Origin: Thermoanaerobaculia bacterium
Lineage (GTDB): Bacteria > Acidobacteriota > Thermoanaerobaculia > Multivoradales > JAIOJS01
Length of the DNA: 64,000 bases
Assembly: GCA_963846495.1 (NCBI GenBank)
Contig: CAWJWP010000016.1
Coordinates: 213,879-277,878, forward strand
Reading direction: 5' to 3'
Below are positions 1 to 64,000 of this stretch, piece after piece (position 1 is the first letter of the stretch; every line of letters starts with the position of its first letter). The notes beneath the pieces were generated by a model that had not been told where the DNA came from, did no database searches, and worked only from the letters and a program-made list of their open reading frames with translations. The position numbers and the translations under genes were made by a program.

Positions 1-1
1 C

Positions 2-925
<924 letters not shown>

Positions 926-1011
926 CGCGCGCCGCGCCTAACCCTCTCGGGGTCGCGCGTGAGCGCGAGCCCGAGTGACCGCAGGTCGCGCGAGCGTTGG
1001 GCGAGCGCGAC

Positions 1012-1572
1012 TTAGAACTTGACCGCCACGCCAGCCAGGCCAGTGGCGAAGAGCGGCGACTCGTCGAAGTCGACGTAGTGGGCCGAGATCTGCCCCAGCA
1101 AGGCGAAGCGGCGGGTGAGCTCGAACTCGCCGGTGACGCCGCCGGTGATGCCGAGGGCGGCGTCGTCGTCGTCGGCCCCGGTCGGTCCGCCGGCGAGGCC
1201 CGACAGCCGATAACCGCCGATGCCGAGGAAGATCCCCGAGTCGTACCAGTTCCTGTAGTAGCGGTACTCGCCCGAGATCGTCGCGTACTCGAGCTGCGGG
1301 TCGAAGAAGTCGCCCAGCTGGTCGGCGCTGTCGAAGTCGATGCGGCCGAGGCGCACCTGGAGCAGCGTGCGCGGCTCGGTGACGATCCCGAGTTGGAATT
1401 CGAGCGACCGGTGGCTCAGGCCCGGGTCGGGCGGATCGGCGTCGAGCGGGCCGCCGGCGCCGCCGAGGAGGCCGATGCTGAACAGGTCGGGGTCGGCGGC
1501 CTGCGCTGGCACCGCGACGAGCAGACCCATCGCCAGCACCGCCAGCCACCCGATCGTGCGCGCTCTTCGCAT
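1012..1572 (-). CDS. Small outer-membrane beta-barrel protein (OmpA-like barrel / OmpW-like)
   Basis: Internal ATG at 1572 is preceded by AGGAGG. It has a signal peptide (MRRARTIGWLAVLAMGLLVAVPAQA), a Gly/Tyr-rich barrel sequence and a C-terminal Phe. The longer 310-aa ORF upstream looks like a high-GC artefact. Confidence 0.6.
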   Translation of the reverse strand: MRRARTIGWLAVLAMGLLVAVPAQAADPDLFSIGLLGGAGGPLDADPPDPGLSHRSLEFQLGIVTEPRTLLQVRLGRIDFDSADQLGDFFDPQLEYATISGEYRYYRNWYDSGIFLGIGGYRLSGLAGGPTGADDDDAALGITGGVTGEFELTRRFALLGQISAHYVDFDESPLFATGLAGVAVKF

Positions 1573-1684
1573 CCCGAAGTTCCTCCTGCCGCCCGCCATC
1601 GCGCTCCGGCCGTCCGAAGGCGCGCAAGTATAGCCGCGCGTTTTCCGTCTGATTACGCGGCAGCGAGAGGTGTACGGACGAACG

Positions 1685-2443
1685 ATGCTCGCCGTCTGGT
1701 CGGAGGTCTCCGAGCGCGCGCTGGCGGCGGTCTTCCCCGCTCCCTGCGCGGGCTGCGGCATGGCACTGCCGTGGCGGGCGCCGCTCGCGCTCTGCGACGG
1801 ATGCCGGCCGCGGCTGCGCGCCCCGCTGCAGCCGGCGTGTCGCGGTTGCGGGCGGCCGATGCTCGGCGCTGCGACCGGCGGCGTCGACGGTGGGCCGCTG
1901 TGCGGCGCCTGCCGACGTCGACCGCCGCCGTGGATAGCGCTCACGGCCGCCTATCTCTACCTGCCACCGCTCGTCGGTGTCGTGCGGGCGCTCAAGTTCG
2001 GCCGCGCCGAGCACCTGGGCGAGTCTCTCGCGGCAACGCTGGCGTCGCGCTGCGAACCGTGGGCGGAGCACGTCGACGTCGTGACGCCGGTGCCGCTCGC
2101 ATGGACGCGACTCGTCGTCCGCGGCTACAACCAGGCGGAAGCGATCGCGCGGCCGCTGGCGCGCACGCTCGGGTTGCCGTGCCGCCGGTTGTTGCGCCGG
2201 CGGCCGCGTCCGCGGCAAGCGCTGCTGTCGCGCGCCGAGCGGCGCCGCAACCTGCGCGGCGCCTTCGCGGCGCGCACTTGCCTGCCCGCAGGTGCGCGCG
2301 TGTTGCTCGTCGACGACGTGATGACGACCGGCGCCACGCTCGCCGCCGCGGCGCTGGCGTTACGACGCGCCGGCGTCGCGAGCGTTCACGCCGCGGTGGT
2401 CGCGCGCACGCCCGACGTCACCTGGGGCGAGCCCGAACGCTGA
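1685..2443 (+). CDS. comF: ComF family protein (double zinc ribbon plus phosphoribosyltransferase domain)
   Basis: Two CxxC pairs at the N-terminus and the PRTase motif VLLVDDVMTTGATL. The start is ambiguous between GTG 1670 and ATG 1685. Confidence 0.8.
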   Translation: MLAVWSEVSERALAAVFPAPCAGCGMALPWRAPLALCDGCRPRLRAPLQPACRGCGRPMLGAATGGVDGGPLCGACRRRPPPWIALTAAYLYLPPLVGVVRALKFGRAEHLGESLAATLASRCEPWAEHVDVVTPVPLAWTRLVVRGYNQAEAIARPLARTLGLPCRRLLRRRPRPRQALLSRAERRRNLRGAFAARTCLPAGARVLLVDDVMTTGATLAAAALALRRAGVASVHAAVVARTPDVTWGEPER

Positions 2444-2483
2444 TCGCCGATCACCCGAGCTGATAACCGTCGATCGAGGACGC

Positions 2484-5126
2484 TCACTCCGCGCGCAACG
2501 CCGCCTGCGGCGCCAAGCGCGCGGCGGACATCGCCGGCAGCCAGCTGGCGAAGAGCGCCACCGCCGCGAGCAACGCCGGAATGACGACGAAGGTCGCGAG
2601 GTCGTGCGGCGTCACTTCGTAGAGTAGGTCCCCGAGCAGACGCGACGCCGGCAGCGCGACGAGAAGGCCGAGCGCGATGCCGCGCAGCGCCAGCCGTGCG
2701 CCTTGGCCGACCACGACGCCCATCACCTGCCCACGCGTCGCGCCGAGCGCCACCCGCACGCCGATCTCGCGGCGCCGCTGCGCCACCGTGTACGCCACGA
2801 CGCCGTAGAGCCCGACCAGCGAGAGCAACAGCGCGAGCATGGCGAAGACGCCGAGCATCTGCCCCTGCAGGCGTTGGCGCCAGAGCGTGCGCGCCACTCT
2901 CTCGTCGAGGGTCTCGATGCGGTAAGCCGGCACGTCGCGGTCGAGGCCGCGCAGCACGTCGCGCACGGCCGGTAGCAGGCTCGCCGGGTCCTCGAGCCGC
3001 GTGCGCAGCACCAATGTCTCGGTGCCGCTCGACCAGGCGTGGAATGGGTAGTACATCGCCGGTCCCATCGGCTGCGGCAGCCGGTAGTGGCGGTAGTCGC
3101 GCACGACGCCGACGATCGTCGCCCACGGGTCCTCGCTCGCGAGGTCGCCGAGCTTGACGCGGGCGCCCAAGGGATCGCCATCGCCGAAGGCCGCGCGCGC
3201 AAAGCTTTCGTTGACGACGACCGCGGGCGCGTCCGCGTCGTCGTCGGCAGCGGTGAGCCCGCGGCCGCGCAGGAGCGCCACGCCCATGGCGCGGAAGAAG
3301 CCCGGTGTGACGTTCTGGTAGAGCGAGACGACCTCTTGGCCCGGCGGCGGAGCGGGCCGGCCCTCGACCGAGGTTCCCGCTTGCACGTCCCAACCGGAGA
3401 AGGGCGTGCCCTGCGCCGCGCCTACGGCGTCGACGCCGGGAAGGCCGCCGAGCCGCGCCAACAGCTGGTCGTAGAACGCCACCCGCTGCGCGTGGTGCGG
3501 GTAGCGCGTCTTGGGCAGGGTGACGCGGAAGGAGAGGACGCCACGCGGCGCGAAACCGAGATCGGTGCCGGCGAGCGCCAGGTAGCTCTTCACCAGCAAG
3601 CCAGCGCAGGTCATCAGCACCAGCGACAGCGCGACCTCGACGACGACCAGGCCGGCGCGCAGGCGCACGCGCTTGCGGCCTTCGCCGGCGCCGGCGGCGC
3701 CGTCGCGCAACGCGCTGCCGAGCTGCAGGTCGCCGGCTCGCCAAGCCGGCAGCAGACCGAACAGCGCCGCCGTGACGAAAGCGAGCAAAGCCACGAACGC
3801 GAGCACGGTGCGATCGACGCCGAGCGTGACGAAGAACGGCACATCGTCGGGGAAGGCGCGGCCCGCGAAGCGCACTCCCACGGCGGCGAGCGCACCGCCG
3901 AGCAGCGCCCCGAAGATGGCGATCGTCAGGCTCTCGGTGAGCAGCTGCCGCACGACGCGTCCACGCCCGGCTCCGATCGTGGCGCGCACGGCGAGCTCGC
4001 GGCTGCGCGCCGCGCCGCGCACGAGCGACAGGTTGGCGACGTTGGCGCAGGCGATGAGCAGCACGCAGACGACGGCGCCGAGGAGGACGAGCAGCGGCCG
4101 CTGCAGGTTGCCCACCAAGTCCTCGCGCAGCGGCACGAGCTCGGCTTCCCATTCGCGGTTGTCCTCGGGGTGCGCACGCGCGAGGTCGCGCGAGATGCGC
4201 GCCATCTCGGCCCGCGCCGCTTCGAGCGTCACGCCGGGGCGCAGCCGGCCGAGGGCGCCGGCGTAGAAGCGATTGCCGTGCGCGTCGTTCACGAGGTCGC
4301 GCACCAGCGGACGCCACGCCTGCCCGGTCTCGGGGAAGGCGAAGCGCTCCGGCATGACGCCGACGACCGTGTACGGCACGCCGTCGACGTCGACGCGACG
4401 GCCGAGCACGCCGCGATCGCCGCCGAAGCGGCGCTGCCACAGACCCCACGACAGCAGCAGCACGTGCTCGCGGCCGCCGCCGTCCTCGCCGGCGACGAAG
4501 CCGCGGCCCACCGCGGGCGTTACCCCGAGCAGCGGGAAAAGGTTGGTGGTGACGTCGGCTGCCTCGACGCGCTCCGCCTCGCCGTCGCCAGAGAGCGTGA
4601 GCGTGCTCCATGTCCACATCCCCAGCTGCGCGAAGCTGCGGCTCTCGCGCTGCCAGACGTCGAAATCGGGCCGCGAGATGTTGACGCCGTGCTCGTCGCG
4701 CTTCGGGTTCGCCGCGTAGACGGATACGAGCTGCTCGGCGTCGGGGAAAGGCAGCGGCCGCAGCAGCACGCCGTTGACGACGCCGAAGATGGTGGTGGTG
4801 ACGCCGACGCCGAGCCCGACGCAGAGGACCGCCATGACGCTGAACGCTGGGGCGCGCCGCAGGCTGCGCAGCGAATAGCGCAAATCGCGCCCGAAGTCCT
4901 CGAGCCAGGGCGGTCGGCGCGCCTCCCAACCTTCCTCGCGGAAGCGGTCGACCCCGCCGAAGGCGACGAGCGCGCGACGTCGCGCTTCGTCGGGCGCCAC
5001 GCCGCGCCGCGCCAGCTCCTCGGTCTCGAGGTCGACGTGCTGACGCATCTCCTCTTCCATCTCGCGAAAGGCGCGCTGTCGCCGCTCGGTCGACAGCCGC
5101 GTACGGGTTCGGCTCCACCAGCTCAT
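2484..5126 (-). CDS. ABC transporter permease, duplicated FtsX/MacB-like (ADOP family)
   Basis: 880 aa, with two FtsX-type 4-TM modules each preceded by a periplasmic domain. The N-terminus (MSWWSRTRTRLSTERRQRAFREMEEEMRQH) is the typical ADOP signature, and the gene sits directly downstream of a PadR gene. Confidence 0.85.
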   Translation of the reverse strand: MSWWSRTRTRLSTERRQRAFREMEEEMRQHVDLETEELARRGVAPDEARRRALVAFGGVDRFREEGWEARRPPWLEDFGRDLRYSLRSLRRAPAFSVMAVLCVGLGVGVTTTIFGVVNGVLLRPLPFPDAEQLVSVYAANPKRDEHGVNISRPDFDVWQRESRSFAQLGMWTWSTLTLSGDGEAERVEAADVTTNLFPLLGVTPAVGRGFVAGEDGGGREHVLLLSWGLWQRRFGGDRGVLGRRVDVDGVPYTVVGVMPERFAFPETGQAWRPLVRDLVNDAHGNRFYAGALGRLRPGVTLEAARAEMARISRDLARAHPEDNREWEAELVPLREDLVGNLQRPLLVLLGAVVCVLLIACANVANLSLVRGAARSRELAVRATIGAGRGRVVRQLLTESLTIAIFGALLGGALAAVGVRFAGRAFPDDVPFFVTLGVDRTVLAFVALLAFVTAALFGLLPAWRAGDLQLGSALRDGAAGAGEGRKRVRLRAGLVVVEVALSLVLMTCAGLLVKSYLALAGTDLGFAPRGVLSFRVTLPKTRYPHHAQRVAFYDQLLARLGGLPGVDAVGAAQGTPFSGWDVQAGTSVEGRPAPPPGQEVVSLYQNVTPGFFRAMGVALLRGRGLTAADDDADAPAVVVNESFARAAFGDGDPLGARVKLGDLASEDPWATIVGVVRDYRHYRLPQPMGPAMYYPFHAWSSGTETLVLRTRLEDPASLLPAVRDVLRGLDRDVPAYRIETLDERVARTLWRQRLQGQMLGVFAMLALLLSLVGLYGVVAYTVAQRRREIGVRVALGATRGQVMGVVVGQGARLALRGIALGLLVALPASRLLGDLLYEVTPHDLATFVVIPALLAAVALFASWLPAMSAARLAPQAALRAE

Positions 5127-5150
5127 CGTCGGATCTCCTGGTTGGCGGGC

Positions 5151-5489
5151 TCAGGTGGCGGCGAGGACGCGCTCGACGGCGCCGGCGAAGAGCTTCCAGC
5201 CGTCGCGTTCCTCGGCGAAGCGGCGCCGCCCTTTGGGGGTCAGCCGGTAGAGCTTGGCGCGGCGCCCCTCGGGCGAGACGCCCCACTCGGCGGCGATCCA
5301 TCCCCTCTCCTCGAGGCGATAGAGCGCCGGGTAGAGCGAGCCCTGGTTGACCTGCAGCACCTCGTCGGAGAGCTGCCGGATCCGCTTGCTGATGCCCCAG
5401 CCGTGGAGCGGCTCGAGCAGCAGCGTCTTCAAGATGAGCAGGTCGAGGCTCCCCTGCAGCAGGTCGGCGCGGTCGCGGTCGTCGCTCAT
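5151..5489 (-). CDS. PadR family transcriptional regulator
   Basis: Winged-helix PadR signature (LLQGSLDLLILKTLLLEPLHGWGISKRI...GSLYPALYRLEERGWI). ATG near 5489 is preceded by GAGGA; the TTG at 5519 is an unlikely alternative start. Confidence 0.85.
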   Translation of the reverse strand: MSDDRDRADLLQGSLDLLILKTLLLEPLHGWGISKRIRQLSDEVLQVNQGSLYPALYRLEERGWIAAEWGVSPEGRRAKLYRLTPKGRRRFAEERDGWKLFAGAVERVLAAT

Positions 5490-5529
5490 CGTGCGGTCCT
5501 CGTCGCGGGTCGTGCTCAATGCCTAGACA

Positions 5530-5557
5530 CTCGACAATTGTGCGCCGGGTATTGTCG
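5530..5557. promoter_or_regulatory. Candidate PadR operator: 8-bp inverted repeat TCGACAAT-N12-ATTGTCGA
   Basis: A perfect inverted repeat seen directly in the padR/OMP divergent intergenic region, about 40-70 bp upstream of padR. A related half-site palindrome TTGTCgattGACAA lies at 5638..5651. Confidence 0.45.
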
Positions 5558-5698
5558 AACGTCAAGGTATCGGCGTCGATGGCGATCGCGTCTGGGGGAA
5601 TCAGCCCTGGGCGACTACCGGTTATCACCGCTAATGACTTGTCGATTGACAACGCCTTGCAGCGGTGCTTAGGATGGTCGACGTTGGGGAGTCTCTCT

Positions 5699-7669
5699 AT
5701 GCCCCCTAGCCGCCAAGTCCTCTCGGGCGCACTGCTGATGGCCGCTGTTCTCACGCCGGCGGCGTGGGCGGTCGAGCCGCCGCCGCCCGACTCGGGAGTT
5801 CGCGGCCGCGTGAGCGCCGAGCGCACCAGCAAGGAAGCGGCTTCGCCGCTCGGGCGCGCCACGGTCTTCGCCTACGAGCTGGCGCGCGCCTCGGTGACCA
5901 AGGCGACGACCGGCACCGACGGCGCCTTCCGCTTCGACGGTCTGCCCGCCGGCGTCTACAAGCTGATCGCCTTCAAGGTCGGCTACGAGCCCGGCGTGGT
6001 GCTGCTCTCGCGCGCCGCCGCCGAGGCGGTGCAGTTCGTCGATCTCAAGCTCGCCGCCGAGCAGCACGACGAGAAGGCCGGCGAAGACTTCTGGTCGGTG
6101 CGCGACCAGATCCCGCCTGACGTGCTGCGCGAGCTCGAGGGGGTTCGCCTCGCCGAGCTCACCCGCGCCGGCGCGCCGACCCTCGGCGACAACGACCTGC
6201 GCGCTTTCCACACCGCCCTCAAGGCGATGACCGGCGTCGACAACGCGCCCGGCGGCGCCGCCCAGCTCGCCGGCGCCGGCATCGACATGAAGGGGAGCAT
6301 CGGCTCCATGCGCGTCGGCGTGAGCGGCGAGTTCTGGCGCATGGCGGGCCCGGACGACGCGTCCATCGGCACCGCTCCGCAGGGACAGGCCACCGCGCTC
6401 GCCGTCCGCATGACCGGCACCGGCGAGGGACGGCTCGACGTCACCACGGTGAGTCACCGCATCGGCGACGACACCTCGGTCGACGACGGCAGCGCCGACT
6501 TCGAGCGCTACCGCGTGAGCTGGTCGCAGCCCATCGGCGAGCGCAGCCGGTCGCGGTTCCAGGCGCAGTACACCAGCCAGAGCAACTTCCTGCGCGCGGC
6601 GGGCGCCGACGCGTTTGGCAACACCACGTCGCGGGCGCTCAATCTCGAAGGTTCCTACCAGATCGAGCTGTCCGACCGCAGCTCGCTCGAAACCGGCCTG
6701 CGCTACCGCGAGCGTGACGGCGGCTACCGCGCCGTCGAGCGCCTCGCCGACCAGGAGCGCGCCCTCGAGCTGTTCGGCAAGGGCGGCTGGCGGTACCAGC
6801 CCAGCGTGCTGGTCGAGTACGGCCTCTACACCCAGCTCCGCGACGGCAGCATGGCGCTCGCCCCGCAGGGCGGCGTGGTGGTGCAGCTCGGCGACCGCTG
6901 GCAGGCGGTGACGAGCGCCAGCCACCGGATCGACCAGGGGGAGGCGCGGCCGCTCGACGCCTTCACTCCGGTGCGCTTCGCCACCGTCGCGCAGGACCCC
7001 GCCGGCCGCGGCTGCCAGGACCTCGAGGCCCACTGCTACCGCGTGCTGCTGGCGCGCCAGGGCGAGGCCGAGGACACCACCTTCGCCGTCGGCGCCCTGC
7101 ACCGCGAGCTCGCGGAGACCGTCCACCTCTACTTCGACGACGACTTCTTCGACCACCTCGAGAGCCTCTACCTCGTGCAGGGCGACGAGCTCCCCGAGGT
7201 GCAGATGGTGGTCGAGCGCCGCGTCGCTCCGCGGGTGCTGGCGCGGCTCGAGTCGAGCTACGCCGAGGGCGGCGGCGGCCTCATCTACGCCGTCGACGAC
7301 AAGCCGTACGAGAACCGGGTGAGCTACCTGGTGACCTCGCTCGACACCCGCTTCCAGGCGAGCTCGACCGGCGTGTTCCTGGCCTTCCATCACCTGACCC
7401 AGGGCGTCGCCCCGATGACCACCGTTGCCAGCAACAGCAACGGCCAGAAGCGGTTCAACTCCGTCGGCCTGCCAGAGATGGAGCTCGACCGGGTGCAGCT
7501 GATGCTGTCGCAGGACCTCAACGCGCTGATGAGGATGGCCGCCGACTGGGCGCTGCACCTCAACTTCGAGGTCAGCCGCGGCTCGCTGCCGTTCACCCTA
7601 CAGAACGCCGACGCGAGCGACGACGACGTCCGGCGGCGCGTGACCGGCGGCCTCTCGGTCCGGTTCTAA
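5699..7669 (+). CDS. Outer-membrane protein with N-terminal carboxypeptidase-regulatory-like (CarbopepD_reg) domain
   Basis: ATG 5699 is followed by a signal peptide (MPPSRQVLSGALLMAAVLTPAAWA). A CarbopepD_reg-like stretch (GRVSAE...TDGAFRFDGLPAGVYKLIAFKVGYEP) is followed by a long beta-rich region ending in C-terminal Phe (...GGLSVRF). No TonB plug was recognised. Confidence 0.6.
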   Translation: MPPSRQVLSGALLMAAVLTPAAWAVEPPPPDSGVRGRVSAERTSKEAASPLGRATVFAYELARASVTKATTGTDGAFRFDGLPAGVYKLIAFKVGYEPGVVLLSRAAAEAVQFVDLKLAAEQHDEKAGEDFWSVRDQIPPDVLRELEGVRLAELTRAGAPTLGDNDLRAFHTALKAMTGVDNAPGGAAQLAGAGIDMKGSIGSMRVGVSGEFWRMAGPDDASIGTAPQGQATALAVRMTGTGEGRLDVTTVSHRIGDDTSVDDGSADFERYRVSWSQPIGERSRSRFQAQYTSQSNFLRAAGADAFGNTTSRALNLEGSYQIELSDRSSLETGLRYRERDGGYRAVERLADQERALELFGKGGWRYQPSVLVEYGLYTQLRDGSMALAPQGGVVVQLGDRWQAVTSASHRIDQGEARPLDAFTPVRFATVAQDPAGRGCQDLEAHCYRVLLARQGEAEDTTFAVGALHRELAETVHLYFDDDFFDHLESLYLVQGDELPEVQMVVERRVAPRVLARLESSYAEGGGGLIYAVDDKPYENRVSYLVTSLDTRFQASSTGVFLAFHHLTQGVAPMTTVASNSNGQKRFNSVGLPEMELDRVQLMLSQDLNALMRMAADWALHLNFEVSRGSLPFTLQNADASDDDVRRRVTGGLSVRF

Positions 7670-8000
7670 CCGGCCGCTGCCTTCGAGTCGACGTGAGCCG
7701 GCCGCTTCGGCGGCCTTCCGGCACGCTCGCGGCAAGCGTTCGCGTCGGTTTCTTTCCGCCGCACTCCGCCCGTTCGCTCGACGCACCGCAAGTGCAGCGA
7801 AGCGTTCGGGATCCGTTCGTCTGGATCCAATTTCCTGAACGGCCGCTAGAATCTTGAAGCTCCTCGGCGGTTTGGTGACACCGGACGCCGGCACCAAACC
7901 CACGCCCCGCGAGGAGCCGGCGATCATGGCGGCGCCCGAACCCGTAACTCCTTCCCGTGGCACACTTCCTGCGATCGCGCGAGGCGGAGCCGTGCAGTCC

Positions 8001-10815
8001 ATGCCCCGTCGTCTCGCGACCGCCGGCCCCCGACTGCTCCTCGCAGCCGCGTTGGCGGTCGCGGTGGCGTTGGTGGGCGCCGTCGACCTTTTCCGCAAGG
8101 TCGAAAGCTTCCGTCCGTTGGGCTTCACCGCCCACGCGCGCGCCGGAGCGTGGCGGGTCACCGCCGTCGACGACCCCGCGACCGGCCTCCAGGTGGGCGA
8201 CGCCATCGTGCTCATTGGCGGCGCCGACACCGGCAAGGGGACCGAGGTCCGCCAGCGCCTGCTCGCCGGCGACACGACCATGGTCACCGTCGTGCGCGGC
8301 AGCGAGCCGGTGGTCGTTCCGTATCAGCGGCCGTCGGTGCGCGTCGACTTCCTCTACCTGGCGCTCGCCGGCGCCGGCATCCTCTACCTGATCATCGGCC
8401 TCTACTCCCTGCTGCACGGCCGCCGCTCGCCGTCTGGGGTGTTCTTCCTCTGGGCGGTCGCCTCGGCGGCGGTCTACCTCTGTACGCGGGTGCCCGGCAT
8501 GCCGCTCGACGGGCTCGGCAAGGCGAGCTACGGCGTCGAGGAGCTCGGCCGCCTGCTACTGCCGCCGCTGACGCTCCATCTCTTCCTGATCTTCCCGGTG
8601 CCGGTGCTGCGCCGGCGCCTGCGGCGCTTGGTGCCGTTCCTCTACGTGCCCGCGGCGGCGCTCGTGACGCTGCAAGCGGACCTCGTCTTCAACCGCGGCC
8701 GCTGGTTCTTCGGCGGCCTGCGCAAGGAGTCGCTCGCCGCCTTCGACCGCTTGGAGCTCGGCCTCCTCGCCGTCTTCTCGCTCGCCGCCCTCGTCGCCCT
8801 CGTCTGGCAGCTGCGGCGACGGCACGGCTGGGAGCAGCGGCGGCAGCTGCAGTGGGTGGTGCTCGGCCTCGCCGGCGGCTACCTGCCGTTCATCGCCCTC
8901 TACGGCCTGCCGGCGCTGCTGCACCTGCAGCTGCCCGCTTGGACCGCGGCAGCCGCGGCCGCACCGCTGGTGCTGGTGCCGCTCACCTTCGCCTGGGCGC
9001 TGCTGCGCTTCCGGCTGTGGGACATGGAGCTCATCCTGCGCGGCGCCGTCTCCTACACCGCGACGCTGCTGCTCGGCGTGCTCTCGTTCTCGCTCCTCCA
9101 CCTCGCCATCACGCGCGGCCTGCCCGTGGAGCAGGGCCTGGCGCGGACGGCGCTCTCCTTCGTCTCCGGCCTCGCCATCGCGGCCGTGCTGGTGCCCGCC
9201 GAGCGGCGGGTGCGCTCGGGCATCGAGCGGCTGCAGCACCGCGGCACCTTCGCCCAGCGGCGGGCGCTGCGCGAGCTCGGCCGCGAGCTGCTCGAAGAGC
9301 GCGACCTGCCGCGGCTGTGCGAGCGCCTGCAGCAGCGGCTCTCGGAAGGGCTCGGCCTGCACGAGGTGGCGCTCTACCTCGCCGACGGCGAGCAGCTGCG
9401 GCTCGTCGCCAGCCTGAGCGACCTCGCTCATCACGATGAGGTTCCGGACGCCAGCGCGAGCCCGCCGCCGCCGGCCTTGATTCCCGCCGGCGAGCTCGCC
9501 GAGGTCTGGGGGCTGCAAGTGGCCCGGCTCGCCTCGGCCGGCCTTCCCGGCGTGGCGCCGCAAGGGCCTCGAGCGGCTCTACGCCGGCGGCTTCCGCTAC
9601 GCCTTCCCGCTCGTCGAGCCGCCGCCGCCCGGTCGCCCTCCTCCTCACCGCCGGCCGCCTCGACGGCGAGCCGCTCAACAGCGAGGAGCTCGACCTCCTG
9701 CGCGTGGTGCTCGACCAGACCGCGCTGGCGCTCGAGAACGCGCGACTGGTCGAGGAGCTGCGCAACCGCCTCGCCGAGGTCACCCGACTCAAGCAGGAGA
9801 GCGAGTCGATCCTCGAGTCCTCCCCCGCCGGCATCGTCGTCCTCGACGGCGAAGAGCGCGTCGTCTCCGCCAACGGCGCCTTCGCGCGCCTCGTCGGCCG
9901 CGGCCGCGAGCAGCTCCTCGGCAAGGACCTCGCCGACGTGCTGCCGGTCGAGCCGCTGCCCGGCCCCGGCGAGGCGCTGCGCGAGGTCTCCTACTGCGAG
10001 CCCGACGGCCGCGAGCGCCACCTCCAGCTCTCGCTCGCCGCCTGCGGCCGCGCCGCCGACGACCTGCGCGTGCTGGTCGTGCACGACGTCTCCGAACGGG
10101 TGGCGATGGAGAACCAGCTCAAGGAGAAGGACCGCCTCGCCGCCCTCGGCATGCTCGCCGCCGGCGTCGCCCACGAGGTGAACACGCCGATCACCGGCAT
10201 CTCGAGCTACGCCCAGATGCTGCTCGCCGAGACGCCGAGCGACGACCCGCGCTACGAGCTCCTGCGCAAGGTCGAGAAGCAAACCTTCCGCGCCGCCAAC
10301 ATCGTCAACGACCTGCTCGAGTTCGCGCGCGACAGGAAGCAGGAGCACCGCACGCTCGCCCTCGCCGGGGTCGTGCGGGACGCGCTCGAGTCGCTCGACG
10401 ACCGGCTGCGCCAAGCGCCGATCGAGCTGCTCTGGCAGCCGCCGTCCAATGGACCGATCGTGCGCGGCGGCGACCAGGAGCTGCAGCAGGTGTTCGTCAA
10501 CCTGATCGGCAACGCGGTCGACGCCATGGGCGAGCGCGGCGGCCGGCTCGAGCTGACGGTGACGAGCGAAGGCGACCGCGCCGTCGCCGCCGTCGCCGAC
10601 AGCGGCCCCGGCATCCCCAAGGCCGAGCAGGAGCGCGTCTTCCGGCCCTTCTACTCGACCAAGCTCGCCAGCGGCGGCACCGGCCTCGGCCTCTCGATCA
10701 GCTACCAGATCGTGCGCCGCCACGGCGGCGACCTGCGCGTCGAGAGCGAGCCCGGCCGCGGCAGCCGCTTCGTCGTCGAGCTGCCGCTCCTCGACGGCGA
10801 CGCCACCGGAGGCCT

Positions 10816-10822
<7 letters not shown>
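8001..10822 (+). CDS. Membrane sensor histidine kinase (multi-TM sensor, GAF, PAS, HisKA, HATPase_c), disrupted by two +1 frame changes near 9550-9640
   Basis: The N-terminal part is in frame 0 (signal/TM segments). The frame 2 part from 9704 contains GAF-end, PAS, an H-box (AHEVNTPITGI) and G-boxes (DSGPGIP...GGTGLGLS). The junction reads ...LPGVAPQ/GLERLYAGGFRYAFPLVEPPPPGRP/VALLLTAGRLDGEP across three frames. Confidence 0.7.
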
Positions 10823-12192
<1,370 letters not shown>

Positions 12193-12349
12193 TCGCCCGT
12201 CTGCGTTCCGCCTCGCTGCCTGTTTCGCTACCCAGCTCGCAGCGTTCCTCGCTGCTCCGCTCGCCGGCGCTGCCACGACGCCGGCATCTGATCGCCTGCG
12301 CCGGCCGTCGCTAGACTCCCGCCGCGCAGTTTTGGGAGGTTCCGTTCGC

Positions 12350-14983
12350 ATGCGTTCCCGTAAGGCTCTGCTCGGCCTTTTGACGTTCGTCGTGGCGGCG
12401 CCGCTGTTGGCGCAGAATGCGCCGCCGGCGAGCCCGCCGCTCCTGGCGCCGCTCGCCGACGGGCAGGCGCTGGCGCTCCCCGCCGTCGATCCGGCGCTGC
12501 CCTCGCCGGCGGCATTCCTCGGTTATCCACTCGGCTCCCGCTTCACGCGCTACCCCGAGGTGCGCGCCTACCTCGACGCGCTCGACGCCGCCTCACCGCG
12601 GGTGACGATGTGGAAGCACGGCGAGACCTACGAGCACCGGCCGCTGCTGCTGGTCGCCATCTCGTCGGAGGCGAACATCGCCAAGCTCGACGCGCTGCGC
12701 TCCGACCGCGCGCGGCTCGACTACCCGCATCGGCTCACCGACGAAGGGCGGGCGCAGCTGCTGCGCGAGATGCCCGCCGTCGTCTGGCTCGCCTACGGCG
12801 TTCACGGCAACGAGTCCTCCTCCACCGAAGCGGCTATGGCGGCCGCGTACCTCCTCGCCGGCGCCCGCGGCGAAGGAGCGCCCGACCTCACGCGCACCAT
12901 CGTCATCATCGACCCGCTGTGCAATCCCGACGGCCGCGAGCGCTACGTCAACGGTTACCTGCAGCGGCGCGGCAGCGTCGCCAACCCCGACCCCTTCTCG
13001 CGCGAGCACGAGGAGCCGTGGCCCGGCGGCCGCGGCAACCACTACTACATCGACATGAACCGCGACTGGGCGTGGGCGACGCAGATCGAGACGCGGGCGC
13101 GCATCGCCGAGGTGACGGCGTGGGAGCCGCAGGTCTACGTCGACCTCCACGAGATGGGCGCCGAGTCGACCTACTTCTTCCCGCCCACCGCCGAGCCGGT
13201 GCACCCCGCCTTCGGCGCCGCCACCCGCCGCTGGCTCGACGCCTTCGGCCGCGCCAACGCCGCCGCCTTCGACCGCATGGGCTGGACCTACTTCGTCGGC
13301 GAGGACTACGACTTCTTCTACCCCGGCTACGGCGACACCTACCCGACGCTGCGCGGCGGCATCGGCATGACCTACGAGGTGGCCGGCGGCGGCCGCGCCG
13401 GCAGCCTGATCGAGCGCCGCGGGGCGGGGCCGTGGGGCCTCGCCGACCGCGTGGCGCGGCACCTCACGACGTCGCTCGCCACCGTCGCCACTGCGTCGGC
13501 GCAGGCGCCGCAACTGCTTGCCGACTTCGTCGAGGCGCGCATCGAGCAGGCGCGCGGCCGCGGCCGCACCTTCCTTTGGCGCGACGGCCAGGAAGCGGCG
13601 GAGATGGCGCGCCTGCTTCAGCTGCACGGCGTCAGCGTCGGCCGGCTCGCGCGCGGCGAAGAGGTGAAGGCCGCGCCCCTCGCCGGCGGCGAGCCGCGCG
13701 ACGTCCAGCTGCCCGCCGGCACCTGGGCGGTATCGACGGCGCAGCCCCTCGGCGAGCTGGTGCAGGTGCTGCTCGAGCGCGAGGCGCCGCTGCCGGCGGG
13801 CTACGTCGAGCGCCAGCGCGAGCGCGTCTCGGCGCACCTCGAGCCCGAGTTCTACGACGTCACCGCCTGGTCGCTGCCGCTCGCCTACAACCTCGACGCC
13901 TGGACGAGCGAGGACACGCCGGCGAGCCTCACCGCCGCCGCCGAGATGCCGCCCGCCGGCATCGCCGGCGAAGGGCGCGTCGGCTGGCTGCTCCCGCCGT
14001 CGGGGCTCGCCAGCTACCGCTTCGCTGCCGCGCTGCTCGCGCGCGACGTGCCGTTCCGCCTGGCGCTCGAGCCGCTGACGCTCGCCGGCCGCCAGCTCCC
14101 CGCCGGCACGCTCTTCGTGCCCCGCGCGGGCAAGGCCGGGCTCGAGGGCGTGCTGCAACCGCTCGCCGCCGAGCTCGGCGTGCAGCTGCTCGCCGCCGAG
14201 ACCTCGCTCACCGGCGGCATTCCGCTGGGCTCGAACCAGATGGTGGCGATCCGCAAGCCGCGCATCGGTCTCGTCGGCGGCCGCGGCGTCGGCTCGACGT
14301 CCTTCGGCGCGCTCTGGCACCTCCTCGATCAGCAGGTCGGCGCGCCGCACTCGGTGCTCGACCTCGAACGGCTCGACGGCGTCGACCTCTCGCGCTTCGA
14401 CGTTCTCGTCCTCCCCGACGGCGGCGGCTACCGCGGCACGCTCGGCGAGGACGGCGCCAAGCGCCTCGGCACCTGGGTGCGCGGCGGCGGCGTGCTGGTC
14501 GCCGAGGCCGGTCCCATCGACTGGCTGCACGAGCAGAAGCTCACCAGCGTCAAGCGGCACAAAGAGGAGTCGACGGACGAGGACGACGGCGAGGGCAGCG
14601 CGCCACCGCCGAGCGACGCCGAGAAGGTGTGGGACACCGAGCTCATGGTGCCCGGCGCCATCGTCGCCACCGACCTGCGCCGCCACGCGCTCACCGTCGG
14701 CGTCACCACGCCGCCTCCGGTGCTCTTCTGGGGCGACGCCTTCTACGACGCGACCGGCGACCCGCAGCAGGACCTGCTGCGCGCCAAGAGCCATGACCCG
14801 CTGATCGCCGGCATGGCGTGGCCGGAGGCGAAGCAGGTGCTGCCCGGCACGCTGCTCATGGGCGCGGATTCACTCGGCGACGGCAAGGTCGTGGTCTTCA
14901 CGCAGGACCCGGCGTTTCGCCTGTTCTGGCGCGGCACCATGCCTTTGCTGCTCGACGCAGTGCTCTACGGGCCGAGCCTGTAA
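12350..14983 (+). CDS. M14 family zinc carboxypeptidase with large C-terminal extension
   Basis: ATG 12350 is preceded by GGGAGG and followed by a signal peptide (MRSRKALLGLLTFVVAAPLLAQ). The M14 zinc motif is HGNESSS...DPLCNPDGRE. The C-terminal half contains a GATase1/DJ-1-like stretch (VLVLPDGGGY). Confidence 0.8.
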   Translation: MRSRKALLGLLTFVVAAPLLAQNAPPASPPLLAPLADGQALALPAVDPALPSPAAFLGYPLGSRFTRYPEVRAYLDALDAASPRVTMWKHGETYEHRPLLLVAISSEANIAKLDALRSDRARLDYPHRLTDEGRAQLLREMPAVVWLAYGVHGNESSSTEAAMAAAYLLAGARGEGAPDLTRTIVIIDPLCNPDGRERYVNGYLQRRGSVANPDPFSREHEEPWPGGRGNHYYIDMNRDWAWATQIETRARIAEVTAWEPQVYVDLHEMGAESTYFFPPTAEPVHPAFGAATRRWLDAFGRANAAAFDRMGWTYFVGEDYDFFYPGYGDTYPTLRGGIGMTYEVAGGGRAGSLIERRGAGPWGLADRVARHLTTSLATVATASAQAPQLLADFVEARIEQARGRGRTFLWRDGQEAAEMARLLQLHGVSVGRLARGEEVKAAPLAGGEPRDVQLPAGTWAVSTAQPLGELVQVLLEREAPLPAGYVERQRERVSAHLEPEFYDVTAWSLPLAYNLDAWTSEDTPASLTAAAEMPPAGIAGEGRVGWLLPPSGLASYRFAAALLARDVPFRLALEPLTLAGRQLPAGTLFVPRAGKAGLEGVLQPLAAELGVQLLAAETSLTGGIPLGSNQMVAIRKPRIGLVGGRGVGSTSFGALWHLLDQQVGAPHSVLDLERLDGVDLSRFDVLVLPDGGGYRGTLGEDGAKRLGTWVRGGGVLVAEAGPIDWLHEQKLTSVKRHKEESTDEDDGEGSAPPPSDAEKVWDTELMVPGAIVATDLRRHALTVGVTTPPPVLFWGDAFYDATGDPQQDLLRAKSHDPLIAGMAWPEAKQVLPGTLLMGADSLGDGKVVVFTQDPAFRLFWRGTMPLLLDAVLYGPSL

Positions 14984-15047
14984 CGCGCTCTACGCGCGCT
15001 GGGTGCGTCGGCGCGGTGTGCCCGCCGGATGGTGCGCAGAGCGCACG

Positions 15048-18000
15048 CTACGCCGGCGGTGTTAGATCGACCGTGACGCCACCGAGCAGTTGCTGGAGGT
15101 CGGGCAACTGCACCGGCTTGACGAGCAGCTTGTCGAAGCCGACCTCTTCGAGGCGGCCGCCGTGCACCTGCTCGCCATAGCCGGTGACCGCCACCAACGT
15201 CACGCCGCGCGTCGCTTCGTCGGCGCGTAGCCGGCGGCCCACCTCGTAACCGTCGAGCCCCGGCAGCCCGATGTCGAGCAGCACCACCTCTGGCCGTTGC
15301 TCCGCCGCAGCCGCCAGACCGCTCGGGCCGTCGTGCGCGACCTCGACGCGATGGCCCCACAGGCGCAACAGCTCGGCGAGGCTCTCCGCGCCCTCGACGT
15401 TGTCGTCGACGACGAGCACGCGCCGCGAAGCCCCTGACTCCGCGCTCGCCGGCCGCTCCGCCGGCGCCACGCCCGCCGGCGCGCCCGCGGAAAGCGGCAG
15501 CAGCACCTCGAACTCGCTCCCCTTCCCTTCGCCTTCGCTGCGCGCCGTCACCCGGCCGCCGTGCATCTCCACCAGCTGGCGCACCAGCGTGAGCCCGATG
15601 CCGAGGCCGCCCTGCGAGCGGTCGAGCGCCTGCTCCGACTGCATGAAGAGGTCGAAGACGCGGCCGAGCAGCTCCGGTGGCAGGCCGATGCCGTCGTCGC
15701 GCACGCGCAGCAGCGCGCACTGGCCGCGGCGCTCGACGCGCACCGTCACGTGGCCGCCCGACGGCGTGTACTTGTTGGCGTTGGCGAGCAGGTTGGCGAT
15801 CACCTGGTCGAGACGCGTCGCGTCGGCGCGCACCGGCAGCACCTCGCGCGGCACCTCGAGGCGCAGCTCCTGCCCGCGCTCGACGAAGCGCGGGCGGAGA
15901 TTGTCGACCGCGTGCGTTACCGCCGACACGAAGTCGAGCGGCGCGAGCCGCAGCTCGATGCGACCGCGGGTGATGCGCGCCACGTCGAGGAGGTCGTCCA
16001 CCAGCCGCACGATATGGCCGACCTGGCGTTCCATCACCGAGAGCGCGCGCTCGGCGACTTCGCGGTCGTCGCCGGCGAGGCGCAGCAGCTGGAGCGACGT
16101 CGCCACCGGCGACAGCGGGTTGCGCAGCTCGTGGGCGAGCATGGCGAGGAACTCGTCCTTCCGCCGATCGGCCTCGCGCAGCTCGGCGTAAAGCGCCGCG
16201 TTGTCGAGCGCCAGCGCGGCGCGGCGGGCCAGCTCGTCGGCGAGGCCCATCGCCTGGAGGTCGAAGCGCTCGGCGCCGGTGCGCACCAGCACCAGCGCGC
16301 CGAGCGTCTTGCCGCGCGCACGCAGCGGCAGCACCAGCACGCTCGTGCCGCCGACCTCGCGCAACAGCTCGCCGAGGCGGTCGCCGCGGTTGGCCGTCCA
16401 GTCGCGCGGATCGTCGAGCAGCAGCGGCTGGTCGAGCGTTGCGGCATCGACGAGCAGCGGCGCCTCGCCGCCACCCGCGGCGGCGATCTCGCGCAGCCGC
16501 CGCTCCTCCTCCACCGTTCGGTGCGCCACCGCCAGCCGCGGCGGCGCGTTGGGGACGTCGAGCAGCGCCAGCGACCAGTCGGCGAGGCCGGGCACGCTGC
16601 CGCGGGCGATGCGCTCGAGCGTCGTCTGCGGCTCGAGCGACGATGCCAGCGCGCTGCCCGCCTCGGCGAGCAGGCGCAGCGCCCACTCGGCGCGCCGGCG
16701 CTCCGCCACCTCCAGCTGCAAGTCTCGGTTCAACGCGGCGAGCTCGGTCGAGCGCTCGGAGAGCGCGGCGCTCGTCGTCGTCAGCTCGTGGAAGCGCTCC
16801 TCGAGCGCGCGCGCCGTGCGGCGGAAGTTGCGCGCCAGCGAGTCCACCTCGGCGACGCGGCTGCGCGGCCACGCCGGCAGCTCGCCGGACGCCAGCCGCT
16901 CGGGCAGGCCGGTCGTCGCCTCGGCGAGGCGGGCGAGCGGCCGCGCCAGCAGGCCCGACACCGCCGCCGACGCGAGCAGGGCCAACAGGCAGACACCGAG
17001 CATGGCGGCGAACGCGGTGAGGTAGCGCTCCTGCAGGAACTGCTGCAGCGGCAGGAGCGGCAGCTCGACGCGCAGATGCCACGGCGGCGCGCCGAACGCC
17101 AGCTCGCGGCCGTAGACCGAGCCGCGCCAGCGGTTGATCGCCGGCTGCGCCAAGCTCTCGGCGAAGCGCTGGTAGCGGCCGCCGGCGAGGCGTTGCAGGT
17201 CGCCTTCGACGCGGTAGGTCTGCAGCGGCAGCACGTCAGGCATCGTCGAGGCGATGACGACGCCGTGATCGTCGGTCAAGGTGAGCTGCGCCGCGCGCGT
17301 CGGCGCGTAGAGCGCCAGCAGACTGCGCAGCTGCTTGAGGTCGAGGGCGCCCACCGCGAAGCCGATAGCGCTTCCGTCGTGCAGCACCGGCGCGGCGATC
17401 GCCACCACCGGCTCGCGCCGCCCCAACGGCCCGCGATAGACGTCGGTGAGCACCGGCCGCAGGCTCTGCCGCGCTGCGGTGAGCCACGGCCGCTCACCCA
17501 CTCGCAGGCCGGCCTGCGAACGGCCCTCGGGGTCGAGGCGCGGCGACACCGCCACCACCCGGCCGTCGGCGTCGGCGAGGTAGACGCTCGCAAGCTCGGG
17601 GAAGATGCGCTGCACGAGCTCGACCTCCGGCTGCAACGCCGCGAGCGGTGCGCCGCTGTCGGCCGCGCCTTTCGCCAGCTCGACGACGGCGCCCAGGTGA
17701 CGGTCGCGCCAGTTGTCGATGCGGCTCGCCAGACTGTCGGCCGTCTGATCGAGCTGCGCCAGCAGGTCGCCTTCGAGCTTGCGCAGGTCCTGCCGCGTCG
17801 ACAGCACGACGAGCACGAGCAGCGGCACCAGCACCGCCGCCACCAACAGCTCGAAGATCATCTGCCGCAGCGGCACCGTCTCGCGCTCTGCCGCGCCGGC
17901 GAGCGTGTGGATGCGCGTGTGGGTGAGCAGCAAGCTGGCGACGAGCGCGTTGCCGATGCCGTTGACGCTCTGCTTGAGCATCACCAGCACCGTCGCCGCC

Positions 18001-18437
18001 GTGCCGCTCTCCATCACCGTGCCGTAGAAGAGCGCCACCAGCGGCATGCCGAGCAGCAGCCAGAAGAGCCCGTCGGCGAGCAGCACGTTCTGCTTGAGGC
18101 GCGGCGCCAGCATGCCGACGACGAGCGCCTCGACGGTGAAGATCACCGCCGCCCACGGGTGCCCCCACAGGAAGTAGGTGTAGCTCGCCGCCACCGCTGC
18201 CGCGGCCGTTCCCCACAGCGGGCCGTAGAGCCGCACCGCCAGCAGCGCGAAGATGCTGCCGAAGAGGAACTCGAGACCGAAGAAGAGCGGAGTGGCGAAG
18301 TAGTTGCCGGCGAAGGCGGCGAGGGTCAGCGCGACGTAGACGGGCAGGCTCCGGCCGCTGAGCGGGGTGGCGGGAGCTGCTTGCCGCTCAGCAGTCGGCG
18401 CCCGTCCAATCCTCTCCGGCGCGCGCTGCGGCTCCAC
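15048..18437 (-). CDS. Hybrid sensor histidine kinase (multi-TM N-terminus, periplasmic sensor, HAMP, GAF, HisKA, HATPase_c, C-terminal receiver)
   Basis: H-box LAHELRNPLSP, ATP-binding G-boxes (DDGIGLP...GGLGIGLT) and a C-terminal receiver domain (VLVVDDNVEGAESLAELL...LLDIGLPGLDG). Confidence 0.85.
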   Translation of the reverse strand: MEPQRAPERIGRAPTAERQAAPATPLSGRSLPVYVALTLAAFAGNYFATPLFFGLEFLFGSIFALLAVRLYGPLWGTAAAAVAASYTYFLWGHPWAAVIFTVEALVVGMLAPRLKQNVLLADGLFWLLLGMPLVALFYGTVMESGTAATVLVMLKQSVNGIGNALVASLLLTHTRIHTLAGAAERETVPLRQMIFELLVAAVLVPLLVLVVLSTRQDLRKLEGDLLAQLDQTADSLASRIDNWRDRHLGAVVELAKGAADSGAPLAALQPEVELVQRIFPELASVYLADADGRVVAVSPRLDPEGRSQAGLRVGERPWLTAARQSLRPVLTDVYRGPLGRREPVVAIAAPVLHDGSAIGFAVGALDLKQLRSLLALYAPTRAAQLTLTDDHGVVIASTMPDVLPLQTYRVEGDLQRLAGGRYQRFAESLAQPAINRWRGSVYGRELAFGAPPWHLRVELPLLPLQQFLQERYLTAFAAMLGVCLLALLASAAVSGLLARPLARLAEATTGLPERLASGELPAWPRSRVAEVDSLARNFRRTARALEERFHELTTTSAALSERSTELAALNRDLQLEVAERRRAEWALRLLAEAGSALASSLEPQTTLERIARGSVPGLADWSLALLDVPNAPPRLAVAHRTVEEERRLREIAAAGGGEAPLLVDAATLDQPLLLDDPRDWTANRGDRLGELLREVGGTSVLVLPLRARGKTLGALVLVRTGAERFDLQAMGLADELARRAALALDNAALYAELREADRRKDEFLAMLAHELRNPLSPVATSLQLLRLAGDDREVAERALSVMERQVGHIVRLVDDLLDVARITRGRIELRLAPLDFVSAVTHAVDNLRPRFVERGQELRLEVPREVLPVRADATRLDQVIANLLANANKYTPSGGHVTVRVERRGQCALLRVRDDGIGLPPELLGRVFDLFMQSEQALDRSQGGLGIGLTLVRQLVEMHGGRVTARSEGEGKGSEFEVLLPLSAGAPAGVAPAERPASAESGASRRVLVVDDNVEGAESLAELLRLWGHRVEVAHDGPSGLAAAAEQRPEVVLLDIGLPGLDGYEVGRRLRADEATRGVTLVAVTGYGEQVHGGRLEEVGFDKLLVKPVQLPDLQQLLGGVTVDLTPPA

Positions 18438-18541
18438 CGTGAGAATGCTAGCAGTCGGTTCGGGCGTGACGCGCCTGCTGCTTCACATCCGCGAACCACG
18501 CCGCCGCGCGAGCAGCGCGGCGGCGCGATGGTTCCGCTCGC

Positions 18542-21487
18542 TCAGCCGTCCTGGCCGATGGCAGCGAGCACGCGCTGGCGGTCGTACGAGCTGCTGATGT
18601 GCGCCACGGCGCGCTGGAAGGCGGTGGCGAGCTCGCCTTCGATCTGCCCGGCACCGGCGACGGTGACGAGCAGCTCCGCGAGGTCGTAGTCGGAGCTGAA
18701 CGCGTCGGCGCTGGCGAGCAGACGCCGCACGTCCTCCTCCGGCAGCGGCCGCCGCATCGCCGCCTTCTGCAGCGTGCGGCGGCGGTCGTAGTCGGAGCTC
18801 ATGCCGCGCGCGAGGGTGAAGAACGACTCGCCGAGCGCCTTGCCGCGCGGCCAGCGCGTCGCCAGCAGGGTGAGCAGCTCGGCGCGGTCGTAGTCGGAGC
18901 TGATGCCGCGCGCGCAGGTGAGCGCACGCTCGGCCGTCGACGGCTCCTTCGCCGCCTCCACCACCTTCGACAGCGTGCGCCGCAGGTCGTAGTCGGAGTC
19001 GATGGCGGCGCACGCCTCGCCGAAGCTCGCCCCGGTGACCGCCGACGCACCGCGCGCGTCGACGGCGGCGATCAGCAGCTCGGTGAGGTCGTAGTCGGAC
19101 TCGATGCTGCGCGCCCCGAGCGCGACGATGCGCTCGACCTGCGCCGCGTCGGGCTTCGCCTGTTGGAGCAGCTCGACCGAGTAGACGCGCTGCACGTAGT
19201 CGGAACGGATGAGGCGCATCTCGGCGAGCACCGCGTCGACGCCGCCGCGGGCGAGGATGCGGCCGACGCGTCCCTTGGCGTCGATGCCGGTCTCGCGGAA
19301 GAGCTCGGGCAGCATGCGGCCGAGCCACGCGCGCGCCGAGTCGTCGAACGGGCGCGGCTCGCCGTCGAGCTCGAAGGTGACTTCCGGCGCGCCGCCGGCG
19401 CCCGGCTTGGCGATCAGCTCGCGCTCGTGCCCGCCGCGGCGCTCGAGAATGCGCAGCCGCCCGCCCGGCGAGACGCGCGTGATGTTGCGCTCGTCGGCGG
19501 AGAAGGCGACGTCGCCCTCGATGTCGAGGTCGAGGCGGCAGCGCCCTTCGCGCACGCGGATCGTCCAGGTGTGGTCGTCGTCGACGTTGATGCTGGCCGA
19601 GCGGCTCTTCGACTCGCCCGAGCTGCATGACGGGTCGTCGAAGGTGAAGCCGCCGGCCGGCGCCGGCGGGGCCGGCGGCGCGGGGGGAGCTGGCGGTGCC
19701 GGAGGCGCCGGCGGCGCAGCGGCAGCGGCGCGCACGCGGGGTGCCGGCGGCGACGGCGGCGAGGGCGGGGACGGTGGCGATGGAGGCGAGGGCGGAGAGG
19801 GCGGCGCGGGCGTCCAGTCGGAGGAGCGGGCCGCGCGCGGAGCCGTCGCCGCTCGCGGCGCCACCACGGCGACGGCGGGCGTGGCCGTCCTCGGTGCGGC
19901 GGCGGCGACCTCTGCGATCGCGGCCACCGGTGCCACGACCGCGACCGCTCCGGTGGCCGTCGTCGTGCCGCGATCGACGGCGCCCGCGGCGGGCTCGGCG
20001 ATCGCCGCCATCGCAGCCGGCGAGCTGGGCTCCGCCGCCACGGCGACACTCGCCTCCGTGGCCACGCTCTCTTCGGCGAAGGCCGCGACGACCGGCTCGG
20101 TCGTTGCGCCCGGCGGCGCCGGCAGCACGTCACCTTCGATGGGGGCGGCATCGGGAGCTGGTTCCGTGGCGGCCGCGAGCGCCGGCTCCACTTCCTCCGG
20201 CCGCGCGCCCGCCGCGGCAAGCGGCAGCACTACAGCGGCGGCGACGAGCAACACGACCGCTGCGGCGGCGCGCCCGAGTGGCCGCCGGTCGCGCGCCTCG
20301 TCGAGGATGGCGGCGATGCGGCTCGACAGCTGCGGCCGCCGCGCCATCGGCAGGGTGAGCGCCGGCGACGGCAGCGCCGCGCGCAGCGCACGCGCCACCT
20401 CGAGCAGGTGCCCGGCGTAGAGCGACGGCCGCGAGCCGGCGAGCAGCACGAGGTCGTCGCAGGCGTGCTCGGCCTCGGCGCGCAGCCGCCGCGCGGCGAT
20501 CCAGGCGAGCGGATCGAACCAGTGCAGCACGCAGGCGAGGTGCGAGAGGTTGAGCGCCAGCGCGTCGGCGCGCCGCACATGAGCGAGCTCGTGCAGCAGC
20601 ACGCTGCGGCGCTGCGCCAGCGGCCACCGCGCCGCGCTCGCCGGCAGCAGCACGACCGGCCGCCGCACGCCCCACGTCATCGGCACCTCGGTCTCGCGGC
20701 TGGCGAGCAGCGCGACCGGGCGATGCAGCTCGAGCCGCGTGGCGCACTCGGCGGCGAGCTGTTGCCAGTCGGCGGGCAGCGGACGCGCACCGGCGCGCAG
20801 GCGGCGGCGGCGCAGCAGCGCCGCACCGAGGCGGGCGAGGGCGAGCAGGGCACCGAGCGCCCAGACGGCGGCGAGGGTCCAGCTCGGGAGCGCGATTCTC
20901 GACGGCGACGAGGTGGAAGCCCATGGCGCGGGACTCGCCAGCTCCGCAGCGGCAGGCAATCGGCGGCGGTCAGCGCCGACGCGGCGCGCGCCGCGTCGCG
21001 TCTCGGCTGCACCGGCGGCGTCGGTGAGGATCGCGGTCTCCCGCGCCGTCGCCGTGTCGTCCTCTTGATGCCCGCGAAGGCAACAGCGCGCGTGGTCTCG
21101 CTCGCAGCCGGCGCAACGTCGCGCTCGCGATCGGCTCGTCGCGAGGGCTGACGGCAATGCAGTCGCGGTGGGCGCTTCCATCGCCGGCTGACCAGCTATA
21201 GCCGCGACCTCGCCTGCGCTCGGCGCCGCGGGCGTAATCGCGGCCAGCAGCTCCGCCGCCGGCGCGGGCAGCGGCACTCGCCACGCAGCCGGCAGCCGCT
21301 CGGCCGCCGGCAGCAGCAGCGTGCCGAGGAGCGCGCTGCTCCACAGCAGGTGGCGCACGGCCGGGCTGCGCCGATGCAGCGCCAAGTCGGCGGCACCGGC
21401 GAGCAGCAGCAATGCCGCGCCCTTCCACGCCCAAACCGGGAGCGACTCGAGGAGCAGGCGGACGAGCGTGTCGGCGTTCATTGTCAC
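18542..21487 (-). CDS. BlaR1/MecR1-like M56 peptidase signal transducer with proline-rich linker and a 7x SDYD-repeat C-terminal domain
   Basis: The N-terminus is BlaR1-like and TM-rich. The zinc-protease motif LLHELAHVRRAD is present. A (SPP)6 and (APP)5 linker follows, then seven ~33-aa repeats with the motif xSDYD(L/R)xxLL. There is no penicillin-binding sensor domain. Confidence 0.8.
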   Translation of the reverse strand: MTMNADTLVRLLLESLPVWAWKGAALLLLAGAADLALHRRSPAVRHLLWSSALLGTLLLPAAERLPAAWRVPLPAPAAELLAAITPAAPSAGEVAAIAGQPAMEAPTATALPSALATSRSRARRCAGCERDHARCCLRGHQEDDTATARETAILTDAAGAAETRRGARRVGADRRRLPAAAELASPAPWASTSSPSRIALPSWTLAAVWALGALLALARLGAALLRRRRLRAGARPLPADWQQLAAECATRLELHRPVALLASRETEVPMTWGVRRPVVLLPASAARWPLAQRRSVLLHELAHVRRADALALNLSHLACVLHWFDPLAWIAARRLRAEAEHACDDLVLLAGSRPSLYAGHLLEVARALRAALPSPALTLPMARRPQLSSRIAAILDEARDRRPLGRAAAAVVLLVAAAVVLPLAAAGARPEEVEPALAAATEPAPDAAPIEGDVLPAPPGATTEPVVAAFAEESVATEASVAVAAEPSSPAAMAAIAEPAAGAVDRGTTTATGAVAVVAPVAAIAEVAAAAPRTATPAVAVVAPRAATAPRAARSSDWTPAPPSPPSPPSPPSPPSPPSPPAPRVRAAAAAPPAPPAPPAPPAPPAPPAPAGGFTFDDPSCSSGESKSRSASINVDDDHTWTIRVREGRCRLDLDIEGDVAFSADERNITRVSPGGRLRILERRGGHERELIAKPGAGGAPEVTFELDGEPRPFDDSARAWLGRMLPELFRETGIDAKGRVGRILARGGVDAVLAEMRLIRSDYVQRVYSVELLQQAKPDAAQVERIVALGARSIESDYDLTELLIAAVDARGASAVTGASFGEACAAIDSDYDLRRTLSKVVEAAKEPSTAERALTCARGISSDYDRAELLTLLATRWPRGKALGESFFTLARGMSSDYDRRRTLQKAAMRRPLPEEDVRRLLASADAFSSDYDLAELLVTVAGAGQIEGELATAFQRAVAHISSSYDRQRVLAAIGQDG

Positions 21488-21873
21488 TTCCCCTTCAGCT
21501 GGGCGTCGGCGACGAGCGCCGAGAGGCGCTCGAGCTCGGCGTCGTCGAGGCGGTCGGATTCGAGGTCGAGCAGGGCGGCGACGGTGTCGGTCACCGAGCC
21601 GGCGAAGAAGGTCCCCACCAGGCGCTGCAGCGCCGTGCGCCGTGCGCGGTCGCGCGGCACCGTGGGCGAGAAGACGTAGCGCGGGCCGTCCTGCCGGTGG
21701 CGCAGGTGACCTTTTTCCTCCAGCACGCGCAGCAGCGCCCGCACGGCCGAGTAGCTGGGCGGGTCGGCCAGCTCGCCGTGCACCTCGGCCGCCGTGGCAC
21801 TCCCCTTGCGGTAGACGATCTCCATGATCTGGCGCTCACGCCGGCTGAGCTGGGCTTCGTCCTTCCTTGCCAT
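21484..21873 (-). CDS. blaI: BlaI/MecI/CopY family transcriptional repressor
   Basis: ATG 21873 is preceded by GAGGTGA. The winged-helix region (LSRRERQIMEIVYRKGSATAAEVHGEL...SAVRALLRVLEEKGHL) and C-terminal dimerisation helix are recognisable. The stop overlaps the M56 gene start by 4 nt. Confidence 0.85.
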   Translation of the reverse strand: MARKDEAQLSRRERQIMEIVYRKGSATAAEVHGELADPPSYSAVRALLRVLEEKGHLRHRQDGPRYVFSPTVPRDRARRTALQRLVGTFFAGSVTDTVAALLDLESDRLDDAELERLSALVADAQLKGK

Positions 21874-21922
21874 CTTCACCTCTCGGGCTTGTACGCTCTC
21901 GTGGCTTCGAGGTTGCACTGCG

Positions 21923-21954
21923 ATGCTAGAAAAACAGCATGCTGAATTTTTAGC
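21923..21954. promoter_or_regulatory. AT-rich near-palindrome TGCTAGAAAAACAGCATGCTGAATTTTTAGCA, candidate BlaI operator and promoter
   Basis: A 32-bp imperfect inverted repeat (26/32 symmetric) with a perfect core CAGCATGCTG, about 50 bp upstream of the blaI ATG. It is a conspicuous AT-rich island in a GC-rich genome. Confidence 0.5.
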
Positions 21955-23383
21955 ACCTCGGTCCGGTTTGTCAAGGGGTGGCGCGGCGAATGGGGCCGCG
22001 GCCGGCGCGGCCGTCCTGCTCGGGGTCCTGACGCTCGCCGGGTGCGCCACGCGCGGACCGCAACCGCCCCGGCGCGGCGAGCAGGTGCCGGTGCCGACGC
22101 CGACGCCAGTCGCGCCCGCTCCCACGCCGACGCCGACTCCGACCCCGCCGCCTCGCCTCGTGCTGGCGGACAGCTCGTGGCAGGAGTTGCCGGGCTGGGA
22201 CAAGGACTCCGCGGCTGCCGCGCTGCCCGCGCTCCAGCGCTCGTGCGAAGTGTGGCGCAACCGCGACGCCGCGACGACGCTCGGCGAGCAGGGCGTCGCA
22301 GGCACCGTCGCCGATTGGCTGCCGCTTTGCGATCGCGTCGCTGCGCTCGCGGCCGCGCCATCTACCACCACCGCCTCCACCGATGCCACCGCCGGAGCCG
22401 CCAGCACCGCGACCGCCACGACTACTGCCGCCGACAGAGATGGCGCCCTGCGCGCCGCCTTCGCCGACCTGCTGCGGCCAGTCGCTGTCTCCAACCGCGG
22501 CGACGTCGACGGTCTCTTCACCGGCTACTACGAGCCGACGCTGCGCGGCAGCCGCGTCGAGGGCGGCGAGTTCACCGTGCCGCTCTACGTGCGGCCGCCC
22601 GAGCTGGTGAGCGTCGAGCTCGGCCGCTTCCGTCCCGACCTGAAGGGCAAACGCATCGCCGGCCGCGTCGAGGACGGCGCCCTCGTGCCGTACCACGACC
22701 GCACCGCCATCGACGAAGGCGCGCTCGCGGGACGCGAGCTCGAGCTGGTTTGGGTGGACGATCCCGTCGACGCCTTCTTCCTCGAGATCCAGGGCTCCGG
22801 CCGCATCCAGCTCCCCGACGGCAGCGAGATGCGCGTCGGCTACGCCGGCCAGAACGGCTTCCCCTACTCCGCCATCGGCCGTGAGCTGATCAAGCGCGGC
22901 GCGCTGACCAAAGAGCAGATGTCGATGGACGCCATCCGCGATTGGCTGTCGGCGAACCTGAGTACCAACCCGGAGGAGGCGCGCGAGGTGATGCGGACGA
23001 ACGCGTCGTACATCTTCTTCCGCGAGATCCCCGGCGAGGGACCGGTGGGCTCGCTGGGCGTGGCGCTCACCCCCGAGCGCTCGCTTGCCGTCGACCCGCT
23101 CTTCGTCCCGCTCGGCGTGCCGGTGTGGATCGACACCACGTTGCCGGTCGGCGCCCCCGGCGGCCCACGTCCGTTGCAGCGCCTGCTCGTCGCCCAGGAC
23201 ACCGGCGGCGCCATCACCGGCCCGGTGCGCGGCGACGTCTTCTGGGGGCACGGCGAGGACGCCGCGAAGACGGCAGGCAGCATGCGCCAGCCCGGCCGCC
23301 TCTGGATCCTGCTGCCCAAGACCGTCGAGCTGCCGCCGGCGCTCACCACGCTCGAGGAGCCGCCCCCGGAGCCGTCAGGTTAG
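21923..23383 (+). CDS. mltA: Membrane-bound lytic murein transglycosylase A (MltA family) lipoprotein
   Basis: Lipobox LTLAGC, then MltA and 3D domains (…GYYEPTLRGSR…VPYHDRTAIDEGAL…FFLEIQGSGRI…). The start is uncertain: ATG 21923 overlaps the operator palindrome, and TTG 21968 is an alternative. The annotated 21824 extension is spurious. Confidence 0.8.
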   Translation: MLEKQHAEFLAPRSGLSRGGAANGAAAGAAVLLGVLTLAGCATRGPQPPRRGEQVPVPTPTPVAPAPTPTPTPTPPPRLVLADSSWQELPGWDKDSAAAALPALQRSCEVWRNRDAATTLGEQGVAGTVADWLPLCDRVAALAAAPSTTTASTDATAGAASTATATTTAADRDGALRAAFADLLRPVAVSNRGDVDGLFTGYYEPTLRGSRVEGGEFTVPLYVRPPELVSVELGRFRPDLKGKRIAGRVEDGALVPYHDRTAIDEGALAGRELELVWVDDPVDAFFLEIQGSGRIQLPDGSEMRVGYAGQNGFPYSAIGRELIKRGALTKEQMSMDAIRDWLSANLSTNPEEAREVMRTNASYIFFREIPGEGPVGSLGVALTPERSLAVDPLFVPLGVPVWIDTTLPVGAPGGPRPLQRLLVAQDTGGAITGPVRGDVFWGHGEDAAKTAGSMRQPGRLWILLPKTVELPPALTTLEEPPPEPSG

Positions 23384-23394
23384 GCTCGCGCACT

Positions 23395-23921
23395 GTGAGC
23401 GACGACGAAGCCGAAGTCCTCGGCGAAGGCCGCTTCCTGCGCCTGCTGCGCCGCCGCGGCTGGGAGCTCGTCGAGCGCAACGGCGTACACGGCATCGTCG
23501 TCCTCGTCGCGGTGACGCCCGAACGGCGAGCTGCTCCTCGTCGAGCAACACCGCGAGGCCATGCGCGGCACCGTCATCGAGCTCCCCGCCGGCCTCGCCG
23601 GCGACGAAGCCGACAACGCCGGCGAATCGCTGGAGCAAGCGGCAACCCGCGAGCTGCGCGAAGAGACCGGCTGGGAGGCGACGTCATGGGAGCGCCTCTC
23701 CGCCGGCCCGCCGAGCGCCGGCCTCTCGACCGAGGTCGTGACCCTCATGCGTGCGCGCGGCTTGGAGCGGCGCGGCAACGGCGGCGGCGCGGGCGACGAG
23801 CGCATCACCGTTCACGCGATGCCGCTTCGCCGACGCACCCGACTGGCTCCGCGACCGCGAAGCCGCCGGCGCCCTCGTCGACCCCAAAGTCTGGGCCGGC
23901 CTCTGGTTCGCGACGCGCTGA
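23395..23921 (+). CDS. NUDIX hydrolase (ADP-ribose pyrophosphatase-like), disrupted by two +1 frame changes
   Basis: The Nudix box is ELPAGLAGDEADNAGESLEQAATRELREETGWEA. Frame 1 gives VSDDEAEVLGEGRFLRL...VTPE, frame 2 gives GELLLVEQHREAMRGTVIELPAG..., and frame 0 gives FADAPDWLRDREAAGALVDPKVWAGLWFATR* with stop at 23919-21. Confidence 0.7.
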
Positions 23922-23927
23922 GCGACG

Positions 23928-24164
23928 CTACTCGGCGTCGGCCTCGCGCAGCCGCTCCAGCGCGAAGCGCTCGCGCTCGACCTCGGCCTCTTCGATCGTG
24001 CGATAGCAGAGGACGCCGCGCTGCGCGGTGCGGATACGACGGCGCGTCCCTTCCGCGAGCTGAAGGAGCGCGAGCGCGGAGCCGAGCGAGCTCTCCGGCG
24101 ACCATGGGAGCCGATCCAGGTGCCCTTCCGCCTCTGCGACCGAGCGAAACTTCCAGAGCGGCAT
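23928..24164 (-). CDS. Hypothetical small protein (78 aa), co-oriented with and adjoining the upstream NTase-fold gene
   Basis: An open reading frame with no recognisable motifs. Its start abuts the stop of the NTase-fold gene. Confidence 0.35.
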   Translation of the reverse strand: MPLWKFRSVAEAEGHLDRLPWSPESSLGSALALLQLAEGTRRRIRTAQRGVLCYRTIEEAEVERERFALERLREADAE

Positions 24165-24631
24165 CAGACGTCCTCGATCCCGTGACGTTCGCGCAGACGC
24201 ACCACGTCCGACCGATCCTTGTCGCGCGACGAGTCGCGCTTCATCCGAACGAGCATACGCGCGGTTGCGACAGGGACGAGCTCGCCGTGGAGGTCAATCG
24301 ACGAGGCCTCGAGATCGCCGTAGCCGAAGGCCTCGCCGATGCGCGTCGTGAGGTCGATGACGAAGTCATGGTTGGGCGGGCCGTAGCGCACTAAGCCGTA
24401 CTCCGCCATCGTCGCCGCCGTGAGCTCGTCGAGAGCAGGATCGCTAAAGACGCTTTGAAGGGCGCGGCGCGCCGCTTCGACGTTGTCGGCGGCGGGATCG
24501 AGGAACAGGTCCAGGTCCTGAGTCGCGCGAGTGACGCCGCGCGCGATGACGGCAATGCCGCCGAACACCACGTAGCGAACACCTTCGGCGTTGAGGGAGC
24601 GGAAGATCGAGGTGAGGATCTCCGCATCCAT
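24164..24631 (-). CDS. Nucleotidyltransferase-fold protein (Pol-beta superfamily-like)
   Basis: The motif YVVFGGIAVIARGVTRATQDLDLFLDP has the G[GS]-x9-13-DxD signature. The start is taken as ATG 24631. The longer 318-aa ORF has an Arg-rich N-terminal extension that looks like artefact. Confidence 0.5.
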   Translation of the reverse strand: MDAEILTSIFRSLNAEGVRYVVFGGIAVIARGVTRATQDLDLFLDPAADNVEAARRALQSVFSDPALDELTAATMAEYGLVRYGPPNHDFVIDLTTRIGEAFGYGDLEASSIDLHGELVPVATARMLVRMKRDSSRDKDRSDVVRLRERHGIEDV

Positions 24632-24672
24632 CGGCTGGAGCACGCGGCGATCATAAGCCCACCGCCGGGCCG

Positions 24673-25431
24673 CTACGGCTTCGTCGCCGTCTGCCAGGCG
24701 GGGGCTTCGTCGGCGAAGAAGACGCGCACGTCGTAGCGGTCGGCGTCGGGGTAGCTGCGCAGGAGCCAGTCCTTGACGAACTGCGCGACCTGGGCGCGCG
24801 AGGTCTCGCGCACGAGCGGCAGGTTGGACGTCGCCTGGATCGCCGTGCGGCCGGTGATCTCGCGGCGCAGCTGCGCTTGCACGGACGCTTCGTCGCGCAG
24901 CAAGCTGCCCTGCACGACGCGCCAGCGCAGGCGCGAGACGTCGACCGCCGGCTTGTTGAAGCGCAGCGGCGGCGCCATGACGATCACGCTGCCGCTGCCC
25001 GGCGCTTCGGCGTGCTCGCGCAGGTCGAGGCGCCACGTCCCGCGCAGGTCGACGAAGTAGGTGTAGTCGACCGGCGCCGTCGCGCGCACGATGACCGGCG
25101 GCAGCTCCACCGTGCCCCACAGCACGGCGGTGCGGTCCTCGAGCTCGAAGGTCTGCACTTGCTTGAGGGTCGCCACCTGCAGGTACGTCGTGCCTTGCAA
25201 GCTCGTCGTGTAGGCGGCGAAGCGCCGCTGCACGGTGCCGGTCTTGAAGCCGCGCGCGAGGTCGACGACCTCTTTCACCAGGGCCCGCCCTTGCGACGCG
25301 GCGGCGCCGGGCAGCGCCTTCAGCGCCCGCGTGGCGTACCAGGCGCCGACGGCCATGACGACGATGAGCACCGCCACCAGGGCGGCGAGCCAGGCGACGG
25401 GGTTGCGGTGGAGCGGGCGTTCGGCGGCCAT
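24673..25431 (-). CDS. DUF4230-like membrane-anchored protein
   Basis: N-terminal TM segment (VAWLAALVAVLIVVMAVGAWY) and general similarity to DUF4230 proteins. The start is uncertain (ATG 25431 or GTG 25500). Confidence 0.5.
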   Translation of the reverse strand: MAAERPLHRNPVAWLAALVAVLIVVMAVGAWYATRALKALPGAAASQGRALVKEVVDLARGFKTGTVQRRFAAYTTSLQGTTYLQVATLKQVQTFELEDRTAVLWGTVELPPVIVRATAPVDYTYFVDLRGTWRLDLREHAEAPGSGSVIVMAPPLRFNKPAVDVSRLRWRVVQGSLLRDEASVQAQLRREITGRTAIQATSNLPLVRETSRAQVAQFVKDWLLRSYPDADRYDVRVFFADEAPAWQTATKP

Positions 25432-25468
25432 GGTCGCGCGGCCCCGGCGCGTCGCCGGGCTGCCGCCA

Positions 25469-26145
25469 TTATCGGACAACGGTGAAGAGCGACGCCGCAC
25501 CGCGCACGATCCACCAGAGGCCGACGAGGCGGAGCACCCAGAGCAGGTTGCGGATGCCGAGCAGGAAGAAGTTGTGGGCAGGGAACGGCACCCGGACCGG
25601 CACCGCCGGCTTGGCCGTCAGGTAGCCGAAGGCGACGACGTTGACGGTGATCCCCACCGCGAGCTGGAAGAGCGCCACCGCCGGATCGAGCCAGCGCGCC
25701 TCGCCGAGCGCCGCCGCGAGCAGCGCGGCGAGGAGGAGCAGCAGCGGGACGAAGATGCCGGCGCGCAGCGGCAGCCGCGCACGAGCCAGGAACGCAACGA
25801 AGCGCGCCGCCGCGTCGCGATGCCGCGCGCACGTCACCGCGACCAGCTCGCGGTCTCCACCCACGAGCAGCGGCAGCGGCTCGGCATGCGGCCGCGGCTG
25901 GCCGTTGCACCATAGGCACTTCCGCTCCCGCACCGCCTCCATGTACGGCCGCGCCAGGAAGCGGTGGCCGAGCATCAGCGCCACGCCCGCGGCGAGGCTC
26001 GCGCCCACCGGCGCGGGGTGACGCACGAAGAGGTAGAGCACGACCGGGATGAAGAGGAAGAGCGCGACGCCGAGGAGCTGCCAGCCCCACCCCCGCGGGC
26101 CAAGCCCGCTGCCGCCCCCCACCCAACCCCCTCCCCTCGGTTTCA
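25469..26145 (-). CDS. Hypothetical integral membrane protein with CxxC...CxxxH motif
   Basis: TM helices plus KCLWCNGQPRPHAE...VTCARHRD. The ORF track fuses it to the upstream ALDH gene by read-through. The start is uncertain: a GTG near 26145 lies in a G-run region. Confidence 0.4.
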
Positions 26146-26164
26146 CTTCACCCCTATCCCCCCG

Positions 26165-26190
26165 TCCCCCTGCCCCTCCAGGGGCAGGGG
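26165..26190. repeat. Perfect 12-bp GC hairpin CCCCCTGCCCCT-cc-AGGGGCAGGGGG inside a C-rich tract (26101..26200)
   Basis: Exact inverted repeat seen in the sequence, in the spacer between the ALDH stop and the downstream membrane gene. The minus strand is G-run rich. No U-tract follows. Confidence 0.7.
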
Positions 26191-26229
26191 GAGCCACCGC
26201 CCTTTCCGGCGCTGTCGGCACTTCGCTCG

Positions 26230-27973
26230 TCACCCTTGCAGGGCGAGGGCGAAGATGCCGGGCAGCTTCCACGGCGCCCGCTCGGCCTCGAAGTAGGTCA
26301 GCTTGCGCAGCAGCTGGTGGCTCGTGCGATGGAGCACGAACCAGGGCGGCTTCGGCCGCGGGCGGAAGGGCGCCCGCACGACGCCCTTCTCGACCTCGCT
26401 GAACATGAACGTGTTGTGCACCAGGCCCGTTCCCGATTGGATGTCCTGCGGCGTGTGGCCCGGGTAGGCGCCCCACGGCGTCACCACCAGGCCGTAGCCG
26501 ATCGCCGCCCAGTGGTTGACCGACACCGTGCCGTAGCGCAGGTCGGCGATCGCCCTGCTCGACGGCCGCGGCGAGCGCCGGATCGTCTTCCACCTGCGGG
26601 TGCACGAGCATGGTGACGTTGAGAGTCCCCCACGCCTTCTCGTTGCAGAAGTCGACCGCCTTCTTCACGAAATCGACGGCGCTCGACGCGGGGATCGGCA
26701 CCTCGCCCATGAAGCTGCAGAACGCCTCCGTGGTGAAGGCGATGTCGTCGCTCGCCTCGGGATCGAGCTCGCGCGCGATCGCCCACGGCAGCTCCCCCTC
26801 CCCCGGCGTGCCGATCTGCTCCGCGTCCGGGTGCGCGGCGAGGAACGAGGCGTAGCGGTCCGCCGCGCCCGGGTAGTAGGCGCGCCGCGGCGGCACTTGC
26901 CGCAGCACGTCGGCGATGGCGGCGAGGAACGCCTGCCGCTGGCTCCAACCGCGGTGCACCACGATCAGGCGCGTGGCGTTGCAGTTGAACCCCGCATTGT
27001 TGGCGATCATGGTGGCGACGTTCTCCGCCTGGAACGCAATGTCGGCGTCGCTCCAGCTGCCGGGGACGACGATCACCGGGCTGACGTTGCCGAGCTCGGA
27101 GCTCACCGGCTTGTGCAGCCGCGGCCGCCCCTCGGCCTTGCGGCGCGTCCCCTCGGGTCCGCCGCCGAAGACGATCGCGTCGTAGGTCTTGTCGGAGCCG
27201 GTGATGTGGATCGAGTCCACCAGCGCGTGCTCGCAGAGGTAGGCGCCCTCCTCGACGCCGCCGTAGACGACGCGCAGGAAGCCCGCCTCGACGAGCGGCC
27301 GCAGCCCGCGCTCGAGCAGCGGCCCCAGGTAGTCGTTGACGCGGTGGGTCTTGAACACCACCACCTCGTTGTCGACGAACAGCTTGTAGAGCGCGTCCAT
27401 CGGCCCGATCGACGACACGTTGCCGGCCGAGAGCACCAGCGCCACCTTGCCGCGCGGCAGCTCCTCCTTGTAGGCGACCGCCTGGTGTGCGGCGAGGTTC
27501 GCGGGCGTCACTCCCGGTTGCATCCACGCCTCGGCGGTGACGCCGGGATAGAACAGGCGGTCGTAGAGGTCGGCGGGGAAGACCTGCGCCGCGGCGCGTC
27601 CGTCGGGCAGTGCGCGCACCGGCCCGGGGATGCGCGGCGTGCCGTGCAACGAGATGCTGGTGAGCGACTCCTGCAGCAGACGCAGGTTGCGCAGCACGAA
27701 GTAGGGGCCGGCGATCCACTCCTCGGCGCCGCGCGGCGAGTCGCCGGGGATCCCCTCGGCGCGCTGGCAGGCCGCCACCCACTCGTCGGCGACGGCCGCG
27801 AAGCTCTTGCGCAGGCGGCGCAGGAGGTCGATCTTCTCGAGCAGCGGCAGCGACGCCCACGCCACCTTGCGCGAGCGCAGGGTGTCGAGGGCGGCGTCGA
27901 TCGCCTGCCGCGAGCTCGCGGGGATGGCGCTCTTCGGTTCGGGGGCGCGCAGGGCGCCGAGGGCGACGGCCAC
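26230..27973 (-). CDS. Aldehyde dehydrogenase family protein, with a +1 frame change near 26553
   Basis: GTG 27973 is preceded by GGAGG. ALDH motifs ELGNVSPVIV and NAGFNCNATR (catalytic Cys) are present. The C-terminal ~100 aa continue in another frame (…AAVEQ/AIADLRYGTVSVNHWAAIGYGLV…, ORF 26230..26526), consistent with an extra G in CAGGG. Confidence 0.75.
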
Positions 27974-28049
27974 GGGAAGCCTCCTCGCTCGGCGGCGTTG
28001 GTGCCGCCGAGCGAGGATGATAACGCCGCAGCGCGGCGAGGGCCGCGAC

Positions 28050-29549
28050 CTACCGCCGCGCCCGGTAGTTGATCACCAGCTCGTCGTCGCTCTGCGGCGC
28101 GATGGCGCGCAGCGACACCACCTGGCCGGGCTTGACGGTCTCGGCGACGCGCTCGACGTCGTCCACGTCCTTCACCGGCTCGCCGTTGATCTCGAGGAGC
28201 AACATGCCGGGCCGCACGCCGCCGGCGGCGGCGCCGCTCAGCCGCGAGACGTCGGAGATGACGACGCCGCTCGTGCGCTGGAGGTCGAGCTCGCGCGCCG
28301 TCTCCGCGGTGAGCGGCTCGACGCGGAAGCCCAGCGCCTCCTCGACGGCGCGGCGGGTCTCCGGCTTGCTGCTCCGCTGCTCGGCGATCTCGAACTCGCC
28401 CAGCGTCACGTCGACGTCCTGCTTGCGCCCGCCGCGATAGATGCTGAGCGTCACCTTCTCGCCGGGCTGGTGCTGGGCCAGCTTGGTGGTGAGGTCGGTG
28501 CCGTCCTTGATCGCCTCGCCGTCGACGGCCACCACCACGTCGCCGAGGCGGAGGCCGGCCTTCTCCGCCGGCGAGCCCTTCTGCACCACCACCACCTCGG
28601 CGCCGGCGATCGACGGCAGCTTGTAGACCTCGGCGTCGGCCTCGCTGACGCTCTGGATCTGTACCCCCATCTGCGGCCGGCGCACGTGGCCGTACTGGAG
28701 GATGTCGGCCACCGTCTTCCTGGCGATGTTGACCGGGATGGCGAAGCCGTAGCCGACGAAGCGGTCGCTACCGTAGATGGCGGTGTTCATGCCCACCACT
28801 CTGCCGTCGAGGTCGACCAGCGGGCCGCCGGAGTTGCCGGGGTTGATCGCCGCGTCGGTCTGGATGAAGGCCTCGAGGTTGCTCGGGTTACCGGTGAGCT
28901 GCCGCCCCTTGGCGCTGACGATGCCGGCGGTGACGGTGAACTGCAGCTCGAGCGGCGAGCCGAGCGCCAGCACCCAGTCGCCCACCTGCAGGTTGTCGGA
29001 GTTGCCGAGCTCGGCGGTCGGCAGCTGCTCGCCGTTGCGCGGCTCGATCTTCACCACCGCGACGTCGGTCATCTCATCGCTGCCCACCACCTTGGCGGAG
29101 TACTCCCGGCCGTCGACGAAGCGCACCAGCACCTCCTCGGCGTCGGCGACCACATGGCGGTTGGTGATGACGTGGCCGGCGCGGTCGAAGATGAAGCCCG
29201 AGCCGGCGCCACCGACGCGCGGCGCCTCGCCATCCTCGCCGCCGGGCGGGAGGCCGAAGAAGCGGCGGAACTGCTCGGGGATCTGCTGCTGCTCCGCCGC
29301 CGACACCTTCTTCTCCACCTGGATGAAGACGACGGCCGGCAGCGTGTGGCTGGCGGCGCTGCGGAAGGCGGCCGAGAGCGCCTGCGCCTGCCCCTGCTGG
29401 GCGGGCGTGGCGGTGTCGCGGATCTGCTCGCGGATGGCGGGCGGCGGCTCGTTGCCGCGCTGGGCGTGGGCGACGTCGCGCTCCCCACCGCAGGCGGCGA
29501 GCACCACGAAGGCGATGGCGAGGACTTTTTTCCCGAGGTTCCGAGGCAT
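28050..29549 (-). CDS. degP: DegP/HtrA family periplasmic serine protease (trypsin domain plus two PDZ domains)
   Basis: ATG 29549 is preceded by GGGAGA. A signal/lipobox-like N-terminus is followed by the catalytic triad context (HVITNRHVV…D…GNSGGPL) and two PDZ domains. Confidence 0.9.
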   Translation of the reverse strand: MPRNLGKKVLAIAFVVLAACGGERDVAHAQRGNEPPPAIREQIRDTATPAQQGQAQALSAAFRSAASHTLPAVVFIQVEKKVSAAEQQQIPEQFRRFFGLPPGGEDGEAPRVGGAGSGFIFDRAGHVITNRHVVADAEEVLVRFVDGREYSAKVVGSDEMTDVAVVKIEPRNGEQLPTAELGNSDNLQVGDWVLALGSPLELQFTVTAGIVSAKGRQLTGNPSNLEAFIQTDAAINPGNSGGPLVDLDGRVVGMNTAIYGSDRFVGYGFAIPVNIARKTVADILQYGHVRRPQMGVQIQSVSEADAEVYKLPSIAGAEVVVVQKGSPAEKAGLRLGDVVVAVDGEAIKDGTDLTTKLAQHQPGEKVTLSIYRGGRKQDVDVTLGEFEIAEQRSSKPETRRAVEEALGFRVEPLTAETARELDLQRTSGVVISDVSRLSGAAAGGVRPGMLLLEINGEPVKDVDDVERVAETVKPGQVVSLRAIAPQSDDELVINYRARR

Positions 29550-29800
29550 GCGTATCTCCCTGGTCGCTAGGTGGGTCAAGTGCATGGCGGAGCCGACTCT
29601 GAGCAAGAGCCGGACCAGAGCCGAGCTGCTGCCGTAAAGGTGGGTGACGCTGTGGCTTAGGCCGCTATTTCGGAGCGTCGCAGGCGAGCGTTGTGTCATT
29701 CTGGCGCGCCGGCGATACCCGCCGACGGGTGCGGGAGACGCGGCGGCGTCGGTGCAATCGAGGTGCCGTTGGACGGTGTCGTCGCCGACGCGGTGTTGCG

Positions 29801-31490
29801 CTAACGGGGAGCAGCGACGAGGACGATGGCGAGTGGAGAACCGTCGGCGTGGCGCAGCTCGGTGCGTTGCGAGATGCGAAAGCGGCGGGCCGCCTCGGGC
29901 TCTTGATCGGGAGGGAGGACGAGCAGCGTCGGTGCGGCGAGTCGCTCCGGTAGCGCGGGGAGGAGGTCGATATCGCGGGCGCGGCGTGACGGGTCGGCGG
30001 CAAGCTGCACGGCGGCGAGCTCGTCGATCGGACGGAAGAAGTTGGTGCGATTGGCGTTGGCGTAGCGATAGCCGACGGGCAGTGGCGGCGGCAGTAGAGC
30101 GCCGGGGAGGAGGATCACTGACCGGCCGTCGCTGTGCTCGGCGAGCCATAGGCCCAGGCGTGTCGCCGCGGTGCCGTAGACGCGCTGGGTGCCCGGCTCA
30201 CGGGGGCCGGCGACGAAAAGCACCCAGGCGTTGATCGCTACGATGCCGAGCAGCGCTGCGGCCGCGAGCGCCACCCGTACAGGTGCAGCGAGCCGTGCGC
30301 GCGTCGCGTTCCAGAGCGCGATACCGCCGATGGCGGCGACGAGGCAGGCCCACGGCGCGAGGCTGAGGACGCGGTACGGATACGGCGGGCCTTCGCCCGA
30401 GGCGGAGAGGATGCCGCCGAGAGCCAAGATCGCGGGCCAGGAGACGAGAAGTCGGACGCGGAATCGGTCGAGCTTTCGCCAACCGAGCGCCAGCACGACG
30501 AGGCCGGCGAGAAGGAGGACGCCGGTGAGCGGATCGAGCATCGGGAAACCGGGCAGCGCATCGCGCGCGTAGCTGCCGCCGCGGACGTTGAACATCAGAA
30601 GGTGGCCGACGACGTTGCGGCCGAGGGTTCTCCACGGCTCTCCCGAACCATCCAGCGCGAACACGGAGAGCTGTGCCGCTCGCACCGACGAAAGACCTGG
30701 CGAGCCGCCGAGGCGGACGAACAGCGGTGCCGCCACGACAAAGGCGACGACAACGAAGCCGAGCAGCCGACGCGTGGCTGCCTTGCGATCTCGGGACGCG
30801 AGCGCTTCCCACGTCAACCACAGCAACGCGTGGATCATCGCCAGCTGCGCGGCGACGTAGGTGTAGAGCGAGAGCGCCCAGCAGCACGCCGGCCGCGAGC
30901 GCTGGGGCGATGCGCTCTCGACGTTGCGCGTGGACGAGCAGCGCGAGCGCGGCGAGCTGGAGCGCGACCATGAGCACGGCGTCCCATCCCGTGCGGCCGG
31001 TCCGCGCGGCCCAGTGCGAGCACGCAAAGAGAAACGCGGCGAGGAGCGCGGTGCGGCGATCCGCGAGCTGCCGCGCGAGCCAGAAGAGAAACAGAACAGC
31101 GGCGAGGCTCGGCAGCACGGAGACGAGACGGATGCCGAGAAGTCCGTCGCCGCCGAGGGCGAGGACCGCGGAGGCGAAGGCGAGGTAGAGGTTCGAGGTC
31201 TCTACCCAGCCCGGCATGAGGAGCGGGCGCGAGCCGAGCAGGCCGGCGTCCGGATCGACACGCCAGGCGAGCGCGTTGCGAGCCGTGAGCACCTCGTCGA
31301 CGTAGAGGCCCGGCGGCACGCTCTCCAAGCGCCAGCAACGGAAGGCGACGGCGAACAGTGCGACACCGATCGCGGCTGCGACGAGCGCGACAACCCGCCG
31401 CCGCGTCGGTGCCGAAGCCGGTTCCGTCGCACGCCGGCCGTTGGCAACCGCAGTCGGCGCAGCATCCGTCACCTCCGTCATCTCGCGCAT
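29801..31490 (-). CDS. ArnT/PMT-like family 39/83 glycosyltransferase (polyprenyl-phosphate-sugar dependent), with a frame change near 30870-30900
   Basis: The N-terminal part (31490..~30890) carries GLYVDEV and multi-TM sequence. The C-terminal part continues in another frame (29801..31027 ORF: SLYTYVAAQLAMIHALLWL…). Together they form one ~560-aa GT-C fold enzyme. Confidence 0.65.
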
Positions 31491-31515
31491 CCGGCCGCCG
31501 CGGGCGCTGTGTTCA

Positions 31516-32493
31516 TCACGCCGCCCACGCGCGCATCAGCTCGCCGCCGGCGCCCGGCGCGGCACCGCGATCGTCGTCAGGTCGTGCGCCGCTTCCGTCT
31601 CCGGGAAGACCGCGCGCGCTTCGGCGAGGAGCTCGTCGACGGTCTCGCCACCTTCCTGCTGGTAACGCGCGCTGAAATGGGTGATGACGAGCCGCGCGGC
31701 GCCGGCGCGGCGCGCCACCTCCGCCGCCTGCGCTGCCGTCGAGTGCGCGCGCTCGGCCGCCATCAGCCGCCGGCTCTCGCCGAAGGTCGCCTCGTGGACG
31801 AGCAGGTCGGCGCCGCGCGCCAGCTCGACCGCCGCCTCGCACGGCCGCGTATCGCCGCAGACCGCGACCACGCGGCCGGGCACCGGCGGCGCCAGCAACT
31901 CGGCGCCGCGTACCTCGCGGCCGCCTTCGACGCACGACGCTGCCGCCGCGCTTCAAGGTGCCGAGGTCGGGACCCGAGGTGACACCGAGCTCCGCTGCGC
32001 GCGCCGCATCGAGGCGGCCGGGGCGCGCCGCCTCCTCGACGCGGAAGCCGAAGCAGGGCACGCCGTGCTCGAGCGGCAGACAGCGCACGCGCAGCGCGCC
32101 TTCGCCCTCGACTTCGTCCAGCACCACGCCGGGCGCCAGCTCGTGCACCCGCAACTCATAGGTGCAACCCGCGTGTGCCGCGCGAAGCGTGACGTCGACC
32201 ACCTCGGCGAGCCCGCGCGGGCCGTAGACGTCGACTGCCGTCTCGACGCCCAGCATGCTGAGGCTGGTGAGCAACCCCGGCAGGCCGTAGAGGTGGTCGC
32301 CGTGGAGGTGGCTGACGAAGATGCGGCGGATCTGCGGCGGCCGCAGCGGCGTGCGCAGCAGCTGGTGCTGCGTCGCCTCGCCGCAGTCGAAGAGCCACAG
32401 CTCGCGCCGCTCGGGCAGCCGCAGCACCGCCGCCGAGACGTTGCGCTGCCGCGTCGGCATCGCCGAGCCGGTGCCGAGGAAAGTGAGCTCCAC
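31516..32493 (-). CDS. rnz: Ribonuclease Z (tRNA 3'-processing endonuclease), with a frame change near 31935
   Basis: GTG 32493 start. Metallo-beta-lactamase motif HLHGDH. The N-terminal frame runs to …LKRGGSVV, then the C-terminal frame gives (R)EGGREVRGAELLAPPVPGRVVAVCGDTRPC…ITHFSARY, consistent with an extra C near 31938. Confidence 0.8.
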   Translation of the reverse strand: MELTFLGTGSAMPTRQRNVSAAVLRLPERRELWLFDCGEATQHQLLRTPLRPPQIRRIFVSHLHGDHLYGLPGLLTSLSMLGVETAVDVYGPRGLAEVVDVTLRAAHAGCTYELRVHELAPGVVLDEVEGEGALRVRCLPLEHGVPCFGFRVEEAARPGRLDAARAAELGVTSGPDLGTLKRGGSVVRRRRPRGTRRRVAGAAGARPRGRGLRRYAAVRGGGRAGARRRPARPRGDLRREPAADGGRARALDGSAGGGGGAPRRRRAARHHPFQRALPAGRWRDRRRAPRRSARGLPGDGSGARPDDDRGAAPGAGGELMRAWAA

Positions 32494-32544
32494 GCGCGCA
32501 CGCTACCAAGGCGGGCGGCAGTCGGCGAGCAGGAGCGTCGTGAC

Positions 32545-32636
32545 GTCGCGGCTGACCAAGCGACTCGTCGTTGCGAGGAGCGCAGCGACGAAGCAACCTC
32601 GATCTCCGCAGGGAGCGGAAGCCGCTACGGGGCAGT
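32545..32636. repeat. 92-bp direct repeat, copy 1 (identical to 33145..33236)
   Basis: Base-for-base identity over 92 bp, seen directly. It contains the 36-bp core GTCGTTGCGAGGAGCGCAGCGACGAAGCAACCTCGAT. It lies upstream of rnz. Confidence 0.9.
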
Positions 32637-32640
32637 AAAG

Positions 32641-32845
32641 GTGAAGAAGAAAAAGTAGAGAGGGAAGAAGAGGAAATAAAAAAAGAGAGGGAAAGAAAAA
32701 AGAGGGAAGAGGAGAGAGGAAAAGAGAGAAAAGAGGAAGAAGGGAGAGGAATGAGAGAAGAGAGAGAGAGAGAGGAAGGAGAGGAGAGAGAAGAAGGAGA
32801 CGAGAGAGAAGAGGAAGAGAAGGAAAAGGGGGAAGCTGGAGATGA
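32641..32845. repeat. ~205-bp almost pure A/G tract (polypurine on the + strand, polypyrimidine on the transcribed strand of rnz)
   Basis: GAAGAAGAAAAAG…AGAGAGAGAGAGAGGAAGGAGAGG… with only a handful of T or C. It stands out sharply from the surrounding GC-rich DNA. The next ~300 bp (to 33144) remain strongly purine-skewed with very few T. Confidence 0.9.
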
Positions 32846-33078
32846 TGCCGCGCAGCGACGCGGAACGCGACCAGCGGATGATGGGCAACAGACTGCCAGA
32901 AGAGCACGAGGGCGTTGCTCGTCCCACGCGCGAAGACCTCGAGGCGGACGACTGAAAACGAGACGACCGGGGGGACGACGACGAGCGCACCACCGAGGGA
33001 ATGCGCACCACGACGAATAGCCGAAGGGCACTGTATGACAGAAGTGCCACAGCGCGAAGACGGCGCCGCGCGCGAAGA

Positions 33079-34554
33079 CTACGAGGCGCCCAACCGAGAA
33101 GCGCCACACGGCGAGCCTCGACGTGAGCACGGGGGGGAGAGACTGTCGCGGCTGACCAAGCGACTCGTCGTTGCGAGGAGCGCAGCGACGAAGCAACCTC
33201 GATCTCCGCAGGGAGCGGAAGCCGCTACGGGGCAGTGGTGGAGTGTCGCCGCTTCGAGCGCCCGCTCCGCCTCGGTCGCCGGTCCGCGTGGCTCGCCGCG
33301 CGACACCACGACGGCCGCCGCGAGGTCGCCGGTGACGTTCAAGGTCGTGCGGCACATGTCGAGGAAGCGGTCGACGCCGAGGATCAAGCCGATGCCCTCG
33401 ACCGGCACGCCGACCATGCCGAGGATCATCGCCACCACCGGGATCGAGCCCGCCGGGATGCCGGCGGTGCCGATGCCGCCGAGGATGCAGATGACGAGCA
33501 CCAGCACCTGCTGCGCCAGCGTCAGGTCGATGCCGTAAAACTGCGCCAGGAAGAGCACCGTCACGCCCTCGAAGAGCGCGGTGCCGTTCTGGTTGGCGGT
33601 GGCGCCGATCGTGAGCACGAAGCGCGACACCTGCGGCGGCAGCTTGAGGTTCTTCTCCGCCACCTCGAGCGCCGTCGGCAGCGTGGCGTTCGACGACGCC
33701 GTCGAGAAGGCGGTCACCATCGCCTCCTGCACGCCGCGGAAGAAGAAGCGCGGGCTCATGCCGCCGAGGAACCTGACCGCCAGCGAGTAGACGACGAACT
33801 GGTGGATGGCGAGCGCCAGCACGACGACGCCGACGTAGCGCGCCAGCTGGAAGAGCACCTCCCAGCCGAGCTGCGCCGTCAGTGTGAAGAGCAGCGCCGC
33901 GACGCCGATGGGCGCGAACGAGATCACCAGCTGGATGAGCGTCATGGTGACGTCGTAGAGCCCTTCGATCGCGTCCTGGAAGCGCCGCGCCGCGTCGGTG
34001 CGGGTGAGGAGGAGGCCGATGCCGATCGCCAGCGAGAAGAACATCCACGCCAGGTACTCGCCGCCCGCCGCCGCCTTCACCGGGTTGTCGGGGACGATCT
34101 GCAGGAAGAGGTCGACGCCCGTCTTCGGAGCGCTGGCGGTGCTGGAGAAGGTCGCCGCGCGCTCCGCGGCGCCCTCTGAGACACGCGCCCGCGTCTCCGC
34201 CGACATGCCCTCGCCCGGCCGTATGAGGTTGACGAGCACGAGGCCGAGCAGCACGGCGATGCTCGACACCACGATCGTGTAGGCGAGCGTCTTCAGACCG
34301 ACGCGGCCGAGCCCGCGCACGTCGCCGAGCCCCGCCACGCCGAGCGCCAGTGCCGAGAAGATGAGCGGCAGCACCAGCATGAAGAGCAGCCGCAGGAAGA
34401 TCTGCCCCACCGGCTGGGAGACATACTTGACGAAGCCGTCGAGAGTGATGAAGCCAAAGAGCGTCCACCCGCGCGCGAAGAGGTAGGCGAGCACGCCGCC
34501 ACCGGCGCCGATAACGCCGCCGATCAACATGCGGGTATGGAGCGGGATGCGCAC
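33079..34554 (-). CDS. Dicarboxylate/amino acid:cation symporter (DAACS; GltP/DctA family)
   Basis: Typical DAACS TM and re-entrant loop sequence (…FSTASSNATLP…GIDLTLAQQ…IPAGSIPV…DRFLDMCRTTLNVTGD…). The C-terminal ~45 aa are read from the 92-bp repeat and are probably not native. An in-frame-shifted TAG exists inside the repeat. Confidence 0.8.
   Translation of the reverse strand: MRIPLHTRMLIGGVIGAGGGVLAYLFARGWTLFGFITLDGFVKYVSQPVGQIFLRLLFMLVLPLIFSALALGVAGLGDVRGLGRVGLKTLAYTIVVSSIAVLLGLVLVNLIRPGEGMSAETRARVSEGAAERAATFSSTASAPKTGVDLFLQIVPDNPVKAAAGGEYLAWMFFSLAIGIGLLLTRTDAARRFQDAIEGLYDVTMTLIQLVISFAPIGVAALLFTLTAQLGWEVLFQLARYVGVVVLALAIHQFVVYSLAVRFLGGMSPRFFFRGVQEAMVTAFSTASSNATLPTALEVAEKNLKLPPQVSRFVLTIGATANQNGTALFEGVTVLFLAQFYGIDLTLAQQVLVLVICILGGIGTAGIPAGSIPVVAMILGMVGVPVEGIGLILGVDRFLDMCRTTLNVTGDLAAAVVVSRGEPRGPATEAERALEAATLHHCPVAASAPCGDRGCFVAALLATTSRLVSRDSLSPPCSRRGSPCGASRLGAS
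33145..33236. repeat. 92-bp direct repeat, copy 2 (identical to 32545..32636)
   Basis: Exactly 600 bp downstream of copy 1. It overlaps and supplies the last ~30 codons of the GltP-like ORF. Confidence 0.9.
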
Positions 34555-34676
34555 CGCTGCGGAGTATGTCGAGGGGCGCTGCCGGTGACAAGCGCGGCGC
34601 CGTCAACGGTTCGCGAGCCGTGGCGACGCGGCTGTCATGCGGCGCGGCCACTGCGCCACGCATCGCTCCGCTTAGG

Positions 34677-35261
34677 ATGTGCGCCGTGTTGCCGGACCCG
34701 CGCTGCAAGATCGCCTTCATCGGCAGCCACGGCGTGGGCAAGACGACGCTCGCCTTCGGGCTGGCGTCGCGGCTCAAGGCGCGCGACGTCTCGCTCGAGG
34801 TGGTGCACGAGGTGGCGCGCCGCTGCCCGCTGCCGATCAACGAGGAGACGAGCGTCGCCGCGCAGTCGTGGATCCTCCACTCGCAAGTAGCCGAGGAGCT
34901 CGTCGCGGCGGCGCGCTATCCGGTCGTGCTCTGCGACCGCAGCGTGCTCGACAACTACGTCTACCTGCTGCTGTCCGCCGGCGAGCGCGAGCCCGAATCG
35001 TTACGCCGGCTGGTCGACGACTGGATGGCGACCTACCAGCTGCTCGTCCACGTGCCGATCGTCGGCCGCCTGCAGCCCGACGGCGTGCGCGCCGCCGATC
35101 CCGCCTTCCAGCGTCTCGTCGACGAGCGGCTCGACCGCGAGCTCGAGCGGCGCGGGCTCGTCCCGCTGCGGCTCGATGCCGACGCGCGCGAGGGTTGGGG
35201 CGAAGCCGTCGAAGCGGCGGCCTGGGACGTCGTGCGGCCGGCGCAGATGCCGCTGCTCTGA
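34677..35261 (+). CDS. P-loop AAA-type ATPase / predicted kinase
   Basis: Walker A motif IAFIGSHGVGKTTLAFGLA and Walker B-like VVLCDRSVLD. The start is ambiguous among ATG 34677, GTG 34684 and the upstream 34566. Confidence 0.55.
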   Translation: MCAVLPDPRCKIAFIGSHGVGKTTLAFGLASRLKARDVSLEVVHEVARRCPLPINEETSVAAQSWILHSQVAEELVAAARYPVVLCDRSVLDNYVYLLLSAGEREPESLRRLVDDWMATYQLLVHVPIVGRLQPDGVRAADPAFQRLVDERLDRELERRGLVPLRLDADAREGWGEAVEAAAWDVVRPAQMPLL

Positions 35262-35358
35262 CGCTGCGATAGCCTTCGCCCTTCCCCTCGTCGATCCGCC
35301 GCGTCTGCCGCTCCGTAGAGCGGCTGTCCACTCACTTACGGTCTCGCCAGGAGGAGCC

Positions 35359-36180
35359 ATGAGCCACCGCATCCCCCGTCTCGTCCTCGCCGCCGCCGCG
35401 GCCACCGTCGTCGCCCTCGCCGCCACCGCCTCGACCGCCTCGGCCGGCGCGCACATGGAGGCCAAGGCGCCGCAGATGTTCGTCATCCACACCGAGCACG
35501 CGGTGCCGTCGAAGGTCGCCGAGTTCGAAGCGACGACGAAGGAGTTCGTCGCTCTCGTGCAAGCCAACCGCTCCGCGATGCCGACCTTCGCCTTCACCGC
35601 CCTGCAGGGCGAGGACCTCTCCTACTCGTTCGTCACGCCGATCAAGAACCTCGCCGACGCCGACGTCATCTACGCCGGCTTCGAGGCGCTGGGGAAGGCC
35701 GCCGGCGAGCGCTTCGTCGAGCTCATGCGGCGAGCCGGCGCCACCTACACGAGCGTCGACGAGGCCGCCTTCGTCGAGGTGCCGGAGGCGTCGTACTGGC
35801 CGGCCGGCGCGGAGGTGACGCCGATGAACGCGGGCTATTACCAGCTCGACCTCTACCGCCCGATGCCGGGCATGGACATGGAGGCGGCGCAGGTCGCGGC
35901 CGGGTGGAAGCAGCTCTTCGAGAGCAAGAAGGTGCCCTACGGCTACAGCGTCTTCCGCTTGGTGCTGGGCAGCGACGGACCGCTGTGGGTGGTGAGCACG
36001 CCGGCCAAAGACCCCGCCAACCTGGCGGCGATCGCAGAGGGCGCGAGGAAGGCGATCGGCGAGGAGGCGTGGCGCGCGCAGCTCGCGAAGACGATGGCGA
36101 TCTCGCGCAGCTTCGAGACCAAGCGCTACTGGGTGCGGCGCGACCTCTCGCTGGCGCCTCCCGCAGCCGCCGGCAAGTGA
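35359..36180 (+). CDS. Secreted hypothetical protein
   Basis: ATG 35359 is preceded by the strong RBS AGGAGGA and followed by a signal peptide (MSHRIPRLVLAAAAATVVALAATASTASA). No confident family assignment. Confidence 0.5.
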   Translation: MSHRIPRLVLAAAAATVVALAATASTASAGAHMEAKAPQMFVIHTEHAVPSKVAEFEATTKEFVALVQANRSAMPTFAFTALQGEDLSYSFVTPIKNLADADVIYAGFEALGKAAGERFVELMRRAGATYTSVDEAAFVEVPEASYWPAGAEVTPMNAGYYQLDLYRPMPGMDMEAAQVAAGWKQLFESKKVPYGYSVFRLVLGSDGPLWVVSTPAKDPANLAAIAEGARKAIGEEAWRAQLAKTMAISRSFETKRYWVRRDLSLAPPAAAGK

Positions 36181-36292
36181 CGCACGCGACGGCACGGCGG
36201 CGGACTTTCGCGTAGGCTCTCGCCGACACCGCGCCGCGACTTCGGTTGCGGCGCGGTGCTTGCACGAGCGCCGACCCCGAACGCGAGCCGCC

Positions 36293-37883
36293 ATGCCGTC
36301 GACCGCCAAACGTAGAGCCGGGCTGCTCCTCCACCCCACCTCGCTGCCGGGACGCTTCGGCGTCGGCGACATCGGGCCGGGGGCGGAGGCTTTCGTCGCC
36401 TGGGTGGAGGCGGCGGGCATCAGCGTCTGGCAGGTGCTGCCGCTGCATCCGCCGGGGCAGGGGAACTCGCCATACACGGCGCTCTCGGCCTTCGCCGGCG
36501 ACCCGCTGCTCGTCTCGCCCGACCGGCTGGTCGAGGACGGGCTGCTGCCCGCCTCCGCAGTCGCCTCGCCGCCGTCGTTCGCCGCCGACCGCGTCGACTT
36601 CGCGGCGGCCGGCGCCTGGAAGGACGCGCTCCTGCGCGAGGCATGGGCGCGCTTCCGCCGCGCCGGCGAGCCGGCGCTGCGCGACCGCTTCCGCTCCTTC
36701 GCCGCCGACGCGCGGCACGCGGTGTGGCTCGGCGACTGGGAGCTCTACCGCGCGCTCAAGGACCGTCACGGCGGCGCGCCCTGGTACGCGTGGCCGGCGC
36801 CGCTGGTGCGCCGCGAACCGGAAGCGCTCGAGGAAGCGCGACGCGAGCTGCTCGTCGAGACGGCCTACCACCGCTTCGTGCAGTTCCTCTTCTTCCACCA
36901 GTGGTCGCGGCTGCGCGGCGCCGCGGCGCGCGCCGGCATCCGCCTGCTCGGCGACCTGCCGATCTACGTCGCGCACGACAGCGCCGACGTGTGGGCGCAC
37001 CAGGAGCTGTTCGACCTCGACGACCAGGGGCAGCCGCGCCACGTCGCCGGCGTGCCGCCCGACTACTTCAGCCCCACCGGCCAGCGTTGGGGCAACCCGC
37101 TCTACCGCTGGGACCGCATGGCCGCCGACGGCTACGCCTGGTGGATCGAGCGGCTGCGCGGCAGCCTCGAGCTCACCGACCTCGCGCGCATCGACCACTT
37201 CCGCGCCTTCGCCGCCTACTGGCGCGTGCCGGCGAGCGAGCCGACGGCGCTCAACGGCGAGTGGGTCGAGGGCCCCGGGCTGACGTTCTTCACCGCCCTG
37301 CGGCGCGGCCTCGGCGGCTTGCCGATCATCGCCGAGGACCTCGGCGTCATCACCGACGACGTCGAGGCGTTGCGCGACCGCGCCGGCCTGCCGGGCATGA
37401 AGGTGCTGCAGTTCGCCTTCGACGAGGAGGACAGCTCGCACCTGCCGCACCGCCATCCGCAGCGCTCGGTCGTCTACACCGGCACCCACGACAACGACAC
37501 CACCGTGGGCTGGTTCGCGAAGCTGAGCGTCGAGGCGCGGCAGCGCTTCGCCGACTACCTCGGCCACGACCGCGAGGGGCCGCACTGGCAGCTCATCCGC
37601 GCCGCCTTCACCTCGCCGAGCCTGCTGGCGATCGTGCCGATGCAGGACGTGCTCGGGCTCGGCACCGAGGCGCGCATGAACGTGCCCGGCCGCGCCGAGG
37701 GGAACTGGTCGTGGCGCGTGCCGCCGGGCCTGCCGCGCGGCGACGAGCCGGCGCGGCTTGCGGAAGCTGGTGGTCGTCAGCGGCCGGCTGCCGCGCGAGC
37801 AGCGGGCGGATGCGGAAGGCGCGGCCGACGCGCCCGCCGCGGCGGCGGCCGAGCGCGAGCACGCGCGCCCGCGCGGCGCCTGA
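36293..37883 (+). CDS. malQ: 4-alpha-glucanotransferase (amylomaltase, GH77), with a C-terminal frame change near 37750
   Basis: GH77 motifs (GLLLHPTSLPG…GIGDIGP-like, …LGDLPIYVAHDSADVW…, NVPGRAEGNWSWR). The last ~40 aa continue in another frame (…ARLRKLVVVSGRLPREQ…PRGA*), consistent with an extra G in CTTGCGG. Confidence 0.8.
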
Positions 37884-37980
37884 GCGGCGATCGCGGGTCG
37901 CATCGCTGCGTCACGCAGCCCGCGACGCGGTTGCTTGGGCACACAGGCGCGGGCGACCGGCGCCGACTTGATTCCGCCGC

Positions 37981-37998
37981 CCCCGCGAGGACGCGGGG
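37981..37998. terminator. GC hairpin CCCCGCG-agga-CGCGGGG downstream of malQ (no U-tract)
   Basis: Perfect 7-bp inverted repeat seen in the sequence, about 100 bp after the malQ stop. Confidence 0.4.
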
Positions 37999-38060
37999 TC
38001 GGCTCCACGACGTCGGGACTCGCCGTTGGCTCGCCCCTCTGGTTGCGACAGAATCGCGCC

Positions 38061-38456
38061 GTGAGCGAGCGCGTCCGTTCCGGTTCTCCCTACGAGCAGC
38101 GCTACGGCTTCTGCCGCGCGCTCAAGCGCGGGCGGCGCGTCGAGGTCGCCGGCACGGCGCCCATCCCGCGCCCCGGCGAGCCGCTGGCGAGCGACGCCTA
38201 CCGCCAGATGCTCCGCTGCGGCGAGATCGCCGCCGAGGCGCTGGCCAAGCTCGGCGCGCGGCCGCAGGACGTCGTGCGCACGCGCATGTACATCGTCGAC
38301 CCGGCCGACGCTGACGACGTAGGGCGCGCCCACGGCGAGCTCTTCGGCGCCGCCGAGCCGGTGGCGACGATGGTCGTCGTGCGGCTGCTCGATCCCGGCT
38401 GGAAGGTCGAGCTCGAGGTCGAAGCGGAGCTCGGATCGCCGGAACAGGTCTACTGA
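38061..38456 (+). CDS. RidA/YjgF (Rid family) protein
   Basis: GTG 38061 start. Rid-family C-terminal signature (…VRTRMYIVDPADADDVGRAHGELFG…VATMVVVRLLDPGWKVELEVEA). The candidate -35 TTGGCT and -10 CAGAAT sit immediately upstream. Confidence 0.7.
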   Translation: MSERVRSGSPYEQRYGFCRALKRGRRVEVAGTAPIPRPGEPLASDAYRQMLRCGEIAAEALAKLGARPQDVVRTRMYIVDPADADDVGRAHGELFGAAEPVATMVVVRLLDPGWKVELEVEAELGSPEQVY

Positions 38457-38484
38457 CGTCGCGCAGCGAAGCGAGGTATCCCTT

Positions 38485-39048
38485 ATGTCCGAAGCCATCG
38501 CCACGTCGCCGTTCGCCAACTCCGCCGCCGAGGCCAAGGACGCCGGCGCCAGCGCCGGCTACGTGCGCGCGCTCCTCGACCTGCTCGGCGATCGCGATCC
38601 CTTCGCGGTGCTCGAAGAGACGCCGCAGCGCATCGAAGCCATCGCCGCCGGGCTCGACGACGAGCGCCTGCGCCGGCCCGAGCGGCCGGGCAAGTGGTCG
38701 ATCGCCGAGGTCGTCGCCCACCTCGCCGACAGCGAGCTGGTGATGGGCTACCGCTTCCGCCGCATCCTCGCCGACGACCGCCCGCCGATCACCGGCTACG
38801 ACCAGGACCAATGGGCGCAGCGGCTGCGCTATCGCGACGCCCGGCTCGACGACTCGCTGGCGCAGCTCCGTGCGCTGCGCATCGCCAACGTGCGGCTCAT
38901 TCGCAACGCCACGCCGGAGGAGCTGCAGCGCGTCGGCCTGCACAGCGAGCGCGGCGAGGAATCGGCCGCGCACCTGCGCACGCTATGGGCGGCGCACGAC
39001 CTCGTGCACCTGCGCCAGATCGAGCGCATCAAAGCCGCCGTCGGCTGA
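38485..39048 (+). CDS. DinB/YfiT-like (DinB_2) metal-dependent four-helix-bundle protein
   Basis: ATG is preceded by GAGGTA. The His-containing helices (…IAEVVAHLADSEL…LRTLWAAHDLVHLRQIE) are typical of the family. Confidence 0.7.
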   Translation: MSEAIATSPFANSAAEAKDAGASAGYVRALLDLLGDRDPFAVLEETPQRIEAIAAGLDDERLRRPERPGKWSIAEVVAHLADSELVMGYRFRRILADDRPPITGYDQDQWAQRLRYRDARLDDSLAQLRALRIANVRLIRNATPEELQRVGLHSERGEESAAHLRTLWAAHDLVHLRQIERIKAAVG

Positions 39049-39655
39049 GGGAGCGGCGGCGGCCGGCACGCGCCGGCCGATAGGGAGCGAGCAGCGTCCG
39101 TAGGTCGCGCCGCACCCAGTCGGCCAGCTCGCCTTCACCTTCGACCGCCCAGGTGAGCACCGAGCCCTCGAGCGCCGCCTGCAATGCGGCGGCGAGCCGC
39201 CGCGGCTGGCACCCTACGAGCTCGCCGGCGGCCACCGCATCGGCGAGCAGCGCCGCGATGCCGACTCGCATCCCGCGCGCCGCCTCGCGCGCGTGGCGGC
39301 GAAACTCGGGGTCGGCGACGTCGCCGCGCAGGAAGGCGAGGGTGTTGGCGACCTGGTCGGCGCTCGTGCCCATGACCTCCATGCACTCGGCGAGACCGAG
39401 GAGCGCCGCCGTCGGGCTACGGTGACGGGCACGCAGCCCCGGGAAGATGAAGTCGGCACCGCCGGCGGCATCCGCTGCCGCCGCCAGCAGCAGCGCCCGC
39501 TTGGAGCCGAAGCGCTGCACCAGCGCCGCCGGCGAAATGCCCGCCTCGGCGGCGACGTCGGCGAGGGTGAGCCGCGCCGGCCCCAGCCGGGCGATGGCGC
39601 GGAAGGCTGCTTTGAGGATGTCCTCGTCCGAGGCCTGGCGCGGGCGCGGGCTCAT
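39029..39655 (-). CDS. TetR/AcrR family transcriptional regulator
   Basis: N-terminal HTH (ILKAAFRAIARLGPARLTLADVAAEAGISPAALVQRFGSKRALL). Confidence 0.8.
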   Translation of the reverse strand: MSPRPRQASDEDILKAAFRAIARLGPARLTLADVAAEAGISPAALVQRFGSKRALLLAAAADAAGGADFIFPGLRARHRSPTAALLGLAECMEVMGTSADQVANTLAFLRGDVADPEFRRHAREAARGMRVGIAALLADAVAAGELVGCQPRRLAAALQAALEGSVLTWAVEGEGELADWVRRDLRTLLAPYRPARAGRRRSLSRRRL

Positions 39656-39762
39656 GGCGGGATCTTAGACCAGCGTCAGCTCGATTTGTTAACCGCCATT
39701 CACCTATCGCTTGATTATGAATGGCCGTTAAGTTATCCTCCGACGGCAACAGGAGGTGAGCC

Positions 39763-40422
39763 ATGCGACGACTGCGTTACCAGGTGGCGGCCAGCCTCGA
39801 CGGCTACATCGCCGGGCCGCAGGGAGAGGCCGATTGGATCGTGATCGACCCCGAGCTCGACTTCGCGGCCCTCTTCGCGCAGTTCGACACCCTGCTCATG
39901 GGCCGCAAGACCTTCGCCACCGTGGGCAGCGGTGGCGGTGGCATGTCGGGCAACATGCGCACCGTTGTCGTCTCGCGTACGCTGAAGCCGGCGAGCCACC
40001 CGCGCGTCACCCTCATCGGCGGCGACCTCGCCGACGAGGTCCGCGCCCTCAAAGCCGAGCCCGGCAGGGACATCTGGCTCTTCGGCGGCGGCGAGCTGTT
40101 CCGCAGCCTGCTCGCGCTCGGTCTCGTCGACACCGTCGAGGTGGCGCTCATCCCGGTGCTCCTCGGCGGCGGCATCCCGCTGCTGCCGTCGTCGGCGGAG
40201 CGCGCCAAGCTCGCGCTCACCGGCCACCGCGTCTACGGCCGCACCGGCACCGTGCTGCTCGAGTACGCGGTCGAGAAGGCGAAGCGGCGCGCCGCTAGCG
40301 CGAAGCGAGGAACTTCGACTGGTACTGGCGGCGCAGCTCGGCCTGCAGGCCGTCGTCGAGCCAGCGCTCGATCGCCTGCCGGTACTCGCGCGTCGGGCGC
40401 TCGACGAGCAGCGCGCGGTTGA
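39763..40422 (+). CDS. Dihydrofolate reductase-like (RibD C-terminal domain) protein
   Basis: Family signature MRRLRYQVAASLDGYIAGPQG…LLMGRKTF…IWLFGGGELF. The last ~40 codons overlap the convergent SBP gene and may reflect a lost stop. A TAG is available at ~40296 in the +1 frame. Confidence 0.65.
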   Translation: MRRLRYQVAASLDGYIAGPQGEADWIVIDPELDFAALFAQFDTLLMGRKTFATVGSGGGGMSGNMRTVVVSRTLKPASHPRVTLIGGDLADEVRALKAEPGRDIWLFGGGELFRSLLALGLVDTVEVALIPVLLGGGIPLLPSSAERAKLALTGHRVYGRTGTVLLEYAVEKAKRRAASAKRGTSTGTGGAARPAGRRRASARSPAGTRASGARRAARG

Positions 40423-41164
40423 CCTGCGCGATCACGCCGCGCCCCCAGGCGGTGCGCGGGCAGACGACGTGGGCGAAGGTGAAGTCGGGCAGCTCGGTGA
40501 GCCGCAGGCTCACCACCTGTGACTCGACGCCGCGCTCGCGCGCCACGTAGAGCGCCTCGTACGGATAGCCGATCACGTAGTCGACGCTCCCCCTCATCAG
40601 CATGTCGAAGAGGCCGCGGTAGATGTCGTCGCCGTGGCGCCAGTAGACGTGCGGGCTGCCCTTGGTGCGCTCGAGCAGGCGGTCGAGGGTCGGCCCGTAC
40701 GAGCGCCCCACCGCCACCGGCACGCGCAGGTTCTGATTGGCGAGCAGCTTGGCGAGCGACACCGCGCCGGGCGCGCCGCCGGTGAGCCGCGCGACGTTCT
40801 CGCGCTTCACGGTGACGCCGTTGGGCGGCAGCAGCAGGTCGGGCAGCGAGAACTCCATCACCCGCTCGCGCTCGGCGGTCTTGATGTAGGCGGCCGTGCA
40901 GACGTGGTCGCCGGCCTTCATGCGGGTCATGATCGTCGCCGGCTCGGCGAGCTCCTCGCGGTGCGTGTAGCCGGTGAGGTGGCGCTGCAGGAGGTGCGTC
41001 ACCGCGTCGGCGATCCCCTTCCCGCGTTCCTTGCCCTCGTGGATGAAGAAGGGCGGGAACTCCATGGTGAGCCAGGTGATCTCGTCAGCCGCCGCGGGAG
41101 CGGCGGCGAGGAGCACGGCGGCGGCGAGCGCGAGCAGGATCGAGTGGAGCGCGGCAGGGCGCAT
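40295..41164 (-). CDS. Periplasmic substrate-binding protein (ABC transporter SBP family 3-like)
   Basis: Signal peptide MRPAALHSILLALAAAVLLAAAPAAA followed by an SBP-like fold. Confidence 0.65.
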   Translation of the reverse strand: MRPAALHSILLALAAAVLLAAAPAAADEITWLTMEFPPFFIHEGKERGKGIADAVTHLLQRHLTGYTHREELAEPATIMTRMKAGDHVCTAAYIKTAERERVMEFSLPDLLLPPNGVTVKRENVARLTGGAPGAVSLAKLLANQNLRVPVAVGRSYGPTLDRLLERTKGSPHVYWRHGDDIYRGLFDMLMRGSVDYVIGYPYEALYVARERGVESQVVSLRLTELPDFTFAHVVCPRTAWGRGVIAQVNRALLVERPTREYRQAIERWLDDGLQAELRRQYQSKFLASR

Positions 41165-41227
41165 CGGCTCTCCGGCGAGGCGAGATGCCGAGTATTCCCA
41201 CGGCTCTCGCCGCGCTCGGCTGTGGCT

Positions 41228-43651
41228 TCAGGCGCTTTCGCGCTCGAGCTGTTCGCGCAGCAGGCGCTGGAGGAGCTGCGGGTTGGCGCGGCCGCCGGTC
41301 TCTTTCATCACCTGGCCGACGAACCAGCCGAGGAGACCCGTGCGGCCCTGTCGATACGCGGCGGCGTTCGACGGCTCGCGCGCGACGACGCGCGTCACTG
41401 CGTCGCCGAGGGCGGACTCGTCGCTGACCTGCGCGAGGCCGCGCGCTTCGACGATCGCGCGCGGGCTGCCGCCCGTGCGGACGAGCTCGGCGAGCACCGA
41501 CTTCGCGGCGGTCGCCGACAGCGTGTCGTCGTCGACCAGCGCGAGCAGCTCGGCGAGGGCGGCGCCGGTGACGGGCGACGCAGCGACGTCGACGCCGGCG
41601 GCCTCGAGCTCGCGCTGCAGCTCGTTGGCGATCCAGTTGGCGAGCGTTCGCGCGTTGACGCCGGCGGCAGCGCCGGCGGCGATGCCGTCGTCGAAAAACT
41701 CTCGTAGCGCCGGACGCGAAGTGAGCACGCGCGCCGACTCGACCGTGAGGTCGTAGCTCTCGCGCAGCGCCGCTACCTCGGGAGTCTCGGCTGCCTCAGT
41801 CCGAACGGCGGGCGCGGAGCCCGCCCTACCGTGCGCGGCTCTGTCATCGCCGGTGCGCGCCGCTGCGGTGTCCGCCTCCGGCGTAGGGCGGGCTCCGCGC
41901 CCGCCGCGACGCTCGCGATCGTCGGACCGCGCCGGCCTCTCCTGCTGCCGCCGCGCCAGCTTCGCCCAGGTGTCCTTCAACGTCACGATACGGTTGAAGA
42001 CACGCCGTCCTTCGGCCGCCGACTCGGGCTCGAGGTAGAAGTAGCCCTGCCGCTCGAACTGCCAACGGCTCGCGGGCTCGGCCTCCGCAAGTCCCGGCTC
42101 CGCCTTCGCACTCGCGATGACGCGCAGCGAGTCGGGGTTGAGACCCCCGCGATAGTCGCCCGCCGCGTCCGGGCTCTCGTCGCGGAACAGACGGTCGTAG
42201 AGCCGCGCCTCGACGTCGACGGCGTGCGCCGCCGACACCCAGTGCAGCGTGCCCGGCACCTTGCGTCCCGCCGGCGCCGCGCCGCCCGCGGTCGCCGGGT
42301 CGTAGGTACAGCGCACCTCGACGACCTCGCCGCGCTCGTCTTTCACGACGTCCGTGCAGCGCACGACGTAGGCGTAGCGCAGCCGCACCTCGGCGCCGAC
42401 CGTCAAGCGATGCCAGCCCTTCGGCGGCACCTCCGCGAAGTCGTCGCGCTCGATCCACAGCTCGCCGTCGAACGGCAGCTTGCGCGATCCCTCCTTCGGC
42501 ACGTCGTGCGGCCAGTAGGGCGCATCGAAGTGCTCGACCTTGCCGGCCGGCCAGTTCTCCACCACCAGCTTGAGCGGCTGCAGCACACAGAGCACGCGCG
42601 GCGCCTTGTCGTTGAGGTCCTCGCGCACCGCGTGCTCGAGCAGCGCCACGTCGACCGTGCTGTGCGCCTTGGCGACGCCGACGCGGTCGCAGAAGTTGCG
42701 GATCGACTCCGGCGTGTAGCCGCGGCGGCGGAAGCCGGACAGCGTCGGCATGCGCGGGTCGTCCCACCCCTGCACCAGCCCTGACTCCACGAGCTCGAGC
42801 AGCTTGCGCTTGCTCATCACCGTGTAATTGAGGTTGAGGCGCGCGAACTCGTACTGGCGCGGTCTCGGCTCCGGCCAGTCGACCGCTTCGAGCAGCCAGT
42901 CGTAGAGCTCGCGGTTGTTCTCGAACTCGAGGGTGCACAGCGAGTGGGTGATCCCCTCGAAGGCGTCCGAGAGCGGGTGGATGAAGTCGTACATCGGGTA
43001 GATGCACCAGGTGCTGCCGCGGCGGTAGTGCTCGGCGTGGCGGATGCGGTAGAGCAGCGGGTCGCGCATCTTCATGTTCGCCGCCGCCATGTCGATCTTG
43101 GCGCGCAGCACCGCGGCGCCGTCGGGCAGCTCGCCGGCGCGCATGCGGCGCAGCAGGTCGAGGTTCTCTTCCACGCTGCGGTCGCGATAGGGGCTCGGCC
43201 GCCCGGGCTCGGTGACGGTGCCGCGATAAGCGCGGATCTCCTCTTCCGAGAGACTGTCGACGTAAGCGAGCCCCTTCGTCACCAGCAGCTCGGCGAGCTC
43301 GTAGAGGCGCTCGAAGTAGTCGGAGGCGAAGTAGAGGCGATCGTCCCAGTCGAAACCGAGCCATCGCACGTCGCGCTGGATGGCCTCGACGTACTCCATG
43401 TCCTCGGTGAGCGGGTTGCTGTCGTCGAAGCGCAGGTTGCAGTGGCCGCCGAAGTCCGCCGGCAGCCCGAAGTTGAGGCAGATCGACTTGGCGTGGCCGA
43501 TGTGCGGATAGCCGTTGGGCTCGGGCGGGAAGCGAGACACGACGTGCTTGTGCTTGCCGGAGGCGAGGTCGGCTCGCACGATGTCCCTGACGAAATCCTC
43601 GCCAGGCTCGGCGGCCGGCGAACGGTCGCGAATGGAAGCCGGGTCGCTCAT
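41228..43651 (-). CDS. glnS: Glutaminyl-tRNA synthetase with C-terminal GatB/YqeY domain
   Basis: Class I signatures HIGH (PNGYPHIGHAKS) and VMSKR. The C-terminal ~190 aa form a GatB/Yqey-like domain (…GLLGWFVGQVMKETGGRANPQLLQRLL…). The start is taken as ATG 43651 (MSDPASIRD…); the 1015-aa ORF extends further upstream. Confidence 0.85.
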   Translation of the reverse strand: MSDPASIRDRSPAAEPGEDFVRDIVRADLASGKHKHVVSRFPPEPNGYPHIGHAKSICLNFGLPADFGGHCNLRFDDSNPLTEDMEYVEAIQRDVRWLGFDWDDRLYFASDYFERLYELAELLVTKGLAYVDSLSEEEIRAYRGTVTEPGRPSPYRDRSVEENLDLLRRMRAGELPDGAAVLRAKIDMAAANMKMRDPLLYRIRHAEHYRRGSTWCIYPMYDFIHPLSDAFEGITHSLCTLEFENNRELYDWLLEAVDWPEPRPRQYEFARLNLNYTVMSKRKLLELVESGLVQGWDDPRMPTLSGFRRRGYTPESIRNFCDRVGVAKAHSTVDVALLEHAVREDLNDKAPRVLCVLQPLKLVVENWPAGKVEHFDAPYWPHDVPKEGSRKLPFDGELWIERDDFAEVPPKGWHRLTVGAEVRLRYAYVVRCTDVVKDERGEVVEVRCTYDPATAGGAAPAGRKVPGTLHWVSAAHAVDVEARLYDRLFRDESPDAAGDYRGGLNPDSLRVIASAKAEPGLAEAEPASRWQFERQGYFYLEPESAAEGRRVFNRIVTLKDTWAKLARRQQERPARSDDRERRGGRGARPTPEADTAAARTGDDRAAHGRAGSAPAVRTEAAETPEVAALRESYDLTVESARVLTSRPALREFFDDGIAAGAAAGVNARTLANWIANELQRELEAAGVDVAASPVTGAALAELLALVDDDTLSATAAKSVLAELVRTGGSPRAIVEARGLAQVSDESALGDAVTRVVAREPSNAAAYRQGRTGLLGWFVGQVMKETGGRANPQLLQRLLREQLERESA

Positions 43652-43795
43652 TGAGTCGCCGATCAGCCCACGGCCTCGCTGTCGCTCGGGCGCCAGGCAG
43701 ACCTGGCGCCGCCGCTGCGCGGCGCCGCGGGTCCCTATCCGCCGTCCGTGCGCGCCGGCAGTAGAATCCGCGCACAGCTGCCAGGAGATCGCATC

Positions 43796-44100
43796 ATGTC
43801 CAACGCACCGGGGAATCGGGTCGACATCGTCGTCTGCCAGAAGCATGGCCTGCGCTACAACCGCGTCACCGATACCGGCTGCGCGATGTGCCGCCGCGAG
43901 GCGGCCGAGGCGGCCGGCGCACCGGCGAGCACGGGCGCGGTGCGCGTGGCAACCGCCCGCAACGGCGCCGCGGTCCGTGCCGCCCGACCGCCGGCTCCGC
44001 CTCCCGCGGCTGCTCGTCCGGTAGTGCCGCCCGCACCGCGACCCGCGGCGGCTCCTGCGCCGCGGCCGAGCGCCGGCTGCGCCAGCACCACCCCGCGTCG
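43796..44100 (+). CDS. Zinc-ribbon motif protein A (CxKHGLRYNR-x5-GCxxCRRE) with Pro/Ala-rich tail; frame unclear after ~44030-44100
   Basis: Begins MSNAPGNRVDIVVCQKHGLRYNRVTDTGCAMCRREAAE. Beyond the PA-rich region the plausible reading moves to another frame and runs into gene B without a stop. It may be one protein or two tandem paralogs. Confidence 0.4.
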
Positions 44101-44288
44101 CCGCCGCAACGCCGCCACGAGCAACTCCGACGCTCCCGCCAGCACCGCCGGCCTCGGCGGCGCCGACTCCCGCACCATTCGCGCCGCCCGCGACCGAAGC
44201 TCTGCCGTCGCTGCTTCCCGACCTACCGCCGCTCCTTCCCGATCTGCCGCCCGAGCCCGAGGCGCTGACCGCCACCGGCTCGCGACGG

Positions 44289-44804
44289 ATGGACGTCGCG
44301 ACCTGCGAGAAGCACGGCCTGCGCTACAACCGCGCCGTCGAGAGCGGCTGCGTGCGCTGCCGGCGCGAGAGCGGCGTGGCGACGACGGCCACGGCCGGCA
44401 CGGGAGCCAGTCGGCTGGGCACCGCGGTGCGGCTCGACGCGCCCTCTTCCGTCGGCACCCAGCTGCTCATCGCCGTCTTGCTCATCGGCGGCACCGGCGG
44501 CCTCTGCTTCGCGGCGCACCAGGCGGTGCTCAACAGCTTCGCCGGCGGTCTCCTCATGCAGACGGGGAGCGCCGGGATGGACGTCGTCGACGATCCCGGC
44601 GAGGCCTACGACGCAGCCGCCGAGCCCGCCGCCTGGCCGCCGCCGCGGCCGACAGGGCCGCAGCCCACCGCGCCTCCCGGCATGAAGGGGCGCGGCCCGG
44701 CCGAGGAGCAGAAGCAGATCGAGGAGCTCTTCCGCCAGATGCAAGAGGACGAGGCGAAAGAGCGCGGCGAGCAGCCGCCGCCCGCGGAAGAGATCCCGCA
44801 GTAG
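44289..44804 (+). CDS. Zinc-ribbon motif protein B (CEKHGLRYNR-x5-GCxxCRRE), single TM, acidic C-terminal tail
   Basis: MDVATCEKHGLRYNRAVESGCVRCRRE…, then the TM segment TQLLIAVLLIGGTGGLCFAAHQAVL, then …EEQKQIEELFRQMQEDEAKERGEQPPPAEEIPQ*. The N-terminal motif is duplicated from gene A. Confidence 0.55.
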   Translation: MDVATCEKHGLRYNRAVESGCVRCRRESGVATTATAGTGASRLGTAVRLDAPSSVGTQLLIAVLLIGGTGGLCFAAHQAVLNSFAGGLLMQTGSAGMDVVDDPGEAYDAAAEPAAWPPPRPTGPQPTAPPGMKGRGPAEEQKQIEELFRQMQEDEAKERGEQPPPAEEIPQ

Positions 44805-44807
44805 CGG

Positions 44808-45731
44808 CTAGCCTTCGTAGATCGCGTGCATCGCCGCGGAGTGGCGGCGGAAGAGCAGCCCGACGAAGTGCGGGGCGACGAAGGTCCAATAGATCCCGAG
44901 AATGCCGCTGAGCGCGATCCCGAGCAGCGGCAGGTGCTCGTTCAACAGCGCGCGGGTGATCACCACCACGCCGGCGAGCACGAAGGTGATGTTGACGATC
45001 TTCAGGCCGTCGCCGCCGGTCCGAAGCAGCGCCTTGACGTGGTTGTCGACGCGCAGCGCCGAGCGCCGCCAGTGCAGCGCCGCGCTGCCCCACGCCATCA
45101 CCGACAGCGCCGTGCCGAGCCACAGCGCCGTTGCCGCGCCGAGCCAGAAGCCGAGGTTCGGCTGCATCGTCGTCAGCCCCCCGATACCGAAGGCGAGCAG
45201 GAAAGCGACGAGCGGACCGACCTGCAGCAACGCGATCACCAGGTAGGTGAGGATCTCCACCACCCGCTCGCCGAAGCTCAAGTATTCGGGCCAGTCGGGC
45301 AGCTCGTTCTCCCACTTCGCGGTGCTCTCGACGATCTTGAACTGGATGCCGATGAGCAGCGACCACCAGCAGATCCACAGGAAGATCGGGAAGCACCCGA
45401 AGCCCCAGCGGGCGACGAAGGTGACGACGGCGGCGGTGATCAGCGAGGCGATGAAGAGGAAGAGGCCCGAGCCGCGGAACGGGTAGAGCAGCGCCTTGCC
45501 GATGCCGTACGGCCCTTGCGCCGCCACCTTCGCCACCTTGCGGCGCTCGTCGGTCGTCGCCGGCGCCGCCGCCTCGAGCGGCAGCGCGCGCTCGCCGCAC
45601 AGCTTGCAGAGCAGCAGCCGATGGCTCTCTTGGATGCAGGCGTCGCAGAGCAGCTTGCCGCAGCCGTCGCATTGGAAACGTGCTGCCGTCTGCGGATGCG
45701 TGACACAAGTCGAGGCGGCCGCCGGAGCCAT
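44808..45731 (-). CDS. Multi-TM membrane protein with N-terminal B-box/zinc-finger-like Cys/His cluster
   Basis: ATG 45731 is preceded by GGAGA. The N-terminus reads CVTHPQTAARFQCDGCGKLLCDACIQESHRLLLCKLCGE, followed by ~7 hydrophobic helices. Confidence 0.55.
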   Translation of the reverse strand: MAPAAASTCVTHPQTAARFQCDGCGKLLCDACIQESHRLLLCKLCGERALPLEAAAPATTDERRKVAKVAAQGPYGIGKALLYPFRGSGLFLFIASLITAAVVTFVARWGFGCFPIFLWICWWSLLIGIQFKIVESTAKWENELPDWPEYLSFGERVVEILTYLVIALLQVGPLVAFLLAFGIGGLTTMQPNLGFWLGAATALWLGTALSVMAWGSAALHWRRSALRVDNHVKALLRTGGDGLKIVNITFVLAGVVVITRALLNEHLPLLGIALSGILGIYWTFVAPHFVGLLFRRHSAAMHAIYEG

Positions 45732-45928
45732 CGATGCACCCTTTCTCCGCTGCTTGGTGGGGGCGGATTATGGCACGCGGTCGCGCGCTCTCCGGGCGCG
45801 GCAACCTCCTCGGCACGCGCATTTCCGAGAGCCGGGAATGCCGATTGCACCCGCGCCAGCCGACGGCTGCCGCCGAGCGGCGGCTCACACCATGGAATTC
45901 GACATCTACATCTAAGGAGGCGTCTTCA

Positions 45929-46255
45929 ATGTTCGCCAGACATCACGTTACGCAGCGCCCCGTGCGCCAGGCCTTGAAGATCACCCGCGAAGCGGTCAAT
46001 CACGCCCTCGACGTCGCCGAGCCTCGCATCGAACGCGCGGCCTGCGATTTCGAGGACCTCTCGCGCGACGCGCTGAAGTCGCTGCGCAAGCGCTCGGCGG
46101 CGCAGCTCGACGATCTCCTCGGCGGCTACGGCCGGCTCGAGAAGAAGATGCGCAAGCGGCTGCCCGCGACGCTGGCACGGCAGCGCTTCGGGAAGCTGGC
46201 GCTCATCGCCGCCGGTGTCGCCATCCTCGCGTTCGGCATCTTCCGCTCGTCATAG
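45929..46255 (+). CDS. ElaB/YqjD (DUF883)-like small protein with C-terminal membrane anchor
   Basis: ATG 45929 is preceded by the strong RBS TAAGGAGG. It is 108 aa, helical, with C-terminal TM segment LALIAAGVAILAFGIF. Confidence 0.5.
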   Translation: MFARHHVTQRPVRQALKITREAVNHALDVAEPRIERAACDFEDLSRDALKSLRKRSAAQLDDLLGGYGRLEKKMRKRLPATLARQRFGKLALIAAGVAILAFGIFRSS

Positions 46256-46258
46256 CGA

Positions 46259-46495
46259 GTGACGACGACGATGCTCGCGCGACTCGCCACCGCTGCCGCG
46301 ATTGCGAAAGCACCGCGCACGACGTTCGTGTTGCGCCAGCTGGTGCGCCGCCCCAAGACGACTACGGCCGCTCTCGTGCTGACGATCGGTCTGCGCGAGA
46401 GCCGGACGCTACGCAAGCTGGCCGGCGGTCTGCTCGGCCTCGCTGCGCTCGGCGTCACCCTCCCCATCCTCGCGGTGTGGAGGCTGCGACGCTGA
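46259..46495 (+). CDS. Small hypothetical membrane protein
   Basis: ~74-78 aa with two hydrophobic segments. It lies immediately downstream of the ElaB-like gene. Confidence 0.35.
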   Translation: MTTTMLARLATAAAIAKAPRTTFVLRQLVRRPKTTTAALVLTIGLRESRTLRKLAGGLLGLAALGVTLPILAVWRLRR

Positions 46496-46510
46496 GCCTC
46501 AGCTCCCCCA

Positions 46511-46569
46511 CCCCTGCCCCCGGTTGAACGACCTCGGTTGAACGACCCAAGGGGCGGGGGACGCCTTTT
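46511..46569 (+). terminator. Intrinsic terminator-like hairpin CCCCUGCCCC…GGGGCGGGGG with a 30-nt loop containing a GGTTGAACGACC direct repeat, followed by TTTT
   Basis: 10-bp stem including one G-U pair. A T-run at 46566-69 follows. It lies after the ElaB-like operon. Confidence 0.5.
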
Positions 46570-46725
46570 ACCGCTTCGCCTCGGCCTCTAAATCCTTCCA
46601 GCCAAATCCTTTACGGATTTGGAATGCAGTCCGTACAACCCCTGTTGTAAGACACGGACAGCAACCCACGAGCGCCCCTGAGCACCCGGCTCGGGCGGCT
46701 TCACCAGGAAGGAGACGCCCGAGGC

Positions 46726-47475
46726 ATGAACGGACACTTCTCTGCCCGCCGCTCGATCCGTGCCCTCGTGCTCTTCGGGATCGCCGTGCTCACCTCCCTG
46801 GGCCTGCGCGCCTGGAACGACCAGCACGCCGTGCCGAAGAAGCTGCCGATGATCTCGTCGATGGCGCTGCCGGCGGACGAGATCGCCGACCTCGCCAAGG
46901 TGGCGGAGTGGCTGGGGCAGTCGCCTGCGGACCGCATGCCGGCCGCCCAGCTGGTCGAGGAGATCCGCAAGGACCGCGAGAGCTTCGCCGTCTTCGCCGG
47001 CTTCCACACCGAGCAGGAGCGGCGCGAGGCGCTGGTCGACGTGCCCTACGGCAAGGAGATCGCCAAGGCCGCCAAGGCGAACGGGGTGGACAGCCTGCTG
47101 GTCGCGGCGGTGGTCGAGATCGAGTCGACCTTCCGGCCCGACGCCGGCTCGCACAAGGGCGCCGTCGGCCTCATGCAGCTGCTGCCCAGCACGGCTGGGA
47201 TGTCGCGCGCCAAGCTGAAGAACCCCGGCACCAACCTCGAGGCGGGCGCGAAGTACCTGGCGAAGATGATCGACCGCTACGACGGCGACCTCGGTCTGGC
47301 GCTCGCGGCCTACAACGCCGGGCCCACCAACGTGCGGCGCTACAACGGCGTGCCCCCCTTCCCGGAGACCGAGCAGTACCTCGAGAAGGTGCTCAGCCGC
47401 TACGTCGACTACCACCGCGAGCTCTGGCAGACGAGCGGCGCGGCGCAGCTGGTGGCCGCGTCGGTCGCCTCCTGA
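46726..47475 (+). CDS. Lytic transglycosylase (SLT domain) protein
   Basis: RBS GGAAGGAG. SLT catalytic region …VVEIESTFRPDAGSHKGAVGLMQLLPSTA…AYNAGP. Confidence 0.8.
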   Translation: MNGHFSARRSIRALVLFGIAVLTSLGLRAWNDQHAVPKKLPMISSMALPADEIADLAKVAEWLGQSPADRMPAAQLVEEIRKDRESFAVFAGFHTEQERREALVDVPYGKEIAKAAKANGVDSLLVAAVVEIESTFRPDAGSHKGAVGLMQLLPSTAGMSRAKLKNPGTNLEAGAKYLAKMIDRYDGDLGLALAAYNAGPTNVRRYNGVPPFPETEQYLEKVLSRYVDYHRELWQTSGAAQLVAASVAS

Positions 47476-47595
47476 TCCTGATCGTCGGCTGATCCGCGCG
47501 GCGTTCGCAGCCGCGACTCGCGAGGCCCGCCACCACCGGCGGGCCTCGTCGTTTTTCGTCGTCGCTTCACCGCACCCGCCGCTACAATCCCGCCC

Positions 47596-50460
47596 GTGGG
47601 TCGTCGTGACGAAGCCGATCGCCGGCCCGCCGACGCCACTCCCATCGCCATCGTCTCGCCGCCGCCGGTGCCGCTCACCTCGCTGGTGGGGCGGACGCGC
47701 GAGCTCGCGGACCTCGAGGAGCTGGTCGCCGCGCGGCGGCTGGTGACCCTCACCGGCGTCGGCGGCAGCGGCAAGACGAGGCTCGCCACCGAGCTGGCGC
47801 TGCGCCTCGAGCACGCGCAACCGGGCAGCGTCGCCTGGGTGGAGCTGGGGCGCTGCATGGACGCCGGCCTCGTCGCGCAGCAGGTGGGCGCCGCGCTGTC
47901 GCTGCGCGCCATGCAGGGCGGCGACCTGGTGCCGGCGCTCGTCGCCGCGCTGCGCGACCGCCAGCTGCTGCTCGTCCTCGACGACTGCGAGCACCTCGTC
48001 GACGCCGTCGCCGAGGTGGCCGGCGCGCTGCTCCAGCGCTGCCCGAGCCTGCGCATCGTCGCCACCAGTCGCGAGCCGCTCGGCGTCGGCGGCGAGCGCA
48101 TCTGGCCGGTGCCGCCGGTCACCGCCGAGGAGGGCGCGCGGCTCTTTGCCGAACGCGCCGGCGCCGTCGACCCGACCTTCGCGCTCGGCACCGGCAACGC
48201 GGCGTCGATCGCCGAGATCTGCCGGCGCCTCGACGGCATCCCGCTCGCCATCGAGCTCGCCGCCGCGCGCGCCCGCGTGCTCACCGTCGAGCAGATCGCC
48301 GCCCGCCTCGAAGACCGCTTCGCTTTGCTGACCGGCGGCGCCCGCACCGCCGTCGCGCGCCACCGCACGCTGCGCGCCGCCATCGACTGGAGCTTCTCGC
48401 TGCTGCAGGAGCGCGAGCAGGCGCTGCTGGCGCGCCTCGCCGTCTTCCCCGCCTGCTTCTCGCTCGAGTCGGTCGAGGCGATCTGCGGCGGTGACCTCGA
48501 CGTCGACCTCGATCTCCTCACCGGCCTCGTCGACAAGTCGCTGGTGGCGACGACCGTCCGCGGCGGCAGCGTCCGCTACGCGCTGCTGCAGACGATCCGC
48601 CAGTACGCGAGCGAGCGGCTGGCCGAGCGCGGCGAGGCCCTCGAGCTGGGCCGCCGGCACGCCCTCGCCTTCCTCGACTTCGCCCGCGCCGCCAAGGTCG
48701 ACCCCATGGGCGACGTGATGCATCGCCTCGAAGAGATGGCAACCGATCACGACAACGTCCGCGCTGCGCTGTCGTGGGGCCTCGAGCACGAGCCCGACAC
48801 CGTCGCGCTGCCGCTCGCGGCCGCCTATCGCTGGTTCTGGTACTACCGCATCCTGTGGAGCGAAGGGCTGCGCTGGACGACGCTGGTGCTGGAGCGCGCG
48901 ACCGCCACGCTCTCACCCGAGCGCACCAGCGTGCTGACGGCGGCCGGCAGCTATGCCGGTTACACCGGCGACCTCGCCACCGGCCGCCGCCGGCTCGAAG
49001 AGGCGGAAGCGATGTGGCGGGCGCTCGGGGACGACCGCGAGCTGGCGCTGGCGCTCTCCGGGCTCGCCGTGTTCCTCGCCGGCATGGGCGAGCTCGATGC
49101 CGCCGCCCGGCGCGCCGACGAGGCGCTGGCGTCGGCGCGCACCAAGGGCTCGCGCTGGGACGTCGCCTACTGCCTCGCCGGCTCCACCGCGTACGTGGCG
49201 GAGCGGCGCGGCGCGCTCGCGGAGGCCGACCGCGCCTACGGCGAGGCGGAGACGATCTTCGGCTCGCTCGACAACACCTTCGGCCTCCCCTTCGTGCTCA
49301 GCCTGCGCGCGCTCCTGGCGGTGCGGCGCGGCGACCTCGAGGCTGCCGCGCGCGGCGCCCGCGCGGCGCTGGTCGAGAGCCGCTCGCTGCGCTATCTCTG
49401 GTTCGCCGCCCGCGCCCTGCGCGTGCTGGCCTTCGCCAGCGGCGACGACCTGCCGCGCGCGGCGCGGCTGCTCGGTGCCGCCGACGCCACGCTGCGCACC
49501 GTCGGCGCCACGATGATGCAGCACGAGCGGGTGGAGCACGAGCGGCTGATGGAGACGTTGCGCGGCGCGCTGTCGGCCGAGGAGCTCGAGGCGGCGCTGC
49601 GCGAAGGGCGGAGCATGAGCTTCGAGGAGGCGTGCGACTTCGCGCTCCAGAGCGCGGCGGCTGCGCGCGCCGCGCAGCACGACGCGGAGCCGGCGCGGCC
49701 GGCGATCTGCGCTAGCGGCCCCGCGCTGGTCGTCGACGACCTCGGCCCGCTCGTCATCACGCTCGGCGGCCAGCCGATCGCGCAGGAGGGGCGGGCGGCG
49801 ACGCGGGTGCGCGAGCTCCTCGCCTTCCTCCTCGCTCATCCCGCCGGCGCGACGAAAGAGGAGGTCGGCGTCGCCTTCTGGCCCAACGCCGCCAGCGTGC
49901 AGGTGAAGAACGCCTTCCACGTCACCCTCCACCGCCTGCGCCGCCTGCTCGGCGGCGCCGAGTCGGTGGCGGCCGAGGGCGGCAGGTATCGCGTGACGAT
50001 CCCGTTCCTCCTCGTCTCGCAGCGCTTCGAGAGCGAGGTGAGCGCGGCGCTGCGTGACGGCGATGCGGCGCACGTCGACGCGGCGCGGCTCGACGCCGCG
50101 CTGGCGCTCTACCGCGGCGATTACCTGCAGGGCGAGGACGTCGGCGAGTGGAGCCTGCCGATGCGCACGCGGCTGCGCGAGGTCTGTCTGCGCGGCCTCT
50201 GCGCGCTCGGTCGCGCCCACGAGACGCGCGGCCGCTACGCCGACGCGGCGGACGCTTACGGCCGCGCCCTCTCGCGCGAGCCCTTCCACGAAGGTGCTGC
50301 GCGCCAGCTGATGATCTGCCGCGCGCGCCTCGGCGCCCGCTCCGAGGCGCTCCTCGTCTTCCGCCAGCTCGAGCAGCGCCTGCGCGAGGACCTGGCGGCG
50401 GCGCCCGAGCCCGAGACGAGCGCCCTCTTCCGCCGCCTGCGCCAGAACGAAGCGGTCTGA
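47596..50460 (+). CDS. STAND-type regulator: N-terminal NB-ARC/AAA ATPase, central TPR, C-terminal winged-helix plus BTAD (SARP-like) domain
   Basis: Walker A GVGGSGKTRLA and Walker B LLLVLDDCEH. The helical repeat middle is followed by the C-terminal …RELLAFLLAHPAGATKEEVGVAFWP…LHRLRRLL… and a BTAD-like region (LALYRGDYLQGE…). Confidence 0.75.
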   Translation: MGRRDEADRRPADATPIAIVSPPPVPLTSLVGRTRELADLEELVAARRLVTLTGVGGSGKTRLATELALRLEHAQPGSVAWVELGRCMDAGLVAQQVGAALSLRAMQGGDLVPALVAALRDRQLLLVLDDCEHLVDAVAEVAGALLQRCPSLRIVATSREPLGVGGERIWPVPPVTAEEGARLFAERAGAVDPTFALGTGNAASIAEICRRLDGIPLAIELAAARARVLTVEQIAARLEDRFALLTGGARTAVARHRTLRAAIDWSFSLLQEREQALLARLAVFPACFSLESVEAICGGDLDVDLDLLTGLVDKSLVATTVRGGSVRYALLQTIRQYASERLAERGEALELGRRHALAFLDFARAAKVDPMGDVMHRLEEMATDHDNVRAALSWGLEHEPDTVALPLAAAYRWFWYYRILWSEGLRWTTLVLERATATLSPERTSVLTAAGSYAGYTGDLATGRRRLEEAEAMWRALGDDRELALALSGLAVFLAGMGELDAAARRADEALASARTKGSRWDVAYCLAGSTAYVAERRGALAEADRAYGEAETIFGSLDNTFGLPFVLSLRALLAVRRGDLEAAARGARAALVESRSLRYLWFAARALRVLAFASGDDLPRAARLLGAADATLRTVGATMMQHERVEHERLMETLRGALSAEELEAALREGRSMSFEEACDFALQSAAAARAAQHDAEPARPAICASGPALVVDDLGPLVITLGGQPIAQEGRAATRVRELLAFLLAHPAGATKEEVGVAFWPNAASVQVKNAFHVTLHRLRRLLGGAESVAAEGGRYRVTIPFLLVSQRFESEVSAALRDGDAAHVDAARLDAALALYRGDYLQGEDVGEWSLPMRTRLREVCLRGLCALGRAHETRGRYADAADAYGRALSREPFHEGAARQLMICRARLGARSEALLVFRQLEQRLREDLAAAPEPETSALFRRLRQNEAV

Positions 50461-50609
50461 GGGCCGCGGCGCTCACGCCGCCGCACGTCGCCTCACACGC
50501 CAGCCTCGCCGCCGGCTTACAGATGAAGGTCGTGCGATCCGTAATCGCTCGCGTAAACAGCGAGTAAGGCGCTCCTTCCTATCGTGCGCCGCATCAGGAG
50601 GGAGAACCC

Positions 50610-51251
50610 ATGAACGAGACCATCGCACGTAAGTGGAGATTGGCGCTGACGGTGATCGCGATCGCCGCGGTCGCCATGGTGATGAAGGTCGGCCTGGCCG
50701 CCAACGCCACCGCGCCGCCGCCGTCGTCGTGGACGCCGAGCCTCAGCAAGCAGCAGCAGGTCGAGCGCGGCAAGTACCTGGTGACGATCGGCGGCTGCAA
50801 CGACTGCCACACGCCGTGGATCGTGCAGCCCGACGGCGTCCCCGGACCGGACGCGAGCCGCGCGCTCTCCGGCCACCCGCAGCAGTTCCCCATCACCGAG
50901 GCGGCCGAGATCGGCCCCGGCGGCTGGAGCTGGGCGAGCGTGCCCACCAACACCGCCTTCTCGGGCCCGTGGGGCGTCAGCTTCGCCGCCAACCTCACGC
51001 CCGACGTCAACACCGGCACCGGCACGTGGACGTTCGACATCTTCAAGAACGCCATCCGCAACGGCCGCCACTGGGGCCAGTCGCGGCCGCTGCTGCCGCC
51101 GATGCCCTGGTTCAACTACCGCGAGATGACCGACGAGGACCTCGCCGCGGTCTTCGCCTACACCCGCACCCTGAAGCCGGTGCGCAACCAAGTGCAGCTG
51201 CCGCTTCCCCCACCCGGCGCCGACGCCGGCAACGACGCGACCAACTTCTAG
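50610..51251 (+). CDS. c-type cytochrome (single CxxCH)
   Basis: RBS AGGAGGGAG. Signal/TM segment, then heme-binding motif CNDCH. Confidence 0.7.
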   Translation: MNETIARKWRLALTVIAIAAVAMVMKVGLAANATAPPPSSWTPSLSKQQQVERGKYLVTIGGCNDCHTPWIVQPDGVPGPDASRALSGHPQQFPITEAAEIGPGGWSWASVPTNTAFSGPWGVSFAANLTPDVNTGTGTWTFDIFKNAIRNGRHWGQSRPLLPPMPWFNYREMTDEDLAAVFAYTRTLKPVRNQVQLPLPPPGADAGNDATNF

Positions 51252-51285
51252 ACGACCGCCTTCTCAACCAACAGGAGCAAGAGCC

Positions 51286-52233
51286 ATGTCCACCAACGCC
51301 AGCCAGAAGATCCTCGTCATCGGCGCCACCGGCGCGCAGGGCGGCAGCGTCGCCCGCCACCTCCTCGACCGCGGCCGCTTCGCCGTCCGCGCCTTCACCC
51401 GCAAGCCCGACTCGCCCGCCGCGCAGGCGCTGCGCGCCCGCGGCGCCGAGGTGGTGCAGGGCGACCTCGACGACCGCGGCAGCATCCGCGCCGCGCTCGA
51501 GGGCGTGCAGGGCGTCTTCGGCGTCACCAACTTCTGGGAGCACTTCCAGCGCGAGGCCGACCAGGGACGCAACCTCGTCGACGCGGTGGCCGGCGCCGAC
51601 GTCGACCACTTCGTCTTCTCGACGTTGCCGCCGATCGCCAGGGAGACCGGCGGGGCGCTCAACAGCCCGCACTTCGACATCAAGGCCGAGCTCGAGGACC
51701 GCGCGCGCTCCCTCGGCATCCCGATGACGGCGGTGCACGTGCCGTTTTACTACGACAACTTCCTCTACTTCTTCCCGCCGCGGCCGACCGGTGACGGCAC
51801 GTTCCAGTTCGGCTTCCCGCAGGGCGACACTCCCCTCGCCGCCATGGCGGCCGAGGACGTCGGCCTCGTCGTGGCGCCGATCTTCGAGCAGCCGGAGCGG
51901 TGGATCGGCCAGGTCGTCAAGCCCGCCGGCGACGAGATCCCGGCGGCCGAGTACGCGGCGGCGATGAGCCGCGCGGTGGGCGCCGAGGTCCGCTACGCGC
52001 ACGTGCCGCGCGAGACCTTCGCGGCACTCGGCTTTCCCGGCGCCGCCGACCTGGCGGACATGTTCGAGTACTACCGGCTGCACATCCCCAGCCGCCAGGA
52101 CGACATCGCGCGCCGGCGCGCCGAAGCGCCCGAGCTGCAGAGCTTCGAGACCTGGATGGCACGCCACGCCGAGCAGTTGCGCGCGACCTTGGGTCTCGCG
52201 GTCTCGCCGGTCGCCGTCTCGACGGCGGCCTGA
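51286..52233 (+). CDS. NmrA-like family NAD(P)-binding protein
   Basis: Rossmann motif ILVIGATGAQGGSV and overall NmrA/HSCARG-like sequence. Confidence 0.75.
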   Translation: MSTNASQKILVIGATGAQGGSVARHLLDRGRFAVRAFTRKPDSPAAQALRARGAEVVQGDLDDRGSIRAALEGVQGVFGVTNFWEHFQREADQGRNLVDAVAGADVDHFVFSTLPPIARETGGALNSPHFDIKAELEDRARSLGIPMTAVHVPFYYDNFLYFFPPRPTGDGTFQFGFPQGDTPLAAMAAEDVGLVVAPIFEQPERWIGQVVKPAGDEIPAAEYAAAMSRAVGAEVRYAHVPRETFAALGFPGAADLADMFEYYRLHIPSRQDDIARRRAEAPELQSFETWMARHAEQLRATLGLAVSPVAVSTAA

Positions 52234-52307
52234 CGTCCTCTTTCTCCAGCGCCGGCGTCCCGCTGCCCTGCGATCGGGACGCCGGCCTCTTCTCTCGCGG
52301 CCGTAAG

Positions 52308-53294
52308 ATGCGCAGCGTGAGCAGCGGCGCACCGTTCCGCATCGCCGCCGTGCAGACCGCGCCGGTGTTCCTCCGCCGCGAGGCGACGGTGGAGAAGGCG
52401 TGCGAGCGCATCCTCGCCGCCGCGCGCGAGGGCGCCCGTCTCGTGGTGCTGCCCGAGGCGTTCGTGCCCACCTACCCGTTCTGGGTGTGGCACCTACCGG
52501 CGGGCGAGACGCGCACGCTGCGCGCGCTCTACGCCGAGCTGCTCGACCAGGCGGTGACGATCCCCGGCCCCGCCGTCGACCGTCTGAGCGAGGCGGCGCG
52601 CGCGGCGGGTGCGGCGGTCGCCATCGGCGTCAACGAGCGCAACGTCGAGGCCTCGGGCACGAGCCTCTACAACACGCTGCTCCTCTTCGACGCCGAGGGG
52701 CGGTTGCGGGCGCGGCACCGCAAGCTCGTGCCCACCGCCGGCGAGCGGCTGGTGCACGCGCCCGGCGACGGCAGCACCCTCGCCGTGCACGACCTCGGCT
52801 TCGCGCGCGTGTCGGGCCTCGTCTGCTGGGAGAACTACATGCCGCTGGCGCGCTACGCGCTCTACGCCTGGGGCGCCGAGGTGCACGTGGCGCCGACGTG
52901 GGACCGCGGCGAGCCGTGGCTGTCGACGCTGCGGCACATCGCGAAGGAGGGGCGGGTCTACGTCGTCGGCAGCTGTTGCGCGGTGCGCCGCGCCGACGTG
53001 CCCGACGAGCAGCCGTGGAAGGAGCGCCTGCCCGCGGGTGAGTGGCTCAACCCCGGCGACAGCGCCATCGTCGATCCCGACGGCAAGCTCGTCGCAGGAC
53101 CGGCGCACGAGGTCGACACCATCCTCTACGCCGACGTCGACCCGCGTGCGATCACCGGGCCGCGATTCCAGCTCGACGTCGCCGGCCACTACGCGCGGCC
53201 CGACGTCTTCGAGCTGCGCGTGCGCCGGCGCGCGCGGCCGCTCGTCGAGGTGACGGTCGACGACGACGAAGCGGCGGCGCCGCTCGTCGATTGA
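52308..53294 (+). CDS. Nitrilase/cyanide hydratase family carbon-nitrogen hydrolase
   Basis: Glu-Lys-Cys triad contexts (VVLPEAF…RKLVPT…GLVCWENYMP). The start is taken at ATG 52308; the annotated ORF begins further upstream at 51900. Confidence 0.8.
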   Translation: MRSVSSGAPFRIAAVQTAPVFLRREATVEKACERILAAAREGARLVVLPEAFVPTYPFWVWHLPAGETRTLRALYAELLDQAVTIPGPAVDRLSEAARAAGAAVAIGVNERNVEASGTSLYNTLLLFDAEGRLRARHRKLVPTAGERLVHAPGDGSTLAVHDLGFARVSGLVCWENYMPLARYALYAWGAEVHVAPTWDRGEPWLSTLRHIAKEGRVYVVGSCCAVRRADVPDEQPWKERLPAGEWLNPGDSAIVDPDGKLVAGPAHEVDTILYADVDPRAITGPRFQLDVAGHYARPDVFELRVRRRARPLVEVTVDDDEAAAPLVD

Positions 53295-53313
53295 GCACCC
53301 GAGGCGCGCCGCG

Positions 53314-53390
53314 ATCGAGATCGCTTCGTCGCTACGCTCCTCGCGATGACGGTTGATACGTCATCGCGAGCGCAGCGAAGCGATCTCGAT
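53314..53390. repeat. Inverted pair of the 36-bp core repeat forming a ~31-37-bp-arm palindrome between convergent genes
   Basis: ATCGAGATCGCTTCGTCGCTACGCTCCTCGCGATGAC-ggttgatac-GTCATCGCGAGCGCAGCGAAGCGATCTCGAT. The right arm encodes the last residues of DoxX. It is related to the cores at 32567, 33167 and 58874. Confidence 0.8.
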
Positions 53391-53798
53391 GCCTGAGCCC
53401 GCTACGGCGCCGTACGGCGTCCGCGGAAGTCCGCGGTCGAGGCTGTACGGCCCCGTCCCGCGCGCCGCGATGTAGAGGAAGAGGAAGCAGTAGAGCACCG
53501 CGTTCTCGCCATGGTTGGCGACCGGGTTCCACCCCTCCGGCGCGTGAGCCTTGAAGTACGCCACCGCCATCTCGCCGCTGGCGATGAAGGCGGCGAAGTC
53601 GCCGAAGAAGCCGAGGGCGATCATCACCCCGCCGACGACCTCGATGATGGCGGCCGCCAGCATCAGCGTCGAGCCGGTCTTGGCCGGGCCGCCCAACAGG
53701 CCGAACTTGTCCGCTCCGTGCAACGCGAACACCAGCCCCGCCACCACGCGCAATACGAGGAAGATCGGCTCCGAGTACCGGTTCAACACGCGCATCAC
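53361..53798 (-). CDS. DoxX family membrane protein
   Basis: RBS GGGGGG. Four-TM DoxX-like sequence (…LRVVAGLVFALHGADKF…). Confidence 0.75.
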   Translation of the reverse strand: MMRVLNRYSEPIFLVLRVVAGLVFALHGADKFGLLGGPAKTGSTLMLAAAIIEVVGGVMIALGFFGDFAAFIASGEMAVAYFKAHAPEGWNPVANHGENAVLYCFLFLYIAARGTGPYSLDRGLPRTPYGAVAGSGIEIASLRSR

Positions 53799-53892
53799 AC
53801 CCCCCTTTCGCGGTTCGGTCGAGCCAGTCTAAGCACGAATCGAGCCCGGCGGGGCGGCGAGCGGGCCGGCTGATACATTGCCCCGGCCGCAC

Positions 53893-56757
53893 ATGGAACC
53901 CGAGCCCGCTCCCGGCGTCGGCGAGGCGACGAGTCCCGAGGCCACCCTGCTGGCCACCGTCGAGACGCTGCTCGCCGAGGTGCATCCGCGGCAGCGGCCG
54001 CCGCGCGTGGCGCTCGACAGCGCGCTCGAGAAGGACCTCGGCCTCGACAGCCTCGCCCGCGCCGAGCTGCTGCTGCGGCTGGAGACCGCTTTCGACGTGG
54101 CGCTGCCGGAGCGCGTGCTCGCCGAGGCGGAGACGCCGCGCGATCTGCTCGACGCGGTCGCGCGTGCGGCGCCGCGCGGCCAAGCGACGGCGGGGATGGC
54201 GGCGACGCGACCGGAGCTCGTAGACGTCGGCGGCGGCCGCGCCGTTACAGCGGCAGCCGAGTCGGCACCCGAGAGCGCACCGACCCTGCCCGCGGTCCTC
54301 GCCTGGCACGCGGAGCGTCACGCCGAGCGGCGCCACCTGCTCTTCCTCGAAGGGCAGCAAGGCACGACGCTGTCGTACGGCGAGCTGCAGCAGCGCGCCA
54401 CCACCGTTGCCGCCGCGCTTCTCGCCCGCGGGCTGGAGTCGCAGCAGACCGTGGCGCTCATGCTGCCCTCGGGCGTCGAGTACTTCGCCTCCTTCCTCGG
54501 CATCCTGCTCGCCGGCGGCGTGCCGGTGCCGCTCTACCCGCCGGCGAAGAAGAGCCAGCTCGAGGACCACCTGCGCCGCCAGGCCGGCATCCTGAAGAAC
54601 GCGCAGGTGCGGGTGCTGATCGCGGCGCCCGAGGTGCGCGCGCTGGCGCGCCTGCTCGCGCCGCTGGCGCCCGACCTGCGTTTCGTCACTACGCCCGGTG
54701 ACCTCGCCGCCGAAGGCGCGACGTTGCGTGCCGCGCTGCCGCGGGTGGCGGCGAGCGACGTGGCGTTCATCCAATACACCTCGGGCAGCACCGGCGATCC
54801 CAAGGGAGTCGTGCTCACGCACGCGAACCTGCTCGCCAACTTGCGCTCGGTGGGCAAGGTGATGCCGATCGGCGGCGACGACGTCGTCGTCTCCTGGCTG
54901 CCGCTCTACCACGACATGGGCTTGATCGGCGCCTGGATGGGCAGCCTCTACTTCGGCGTGCCGCTGGTGCTGATGTCGCCGCTCGCGTTCCTGGTGCGGC
55001 CCGCCGCCTGGCTGCGCGCCGTCTCCGAGCACCGCGGCACCATCTCGGCGGCGCCCAACTTCGCCTACGCGCTGTGTGCGCGCAAGGTCGCCGACGACGA
55101 CCTCGCCGGCCTCGACCTGTCGTCGTGGCGGGTGGCGATGAACGGCGCCGAGCCGGTGTCGCCCGAGGTCGTCGAGGCCTTCATCACCCGTTTCGAGCCG
55201 TACGGCTTCCGGCGCGAGTCGATGAAGCCGGTGTACGGCCTGGCGGAGAACTCGCTGGCGCTCGCCTTCACGCCGCCGGGCCGCGGCCCGAGCGTCGACG
55301 TCGTGCGCCGCCAGCGCCTGCAGCGCGACGGCCGCGCGCAGCCGGCGTCGCCTGACGAGCCGCAGCCGCTGCGCTTCGTCTCCGCCGGCCATCCCATCGC
55401 CGACCACGACCTGCGCATCGTCGACGATCACGACCGCGAGCTGCCCGAGCGGCACCAAGGCCGCGTGCAGTTCCGCGGCCCCTCGGCGACGAGCGGCTAC
55501 TTCCGCAATCCCGAGGCGACGGCGCGGCTGCTGCGGCCGGCCACCGATGGCCAAGGCGACTGGCTCGAGTCGGGCGACCTCGGCTACTTCGCCGACGGCG
55601 AGCTGTTCGTCACCGGCCGCAGCAAGGACATGATCATCCGCGCCGGCCGCAACCTCCACCCGCAGGAGCTCGAGGAGGCGGTGGGCGCGCTGCCCGGCGT
55701 GCGCAAGGGGTGCGTTGCCGTCTTCGCCACGACCGTCGCGGCGGAGGGCACCGAGCGACTGGTGGTGATGGCCGAGGCACGGCCGGAAGGTGAGACTGCG
55801 GCGACGGAGCTGCGGCAGAAGATCGGCGAGCTCGCCATCGAGCTCGTCGGCAGCGCGCCCGACGAAGTAGCGCTGGTGCGGCCGGGCACGGTGCCCAAGA
55901 CCTCGAGCGGCAAGATCCGCCGCAACGCCGCGCGCCAGCTCTTCGAGGAAGGCCGCCTCGACGCCGGCCGCGCCGCGCTCTGGTGGCAGCTCGTGCGGCT
56001 CGGGATGGCGGGCGCGGTGCCGCGCTTGGGGCGCGCGCTGCGGCGCAGCGGCGAGATCGCCTGGGGCCTGTGGGCGTGGACGCTCTTCGTGCTGCTGGCC
56101 CCGCCGTCGTGGCTCGCCGTCGTGCTGCTCCCCGGCGTGCAGCTGCGGCGGAGCATCGCGCGCGCGGCCGCGAGCTTGCTCGTGCGCGGCAGCGGCTGCC
56201 CAGTCGTCGTGCACGGCCTCGAACGGCTGCCCGCCACACCGTGCGTGCTCGTCTGCAACCACCAGAGCTACGTCGACGCCTTCCTCCTCACCGCGCTCCT
56301 GCCGCCGCGCTTCGCCTACGTCGTCAAGTCCGAGTTGCGCAACAACCCCTTCACGCGCCTGCCGCTCGCCCGCCTGCGCGCCCTCTTCGTCGAGCGCTTC
56401 GACGCCGAAAAAGGCATCGACGACGCCCGCCGCGGCACCGACAGCGTCGCCGCCGGCGACTCCCTCGTCGTCTTCGCCGAAGGCACCTTCCGCCGCGCCG
56501 CCGGCCTGCTGCCCTTCCGCCTCGGCGCCTTCGCCATGGCCGCACGCGCCGGGCTGCCCGTCGTGCCGATGGCGCTGCGCGGCAGCCGCTCGCTGCTACG
56601 CGACAAACAGTGGCTGCCGCACAGGAGCGCAGTCACGCTCACCATCAGCGAGCCCCTGACACCAAGCGGCACCGCCTTCGCCGACGCCGTCGCGCTACGC
56701 GACGACGCGCGAGCGTGGATGCTCGCCCACGTCGCAGAGCGCGACCTCGCGCACTGA
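53893..56757 (+). CDS. Tri-domain lipid-metabolism enzyme: acyl-carrier-protein-like domain, fatty-acyl-AMP ligase/acyl-CoA synthetase, and PlsC-type acyltransferase
   Basis: Phosphopantetheine-site-like DLGLDSLARAEL, AMP-binding motif YTSGSTGDPKGV, and acyltransferase HxxxxD motif (NHQSYVDAF). The start is ambiguous (TTG 53878 or ATG 53893). Confidence 0.75.
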   Translation: MEPEPAPGVGEATSPEATLLATVETLLAEVHPRQRPPRVALDSALEKDLGLDSLARAELLLRLETAFDVALPERVLAEAETPRDLLDAVARAAPRGQATAGMAATRPELVDVGGGRAVTAAAESAPESAPTLPAVLAWHAERHAERRHLLFLEGQQGTTLSYGELQQRATTVAAALLARGLESQQTVALMLPSGVEYFASFLGILLAGGVPVPLYPPAKKSQLEDHLRRQAGILKNAQVRVLIAAPEVRALARLLAPLAPDLRFVTTPGDLAAEGATLRAALPRVAASDVAFIQYTSGSTGDPKGVVLTHANLLANLRSVGKVMPIGGDDVVVSWLPLYHDMGLIGAWMGSLYFGVPLVLMSPLAFLVRPAAWLRAVSEHRGTISAAPNFAYALCARKVADDDLAGLDLSSWRVAMNGAEPVSPEVVEAFITRFEPYGFRRESMKPVYGLAENSLALAFTPPGRGPSVDVVRRQRLQRDGRAQPASPDEPQPLRFVSAGHPIADHDLRIVDDHDRELPERHQGRVQFRGPSATSGYFRNPEATARLLRPATDGQGDWLESGDLGYFADGELFVTGRSKDMIIRAGRNLHPQELEEAVGALPGVRKGCVAVFATTVAAEGTERLVVMAEARPEGETAATELRQKIGELAIELVGSAPDEVALVRPGTVPKTSSGKIRRNAARQLFEEGRLDAGRAALWWQLVRLGMAGAVPRLGRALRRSGEIAWGLWAWTLFVLLAPPSWLAVVLLPGVQLRRSIARAAASLLVRGSGCPVVVHGLERLPATPCVLVCNHQSYVDAFLLTALLPPRFAYVVKSELRNNPFTRLPLARLRALFVERFDAEKGIDDARRGTDSVAAGDSLVVFAEGTFRRAAGLLPFRLGAFAMAARAGLPVVPMALRGSRSLLRDKQWLPHRSAVTLTISEPLTPSGTAFADAVALRDDARAWMLAHVAERDLAH

Positions 56758-56811
56758 CGCGGGCGCCCGACGCGCGGCGCGTCGGCAGCGATCTTGCTGG
56801 CCTTGCGGCGC

Positions 56812-57030
56812 ATGGCGCGCTCTGCCGCACTCGCGACTTCTCTTCCCTGGTGGGCCACCGCCGGCGGTGAGTCGTGCCCGGTGTGCCTGCAGCGCTATCA
56901 CTACGAGCTCGAGTATCGCTGCGTCGATTGCGATCAGCCGCTTTGCCCGCACTGCGCGGTGCGCGTTTCGATCGAGGTCGTCGAGCTGCACTGTCCCGAC
57001 TGCGGCGCGTTGCCGCGCGAGGAGAGTTAG
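56812..57030 (+). CDS. Small double zinc-ribbon protein (4 x CxxC), translationally coupled to ku
   Basis: CPVC…CVDC…CPHC…CPDC within 73 aa. The stop TAG is 2 nt before the ku ATG, and a strong RBS for ku (GAGGAGAG) lies within its 3' end. Confidence 0.55.
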   Translation: MARSAALATSLPWWATAGGESCPVCLQRYHYELEYRCVDCDQPLCPHCAVRVSIEVVELHCPDCGALPREES

Positions 57031-57032
57031 CG

Positions 57033-57833
57033 ATGGCGGCGCGCGCGATGTGGAAGGGCGAGCTGGTGATCGGCAAGCAGCGGCTGCCGGTCAAGCTCTA
57101 CGCGGGGGTGCAGGAGAAGAAGGTGCGCTTCAACCTCCTCCACGACAAGGACGAGGCGCGCGTCGAGCAGCGGCTGATCGATCCCGAGACCGACGAGGCG
57201 GTGGCGAGCGCGGAGCTGCGCAAGGGCTACGAGGTCGAGCCCGGCACCTTCGTCGTGCTCGAGGACGAGGAGCTCGCCGAGCTCGAGCCCGAGGCGTCGC
57301 GCGACGTCGAGGTGACGCGCTTCGTGCCGGTGGGCGCCATCCATCACCAGTGGTACGAACGGCCGTACTGGCTCGGCCCCGACGGCGACGCCGACGGCTA
57401 CTTCGCGCTCGCCGCCGCGCTCGAAGCGAGCGAGCGCGAAGGCGTGGCCCGATGGGTGATGCGCAAGCGCCCTTACGTCGGCGCGCTGCGCCGCGAGGGC
57501 GACTACCTGATGCTGGTCGCCCTGCGCCACGCCGAAGAAGTCGTGCTGCCGACGGAGCTTCACGCTCCCGCGGGCCGCGCGCTCGACGCCAAGGAGAAGA
57601 AGCTCGCCGAGCAGCTCGTCGAGGCGCTCGCCGACCACTTCGACCCCGCCGCGTACCACGACACCTACCGCGAGCGCGTGCAGGAGCTCATCGAGGCGAA
57701 GGCGAAGGGGCGCAAGCTCAAGCTGGTGAAGCCGAAGGCGAAGAAGGCGCCGGAGAGCCTCGAGCGCGCGCTGCTGGCGAGCCTCGAGCGCAACTCGAAG
57801 GCGCCGGCGAAGAAGCAACGGAAGGCGAGCTGA
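57033..57833 (+). CDS. ku: Ku protein (NHEJ DNA-end-binding), paralog 1
   Basis: Ku core N-terminus MWKGELVIGKQRLPVKLYAG… and the typical basic C-terminal tail. Confidence 0.8.
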   Translation: MAARAMWKGELVIGKQRLPVKLYAGVQEKKVRFNLLHDKDEARVEQRLIDPETDEAVASAELRKGYEVEPGTFVVLEDEELAELEPEASRDVEVTRFVPVGAIHHQWYERPYWLGPDGDADGYFALAAALEASEREGVARWVMRKRPYVGALRREGDYLMLVALRHAEEVVLPTELHAPAGRALDAKEKKLAEQLVEALADHFDPAAYHDTYRERVQELIEAKAKGRKLKLVKPKAKKAPESLERALLASLERNSKAPAKKQRKAS

Positions 57834-57836
57834 GCC

Positions 57837-58835
57837 ATGGCCAACGGATCGCGCGGCCGTCATCGCCGCAAGCCTGCAGACGAAAATGGCAACGGAGCCG
57901 CGCGCCCGCGCTCCTTCTGGTCGGGCACCATCAGCTTCGGCCTGGTGAGCATCCCCGTCGACCTCTACCCCGCCAACCGCTCGGGCCGTCCCGGCCTGCG
58001 CCTGCTGGCGCCCAGCGGCCTGCCGGTGCAGCGGCGCTACGCCTCCTCGCGCGAGGACACGATCGTGCCGTCCGAGCGCCTCGTGCGCGGCTACGAGGTC
58101 AGGAAGGACGAGTACGTCGTCGTCACCGACGAGGAGCTGGCGGCGCTGGCGCCGGAGAAGAGCCGCGACATCGACCTGCAGCGCTTCGTGCCGGTCGAGG
58201 AGGTCGACCCGGTGCTCTTCCAGCGCGCCTACTTCCTCGCTCCCGGCGGCGAGTCGGCGAAGGCCTACCGCCTGCTCGCCGACGTCATGGAGAGCACCGG
58301 CCGCGCCGGCATCGCCACCTTCGTGATGCGCGACAAGGAGTACTTCGTCGCCATCCTCGCCGAGGGCGGCATCCTGCGCGCCGAGACCCTGCGCTTCGCC
58401 GACGAGGTGCGCTCCGCCGAGGACGTCGGCCTTCCCGCGCCGAAGAAGCCGAAGGCGGCGGCCGTGACGTCGCTGAAGCGCGCCATTGCGGCGCGCGCCA
58501 AGAAGGAGCTCGACCCCGACGAGCTCGCCGATCCGTGGAGCGCCAACCTCGAGAAGCTCGCGGAGAAGAAGCGCCGCCAGGGCGAGGACGTCGTCGAGGT
58601 GCCGGAGGAGGCCGAAGAGGAGCAGGCCGAGGTCATCGACCTGATGGAAGTGCTCAAGCGCAGCCTCGGCGCCAAGGCTACTAGCGGCGCGGGCCGGAGC
58701 GCGACGCGCGGCGCCACGAGCCGGCGGGCGCCGGCGAAGAAGGCGGCGCCGCGCTCGCGCAGCCGCCGCGGCTCGACGACCGCGAGCAAGGCGCGCGGCA
58801 AGCAGCGCAAGACGAAGAGCGGGCGCGGCGCGTAA
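57837..58835 (+). CDS. ku: Ku protein (NHEJ DNA-end-binding), paralog 2 with long Lys/Arg/Ala-rich tail
   Basis: FWSGTISFGLVSIPVDLYPA… matches the canonical Ku beta-barrel start. It begins 4 nt after paralog 1. Confidence 0.85.
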   Translation: MANGSRGRHRRKPADENGNGAARPRSFWSGTISFGLVSIPVDLYPANRSGRPGLRLLAPSGLPVQRRYASSREDTIVPSERLVRGYEVRKDEYVVVTDEELAALAPEKSRDIDLQRFVPVEEVDPVLFQRAYFLAPGGESAKAYRLLADVMESTGRAGIATFVMRDKEYFVAILAEGGILRAETLRFADEVRSAEDVGLPAPKKPKAAAVTSLKRAIAARAKKELDPDELADPWSANLEKLAEKKRRQGEDVVEVPEEAEEEQAEVIDLMEVLKRSLGAKATSGAGRSATRGATSRRAPAKKAAPRSRSRRGSTTASKARGKQRKTKSGRGA

Positions 58836-58873
58836 GCGTCGTCACTCGCTTCATCGCTGCTGCTCACGCAAGC

Positions 58874-58910
58874 GTCATTGCGAGGAGCGAAGCGACGAAG
58901 CAATCTCGAT
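58874..58910. repeat. Core repeat copy GTCATTGCGAGGAGCGAAGCGACGAAGCAATCTCGAT with a degenerate inverted partner to ~58960
   Basis: 32/36 identical to the cores at 32567 and 33167. It lies between convergent ku2 and the 59043..60149 gene. Confidence 0.75.
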
Positions 58911-59042
58911 CATCGAGTTACCGCGGGCGTTCGCTCTCGCGGAGAGTCCGCTTCACCGCGACGGTGCTCGCCGTTGGCTCGCCCCTCTGGTTCGCCACGC
59001 CGCTTCGCGGCGTCTCGATGCCGAGGCACTTGGGCTCAGCTC

Positions 59043-60149
59043 TCACTGAACGTCGGACGACTCGTCCGAGCTGGTCGGCTCGTCGACGGCCGCATCGTCG
59101 CCGTAAGCCCCACTCGAGCTCGAGCCCTGCTCGCTCGTCGCTACCCACGTCGCCACCGCAGCGTCGACGCCGGTGACCTCCCAATCGACCACGGCCCGCG
59201 AGCCTTCGACGCGGCTCGCGGCGCGTAGCTCCATCCCGCGCTCGGCGAGGCGCTGGGCGCGCTCGGCGACGCGGCGATCGAGGGCGACGAGCGCCGCCGC
59301 GGCCGCTTCCGCCGACTCGCAGTCGAGCGCGACGCGGCCGGTCGTGCGGTCGCTCGTCGCCACGTCGATGCCGAGCGCGGCGCGCTGAACGCCGATCGGC
59401 GGCTCCTCACCGTCCCACAGCAGGCGCGCGAAGCCGTACTCGCGCTCGTCGATCGAGCCGGTCAGGTCCCATGGGCGCGACGGCAGCCCGAGGTTCACCG
59501 GCGGCGGCGCCGCCGCGGCACCGCCGTCGAGGAAGCGGTCGATGCCGCGGTGCAGGGCCTGCTCCTCGTTGGCGACGAGCAGCGTGCCGCCGACGAGCGA
59601 GCCCCAGGCGTTGTCGTCCAGCTTCAGCACGTCGTGGCCGCGGTGCTTGCCGACGAGCGTGTCGCCGCGCGCCAGGAAGAAGTGCAGCACGCGGGTGAAG
59701 CCGCGCGGGTTGAGCGCCGCCACCACCGCCGGGTCGTCGCGCCCTTGCGTCGACGGCTCGAGCGACACCGTCGCCTGCCGCGGCAGGAACATGCGCAGGC
59801 CGGTCGACGGGCTGCCGCTCGCGGCGCTCATCTGCTGCATCTGCCGCACCCAATCCGGCGCGTCGCGGTTCTGCTGCCGCTGTGCCTCGCGCATGAAGTT
59901 GTCGATCAGGGCGGTCACGCCGGGATCGCTGCCGAGGTCGCCGACGGCGAAGGTGCCGCTCGTCTGCGGCGACACCACGGCGGCGGTCGCGTGCTGCTTG
60001 CCCGGCCGCACCGCCCACCACGAGCCGACGCCGGCCGCGATCACCACGAGCAGGACGAGCGCGCCGCAGCCGATGGCGCAGCCGATCGCCCACTTTCCAC
60101 ACCCCGACGACGCGGGCTTCGCCGCCGGCTGCGGGACGTAAGGCTCCAT
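59043..60149 (-). CDS. Hypothetical membrane-anchored protein
   Basis: N-terminal Cys-rich and TM segment (GCGKWAIGCAIGCGALVLLVVIAAGVG). No family recognised. Confidence 0.45.
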   Translation of the reverse strand: MEPYVPQPAAKPASSGCGKWAIGCAIGCGALVLLVVIAAGVGSWWAVRPGKQHATAAVVSPQTSGTFAVGDLGSDPGVTALIDNFMREAQRQQNRDAPDWVRQMQQMSAASGSPSTGLRMFLPRQATVSLEPSTQGRDDPAVVAALNPRGFTRVLHFFLARGDTLVGKHRGHDVLKLDDNAWGSLVGGTLLVANEEQALHRGIDRFLDGGAAAAPPPVNLGLPSRPWDLTGSIDEREYGFARLLWDGEEPPIGVQRAALGIDVATSDRTTGRVALDCESAEAAAAALVALDRRVAERAQRLAERGMELRAASRVEGSRAVVDWEVTGVDAAVATWVATSEQGSSSSGAYGDDAAVDEPTSSDESSDVQ

Positions 60150-60219
60150 GGTTGGCGGCGATGTTACCGCGCGGTTGCGCGCCGCACGGACAGGGAGCGA
60201 AGCACGGCAAGGTACTCTC

Positions 60220-62250
60220 GTGCGCGCCGTGGAAGACCGTCACCGCTCGCGTCGCCTCGCCTCGTTGCCGTGGTGGCTCGCCGTCGCCGCGCTACTCGCC
60301 GGTGCTGCTGCGGCGCCGCCATCTGAAGCTCCGTCGGCGACCATCGCGCCACCCGCCGCTGCGGCCGCGGCATCGCCGGCGCCGACCGCAACAGCTACCG
60401 CACCCGCACCCGAACGCGATCCTGCCGCGCTGCTCGCGCGCTTCAAGGAAGTGACCGGCGGCGCCGCCTGGGACCGCATCCGCGTGCTGCGCACGACGGG
60501 CAGCGTGCACGTCGGCGGCCTCGAAGGCACCTTCGAGACCGTCGAGGAAATCGGCACCGGCCGCGGCAAGAGCCGGTTCGACCTCGGCCCGATGTCGGGA
60601 GCCATCGGCTTCGACGGCACGACGCCGTGGTCGCAGGACGGCTCGGGCGAGGTCACCCTGCAGCGCGGCGAGGAGGCGCTCGAAGCGGCGCGCAACGACG
60701 CCTACCGCACGAGCCTCGCCTGGTGGTTCCCCGAGCGCTGGCCGGCGGCGCTGCGCGCACTTCCCGACCGCGAGCAGGACGGCCGGCGCTTCGCCATCGT
60801 CGAGATCACGCCGCGCGGCGGTCGCCCGTTCGAGCTCTGGCTCGACGTGGAGACCGGCCTGCCCGAGCGCGCCGTCGAGCACGGCGGCGTCGAGACGATC
60901 GTCACCACCCTCGGCGACTGGCGCACGGTGGAGACGACGCCGCCGGGCTCGGCCACGCCGGCGCCGGTGCGTCTCCCCTTCCACCAGCGCGCCAACACCG
61001 GCGAGGCGAAGTACGACCTGGTGGCGCAGGCGACCGCGGTCGAAGTGGATCCGCCGCTCGCCGCCGACGCCTTCGCGCCACCCCAGCGTCGCGCCGCCGA
61101 CTTCGCGCTGCCCGCGGGCGCCGCCTCGATCACCGTGCCCTTTACGCTGCGCAACAACCACGTCTACCTGCGCGTGTCGCTCGACGGCCGGCGGCCGCGG
61201 CCGATGCTCTTCGACTCCGGCGGCTTCAATGTGGTGACGCCGGCGACGGCGGCACGGCTCGGCCTCGAAACCGAAGGCGCGCTCCAGGCGCGCGGCGTGG
61301 GCGAAGGCTCCGAAGATCTAGGCGTCACCCACGTCGCGAAGCTCGAGCTCGGCGGCGCCGTGCTGCGCGACCAGGTCTTCTACGTGCTGCCGCTCGCCGG
61401 CATCGCCGAGCTCGACGACGAGGAGGTCGCCGGCGTGCTCGGCTTCGAGGTCCTGCAGCGCTTCGTCGTCGAGATCGACTACGCCCGCCGCCGCGTGACG
61501 CTGACGCTGCCCGAGCGCTTCGATCCGACCGGCGCCGGCGAGCCGGTGCCCTTCGTCTTCGCCGGCCACGTGCCCGCCGTCGACGGCGAGATCGACGGCA
61601 TCGCCGGCCGCTTCACCATCGACACCGGCAGCCGGAGCCAACTCTCGATCCACCGTCCGTTCGTCGAGAAGCACGGCCTCGTCGAGCGCTACGGCGCCGA
61701 GATCGAGGCGGTCACCGGCTGGGGCGTCGGCGGCGGCGTGAGCGCCAAGCTCGCGCGCGGCGGGACGCTGATGCTCGGGCGAGTCCCCGTGCGCGGGCCG
61801 ACCCTCGAGCTCGTCACCTCCGAAAAGGGCGCCTTCGCCGACCGCTACCTCGCCGGCAACGTCGGCGGCGGCATCCTGCGCCACTTCCGCGTCACCTTCG
61901 ACTACCGCCGCGAGCGCCTCTACCTCGCCGCGACGCGCGACGCGGATGCCGACGTCTTCGACCGTGCCGGCCTCTGGCTCGTCGAGCGCGGCAAGCGGCT
62001 CGTCGTCGAAGACATCGTCCCCGGCGCCCCGGCCGCGGCAGCGGGAGTGATGCCGGGCGACGTCATCGAAGCGCTCGACGGCGAGCCGGTCCGCAAGCTT
62101 GGCGCCGAGGCCGTGCGCTCCCGCCTCCTCCACGACCCGCCCGGCACGAACGTGCGACTGCGCGTCCGCGGCACCAACGGCGCCCGCGACGTAGAGATCG
62201 TCCTCCACGAGCTGCCCACGATGCGGGAAGCAGAAGCAGCGCTGCCTTAG
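60220..62250 (+). CDS. Retropepsin-like (clan AA) aspartyl protease with C-terminal PDZ domain, secreted
   Basis: Two aspartyl-protease DSG/DTG motifs (LFDSGGFNVV…, FTIDTGSRSQLSI) and a C-terminal PDZ (…VVEDIVPGAPAAAAGVMPGDVIEALDGEPV). The start is uncertain: ATG 60148 would overlap the divergent gene's ATG, so GTG 60220 is used. Confidence 0.65.
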   Translation: MRAVEDRHRSRRLASLPWWLAVAALLAGAAAAPPSEAPSATIAPPAAAAAASPAPTATATAPAPERDPAALLARFKEVTGGAAWDRIRVLRTTGSVHVGGLEGTFETVEEIGTGRGKSRFDLGPMSGAIGFDGTTPWSQDGSGEVTLQRGEEALEAARNDAYRTSLAWWFPERWPAALRALPDREQDGRRFAIVEITPRGGRPFELWLDVETGLPERAVEHGGVETIVTTLGDWRTVETTPPGSATPAPVRLPFHQRANTGEAKYDLVAQATAVEVDPPLAADAFAPPQRRAADFALPAGAASITVPFTLRNNHVYLRVSLDGRRPRPMLFDSGGFNVVTPATAARLGLETEGALQARGVGEGSEDLGVTHVAKLELGGAVLRDQVFYVLPLAGIAELDDEEVAGVLGFEVLQRFVVEIDYARRRVTLTLPERFDPTGAGEPVPFVFAGHVPAVDGEIDGIAGRFTIDTGSRSQLSIHRPFVEKHGLVERYGAEIEAVTGWGVGGGVSAKLARGGTLMLGRVPVRGPTLELVTSEKGAFADRYLAGNVGGGILRHFRVTFDYRRERLYLAATRDADADVFDRAGLWLVERGKRLVVEDIVPGAPAAAAGVMPGDVIEALDGEPVRKLGAEAVRSRLLHDPPGTNVRLRVRGTNGARDVEIVLHELPTMREAEAALP

Positions 62251-62271
62251 CGGCAGGCTCGACACCGCGGT

Positions 62272-62574
62272 CTACAGCTCAGGCGAAGTCCCGCGGCTCG
62301 TGTGCCAGAGCGCCAACACCTCGATGACGTCAGGATCGACCGGCCGGTAGTAGATGAAGTAGCGCACTCTCGGCAGATGCAGCCGACGTAGATGCGTCAG
62401 GTCGGGAGGTGACAACACTGGCGGCGCGATATTCGGATTGCTCCGGATGAGATCGAAGCCGCGTGAGATCTCCGCCGAGAGCAGGTCACGCGCGGCGCGA
62501 TTGGCGCGCCACCACCGGACGGCCTCCCGGATCTGGGCGGCCGCGTTCTCGGAGACGCGAAGACGACGCTTCAA
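62272..62574 (-). CDS. Type II toxin, RelE/ParE family
   Basis: C-terminal signature …LPRVRYFIYYRPVDPDVIEVLALWHTSRG. The start is taken at a TTG near 62574, giving ~100 aa and a 4-nt overlap with the upstream antitoxin. Confidence 0.7.
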   Translation of the reverse strand: MKRRLRVSENAAAQIREAVRWWRANRAARDLLSAEISRGFDLIRSNPNIAPPVLSPPDLTHLRRLHLPRVRYFIYYRPVDPDVIEVLALWHTSRGTSPEL

Positions 62575-62789
62575 GAGCCGCGGAGCTCTTTCACGAGATC
62601 GTCGCCGTCGACCCACTCGCCCCGAGCGATCTGGGCGACGGACTCACGCAGGAAAGCGGTCTCTTCCTCGGAGAGCTCAAAGACGTCGCCCCCGTCCGGG
62701 ACCAGAACCGTAACGGTCGTGCCTTCTTCGAGGAGGCCCTTGGGCACGTCGAGCTGGCCGTCGACGACCTTCGCGGTGAGCATCTTCAC
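62571..62789 (-). CDS. Type II antitoxin (AbrB/swapped-hairpin-like N-terminus)
   Basis: 72 aa beginning MKMLTAKVVDGQLDVPKGLLEEGTTVTVLVP…. It lies upstream of and overlapping the ParE-like gene. Confidence 0.6.
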   Translation of the reverse strand: MKMLTAKVVDGQLDVPKGLLEEGTTVTVLVPDGGDVFELSEEETAFLRESVAQIARGEWVDGDDLVKELRGS

Positions 62790-62825
62790 GACATTCAGCT
62801 TACCTTGCCATCGCCTGCGCCGGGC

Positions 62826-64000
62826 CTAGCCGGTAGCGCACTCGGCGGCGCGCACGAGCAAGAGCGTGCGCTCGCGTTCGTTCTTGGTGAGGGCGGCGGC
62901 GCGTTCGAATTCGGTGCGCGCTTCGGGGAAGCGGCCGAGTTTCTGGAGCAGATCACCGCGCACGGCGGGGAGCAGGTGGTAGCTCTGCAGCGCGGGCTCC
63001 GCGAGGAGCGTGTCGACCACCGCGAGACCCGCTGCTGGACCGGAAGCCATTCCTACCGCGACGGCGCGGTTGAGCTCGACGACGGGCGAGGGCAGGACGC
63101 GGCCGAGCTCTTCATAGAGCGCGACGATGCGCGGCCAGTCGGTGTCCGCCGCGACGCGGGCGCGGGCGTGGCAGGCGGCGATCGACGCCTGCAGCGCGTA
63201 GGGGCCGAGGCGGCCGGCGGCGAGCCGCTCGGCGTGCGCCAGCGCGGCGAGGCCGCGGCGGATGAGGAGCTGGTCCCAGCGCGCGCGGTCCTGGTCGAGG
63301 AGCAGGATGGGCTCGCCCTTCGGTCCCACGCGCGCGTGCGAGCGCGAGGCCTGGATCTCCATCAGCGACGAGGAGGCCGTGCACCTCGGGCTCGTCGGGC
63401 ATCAGCTCGGCGAGGATGCGGCCGAGGCGCAGCGCGTCGTCGCACAGCGCCGGGCGCAGCCAGTCCTCGCCGGCGGTGGCCGAGTAGCCCTCGTTGAAGA
63501 TCAGGTAGACGACCTCGAGCACCGACGGCAGCCGCGCCTGCAGCTCGGCGCCGCGCGGCACTTCGAAGGGCACGTTCGCCTCCGACAGCGTGCGCTTGGC
63601 GCGCACGATGCGCTGCGCGATCGTCGGCTCGGGCGCCAGGAAGGCGCGCGCGATCTCGCCGGTGGTGAGGCCGCCGAGCAGGCGCAGCGTCAGCGCCACC
63701 CGCGCCTCGGTGGCGAGCACCGGATGGCAGGCGATGAAGAGCAGGCGCAGCAGGTCGTCTCCCACCGGGTCGTCGAGAGCGGCGTCGAGGTCGGGCGGCG
63801 CTTGGCGCTCGACGAGGTCGCGGCCGAGCTCGTCGTGCTTGCGGTCGAGCATGGTGCGGCGGCGCAGCACGTCGATGGCGCGGTGCTTGGCCGTCTGCAT
63901 CAGCCAGGCGCCGGGGTTGTCGGGGACGCCCGCCTCCGGCCAGCGCTCGAGGGCGGTGACGAGCGCGTCCTGCGCCAGCTCCTCGGCGAGGCCGACGTCG
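62826..64000 (-). CDS. ECF-type RNA polymerase sigma factor with C-terminal extension (COG4941-like, LIFNEGY motif), 5'-truncated by the window and with a frame change near 63340
   Basis: Region 4 and extension sequence …AWLMQTAKHRAIDVLRRR…LTTGEIARAFL…VVYLIFNEGYSA…. The C-terminal TPR-like part continues in another frame (62826..63362 ORF). The N-terminus lies beyond 64000. Confidence 0.7.

What the first reader, a model, noticed from the sequence alone, without database searches (positions are those of the whole stretch)
32567..58910. Dispersed REP-like repeat family with 36-bp core GTC(A/G)T(T/C)GCGAGGAGCG(A/C)AGCGACGAAGC(A/G)A(T/C)CTCGAT
The core occurs at 32567..32603 and 33167..33203 (inside the 92-bp repeats). 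It occurs as a near-perfect inverted pair at 53314..53390 between the convergent nitrilase and doxX genes, and again with a degenerate inverted partner at 58874..~58960 between convergent ku2 and the 59043 gene. When it overlaps gene ends it always contributes the same peptide (…SLRGA(Q/K)RRSNLD… or, on the other strand, …SRLLRR(F/C)APRND…) to unrelated ORFs (DoxX, DAACS, spurious ORFs). That is the behaviour of a selfish extragenic palindrome rather than of coding sequence. Location at 3' ends of convergent genes and the capacity to form long GC hairpins resemble REP/BIME elements, which can act as terminators, mRNA stabilisers and IS/RAYT targets. No matching family could be recalled from the sequence.
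Basis: seen in the sequence. Interest (0 to 1): 0.6.

Follow-up and report, generated by a model that had tools for sequence, protein, structure and literature searches.

The report
Divergent Ssn-nuclease hairpin repeat family
The repeated 37-base sequence is one arm of a hairpin repeat found almost unchanged in about a dozen bacterial phyla; it is of the known "CGTC-tagged REP / Ssn-related motif" kind, whose partner is a tiny GIY-YIG nuclease that cuts single-stranded DNA, not a RAYT transposase, but its sequence type escapes the published search motif.

Summary
The core is real. The window holds four full copies and one 31-nt short variant, with 0 expected by chance. They sit at only three independent loci, because two copies lie in one 600-nt duplication. 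All three loci are at the 3' ends of genes.

The repeat is not species-specific. Its exact 22-mer occurs in at least 120 genome loci from about a dozen phyla and in 79 viral contigs. Each arm has a 5' (C/T)GTC tag, an ATTGC/GCAAT stem with compensatory changes, a G/A-rich internal loop, a GCGNAGC apex and a short tail. Arms come in 26- and 32-nt forms, usually as inverted heterodimers.

These are the hallmarks of CGTC-tagged REPs (Di Nocera 2013) and of Ssn-related motifs (Chenal 2025). In 80 metagenomic loci, small GIY-YIG (Ssn-like) genes carry these arms within 150 bp in 52 cases, a 20-fold enrichment. The hairpin type follows the nuclease clade perfectly (62/62).

The published SRM search pattern does not match this type. 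The window has no ssn gene, no RAYT, and no terminator-like T-run at the repeats. The "degenerate partner" near 58,911-58,960 is not supported.

Verdict: a new sequence variant of a known kind, present here as a few probably passive copies. Moderate interest.

The parts
32545..32636 (+). 92-nt direct repeat, copy 1. It contains a small palindrome (GTCGC...GCGAC), the long arm, and a downstream AGCGG/CCGCT hairpin.
   Evidence: family D10, 100% identical copies 600 nt apart; fold -25 kcal/mol, z -2.7.
32566..32603 (+). Long (32-nt) arm with CGTC tag and CTCGAT tail: C GTC GTTGC GAGGAGCGCAGCGACGAA GCAAC CTCGAT. The first stem pair has changed from A-T to G-C in a compensated way.
   Evidence: nhmmer E 7e-11.
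32637..33144 (.). 508-nt filler between the two 92-nt repeats. It is not part of the repeat family. 32637-32830 is 97% purine on the + strand.
   Evidence: composition; no other copy in the window or in the first 199 fetched loci.
33145..33236 (+). 92-nt direct repeat, copy 2, overlapping the 3' tail of the symporter ORF (33079-34554, minus strand).
33166..33203 (+). Long arm, an identical duplicate of 32566-32603. It is not an independent insertion.
53314..53351 (-). Long (32-nt) arm with CGTC tag and ATCTCGAT tail. Its tail end lies 19 nt after the nitrilase stop codon (53292-53294).
   Evidence: E 3.5e-11.
53352..53358 (.). 7-nt spacer between the two inward-facing CGTC tags (9 nt between the GTC triplets).
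53359..53390 (+). Short (26-nt) arm with CGTC tag and ATCTCGAT tail. Read on the minus strand it supplies the last residues (EIASLRSR) and the TGA stop of the DoxX ORF.
   Evidence: short-arm HMM E 3e-8.
58873..58910 (+). Solitary long arm with CGTC tag and ATCTCGAT tail. It lies 38 nt after the ku2 stop (58833-58835), in the convergent gap before the gene that ends at 59043.
   Evidence: E 4.6e-14.

Best explanation
Each copy is one arm of a pan-bacterial tagged hairpin repeat. This is a divergent sequence type of the CGTC-tagged REP superfamily, equivalent to the Ssn-related motifs (SRM).

Anatomy, shown here:
- An unpaired 5' (C/T)GTC tag.
- A 5-bp stem, ATTGC/GCAAT.
- A purine-rich internal loop (GA / GAA).
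- An apical GCGNAGC mini-hairpin.
- A 2-3-nt tail.
- The 32-nt form adds one G-C pair plus GA/GA on each side of the apex.
- Arms normally occur as inverted 32+26 heterodimers, 10-40 nt apart.

Partner, shown here for the family but not for this window: genes for GIY-YIG nucleases of about 95-100 aa sit inside the dimer loop or between dimers. The nuclease clade matches the hairpin type.

Mechanism, taken from published SsnA biochemistry and inferred for this type: when the DNA is single-stranded (replication, transformation, conjugation) the tagged strand folds. The cognate Ssn nuclease then binds the hairpin plus tag and nicks a few nucleotides 5' of the tag, on that strand only. It does not act on dsDNA or RNA. 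The repeats are kept and spread as non-autonomous partners of the IS-like repeat-ssn-repeat cassette. The copying step itself is unknown.

In this window, which is probably from a Thermoanaerobaculia genome, there are three loci at gene 3' ends and no ssn gene. They are best read as passive copies. Their visible effects are altered ORF tails (DoxX +18 aa) and one strong cruciform-capable palindrome between the convergent nitrilase and doxX genes.
For: Reality and spread:
- 0 matches expected by chance in the window.

Tag, stem and tail:
- G, T and C of the tag are present in 129, 127 and 127 of 131 instances.
- 10 of 12 changes at the first flanking pair are compensated.
- 158 distinct short arms and 207 distinct long arms show 15 and 32 compensatory cells at 4 of 7 and 5 of 8 pairs. 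This includes the long-arm-specific G-C pair. Slid controls collapse.
- Non-canonical arm centres are themselves hairpins: a stem of at least 4 bp in 42% against 10% of shuffles.

Dimers:
- 105 of 111 convergent pairs have a gap under 45 nt.
- Long+short pairs number 57; long+long pairs number 4.

Nuclease link:
- An ssn-like gene sits inside the dimer loop in L210 (intact) and L086 (decayed).
- 52 of 80 metagenomic GIY-YIG loci have arms within 150 bp, 38 on both sides. Density is 6.1 per kb near the gene and 0.31 per kb further away.
- 53 loci carry this type only, 16 carry the published SRM type only, and none carries both.
- Hairpin type matches protein clade in 62 of 62 nearest neighbours; 0 of 2000 permutations reach this.
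- This type's nuclease is 54% identical to one flanked by a canonical NTS. Both match PF01541.

Literature:
- CGTC REP features, and the lack of a known transposase for them (PMC3733652).
- Ssn is an ssDNA-specific, strand-specific nuclease, and its genes are flanked by SRMs (PMC11893778).

Window context.
Against: - There is no ssn gene in the window: tblastn and an HMM search at E<=10 both find none. Whether this genome has the enzyme is unknown.
- The published SRM degenerate pattern matches neither these arms nor anything else in the window.
- The arm has a 5-bp stem plus internal loop, not the 8-9-bp stem and 4-5-nt loop of the four described CGTC families.
- With standard nearest-neighbour DNA parameters, single arms fold no better than shuffles, z +1.5 to -0.35. 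Support for the intra-arm fold rests on covariation.
- No enzyme of this clade has been tested on this hairpin.
- There are only 5 arms in 64 kb, and the one dimer here has the rarer tag-inward orientation.
- The strand bias of wobble pairs is weak: G.T 50 against A.C 32.
Confidence: 0.8

Rival explanations
1. It is a classical REP/REPIN mobilised by a RAYT (an IS200-like Y1 transposase).
For: The elements are inverted doublets of short imperfect hairpins with two length classes, as in E. coli BIMEs. They are intergenic and lie at 3' ends.
Against: - The 5' tag is CGTC, not GTAG.
- tblastn with IS200 TnpA and RAYT sequences written from memory found nothing in the window or in the first 199 loci.
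- Di Nocera et al. found no tyrosine transposase flanked by CGTC repeats.
- The gene that is flanked by these arms is a GIY-YIG nuclease.
Confidence: 0.04
2. Its primary role is at the RNA level, as a transcription terminator or a 3' mRNA-stabilising hairpin selected by the host.
For: - All three window loci lie just downstream of genes. One lies between convergent genes and can form a hairpin of about -36 kcal/mol.
- Many copies elsewhere start within about 10-20 nt of a stop codon.
Against: - No T-run follows the hairpins, and no terminator-like site was called at the repeats.
- No Rfam family matches.
- The arm at 32566 is antisense to both neighbouring genes.
- Host RNA function does not explain near-identical sequence across phyla, or the co-segregation with a nuclease clade.
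- SsnA does not bind RNA.

An RNA role may still be a side effect.
Confidence: 0.1
3. The copies are orphan relics. They belong to the Ssn-type family by descent, but this genome no longer has, or never had, the nuclease. They are decaying fossils with no current activity.
For: - The density is low: 5 arms in 64 kb.
- Two of the three loci are solitary arms without partners.
- There is no ssn gene in the window.
- In pattern-selected loci, about 500 arms (289 in genome loci, 202 in viral contigs) accompany a single ssn-like gene.
Against: - All five arms keep an intact CGTC tag and share the lineage-specific CTCGAT tail.
- The stem changes in them are compensated.
- Related Thermoanaerobaculia MAGs carry the same tag-inward heterodimer.

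Both points argue for maintenance or recent spread in the lineage.
Confidence: 0.3
4. It is a chance similarity or a purely local duplication.
For: Two of the four full copies are indeed one local 600-nt duplication.
Against: - 0 of 100 shuffles give any match.
- Three independent loci lie 20 kb and 5.5 kb apart.
- The same sequence occurs in hundreds of unrelated contigs.
Confidence: 0.01

Closest known systems
Ssn-related motifs (SRM/NTS) with SsnA GIY-YIG ssDNA nucleases (Chenal et al., Nat Commun 2025, PMC11893778)
   Same: - An oriented hairpin repeat with a conserved CGTC(AT) 5' tag.
- Many dispersed intergenic copies.
- Copies flank single-domain GIY-YIG genes of about 94-100 aa on one or both sides. 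I found 65% near and 48% on both sides; the paper reports 71% and 42%.
- The repeat-gene-repeat layout is IS-like.
- Nuclease and hairpin co-vary.
   Different: - The published degenerate SRM pattern does not match this sequence.
- The stem is imperfect, with G/A-rich internal loops and a GNA-type apex.
- There are two fixed length classes, paired as heterodimers.
- The cognate nucleases form their own clade and have not been tested biochemically.
- No ssn gene lies in the window.
CGTC-tagged REP superfamily, families CGTC-1 to -4, including Rickettsia RPE-like and Neisseria dRS3/NTS units (Di Nocera et al., BMC Genomics 2013, PMC3733652)
   Same: - An unpaired CGTC/TGTC tag.
- A-T and T-A as the first two stem pairs.
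- A short C-rich tail (CCA-like).
- Predominantly inverted dimers, often heterodimers.
- Intergenic position downstream of genes, with occasional in-frame intragenic copies.
   Different: - The described families have perfect 8-9-bp stems and 4-5-nt loops.
- They encode other peptides (VIPAKAGI, DGRVKPGHD...), and none is this sequence.
- The paper found them in 5 phyla and stated that no dedicated enzyme was known.
REP / REPIN / BIME elements with RAYT transposases
   Same: - Short imperfect palindromes recognised as ssDNA hairpins with a conserved unpaired 5' tetranucleotide.
- Inverted doublets made of two length variants.
- A single-copy associated gene flanked by the repeats.
   Different: - The tag is GTAG rather than CGTC.
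- The enzyme is a HUH/Y1 transposase rather than a GIY-YIG nuclease.
- REP sequences are lineage-specific, whereas this arm is nearly invariant across phyla.
d(GCGNAGC) GNA-triloop DNA mini-hairpins and tandem sheared G.A pairs (from my own knowledge of the Hirao/Yoshizawa and Chou/Reid work; not checked here)
   Same: - The arm apex is exactly GCGNAGC, with N free (A 62, C 33, T 17, G 13).
- The internal loops have the Y-GA-R context.
   Different: This is a structural motif, not a genetic element. Its relevance here is an inference, and the standard folding parameters I used do not model it.

Membership tests
CGTC-tagged REP superfamily (PMC3733652) | Unpaired terminal CGTC (or TGTC/CCTC) tag at one end of the hairpin | tested here: met
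   All 5 window arms have CGTC. Across 131 instances the positions are C/T 89/35, G 129, T 127, C 127.
CGTC-tagged REP superfamily (PMC3733652) | Complementary A-T residues in the first and second stem positions | tested here: met
   A-T in 120 of 131 and T-A in 122 of 131. Window arms have AT..AT in 3 of 5. The duplicated arm has G-C at the first position, compensated.
CGTC-tagged REP superfamily (PMC3733652) | Stem of 8-9 bp closing a 4-5-nt loop | tested here: not met
   The arm has a 5-bp outer stem, a GA/GAA internal loop and a 2-bp GCGNAGC apex. The long form has one extra G-C pair.
CGTC-tagged REP superfamily (PMC3733652) | Short unpaired 3' tail (consensus CCA) | tested here: inconclusive
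   In the loci the tail positions are C 128, C/T 83/45, A/C 71/47 of 131. The window arms have CTC(GAT) instead.
CGTC-tagged REP superfamily (PMC3733652) | Mostly inverted dimers, often heterodimers, intergenic and downstream of genes | tested here: met
   - 105 of 111 convergent pairs have a gap under 45 nt.
- 57 are long+short and 4 are long+long.
- The window loci are all at gene 3' ends.
- The one window dimer has the rarer tag-inward orientation.
Ssn-related motif / Ssn system (PMC11893778) | Matches the published SRM search sequence HGTCWYN(0-2)YYVSBRHN(0-5)WNVSBRGN(0-2)RNCYNB | tested here: not met
   The canonical NTS matches. The consensus short and long arms and all window arms do not, and the window has zero matches.
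Ssn-related motif / Ssn system (PMC11893778) | The repeats flank genes of the single-domain GIY-YIG Ssn family | tested here: met
   This holds for the repeat family:
- 52 of 80 loci have arms within 150 bp and 38 of 80 on both sides, a 20-fold enrichment.
- The gene sits in the dimer loop in L210 and L086.
- The proteins are 54% identical to an NTS-flanked homolog and match PF01541.

It is not seen in the window itself, which has no ssn gene. Assignment to cd10448 could not be checked.
Ssn-related motif / Ssn system (PMC11893778) | Hairpin type co-varies with its nuclease (cognate pairs) | tested here: met
   62 of 62 nearest-neighbour proteins share the hairpin class, 0 of 2000 permutations reach this, and no locus carries both types.
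Ssn-related motif / Ssn system (PMC11893778) | Bound and cut as ssDNA only, 5' of the tag, on the tagged strand | not testable with these tools
   This needs purified enzyme and oligonucleotides. The only indirect hint is a weak excess of G.T over A.C mismatches on the tagged strand, 50 against 32.
Ssn-related motif / Ssn system (PMC11893778) | Genome-wide enrichment (tens to hundreds of copies) together with an ssn gene in the same genome | not testable with these tools
   Only 64 kb of this genome is available.
REP/REPIN-RAYT | GTAG 5' tag and a Y1 (RAYT) transposase gene flanked by the repeats | tested here: not met
   The tag is CGTC. tblastn found no hit in the window (E<=10) or in the first 199 loci (E<=1e-3), using query sequences recalled from memory. 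The literature agrees.
Intrinsic (Rho-independent) terminator | A G+C-rich hairpin followed directly by a T-run | tested here: not met
   No terminator-like site was called at 53314-53390 or 58873-58910.
Any Rfam RNA family | Covariance-model match at gathering score | tested here: not met
   There are 0 matches in the window. A lenient scan of the dimer gives only generic hairpin (miRNA-like) matches far below threshold.

The most novel reading that the evidence does not exclude
This GCGAG...GAAGC hairpin may be an undescribed specificity class of the Ssn system, and possibly one of the most widespread. Its features are G.A-built internal loops, fixed 26- and 32-nt forms paired as heterodimers, and a nuclease clade of its own. 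If so, counts based on the published motif miss it. Three observations would then mark it as an active unit in which a GIY-YIG nuclease drives spread or site-specific rearrangement:
- ssn genes lying exactly in the dimer loop.
- The 18-nt spacer found in both orientations at one orthologous site.
- 26-to-32-nt arm conversion at that same site, in strains with identical nuclease.
Probability: 0.35. Interest if true: 0.6.

Novelty: new variant of a known kind. Interest (0 to 1): 0.4.

Why it matters
For this genome it matters little. There are a few small hairpin repeats at gene ends. They lengthen ORF tails, seed spurious ORFs and create one strong palindrome.

More broadly:
1. It names the partner enzyme for a sequence that litters bacterial genomes across phyla and produces recurrent junk peptides (for example ...SLRGAKRRSNL..., ...LLRRFAPRND..., ...EIASLRSR*) in automatic annotation.
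2. It shows that the published SRM pattern misses a large hairpin class, so Ssn-repeat censuses are underestimates.
3. A distinct nuclease clade with a distinct, structurally unusual ssDNA target would be a new specificity for the proposed ssDNA-cutting toolbox.
4. Near-identity of a 30-nt non-coding element across phyla, tied to a 100-aa protein, is a clean system for studying protein-DNA co-evolution and horizontal spread.

Tried and rejected
- **Rfam.** A scan at gathering thresholds over the whole window, and a lenient scan of the dimer, gave nothing meaningful.
- **Literature by sequence.** Full-text searches for the DNA sequence and six encoded peptides gave no relevant paper.
- **Master gene between distant arms.** The genes found there are ordinary: a HAD hydrolase, a GMC oxidoreductase, a dienelactone hydrolase and a HEPN/NTase.
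- **GIY-YIG in pattern-selected loci.** Only 1 gene was found among about 500 arms. I nearly dropped the link. It became clear only when I started from the gene side.
- **RAYT/IS200 by tblastn.** Nothing was found. The queries were written from memory, so this negative is soft.
- **Identifying the source genome.** The exact Ku2 protein is not on record. DoxX homologs point to Thermoanaerobaculia only at 77% identity.
- **Characterising the nuclease.** PDB by sequence and NCBIfam gave no useful hit.
- **Single-arm folding.** Nearest-neighbour DNA parameters give no signal.
- **The 'degenerate partner' at 58911-58960.** Rejected.
- **Plasmid collection.** Matches exist, but nothing is annotated under them.
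- **Supplements of the Ssn paper.** They are not held, so I could not check whether the authors' 29-genome set already contains this hairpin type.

Full report
**1. Observation**

The degenerate 37-mer matches exactly four places: 32567-32603(+), 33167-33203(+), 53314-53350(-) and 58874-58910(+). None is expected in 100 dinucleotide-preserving shuffles. The 22-nt centre GCGAGGAGCGNAGCGACGAAGC gives the same four.

The first two copies lie in a perfect 92-nt direct repeat, 32545-32636 and 33145-33236, spaced 600 nt apart. The window therefore holds three independent loci, not four.

At 53314-53390 the minus-strand copy faces a plus-strand arm (53360-53390) that is 6 nt shorter. It lacks GAG and CGA. 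Together they fold at -36 to -37 kcal/mol as ssDNA, z about -6 to -7.

The proposed degenerate partner after 58910 is not supported by profile search or by folding. Profile HMMs of the arm find no further copies in the 64 kb.

**2. Context in the window**

| Arm locus | Neighbouring genes |
|---|---|
| 32566 / 33166 | Between the 3' end of an SDF-family symporter (33079-34554, minus; Pfam domain ends at residue 419 of 491) and an RNase Z-like gene (31516-32493, minus) |
| 53314-53390 dimer | Between convergent nitrilase (stop 53292-53294) and DoxX |
| 58873 | 38 nt after the second of two tandem ku genes, facing the gene that ends at 59043 |

DoxX homologs of 88-95% identity end about 18 residues earlier than the window ORF. 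The repeat therefore supplies the last residues and the stop codon.

No T-run follows any of the hairpins. No Rfam family matches.

The window contains no Ssn-like GIY-YIG gene. It also contains no Y1 transposase detectable with remembered query sequences.

The nearest named DoxX relatives are Thermoanaerobaculia. Three Thermoanaerobaculia MAG loci carry the same ...GATCTCGA(T/C)-tailed arms at similar G+C. Two of them have the same tag-inward long/short dimer.

**3. The repeat is not species-specific**

The exact 22-mer occurs in at least 120 stretches of the one-genome-per-species collection.

By record title the hosts include:
- Alpha-, Beta- and Gammaproteobacteria, with many Bradyrhizobium and sphingomonads
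- Chloroflexota, Bacteroidota, Verrucomicrobiota, Planctomycetota and Acidobacteriota
- Armatimonadota, Atribacterota, Omnitrophota, Spirochaetota and Bacillota
- Marinimicrobia and deltaproteobacterial lineages

It also occurs in 79 viral contigs. One hit, Collinsella L050, lacks the flanking arm sequence and is probably a chance or coding match.

**4. Anatomy of the family**

I anchored on the fixed 22-mer so that the flanks are an unbiased sample.
- The arm begins with (C/T)GTC. G, T and C are present in 129, 127 and 127 of 131 instances.
- ATT then pairs with AAT at the far end.
- Of 12 changes at the innermost flanking pair, 10 are compensated.
- The arm centre is CGNAGC (26-nt arm), GAGCGNAGCGAC (32-nt arm), or a different small hairpin.
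- Those non-canonical centres have a stem of at least 4 bp in 42% of cases, against 10% of shuffles.

I tested the fold ATTGC/GCAAT + GA/GAA internal loop + GC(GNA)GC apex, with one extra G-C pair in the long form.
- Compensatory changes appear at 4 of 7 pairs in 158 distinct short arms.
- They appear at 5 of 8 pairs in 207 distinct long arms, including the long-specific pair.
- Slid controls collapse.

The apex GCGNAGC and the Y-GA-R loops correspond, from my own knowledge, to unusually stable ssDNA motifs. The standard energy model does not capture these. It shows no special stability for single arms.

Arms normally form inverted dimers with the tags outermost and 10-40 nt between them: 105 of 111 convergent pairs. 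They are mostly long+short, 57 against 4 long+long. The window's dimer has the rarer tag-inward orientation.

**5. The partner gene**

In locus L086 the dimer loop holds a decayed GIY-YIG gene. At the orthologous site in Sphingopyxis kveilinensis the gene is intact and sits exactly between the two arms. Other homologs are flanked within about 60 nt by arms or whole dimers, with no arms elsewhere in those loci.

A metagenome scan with an alignment of these proteins returned 80 loci at 49-66% identity.
- 52 have arms within 150 bp, and 38 have them on both sides.
- Arm density is 6.1 per kb near the gene and 0.31 per kb further away.
- Many of the 28 loci without these arms are flanked by other GTCAT...ATCC hairpins.

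Using a 170-bp limit and the published SRM pattern, 53 loci carry this type only, 16 the published type only, none both, and 11 neither. The hairpin type splits the proteins into two clean clades: 62 of 62 nearest neighbours agree, and 0 of 2000 permutations reach this. A protein of this type is 54% identical to one flanked by a canonical NTS. Both are single PF01541 domains.

**6. What is already known**

Di Nocera et al. 2013 (PMC3733652) defined CGTC-tagged REPs. Their features are a CGTC/TGTC tag, A-T first stem pairs, a CCA-like tail, mostly inverted dimers that are often heterodimers, occurrence in five phyla, and no associated transposase. The peptides they list for their four families are not those of this sequence.

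Chenal et al. 2025 (PMC11893778) showed the following:
- The Neisseria NTS, CGTCATTCCCGCGMAVGCGGGAATCYRG, and related SRM hairpins flank ssnA. This is a 94-aa GIY-YIG gene of the cd10448 family.
- 71% of homologs have an SRM nearby, and 42% have one on both sides.
- SsnA binds the hairpin only as ssDNA and cuts upstream of it on that strand.
- SsnA ignores dsDNA, RNA and the reverse strand.
- In Neisseria it limits transformation by NTS-bearing DNA.
- They noted the IS-like NTS-ssnA-NTS layout and expected many co-evolving pairs.

Their degenerate SRM pattern matches the NTS but not the present arms, and nothing in this window. I found no later paper on the family. I could not read their supplementary tables.

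**7. Interpretation**

The finding is a genuine dispersed repeat of a known kind: a tagged ssDNA hairpin partnered with a small GIY-YIG nuclease. It is present in a sequence and structure variant that neither key paper describes, as far as their text shows.

- Shown here: the anatomy, the distribution, the gene association and the clade-hairpin match.
- Taken from the literature: what Ssn enzymes do.
- Inferred: that this clade cuts this hairpin, that the window's genome encodes such an enzyme, and how copies spread.

In the window the copies look passive. The RAYT and terminator readings are not supported.

**8. Loose ends**

The 508-nt filler between the two 92-nt repeats is a compositional outlier. 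Positions 32637-32830 are 97% purine in a 72% G+C window, and there is no other copy anywhere I looked. The neighbouring RNase Z-like gene appears frameshifted, so an assembly artefact is possible.

At the P0050 locus, strains with an identical nuclease differ in two ways. The 18-nt spacer between two tag-inward arms lies in either orientation. One arm is either 26 or 32 nt. This suggests recent recombination at these elements.

Noticed in passing
window 32637-33144 (between the 92-nt repeats 32545-32636 and 33145-33236): The 508-nt filler is a compositional outlier. 32637-32830 is 97% purine on the + strand (A 55%, G 43%, C 0.5%). 32831-33144 has only 7% T. The window overall is 72% G+C. No other copy exists in the window or in the first 199 fetched loci. 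It is either a real insertion/duplication or a long-read assembly artefact.
   Followed up: partly
window 31516-32493 (minus strand): The RNase Z-like (metallo-beta-lactamase) gene appears frameshifted. Two overlapping ORFs, 31516-32493 and 31536-31898, carry the N- and C-terminal halves. This is a pseudogene or an indel error.
   Followed up: no
window 56874-57833 and 57837-58835: Two Ku-domain genes lie in tandem, separated by 3 nt, immediately upstream of the solitary arm.
   Followed up: no
window 18669-19114 and 19655-19815: Two periodic repeats sit side by side. One has a 99-102-nt period (AGCAGCTCGGCGCGGTCGTAGTCGGAGCT...). The other is a 9-nt periodic G-rich run (GGCGGNGNN). They probably encode repeat domains or a Gly-rich tract of one gene.
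   Followed up: no
window 43817-43956 and 44286-44425: A 140-nt segment is repeated at 70% identity, 469 nt apart. Its sequence (...GGCTGCG..TGCCGCCGC) suggests a duplicated Cys-containing domain.
   Followed up: no
L200-L209, about 10-90 nt downstream of the ssn-like gene (locus coordinates about 1811-1890): At one orthologous site, in strains whose nuclease protein is 100% identical, two things vary. The 18-nt spacer between two tag-inward arms occurs in both orientations: GGAGTTTCATAGCGCACC, and its near reverse complement GGTGCGTTACGAAACTCC. The plus-strand arm is either 26 or 32 nt. This points to recent inversion and arm conversion.
   Followed up: partly
L086 1707-2091 versus L210 1462-1845: The same site downstream of ychF holds an intact ssn-like gene inside the dimer loop in Sphingopyxis kveilinensis. 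In another Sphingopyxis MAG it holds a copy with a frameshift and a stop codon. The nuclease gene therefore decays while its flanking arms persist.
   Followed up: partly
L121-L199 (IMG/VR contigs): 79 viral or proviral contigs carry the exact 22-mer, some with 3-4 copies (L123, L181). None encodes a detectable ssn-like gene. I did not check whether these are true phage sequences or host flanks.
   Followed up: partly
L001 about 3760-3830, L004 about 2509-2569 and other loci: Some arms contain another arm start (GTCATTGCGAG...) inside their centre, or sit directly next to truncated arms. This suggests nested insertion into existing arms.
   Followed up: no
L050 (Collinsella MAG) 5577-5598: The exact 22-mer occurs here without the GTCATT/AATC flanks. 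It is a likely chance or coding match, so a few 22-mer hits are not elements.
   Followed up: no
L231, L243, L241, L249, L260, L247, L262, L271 and other loci: ssn-like genes that lack this arm type are flanked by other GTCAT-stem-loop-ATCC hairpins. Examples are GTCATTCCCGCGAAAGCGGGAATCC, GTCATGCCGGACTTGATCCGGCATCC and GTCATTCCAGCGAAAGCTGGAATCC. A few (L254, L263, L283) match neither detector, so further hairpin classes exist.
   Followed up: partly

What the first reader, a model, noticed from the sequence alone, without database searches (positions are those of the whole stretch)
43796..44804. Twice-occurring N-terminal zinc-ribbon motif C-x-K-H-G-L-R-Y-N-R-x5-G-C-x2-C-R-R-E in a tandem pair or fusion of small membrane-associated proteins divergent from glnS
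Both MSNAPGNRVDIVVCQKHGLRYNRVTDTGCAMCRREAAE… (from 43796) and MDVATCEKHGLRYNRAVESGCVRCRRESG… (from 44289) begin with the same 22-residue CHCC motif. The first continues into Pro/Ala-rich low-complexity sequence. The second continues into a single TM helix and an acidic tail. The frame of the first becomes implausible after ~44030-44100 and the sensible reading (…LPSLLPDLPPLLPDLPPEPEALTA…) runs in the frame of the second. So this is either one ~330-aa protein with an internal motif duplication, obscured by another +1 insertion, or two tandem paralogs. I could not assign the motif to a known family. Its strict conservation between copies argues that it is functional, for example a zinc-ribbon interaction module of an anti-sigma-like or membrane-tether protein.
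Basis: seen in the sequence. Interest (0 to 1): 0.6.

Follow-up and report, generated by a model that had tools for sequence, protein, structure and literature searches.

The report
Duplicated zinc-finger membrane protein, frameshifted assembly
The two look-alike motifs belong to one gene for a small membrane protein with two copies of an undescribed four-ligand zinc finger; the apparent split into two reading frames is most likely a one-base assembly error, and the family's function is unknown, though it always sits tail-to-tail with a B-box zinc-finger membrane protein.

Summary
C-x2-H-x11-C-x2-C occurs twice (43835-43900 and 44304-44369), 15 of 22 residues identical, in different frames. 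It is one gene. All 12 distinct two-finger relatives carry both fingers in one ORF of 257-294 aa, and finger spacing is a multiple of 3 everywhere except here (469 nt = 3n+1). Removing any one base in 44022-44157 (best fit 44059-44105) restores a 335-aa ORF. The window holds two other confirmed frameshifted genes and a probable third, so an assembly indel is the likeliest cause. The protein has two cytoplasmic CHCC zinc fingers (AlphaFold2 pLDDT 92-95, beta-hairpin plus helix), a Pro/Ala linker, one TM helix and an acidic tail with a conserved helix. The finger has no Pfam or NCBIfam model and no solved relative. It heads at least 175 protein clusters; named ones are Thermoanaerobaculia, Polyangiales and Labilithrix. 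The gene is convergent with a B-box/DUF4013 membrane protein gene in every locus that extends far enough, including three with otherwise different neighbours. Function is untested; I infer a membrane adaptor working with that partner. The anti-sigma idea is unsupported. Modest interest.

The parts
43796..44804 (+). One gene for a two-finger bitopic membrane protein. It encodes 335 aa once one extra base is removed. In this assembly it is read as a frame-2 head (43796 onward) and a frame-0 body (to the stop at 44802-44804).
   Evidence: Relatives P0183 (290 aa), P0004 (294 aa), P0003 (278 aa) and 12 distinct loci carry both fingers in one ORF. A single-base deletion restores the ORF.
43783..43787 (+). 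Shine-Dalgarno-like AGGAG, 8 nt before ATG 43796. Nothing comparable precedes ATG 44289.
   Evidence: Read directly from the sequence.
43835..43900 (+). Zinc finger 1 core, CQKHGLRYNRVTDTGCAMCRRE (the 'GCA[FML]C' type).
   Evidence: AlphaFold2 pLDDT 92-95, strands 11-13 and 20-22, helix 30-37 in homologue P0004.
43901..44303 (+). Pro/Ala-rich, length-variable linker between the fingers. It includes a 21-nt tandem duplication (LLPDLPP x2, 44202-44243).
   Evidence: Finger-to-finger spacing is 234-348 nt in relatives and 469 nt here. The region has low pLDDT.
44059..44105 (+). Most likely position of the single extra base (+1 insertion). Any one-base deletion in 44022-44157 restores the frame. 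The interval contains a CCCC run at 44091-44094.
   Evidence: A deletion scan scored against P0183 and P0004. Alignment with L011 shows 82 = 81+1 extra nt.
44304..44369 (+). Zinc finger 2 core, CEKHGLRYNRAVESGCVRCRRE (the 'GCVRC' type, the one found in single-finger relatives).
44463..44531 (+). Single transmembrane helix, LLIAVLLIGGTGGLCFAAHQAVL, with a His conserved across the wider family.
   Evidence: Hydropathy maximum. AlphaFold2 helix 177-209 in P0004. Conservation.
44694..44771 (+). Conserved charged helix, GPAEEQKQIEELFRQMQEDEAKERGE, in the acidic, probably periplasmic tail.
   Evidence: Invariant G-P and near-invariant Q residues. AlphaFold2 helix 260-283 in P0004, pLDDT 83-89. Charge balance.
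44808..45731 (-). Conserved convergent partner gene: a 307-aa protein with an N-terminal B-box-type zinc finger and a DUF4013-like polytopic membrane domain. Its stop codon lies 3 nt from the stop of the finger gene.

Best explanation
Positions 43796-44804 are a single gene. Its native product is a bitopic inner-membrane protein of about 335 aa. From the N-terminus it has two tandem copies of a roughly 30-residue zinc finger in the cytoplasm. In each copy one Zn2+ would be held by Cys and His in a beta-hairpin knuckle and by Cys-x2-Cys at the start of a short helix. A flexible Pro/Ala linker joins the two copies. A second, shorter linker follows, then one TM helix with a conserved His, then an acidic, probably periplasmic tail that ends in a conserved charged helix. 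The second finger is the ancestral one. The first arose by a single internal duplication in one Thermoanaerobaculia lineage and has been kept since. In this assembly one extra base in the linker, most likely an assembly error, puts the two halves in different frames. Inferred, not shown: the fingers are protein-binding modules, and the protein works together with the B-box/DUF4013 polytopic membrane protein encoded tail-to-tail with it. The conserved TM helix may pack against the partner's membrane domain. The finger(s) may bind the partner's cytoplasmic B-box or a shared cytoplasmic ligand. A second finger would double the valency.
For: Shown. (1) Every two-finger relative has both fingers in one ORF, with spacing divisible by 3. 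Only the window gives 3n+1. (2) The closest full-length relative, P0183, contains the internal sequence 'GSRRMDVAVCEKHGL', so ATG 44289 is an internal Met. L011, at 90% identity, reads straight through the linker. (3) One-base deletions restore a 335-aa ORF that aligns end to end with P0183 and P0004. (4) AGGAG precedes 43796 and nothing similar precedes 44289. (5) Other frameshifted genes lie in the same 64 kb. malQ has an extra G at about 37757. The DUF6596 sigma-factor gene is shifted at about 63365, and its Pfam match runs across the repaired junction. An ALDH-like gene is probably shifted at about 26550. (6) AlphaFold2 models both fingers with confidence as hairpin plus helix, with the four ligands at the knuckle and the helix start. 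C, H, G-C and C are invariant. (7) 'GCA[FML]C' in copy 1 and 'GCVRC' in copy 2 hold in all two-finger proteins down to 47% identity, which indicates one old duplication with both copies retained. (8) The N-side has 25 K/R against 14 D/E, and the tail has 7 against 17, which indicates N-in/C-out. (9) The partner gene is convergent in every locus with room. The stop-to-stop distance is -25 to +83 nt in 24 of 26 loci. This includes L024 (36% identity), L025 (45%) and L026, where glnS, SLT and the small genes are absent.
Against: No reads are available, so a genuine mutation cannot be excluded. The exact inserted base cannot be located, because the 81-nt stretch around it has no close homologue. 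Zinc binding, topology and any interaction with the partner are all untested. The convergent orientation means the two genes are not an operon, and most of the loci come from one bacterial class, so part of the pairing could be inherited gene order. The long Ank-type member L027 lacks the partner. hhalign finds no relation between the finger and the partner's B-box. Structure searches gave no significant match that could suggest a ligand.
Confidence: 0.7

Rival explanations
1. The frameshift is real in this organism. The gene is then either a pseudogene or has been split. The head would give a 90-aa finger followed by out-of-frame sequence. The body would be translated from ATG 44289 as a 171-aa single-finger protein resembling the natural single-finger relatives.
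For: ORF2 starts with Met exactly at the beginning of the finger-2 module and looks like the single-finger forms of 168-193 aa. The source's own gene call is this 171-aa protein. No read data are available to prove an error.
Against: The Met is internal in the full-length relative P0183. No Shine-Dalgarno sequence precedes 44289. At least two other genes in the same 64 kb (malQ, the DUF6596 sigma-factor gene), and probably a third (ALDH-like), are also frameshifted, which points to assembly indels rather than to several real pseudogenes. Apart from the one base, the linker shows no decay and no stop codons.
Confidence: 0.15
2. The native state is two tandem paralogous genes, each with one finger.
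For: Two ATG-initiated motif-bearing peptides lie in different frames.
Against: Frame 2 has no stop before 44911, so gene 1 would overlap all of gene 2. In all 12 distinct two-finger relatives both fingers lie in one ORF. L011 and P0183 read through continuously.
Confidence: 0.02
3. It is a membrane-bound zinc-binding anti-sigma factor, with the finger sequestering an ECF sigma factor.
For: The architecture of a cytoplasmic zinc site, one TM helix and an extracytoplasmic tail is typical of anti-sigma factors. In the wider family the C-terminal regions vary, as sensor domains do.
Against: There is no H-x3-C-x2-C motif and no zf-HC2, RsrA or anti-sigma Pfam hit even at E<=1. The module is about 30 aa of hairpin plus one helix, not a four-helix anti-sigma domain of about 90 aa. 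No sigma-factor gene is adjacent in L001, L003, L004, L006, L008, L010, L025 or L026.
Confidence: 0.05
4. The protein acts on its own as a polar or positional landmark or tether, like ZitP. The fingers bind a soluble cytoplasmic scaffold, and the adjacency to the B-box/DUF4013 gene is only inherited gene order.
For: [quoted passage not shown] The two genes are not co-transcribed. Some motif-bearing proteins, such as L027, lack the partner.
Against: The pair persists in L024, L025 and L026 although every other neighbour differs. The TM helix itself is conserved, which suggests an intramembrane contact.
Confidence: 0.08

Closest known systems
ZitP (Caulobacter crescentus) and the N-terminal ZnR domain of GltJ (Myxococcus xanthus): bitopic membrane proteins with a small N-terminal cytoplasmic zinc finger
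   Same: A small N-terminal cytoplasmic zinc finger of 30-40 aa is followed by a flexible linker, one TM segment and an extracytoplasmic region. In both proteins the finger is a protein-binding module: PopZ for ZitP, and the Linker and MglB for GltJ (PMC5182063, PMC5182065, PMC11135422).
   Different: Those fingers are Cys4 (GltJ uses C5, C8, C28 and C31) and are built from two beta-hairpins. Here the ligands are C-x2-H-x11-C-x2-C, and the second pair sits at the start of a helix. No sequence relation was found: there was no Pfam or NCBIfam hit, and neither protein appeared in the PDB profile search. There is no GYF domain and no DUF3426.
B-box zinc fingers (Pfam PF00643, PF22586), including the one in the neighbouring gene
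   Same: They start with C-x2-H, end with C-x2-C, and are treble-clef-like. The convergent partner carries a B-box-type finger at its own N-terminus.
   Different: A B-box has seven or eight ligands and binds two zinc ions in a cross-brace. This motif has four ligands and a shorter spacing. There is no Pfam hit at E<=1. hhalign against the partner's B-box gives a probability of 0.7%.
Zinc-binding anti-sigma factors (ZAS, zf-HC2 / RsrA type)
   Same: A cytoplasmic zinc site, a single TM helix and an extracytoplasmic tail.
   Different: The motif is different (H-x3-C-x2-C in a four-helix domain). No family hit was found, and no sigma-factor gene is adjacent.

Membership tests
Uncharacterised CHCC-finger / TM / acidic-helix small-protein family (defined here; no Pfam or NCBIfam model) | C-x2-H-G-L-x-[YF]-[DN]-x5-G-C-x2-C-R with a fixed H-x11-C spacing, at the N-terminus | tested here: met
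   Both window copies fit. The spacing is fixed in 179 of 180 instances, and 165 of 180 instances lie within the first 60 residues. A profile search of 1.84 billion representatives found 175 clusters at E<=1e-3.
Uncharacterised CHCC-finger / TM / acidic-helix small-protein family (defined here; no Pfam or NCBIfam model) | A single TM helix 15-40 residues after the finger, with a conserved His near its outer end, followed by an acidic tail with a helix | tested here: met
   Window TM LLIAVLLIGGTGGLCFAAHQ. Family alignment. AlphaFold2 helices.
Uncharacterised CHCC-finger / TM / acidic-helix small-protein family (defined here; no Pfam or NCBIfam model) | Convergent B-box/DUF4013 membrane-protein gene immediately downstream | tested here: met
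   The gap is 3 nt in the window. The partner is present in every locus with enough downstream DNA, including the distant loci L024, L025 and L026.
Uncharacterised CHCC-finger / TM / acidic-helix small-protein family (defined here; no Pfam or NCBIfam model) | Binds one Zn2+ per finger | not testable with these tools
   Inferred only from the invariant C/H/C/C residues and the AlphaFold2 fold.
Zinc ribbon of the ZitP/GltJ ZnR (MJ0042) type | Four Cys as CxxC...CxxC on two beta-hairpins | tested here: not met
   The ligand set is CHCC, and the second pair lies at a helix N-terminus. GltJ uses C5, C8, C28 and C31 on two hairpins (PMC11135422).
Zinc ribbon of the ZitP/GltJ ZnR (MJ0042) type | Match to the family's sequence models or solved members | tested here: not met
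   No Pfam or NCBIfam hit at E<=1. The PDB profile search returned only spurious TALE-repeat matches.
B-box zinc finger (PF00643 / PF22586) | Seven or eight Cys/His ligands binding two zinc ions, and a match to the Pfam model | tested here: not met
   The motif has four ligands only and no Pfam hit. hhalign against the partner's B-box gives a probability of 0.7%.
Zinc-binding anti-sigma factor (ZAS, zf-HC2) | H-x3-C-x2-C within a four-helix anti-sigma domain | tested here: not met
   The motif is absent. The module is a hairpin plus one helix. There is no Pfam hit.
Zinc-binding anti-sigma factor (ZAS, zf-HC2) | Co-transcribed ECF sigma-factor gene next to it | tested here: not met
   No sigma-factor gene is adjacent in the window or in 8 loci with called genes.

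The most novel reading that the evidence does not exclude
The CHCC-finger bitopic protein and the B-box/DUF4013 polytopic protein form a previously undescribed two-protein membrane module of Acidobacteriota, and perhaps of Myxococcota. Two unrelated cytoplasmic zinc fingers and a conserved TM-TM contact would couple the cytoplasm to the periplasm, for signalling or for positioning. The conserved tail-to-tail, nearly overlapping gene arrangement might add antisense or transcriptional coupling. Duplication of the finger would tune valency.
Probability: 0.25. Interest if true: 0.5.

Novelty: new variant of a known kind. Interest (0 to 1): 0.3.

Why it matters
First, it removes a false puzzle. The 'two genes or one' ambiguity comes from an indel in an error-prone assembly. 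The deposited 171-aa gene call is a truncation, and the window's other broken genes should be read the same way. Second, it defines a compact zinc finger with no existing model, C-x2-H-x11-C-x2-C in a hairpin plus helix. This finger heads at least 175 clusters of small membrane proteins in poorly studied soil phyla. In the subfamily examined, it has a conserved gene partner (B-box + DUF4013) that is itself uncharacterised. That gives a concrete, testable handle on two families of unknown function, but there is no sign of an unusual mechanism.

Tried and rejected
- **Pfam, NCBIfam and PADLOC.** I scanned both halves, full-length homologues and 145 wider-family members. Nothing covered the finger.
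- **A weak GltJ hit.** A weak NCBIfam hit to GltJ appeared in two unidentified members. It was not seen again among the ten long members rescanned. The literature shows that the GltJ ZnR is a different, Cys4 two-hairpin finger, so I treat it as an analogue only.
- **PDB sequence-profile search.** It returned only summed 8-residue 'VLCQAHGL' matches in TALE repeats, which I rejected as spurious.
- **Relation to the partner's B-box.** hhalign of the finger against the partner's B-box found no relation.
- **Exact look-ups.** The window ORF2 was not on record in the contig index. Neither version of the long frame-2 ORF is in the protein collection.
- **Third protein search.** The search with a family alignment was swamped by low-complexity words and added only a Labilithrix member.
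- **Promoter and terminator scan.** No hits.
- **First tblastn screen for frameshifts.** Using all ORFs as queries was unusable, because the high G+C content creates long spurious ORFs. I redid it with called genes.
- **Hypotheses rejected.** Programmed frameshifting and phase variation were considered and rejected. There is no slippery or repeat tract, and similar one-base shifts occur in unrelated genes of the window.
- **Literature.** Searches for DUF4013 function and for bacterial B-box membrane proteins found nothing.

Full report
**1. What is in the sequence**

The window has a high G+C content. A glnS/YqeY fusion gene lies on the minus strand at 41231-43651 (NCBIfam PRK14703, E = 0). 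It is divergent from the feature.

On the plus strand, ATG 43796 is preceded by AGGAG 8 nt upstream. It opens the frame that encodes MSNAPGNRVDIVVCQKHGLRYNRVTDTGCAMCRRE. This frame has no stop until 44911, but after about 44070 it reads as Arg-rich nonsense.

A second frame has a stop at 44022-44024. After that stop it reads ...APAPPRVAAATPPRATPTLPP...LPSLLPDLPPLLPDLPPEPEALTATGSRRMDVATCEKHGLRYNRAVESGCVRCRRE..., then a TM segment, then an acidic tail ending at 44804. From about 44260 onward this frame has third-position G+C of 0.93-0.97.

The two 22-residue cores share 15 of 22 residues. At DNA level they form a 140-nt direct repeat at 70% identity, 469 nt apart, which is 3n+1.

**2. One gene or two**

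A protein search with the 171-aa second ORF found 28 clusters, all from metagenomes or MAGs. The only name given by a source is Thermoanaerobaculia bacterium. The hits fall into two forms.
- Ten are 257-294 aa and carry both fingers in one polypeptide.
- The more distant ones are 168-193 aa and carry one finger.

I fetched DNA for 27 loci. In all 14 two-finger loci (12 distinct) the two fingers are in the same frame of one ORF. The finger-to-finger spacing is 234-348 nt and always divisible by 3. The window is the only exception.

L011 is 90% identical and is cut by a contig edge. It reads straight through the linker in one frame and differs from the window by 82 = 81+1 nt. P0183 is a 290-aa full-length member of the same 90% cluster. 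It contains 'GSRRMDVAVCEKHGL' internally, so the window's ATG 44289 is an internal Met and not a start codon.

Deleting any one base in 44022-44157 restores a 335-aa ORF. Alignment scores against P0183 and P0004 are highest for deletions in 44059-44105, an interval that contains a CCCC run.

**3. Is the frameshift real?**

Among 19 genes syntenic with L001 and L003, only this gene matches in two frames. However, malQ also carries an extra G at about 37757 (GCGCGGCTTG here, GCGCGCTTG in L001). Its last 40 residues continue in another frame, and in that frame they match both L001 and L003.

A G+C-periodicity scan found two further cases.
- **ECF-type sigma-factor gene, about 63365.** After repair, its Pfam DUF6596 match (E = 9e-38) runs uninterrupted across the junction.
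- **ALDH-like gene, about 26550.** This one is probable only, because Pfam does not reach the junction.

Three or four broken genes in 64 kb, among them a carbohydrate-metabolism gene (malQ) and a sigma-factor gene, point to assembly indels and not to biology. I put roughly 0.8 on artefact and 0.15 on a genuine mutation. Only reads can settle it.

**4. The protein**

AlphaFold2 was run on homologue P0004 with the 27-sequence alignment. It gives:
- two confidently modelled fingers (pLDDT 92-95), each with two short strands and a helix;
- a disordered Pro/Ala linker;
- a long TM helix (177-209);
- a C-terminal helix (260-283, pLDDT 83-89).

The 32-residue finger modelled alone gives a mean pLDDT of 92.6 with the same hairpin-plus-helix layout. 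The first Cys and the His lie in the hairpin turn. The C-x2-C lies at the start of the helix. This is a treble-clef-like arrangement and not a two-hairpin ribbon.

The residues C, H, L, Y, G-C, C and R are invariant. The N-terminal part has 25 K/R against 14 D/E. The tail has 7 against 17, which argues for an N-in/C-out topology.

Copy 1 always has GCA[FML]C and copy 2 always has GCVRC. Single-finger relatives carry the copy-2 type. So there was one duplication, older than the split at about 47% identity, and both copies have been kept.

**5. Is the finger known?**

- Pfam, NCBIfam and PADLOC gave no hit for the finger.
- A profile of the finger against PDB sequences returned only spurious TALE-repeat matches.
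- A profile search of 1.84 billion representative proteins found 175 clusters at E<=1e-3.

The motif lies within the first 60 residues in 165, and a TM segment typically follows at residues 45-70.

The small members (about 100-220 aa) also share the TM helix with its His and an acidic helical tail. A few long members carry Ank, Sel1, thioredoxin-like, esterase/S9 or RDD domains after the TM. The named sources are Thermoanaerobaculia, Polyangiales and Labilithrix, and all entries are called 'hypothetical' or are named after their C-terminal domain.

**6. Context**

Close relatives conserve the order glnS (-), finger gene (+), 307-aa gene (-), about 108 aa (+), about 70 aa (+), SLT (+).

The 307-aa protein has an N-terminal finger of the form C-x2-H-x8-C-x2-C-x4-C-x2-C-x4-H-x4-C-x2-C. 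In the window's copy it is sub-threshold for the Pfam B-box models. Many homologues have recorded hits to PF22586, PF00643 and PF13197 (DUF4013), and NCBI names them 'B-box zinc finger protein'.

This gene is convergent with the finger gene in every locus that extends far enough. The stop-to-stop distance is -25 to +83 nt in 24 of 26 loci. In the other two loci a membrane-protein gene has been inserted between them.

The pair persists in L024 (partner 36% identical), L025 (45%) and L026 (a C-terminal fragment). In those loci glnS, SLT and the small genes are absent, and in L025 and L026 the called neighbouring genes are unrelated to the window's. The Ank-type member L027 lacks the partner. hhalign sees no homology between the two kinds of finger.

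**7. Mechanism**

Shown or strongly supported:
- it is a single gene;
- it has two tandem CHCC fingers of a conserved family with no existing model;
- it is a bitopic protein;
- it has a conserved convergent partner.

Inferred:
- each finger binds one zinc ion and acts as a protein-binding module on the cytoplasmic face;
- the conserved TM helix contacts the DUF4013-type membrane domain of the partner;
- the second finger adds valency.

[quoted passage not shown] Their fingers bind PopZ, or the GltJ linker and MglB. Those are Cys4 two-hairpin ribbons with no detectable sequence relation, so this protein may work like them but is not a member of their family.

The anti-sigma idea fails each test I could apply. 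The motif is wrong, the fold is wrong, there is no family hit, and there is no neighbouring sigma-factor gene.

**8. Verdict**

The finding is a real but ordinary kind of object: an internally duplicated zinc-finger membrane protein whose odd appearance comes from a probable assembly error. What remains of interest is modest. The finger family has no model in Pfam or NCBIfam, and in the subfamily examined it has a conserved partner that is also uncharacterised.

Noticed in passing
window 36293-37880 (+), shift at about 37757: malQ (GH77, 4-alpha-glucanotransferase) carries a one-base insertion: GCGCGGCTTG here, GCGCGCTTG in L001. Its last 40 residues continue in another frame, where they match L001 and L003.
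   Followed up: yes
window 62826-63900 (-), shift at about 63365: An ECF-type sigma-factor gene with a DUF6596 domain is split into two overlapping ORFs. Joining them at ...EVHGLL|ALMEIQ... gives a full-length DUF6596 match (E = 9e-38).
   Followed up: yes
window 25469-27973 (-), shift at about 26550: An 834-aa ORF appears to be an aldehyde-dehydrogenase-like gene. Its true C-terminus (AIADLRYGTVSVNHWAAIGYG...) continues in another frame, so the ORF runs on into a downstream membrane-protein gene. This is probably another indel.
   Followed up: partly
window 44808-45731 (-): A 307-aa protein with an N-terminal B-box-type zinc finger (eight or nine Cys/His) and a DUF4013-like polytopic membrane domain. 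The family has 153 clusters, mostly Thermoanaerobaculia, and no known function.
   Followed up: partly
window 45929-46252, 46283-46492 and 46726-47472 (+): Two small conserved genes are followed by an SLT lytic transglycosylase. The first encodes 108 aa with a C-terminal TM and weak DUF1206 similarity; the second encodes about 70 aa. This trio is syntenic in the close relatives and absent from the distant loci.
   Followed up: partly
window 41231-43651 (-): Glutaminyl-tRNA synthetase fused to a C-terminal GatB/YqeY domain (NCBIfam PRK14703). This is a known fusion type.
   Followed up: no
protein P0014 (181 aa, ENA metagenome): A single-finger protein whose finger looks chimeric: the copy-1 head MANPPGTRIDIVVCQKHGLRYN is joined to the copy-2 end AAEKGCVRCRAESG. 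It may be a deletion by recombination between the two repeats, or a short-read assembly collapse.
   Followed up: no
L012 6866-8700 and L014 1237-4425: In two relatives a large polytopic membrane-protein gene that looks like a GT-C/ArnT-type glycosyltransferase (from my reading of the translated sequence; no family search was run on it) has been inserted between the finger gene and its convergent partner.
   Followed up: no
window 44202-44243 (+): A 21-nt tandem duplication encodes LLPDLPP twice in the linker. Linker length varies widely among relatives: finger spacing is 78-116 codons there and 156 codons here.
   Followed up: partly
window 47596-50457 (+): A 954-aa STAND NTPase (NB-ARC/AAA) with TPR repeats and a C-terminal BTAD domain, an AfsR/SARP-like regulator. 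It is present in L001 but replaced by other genes in L003 and L004.
   Followed up: no
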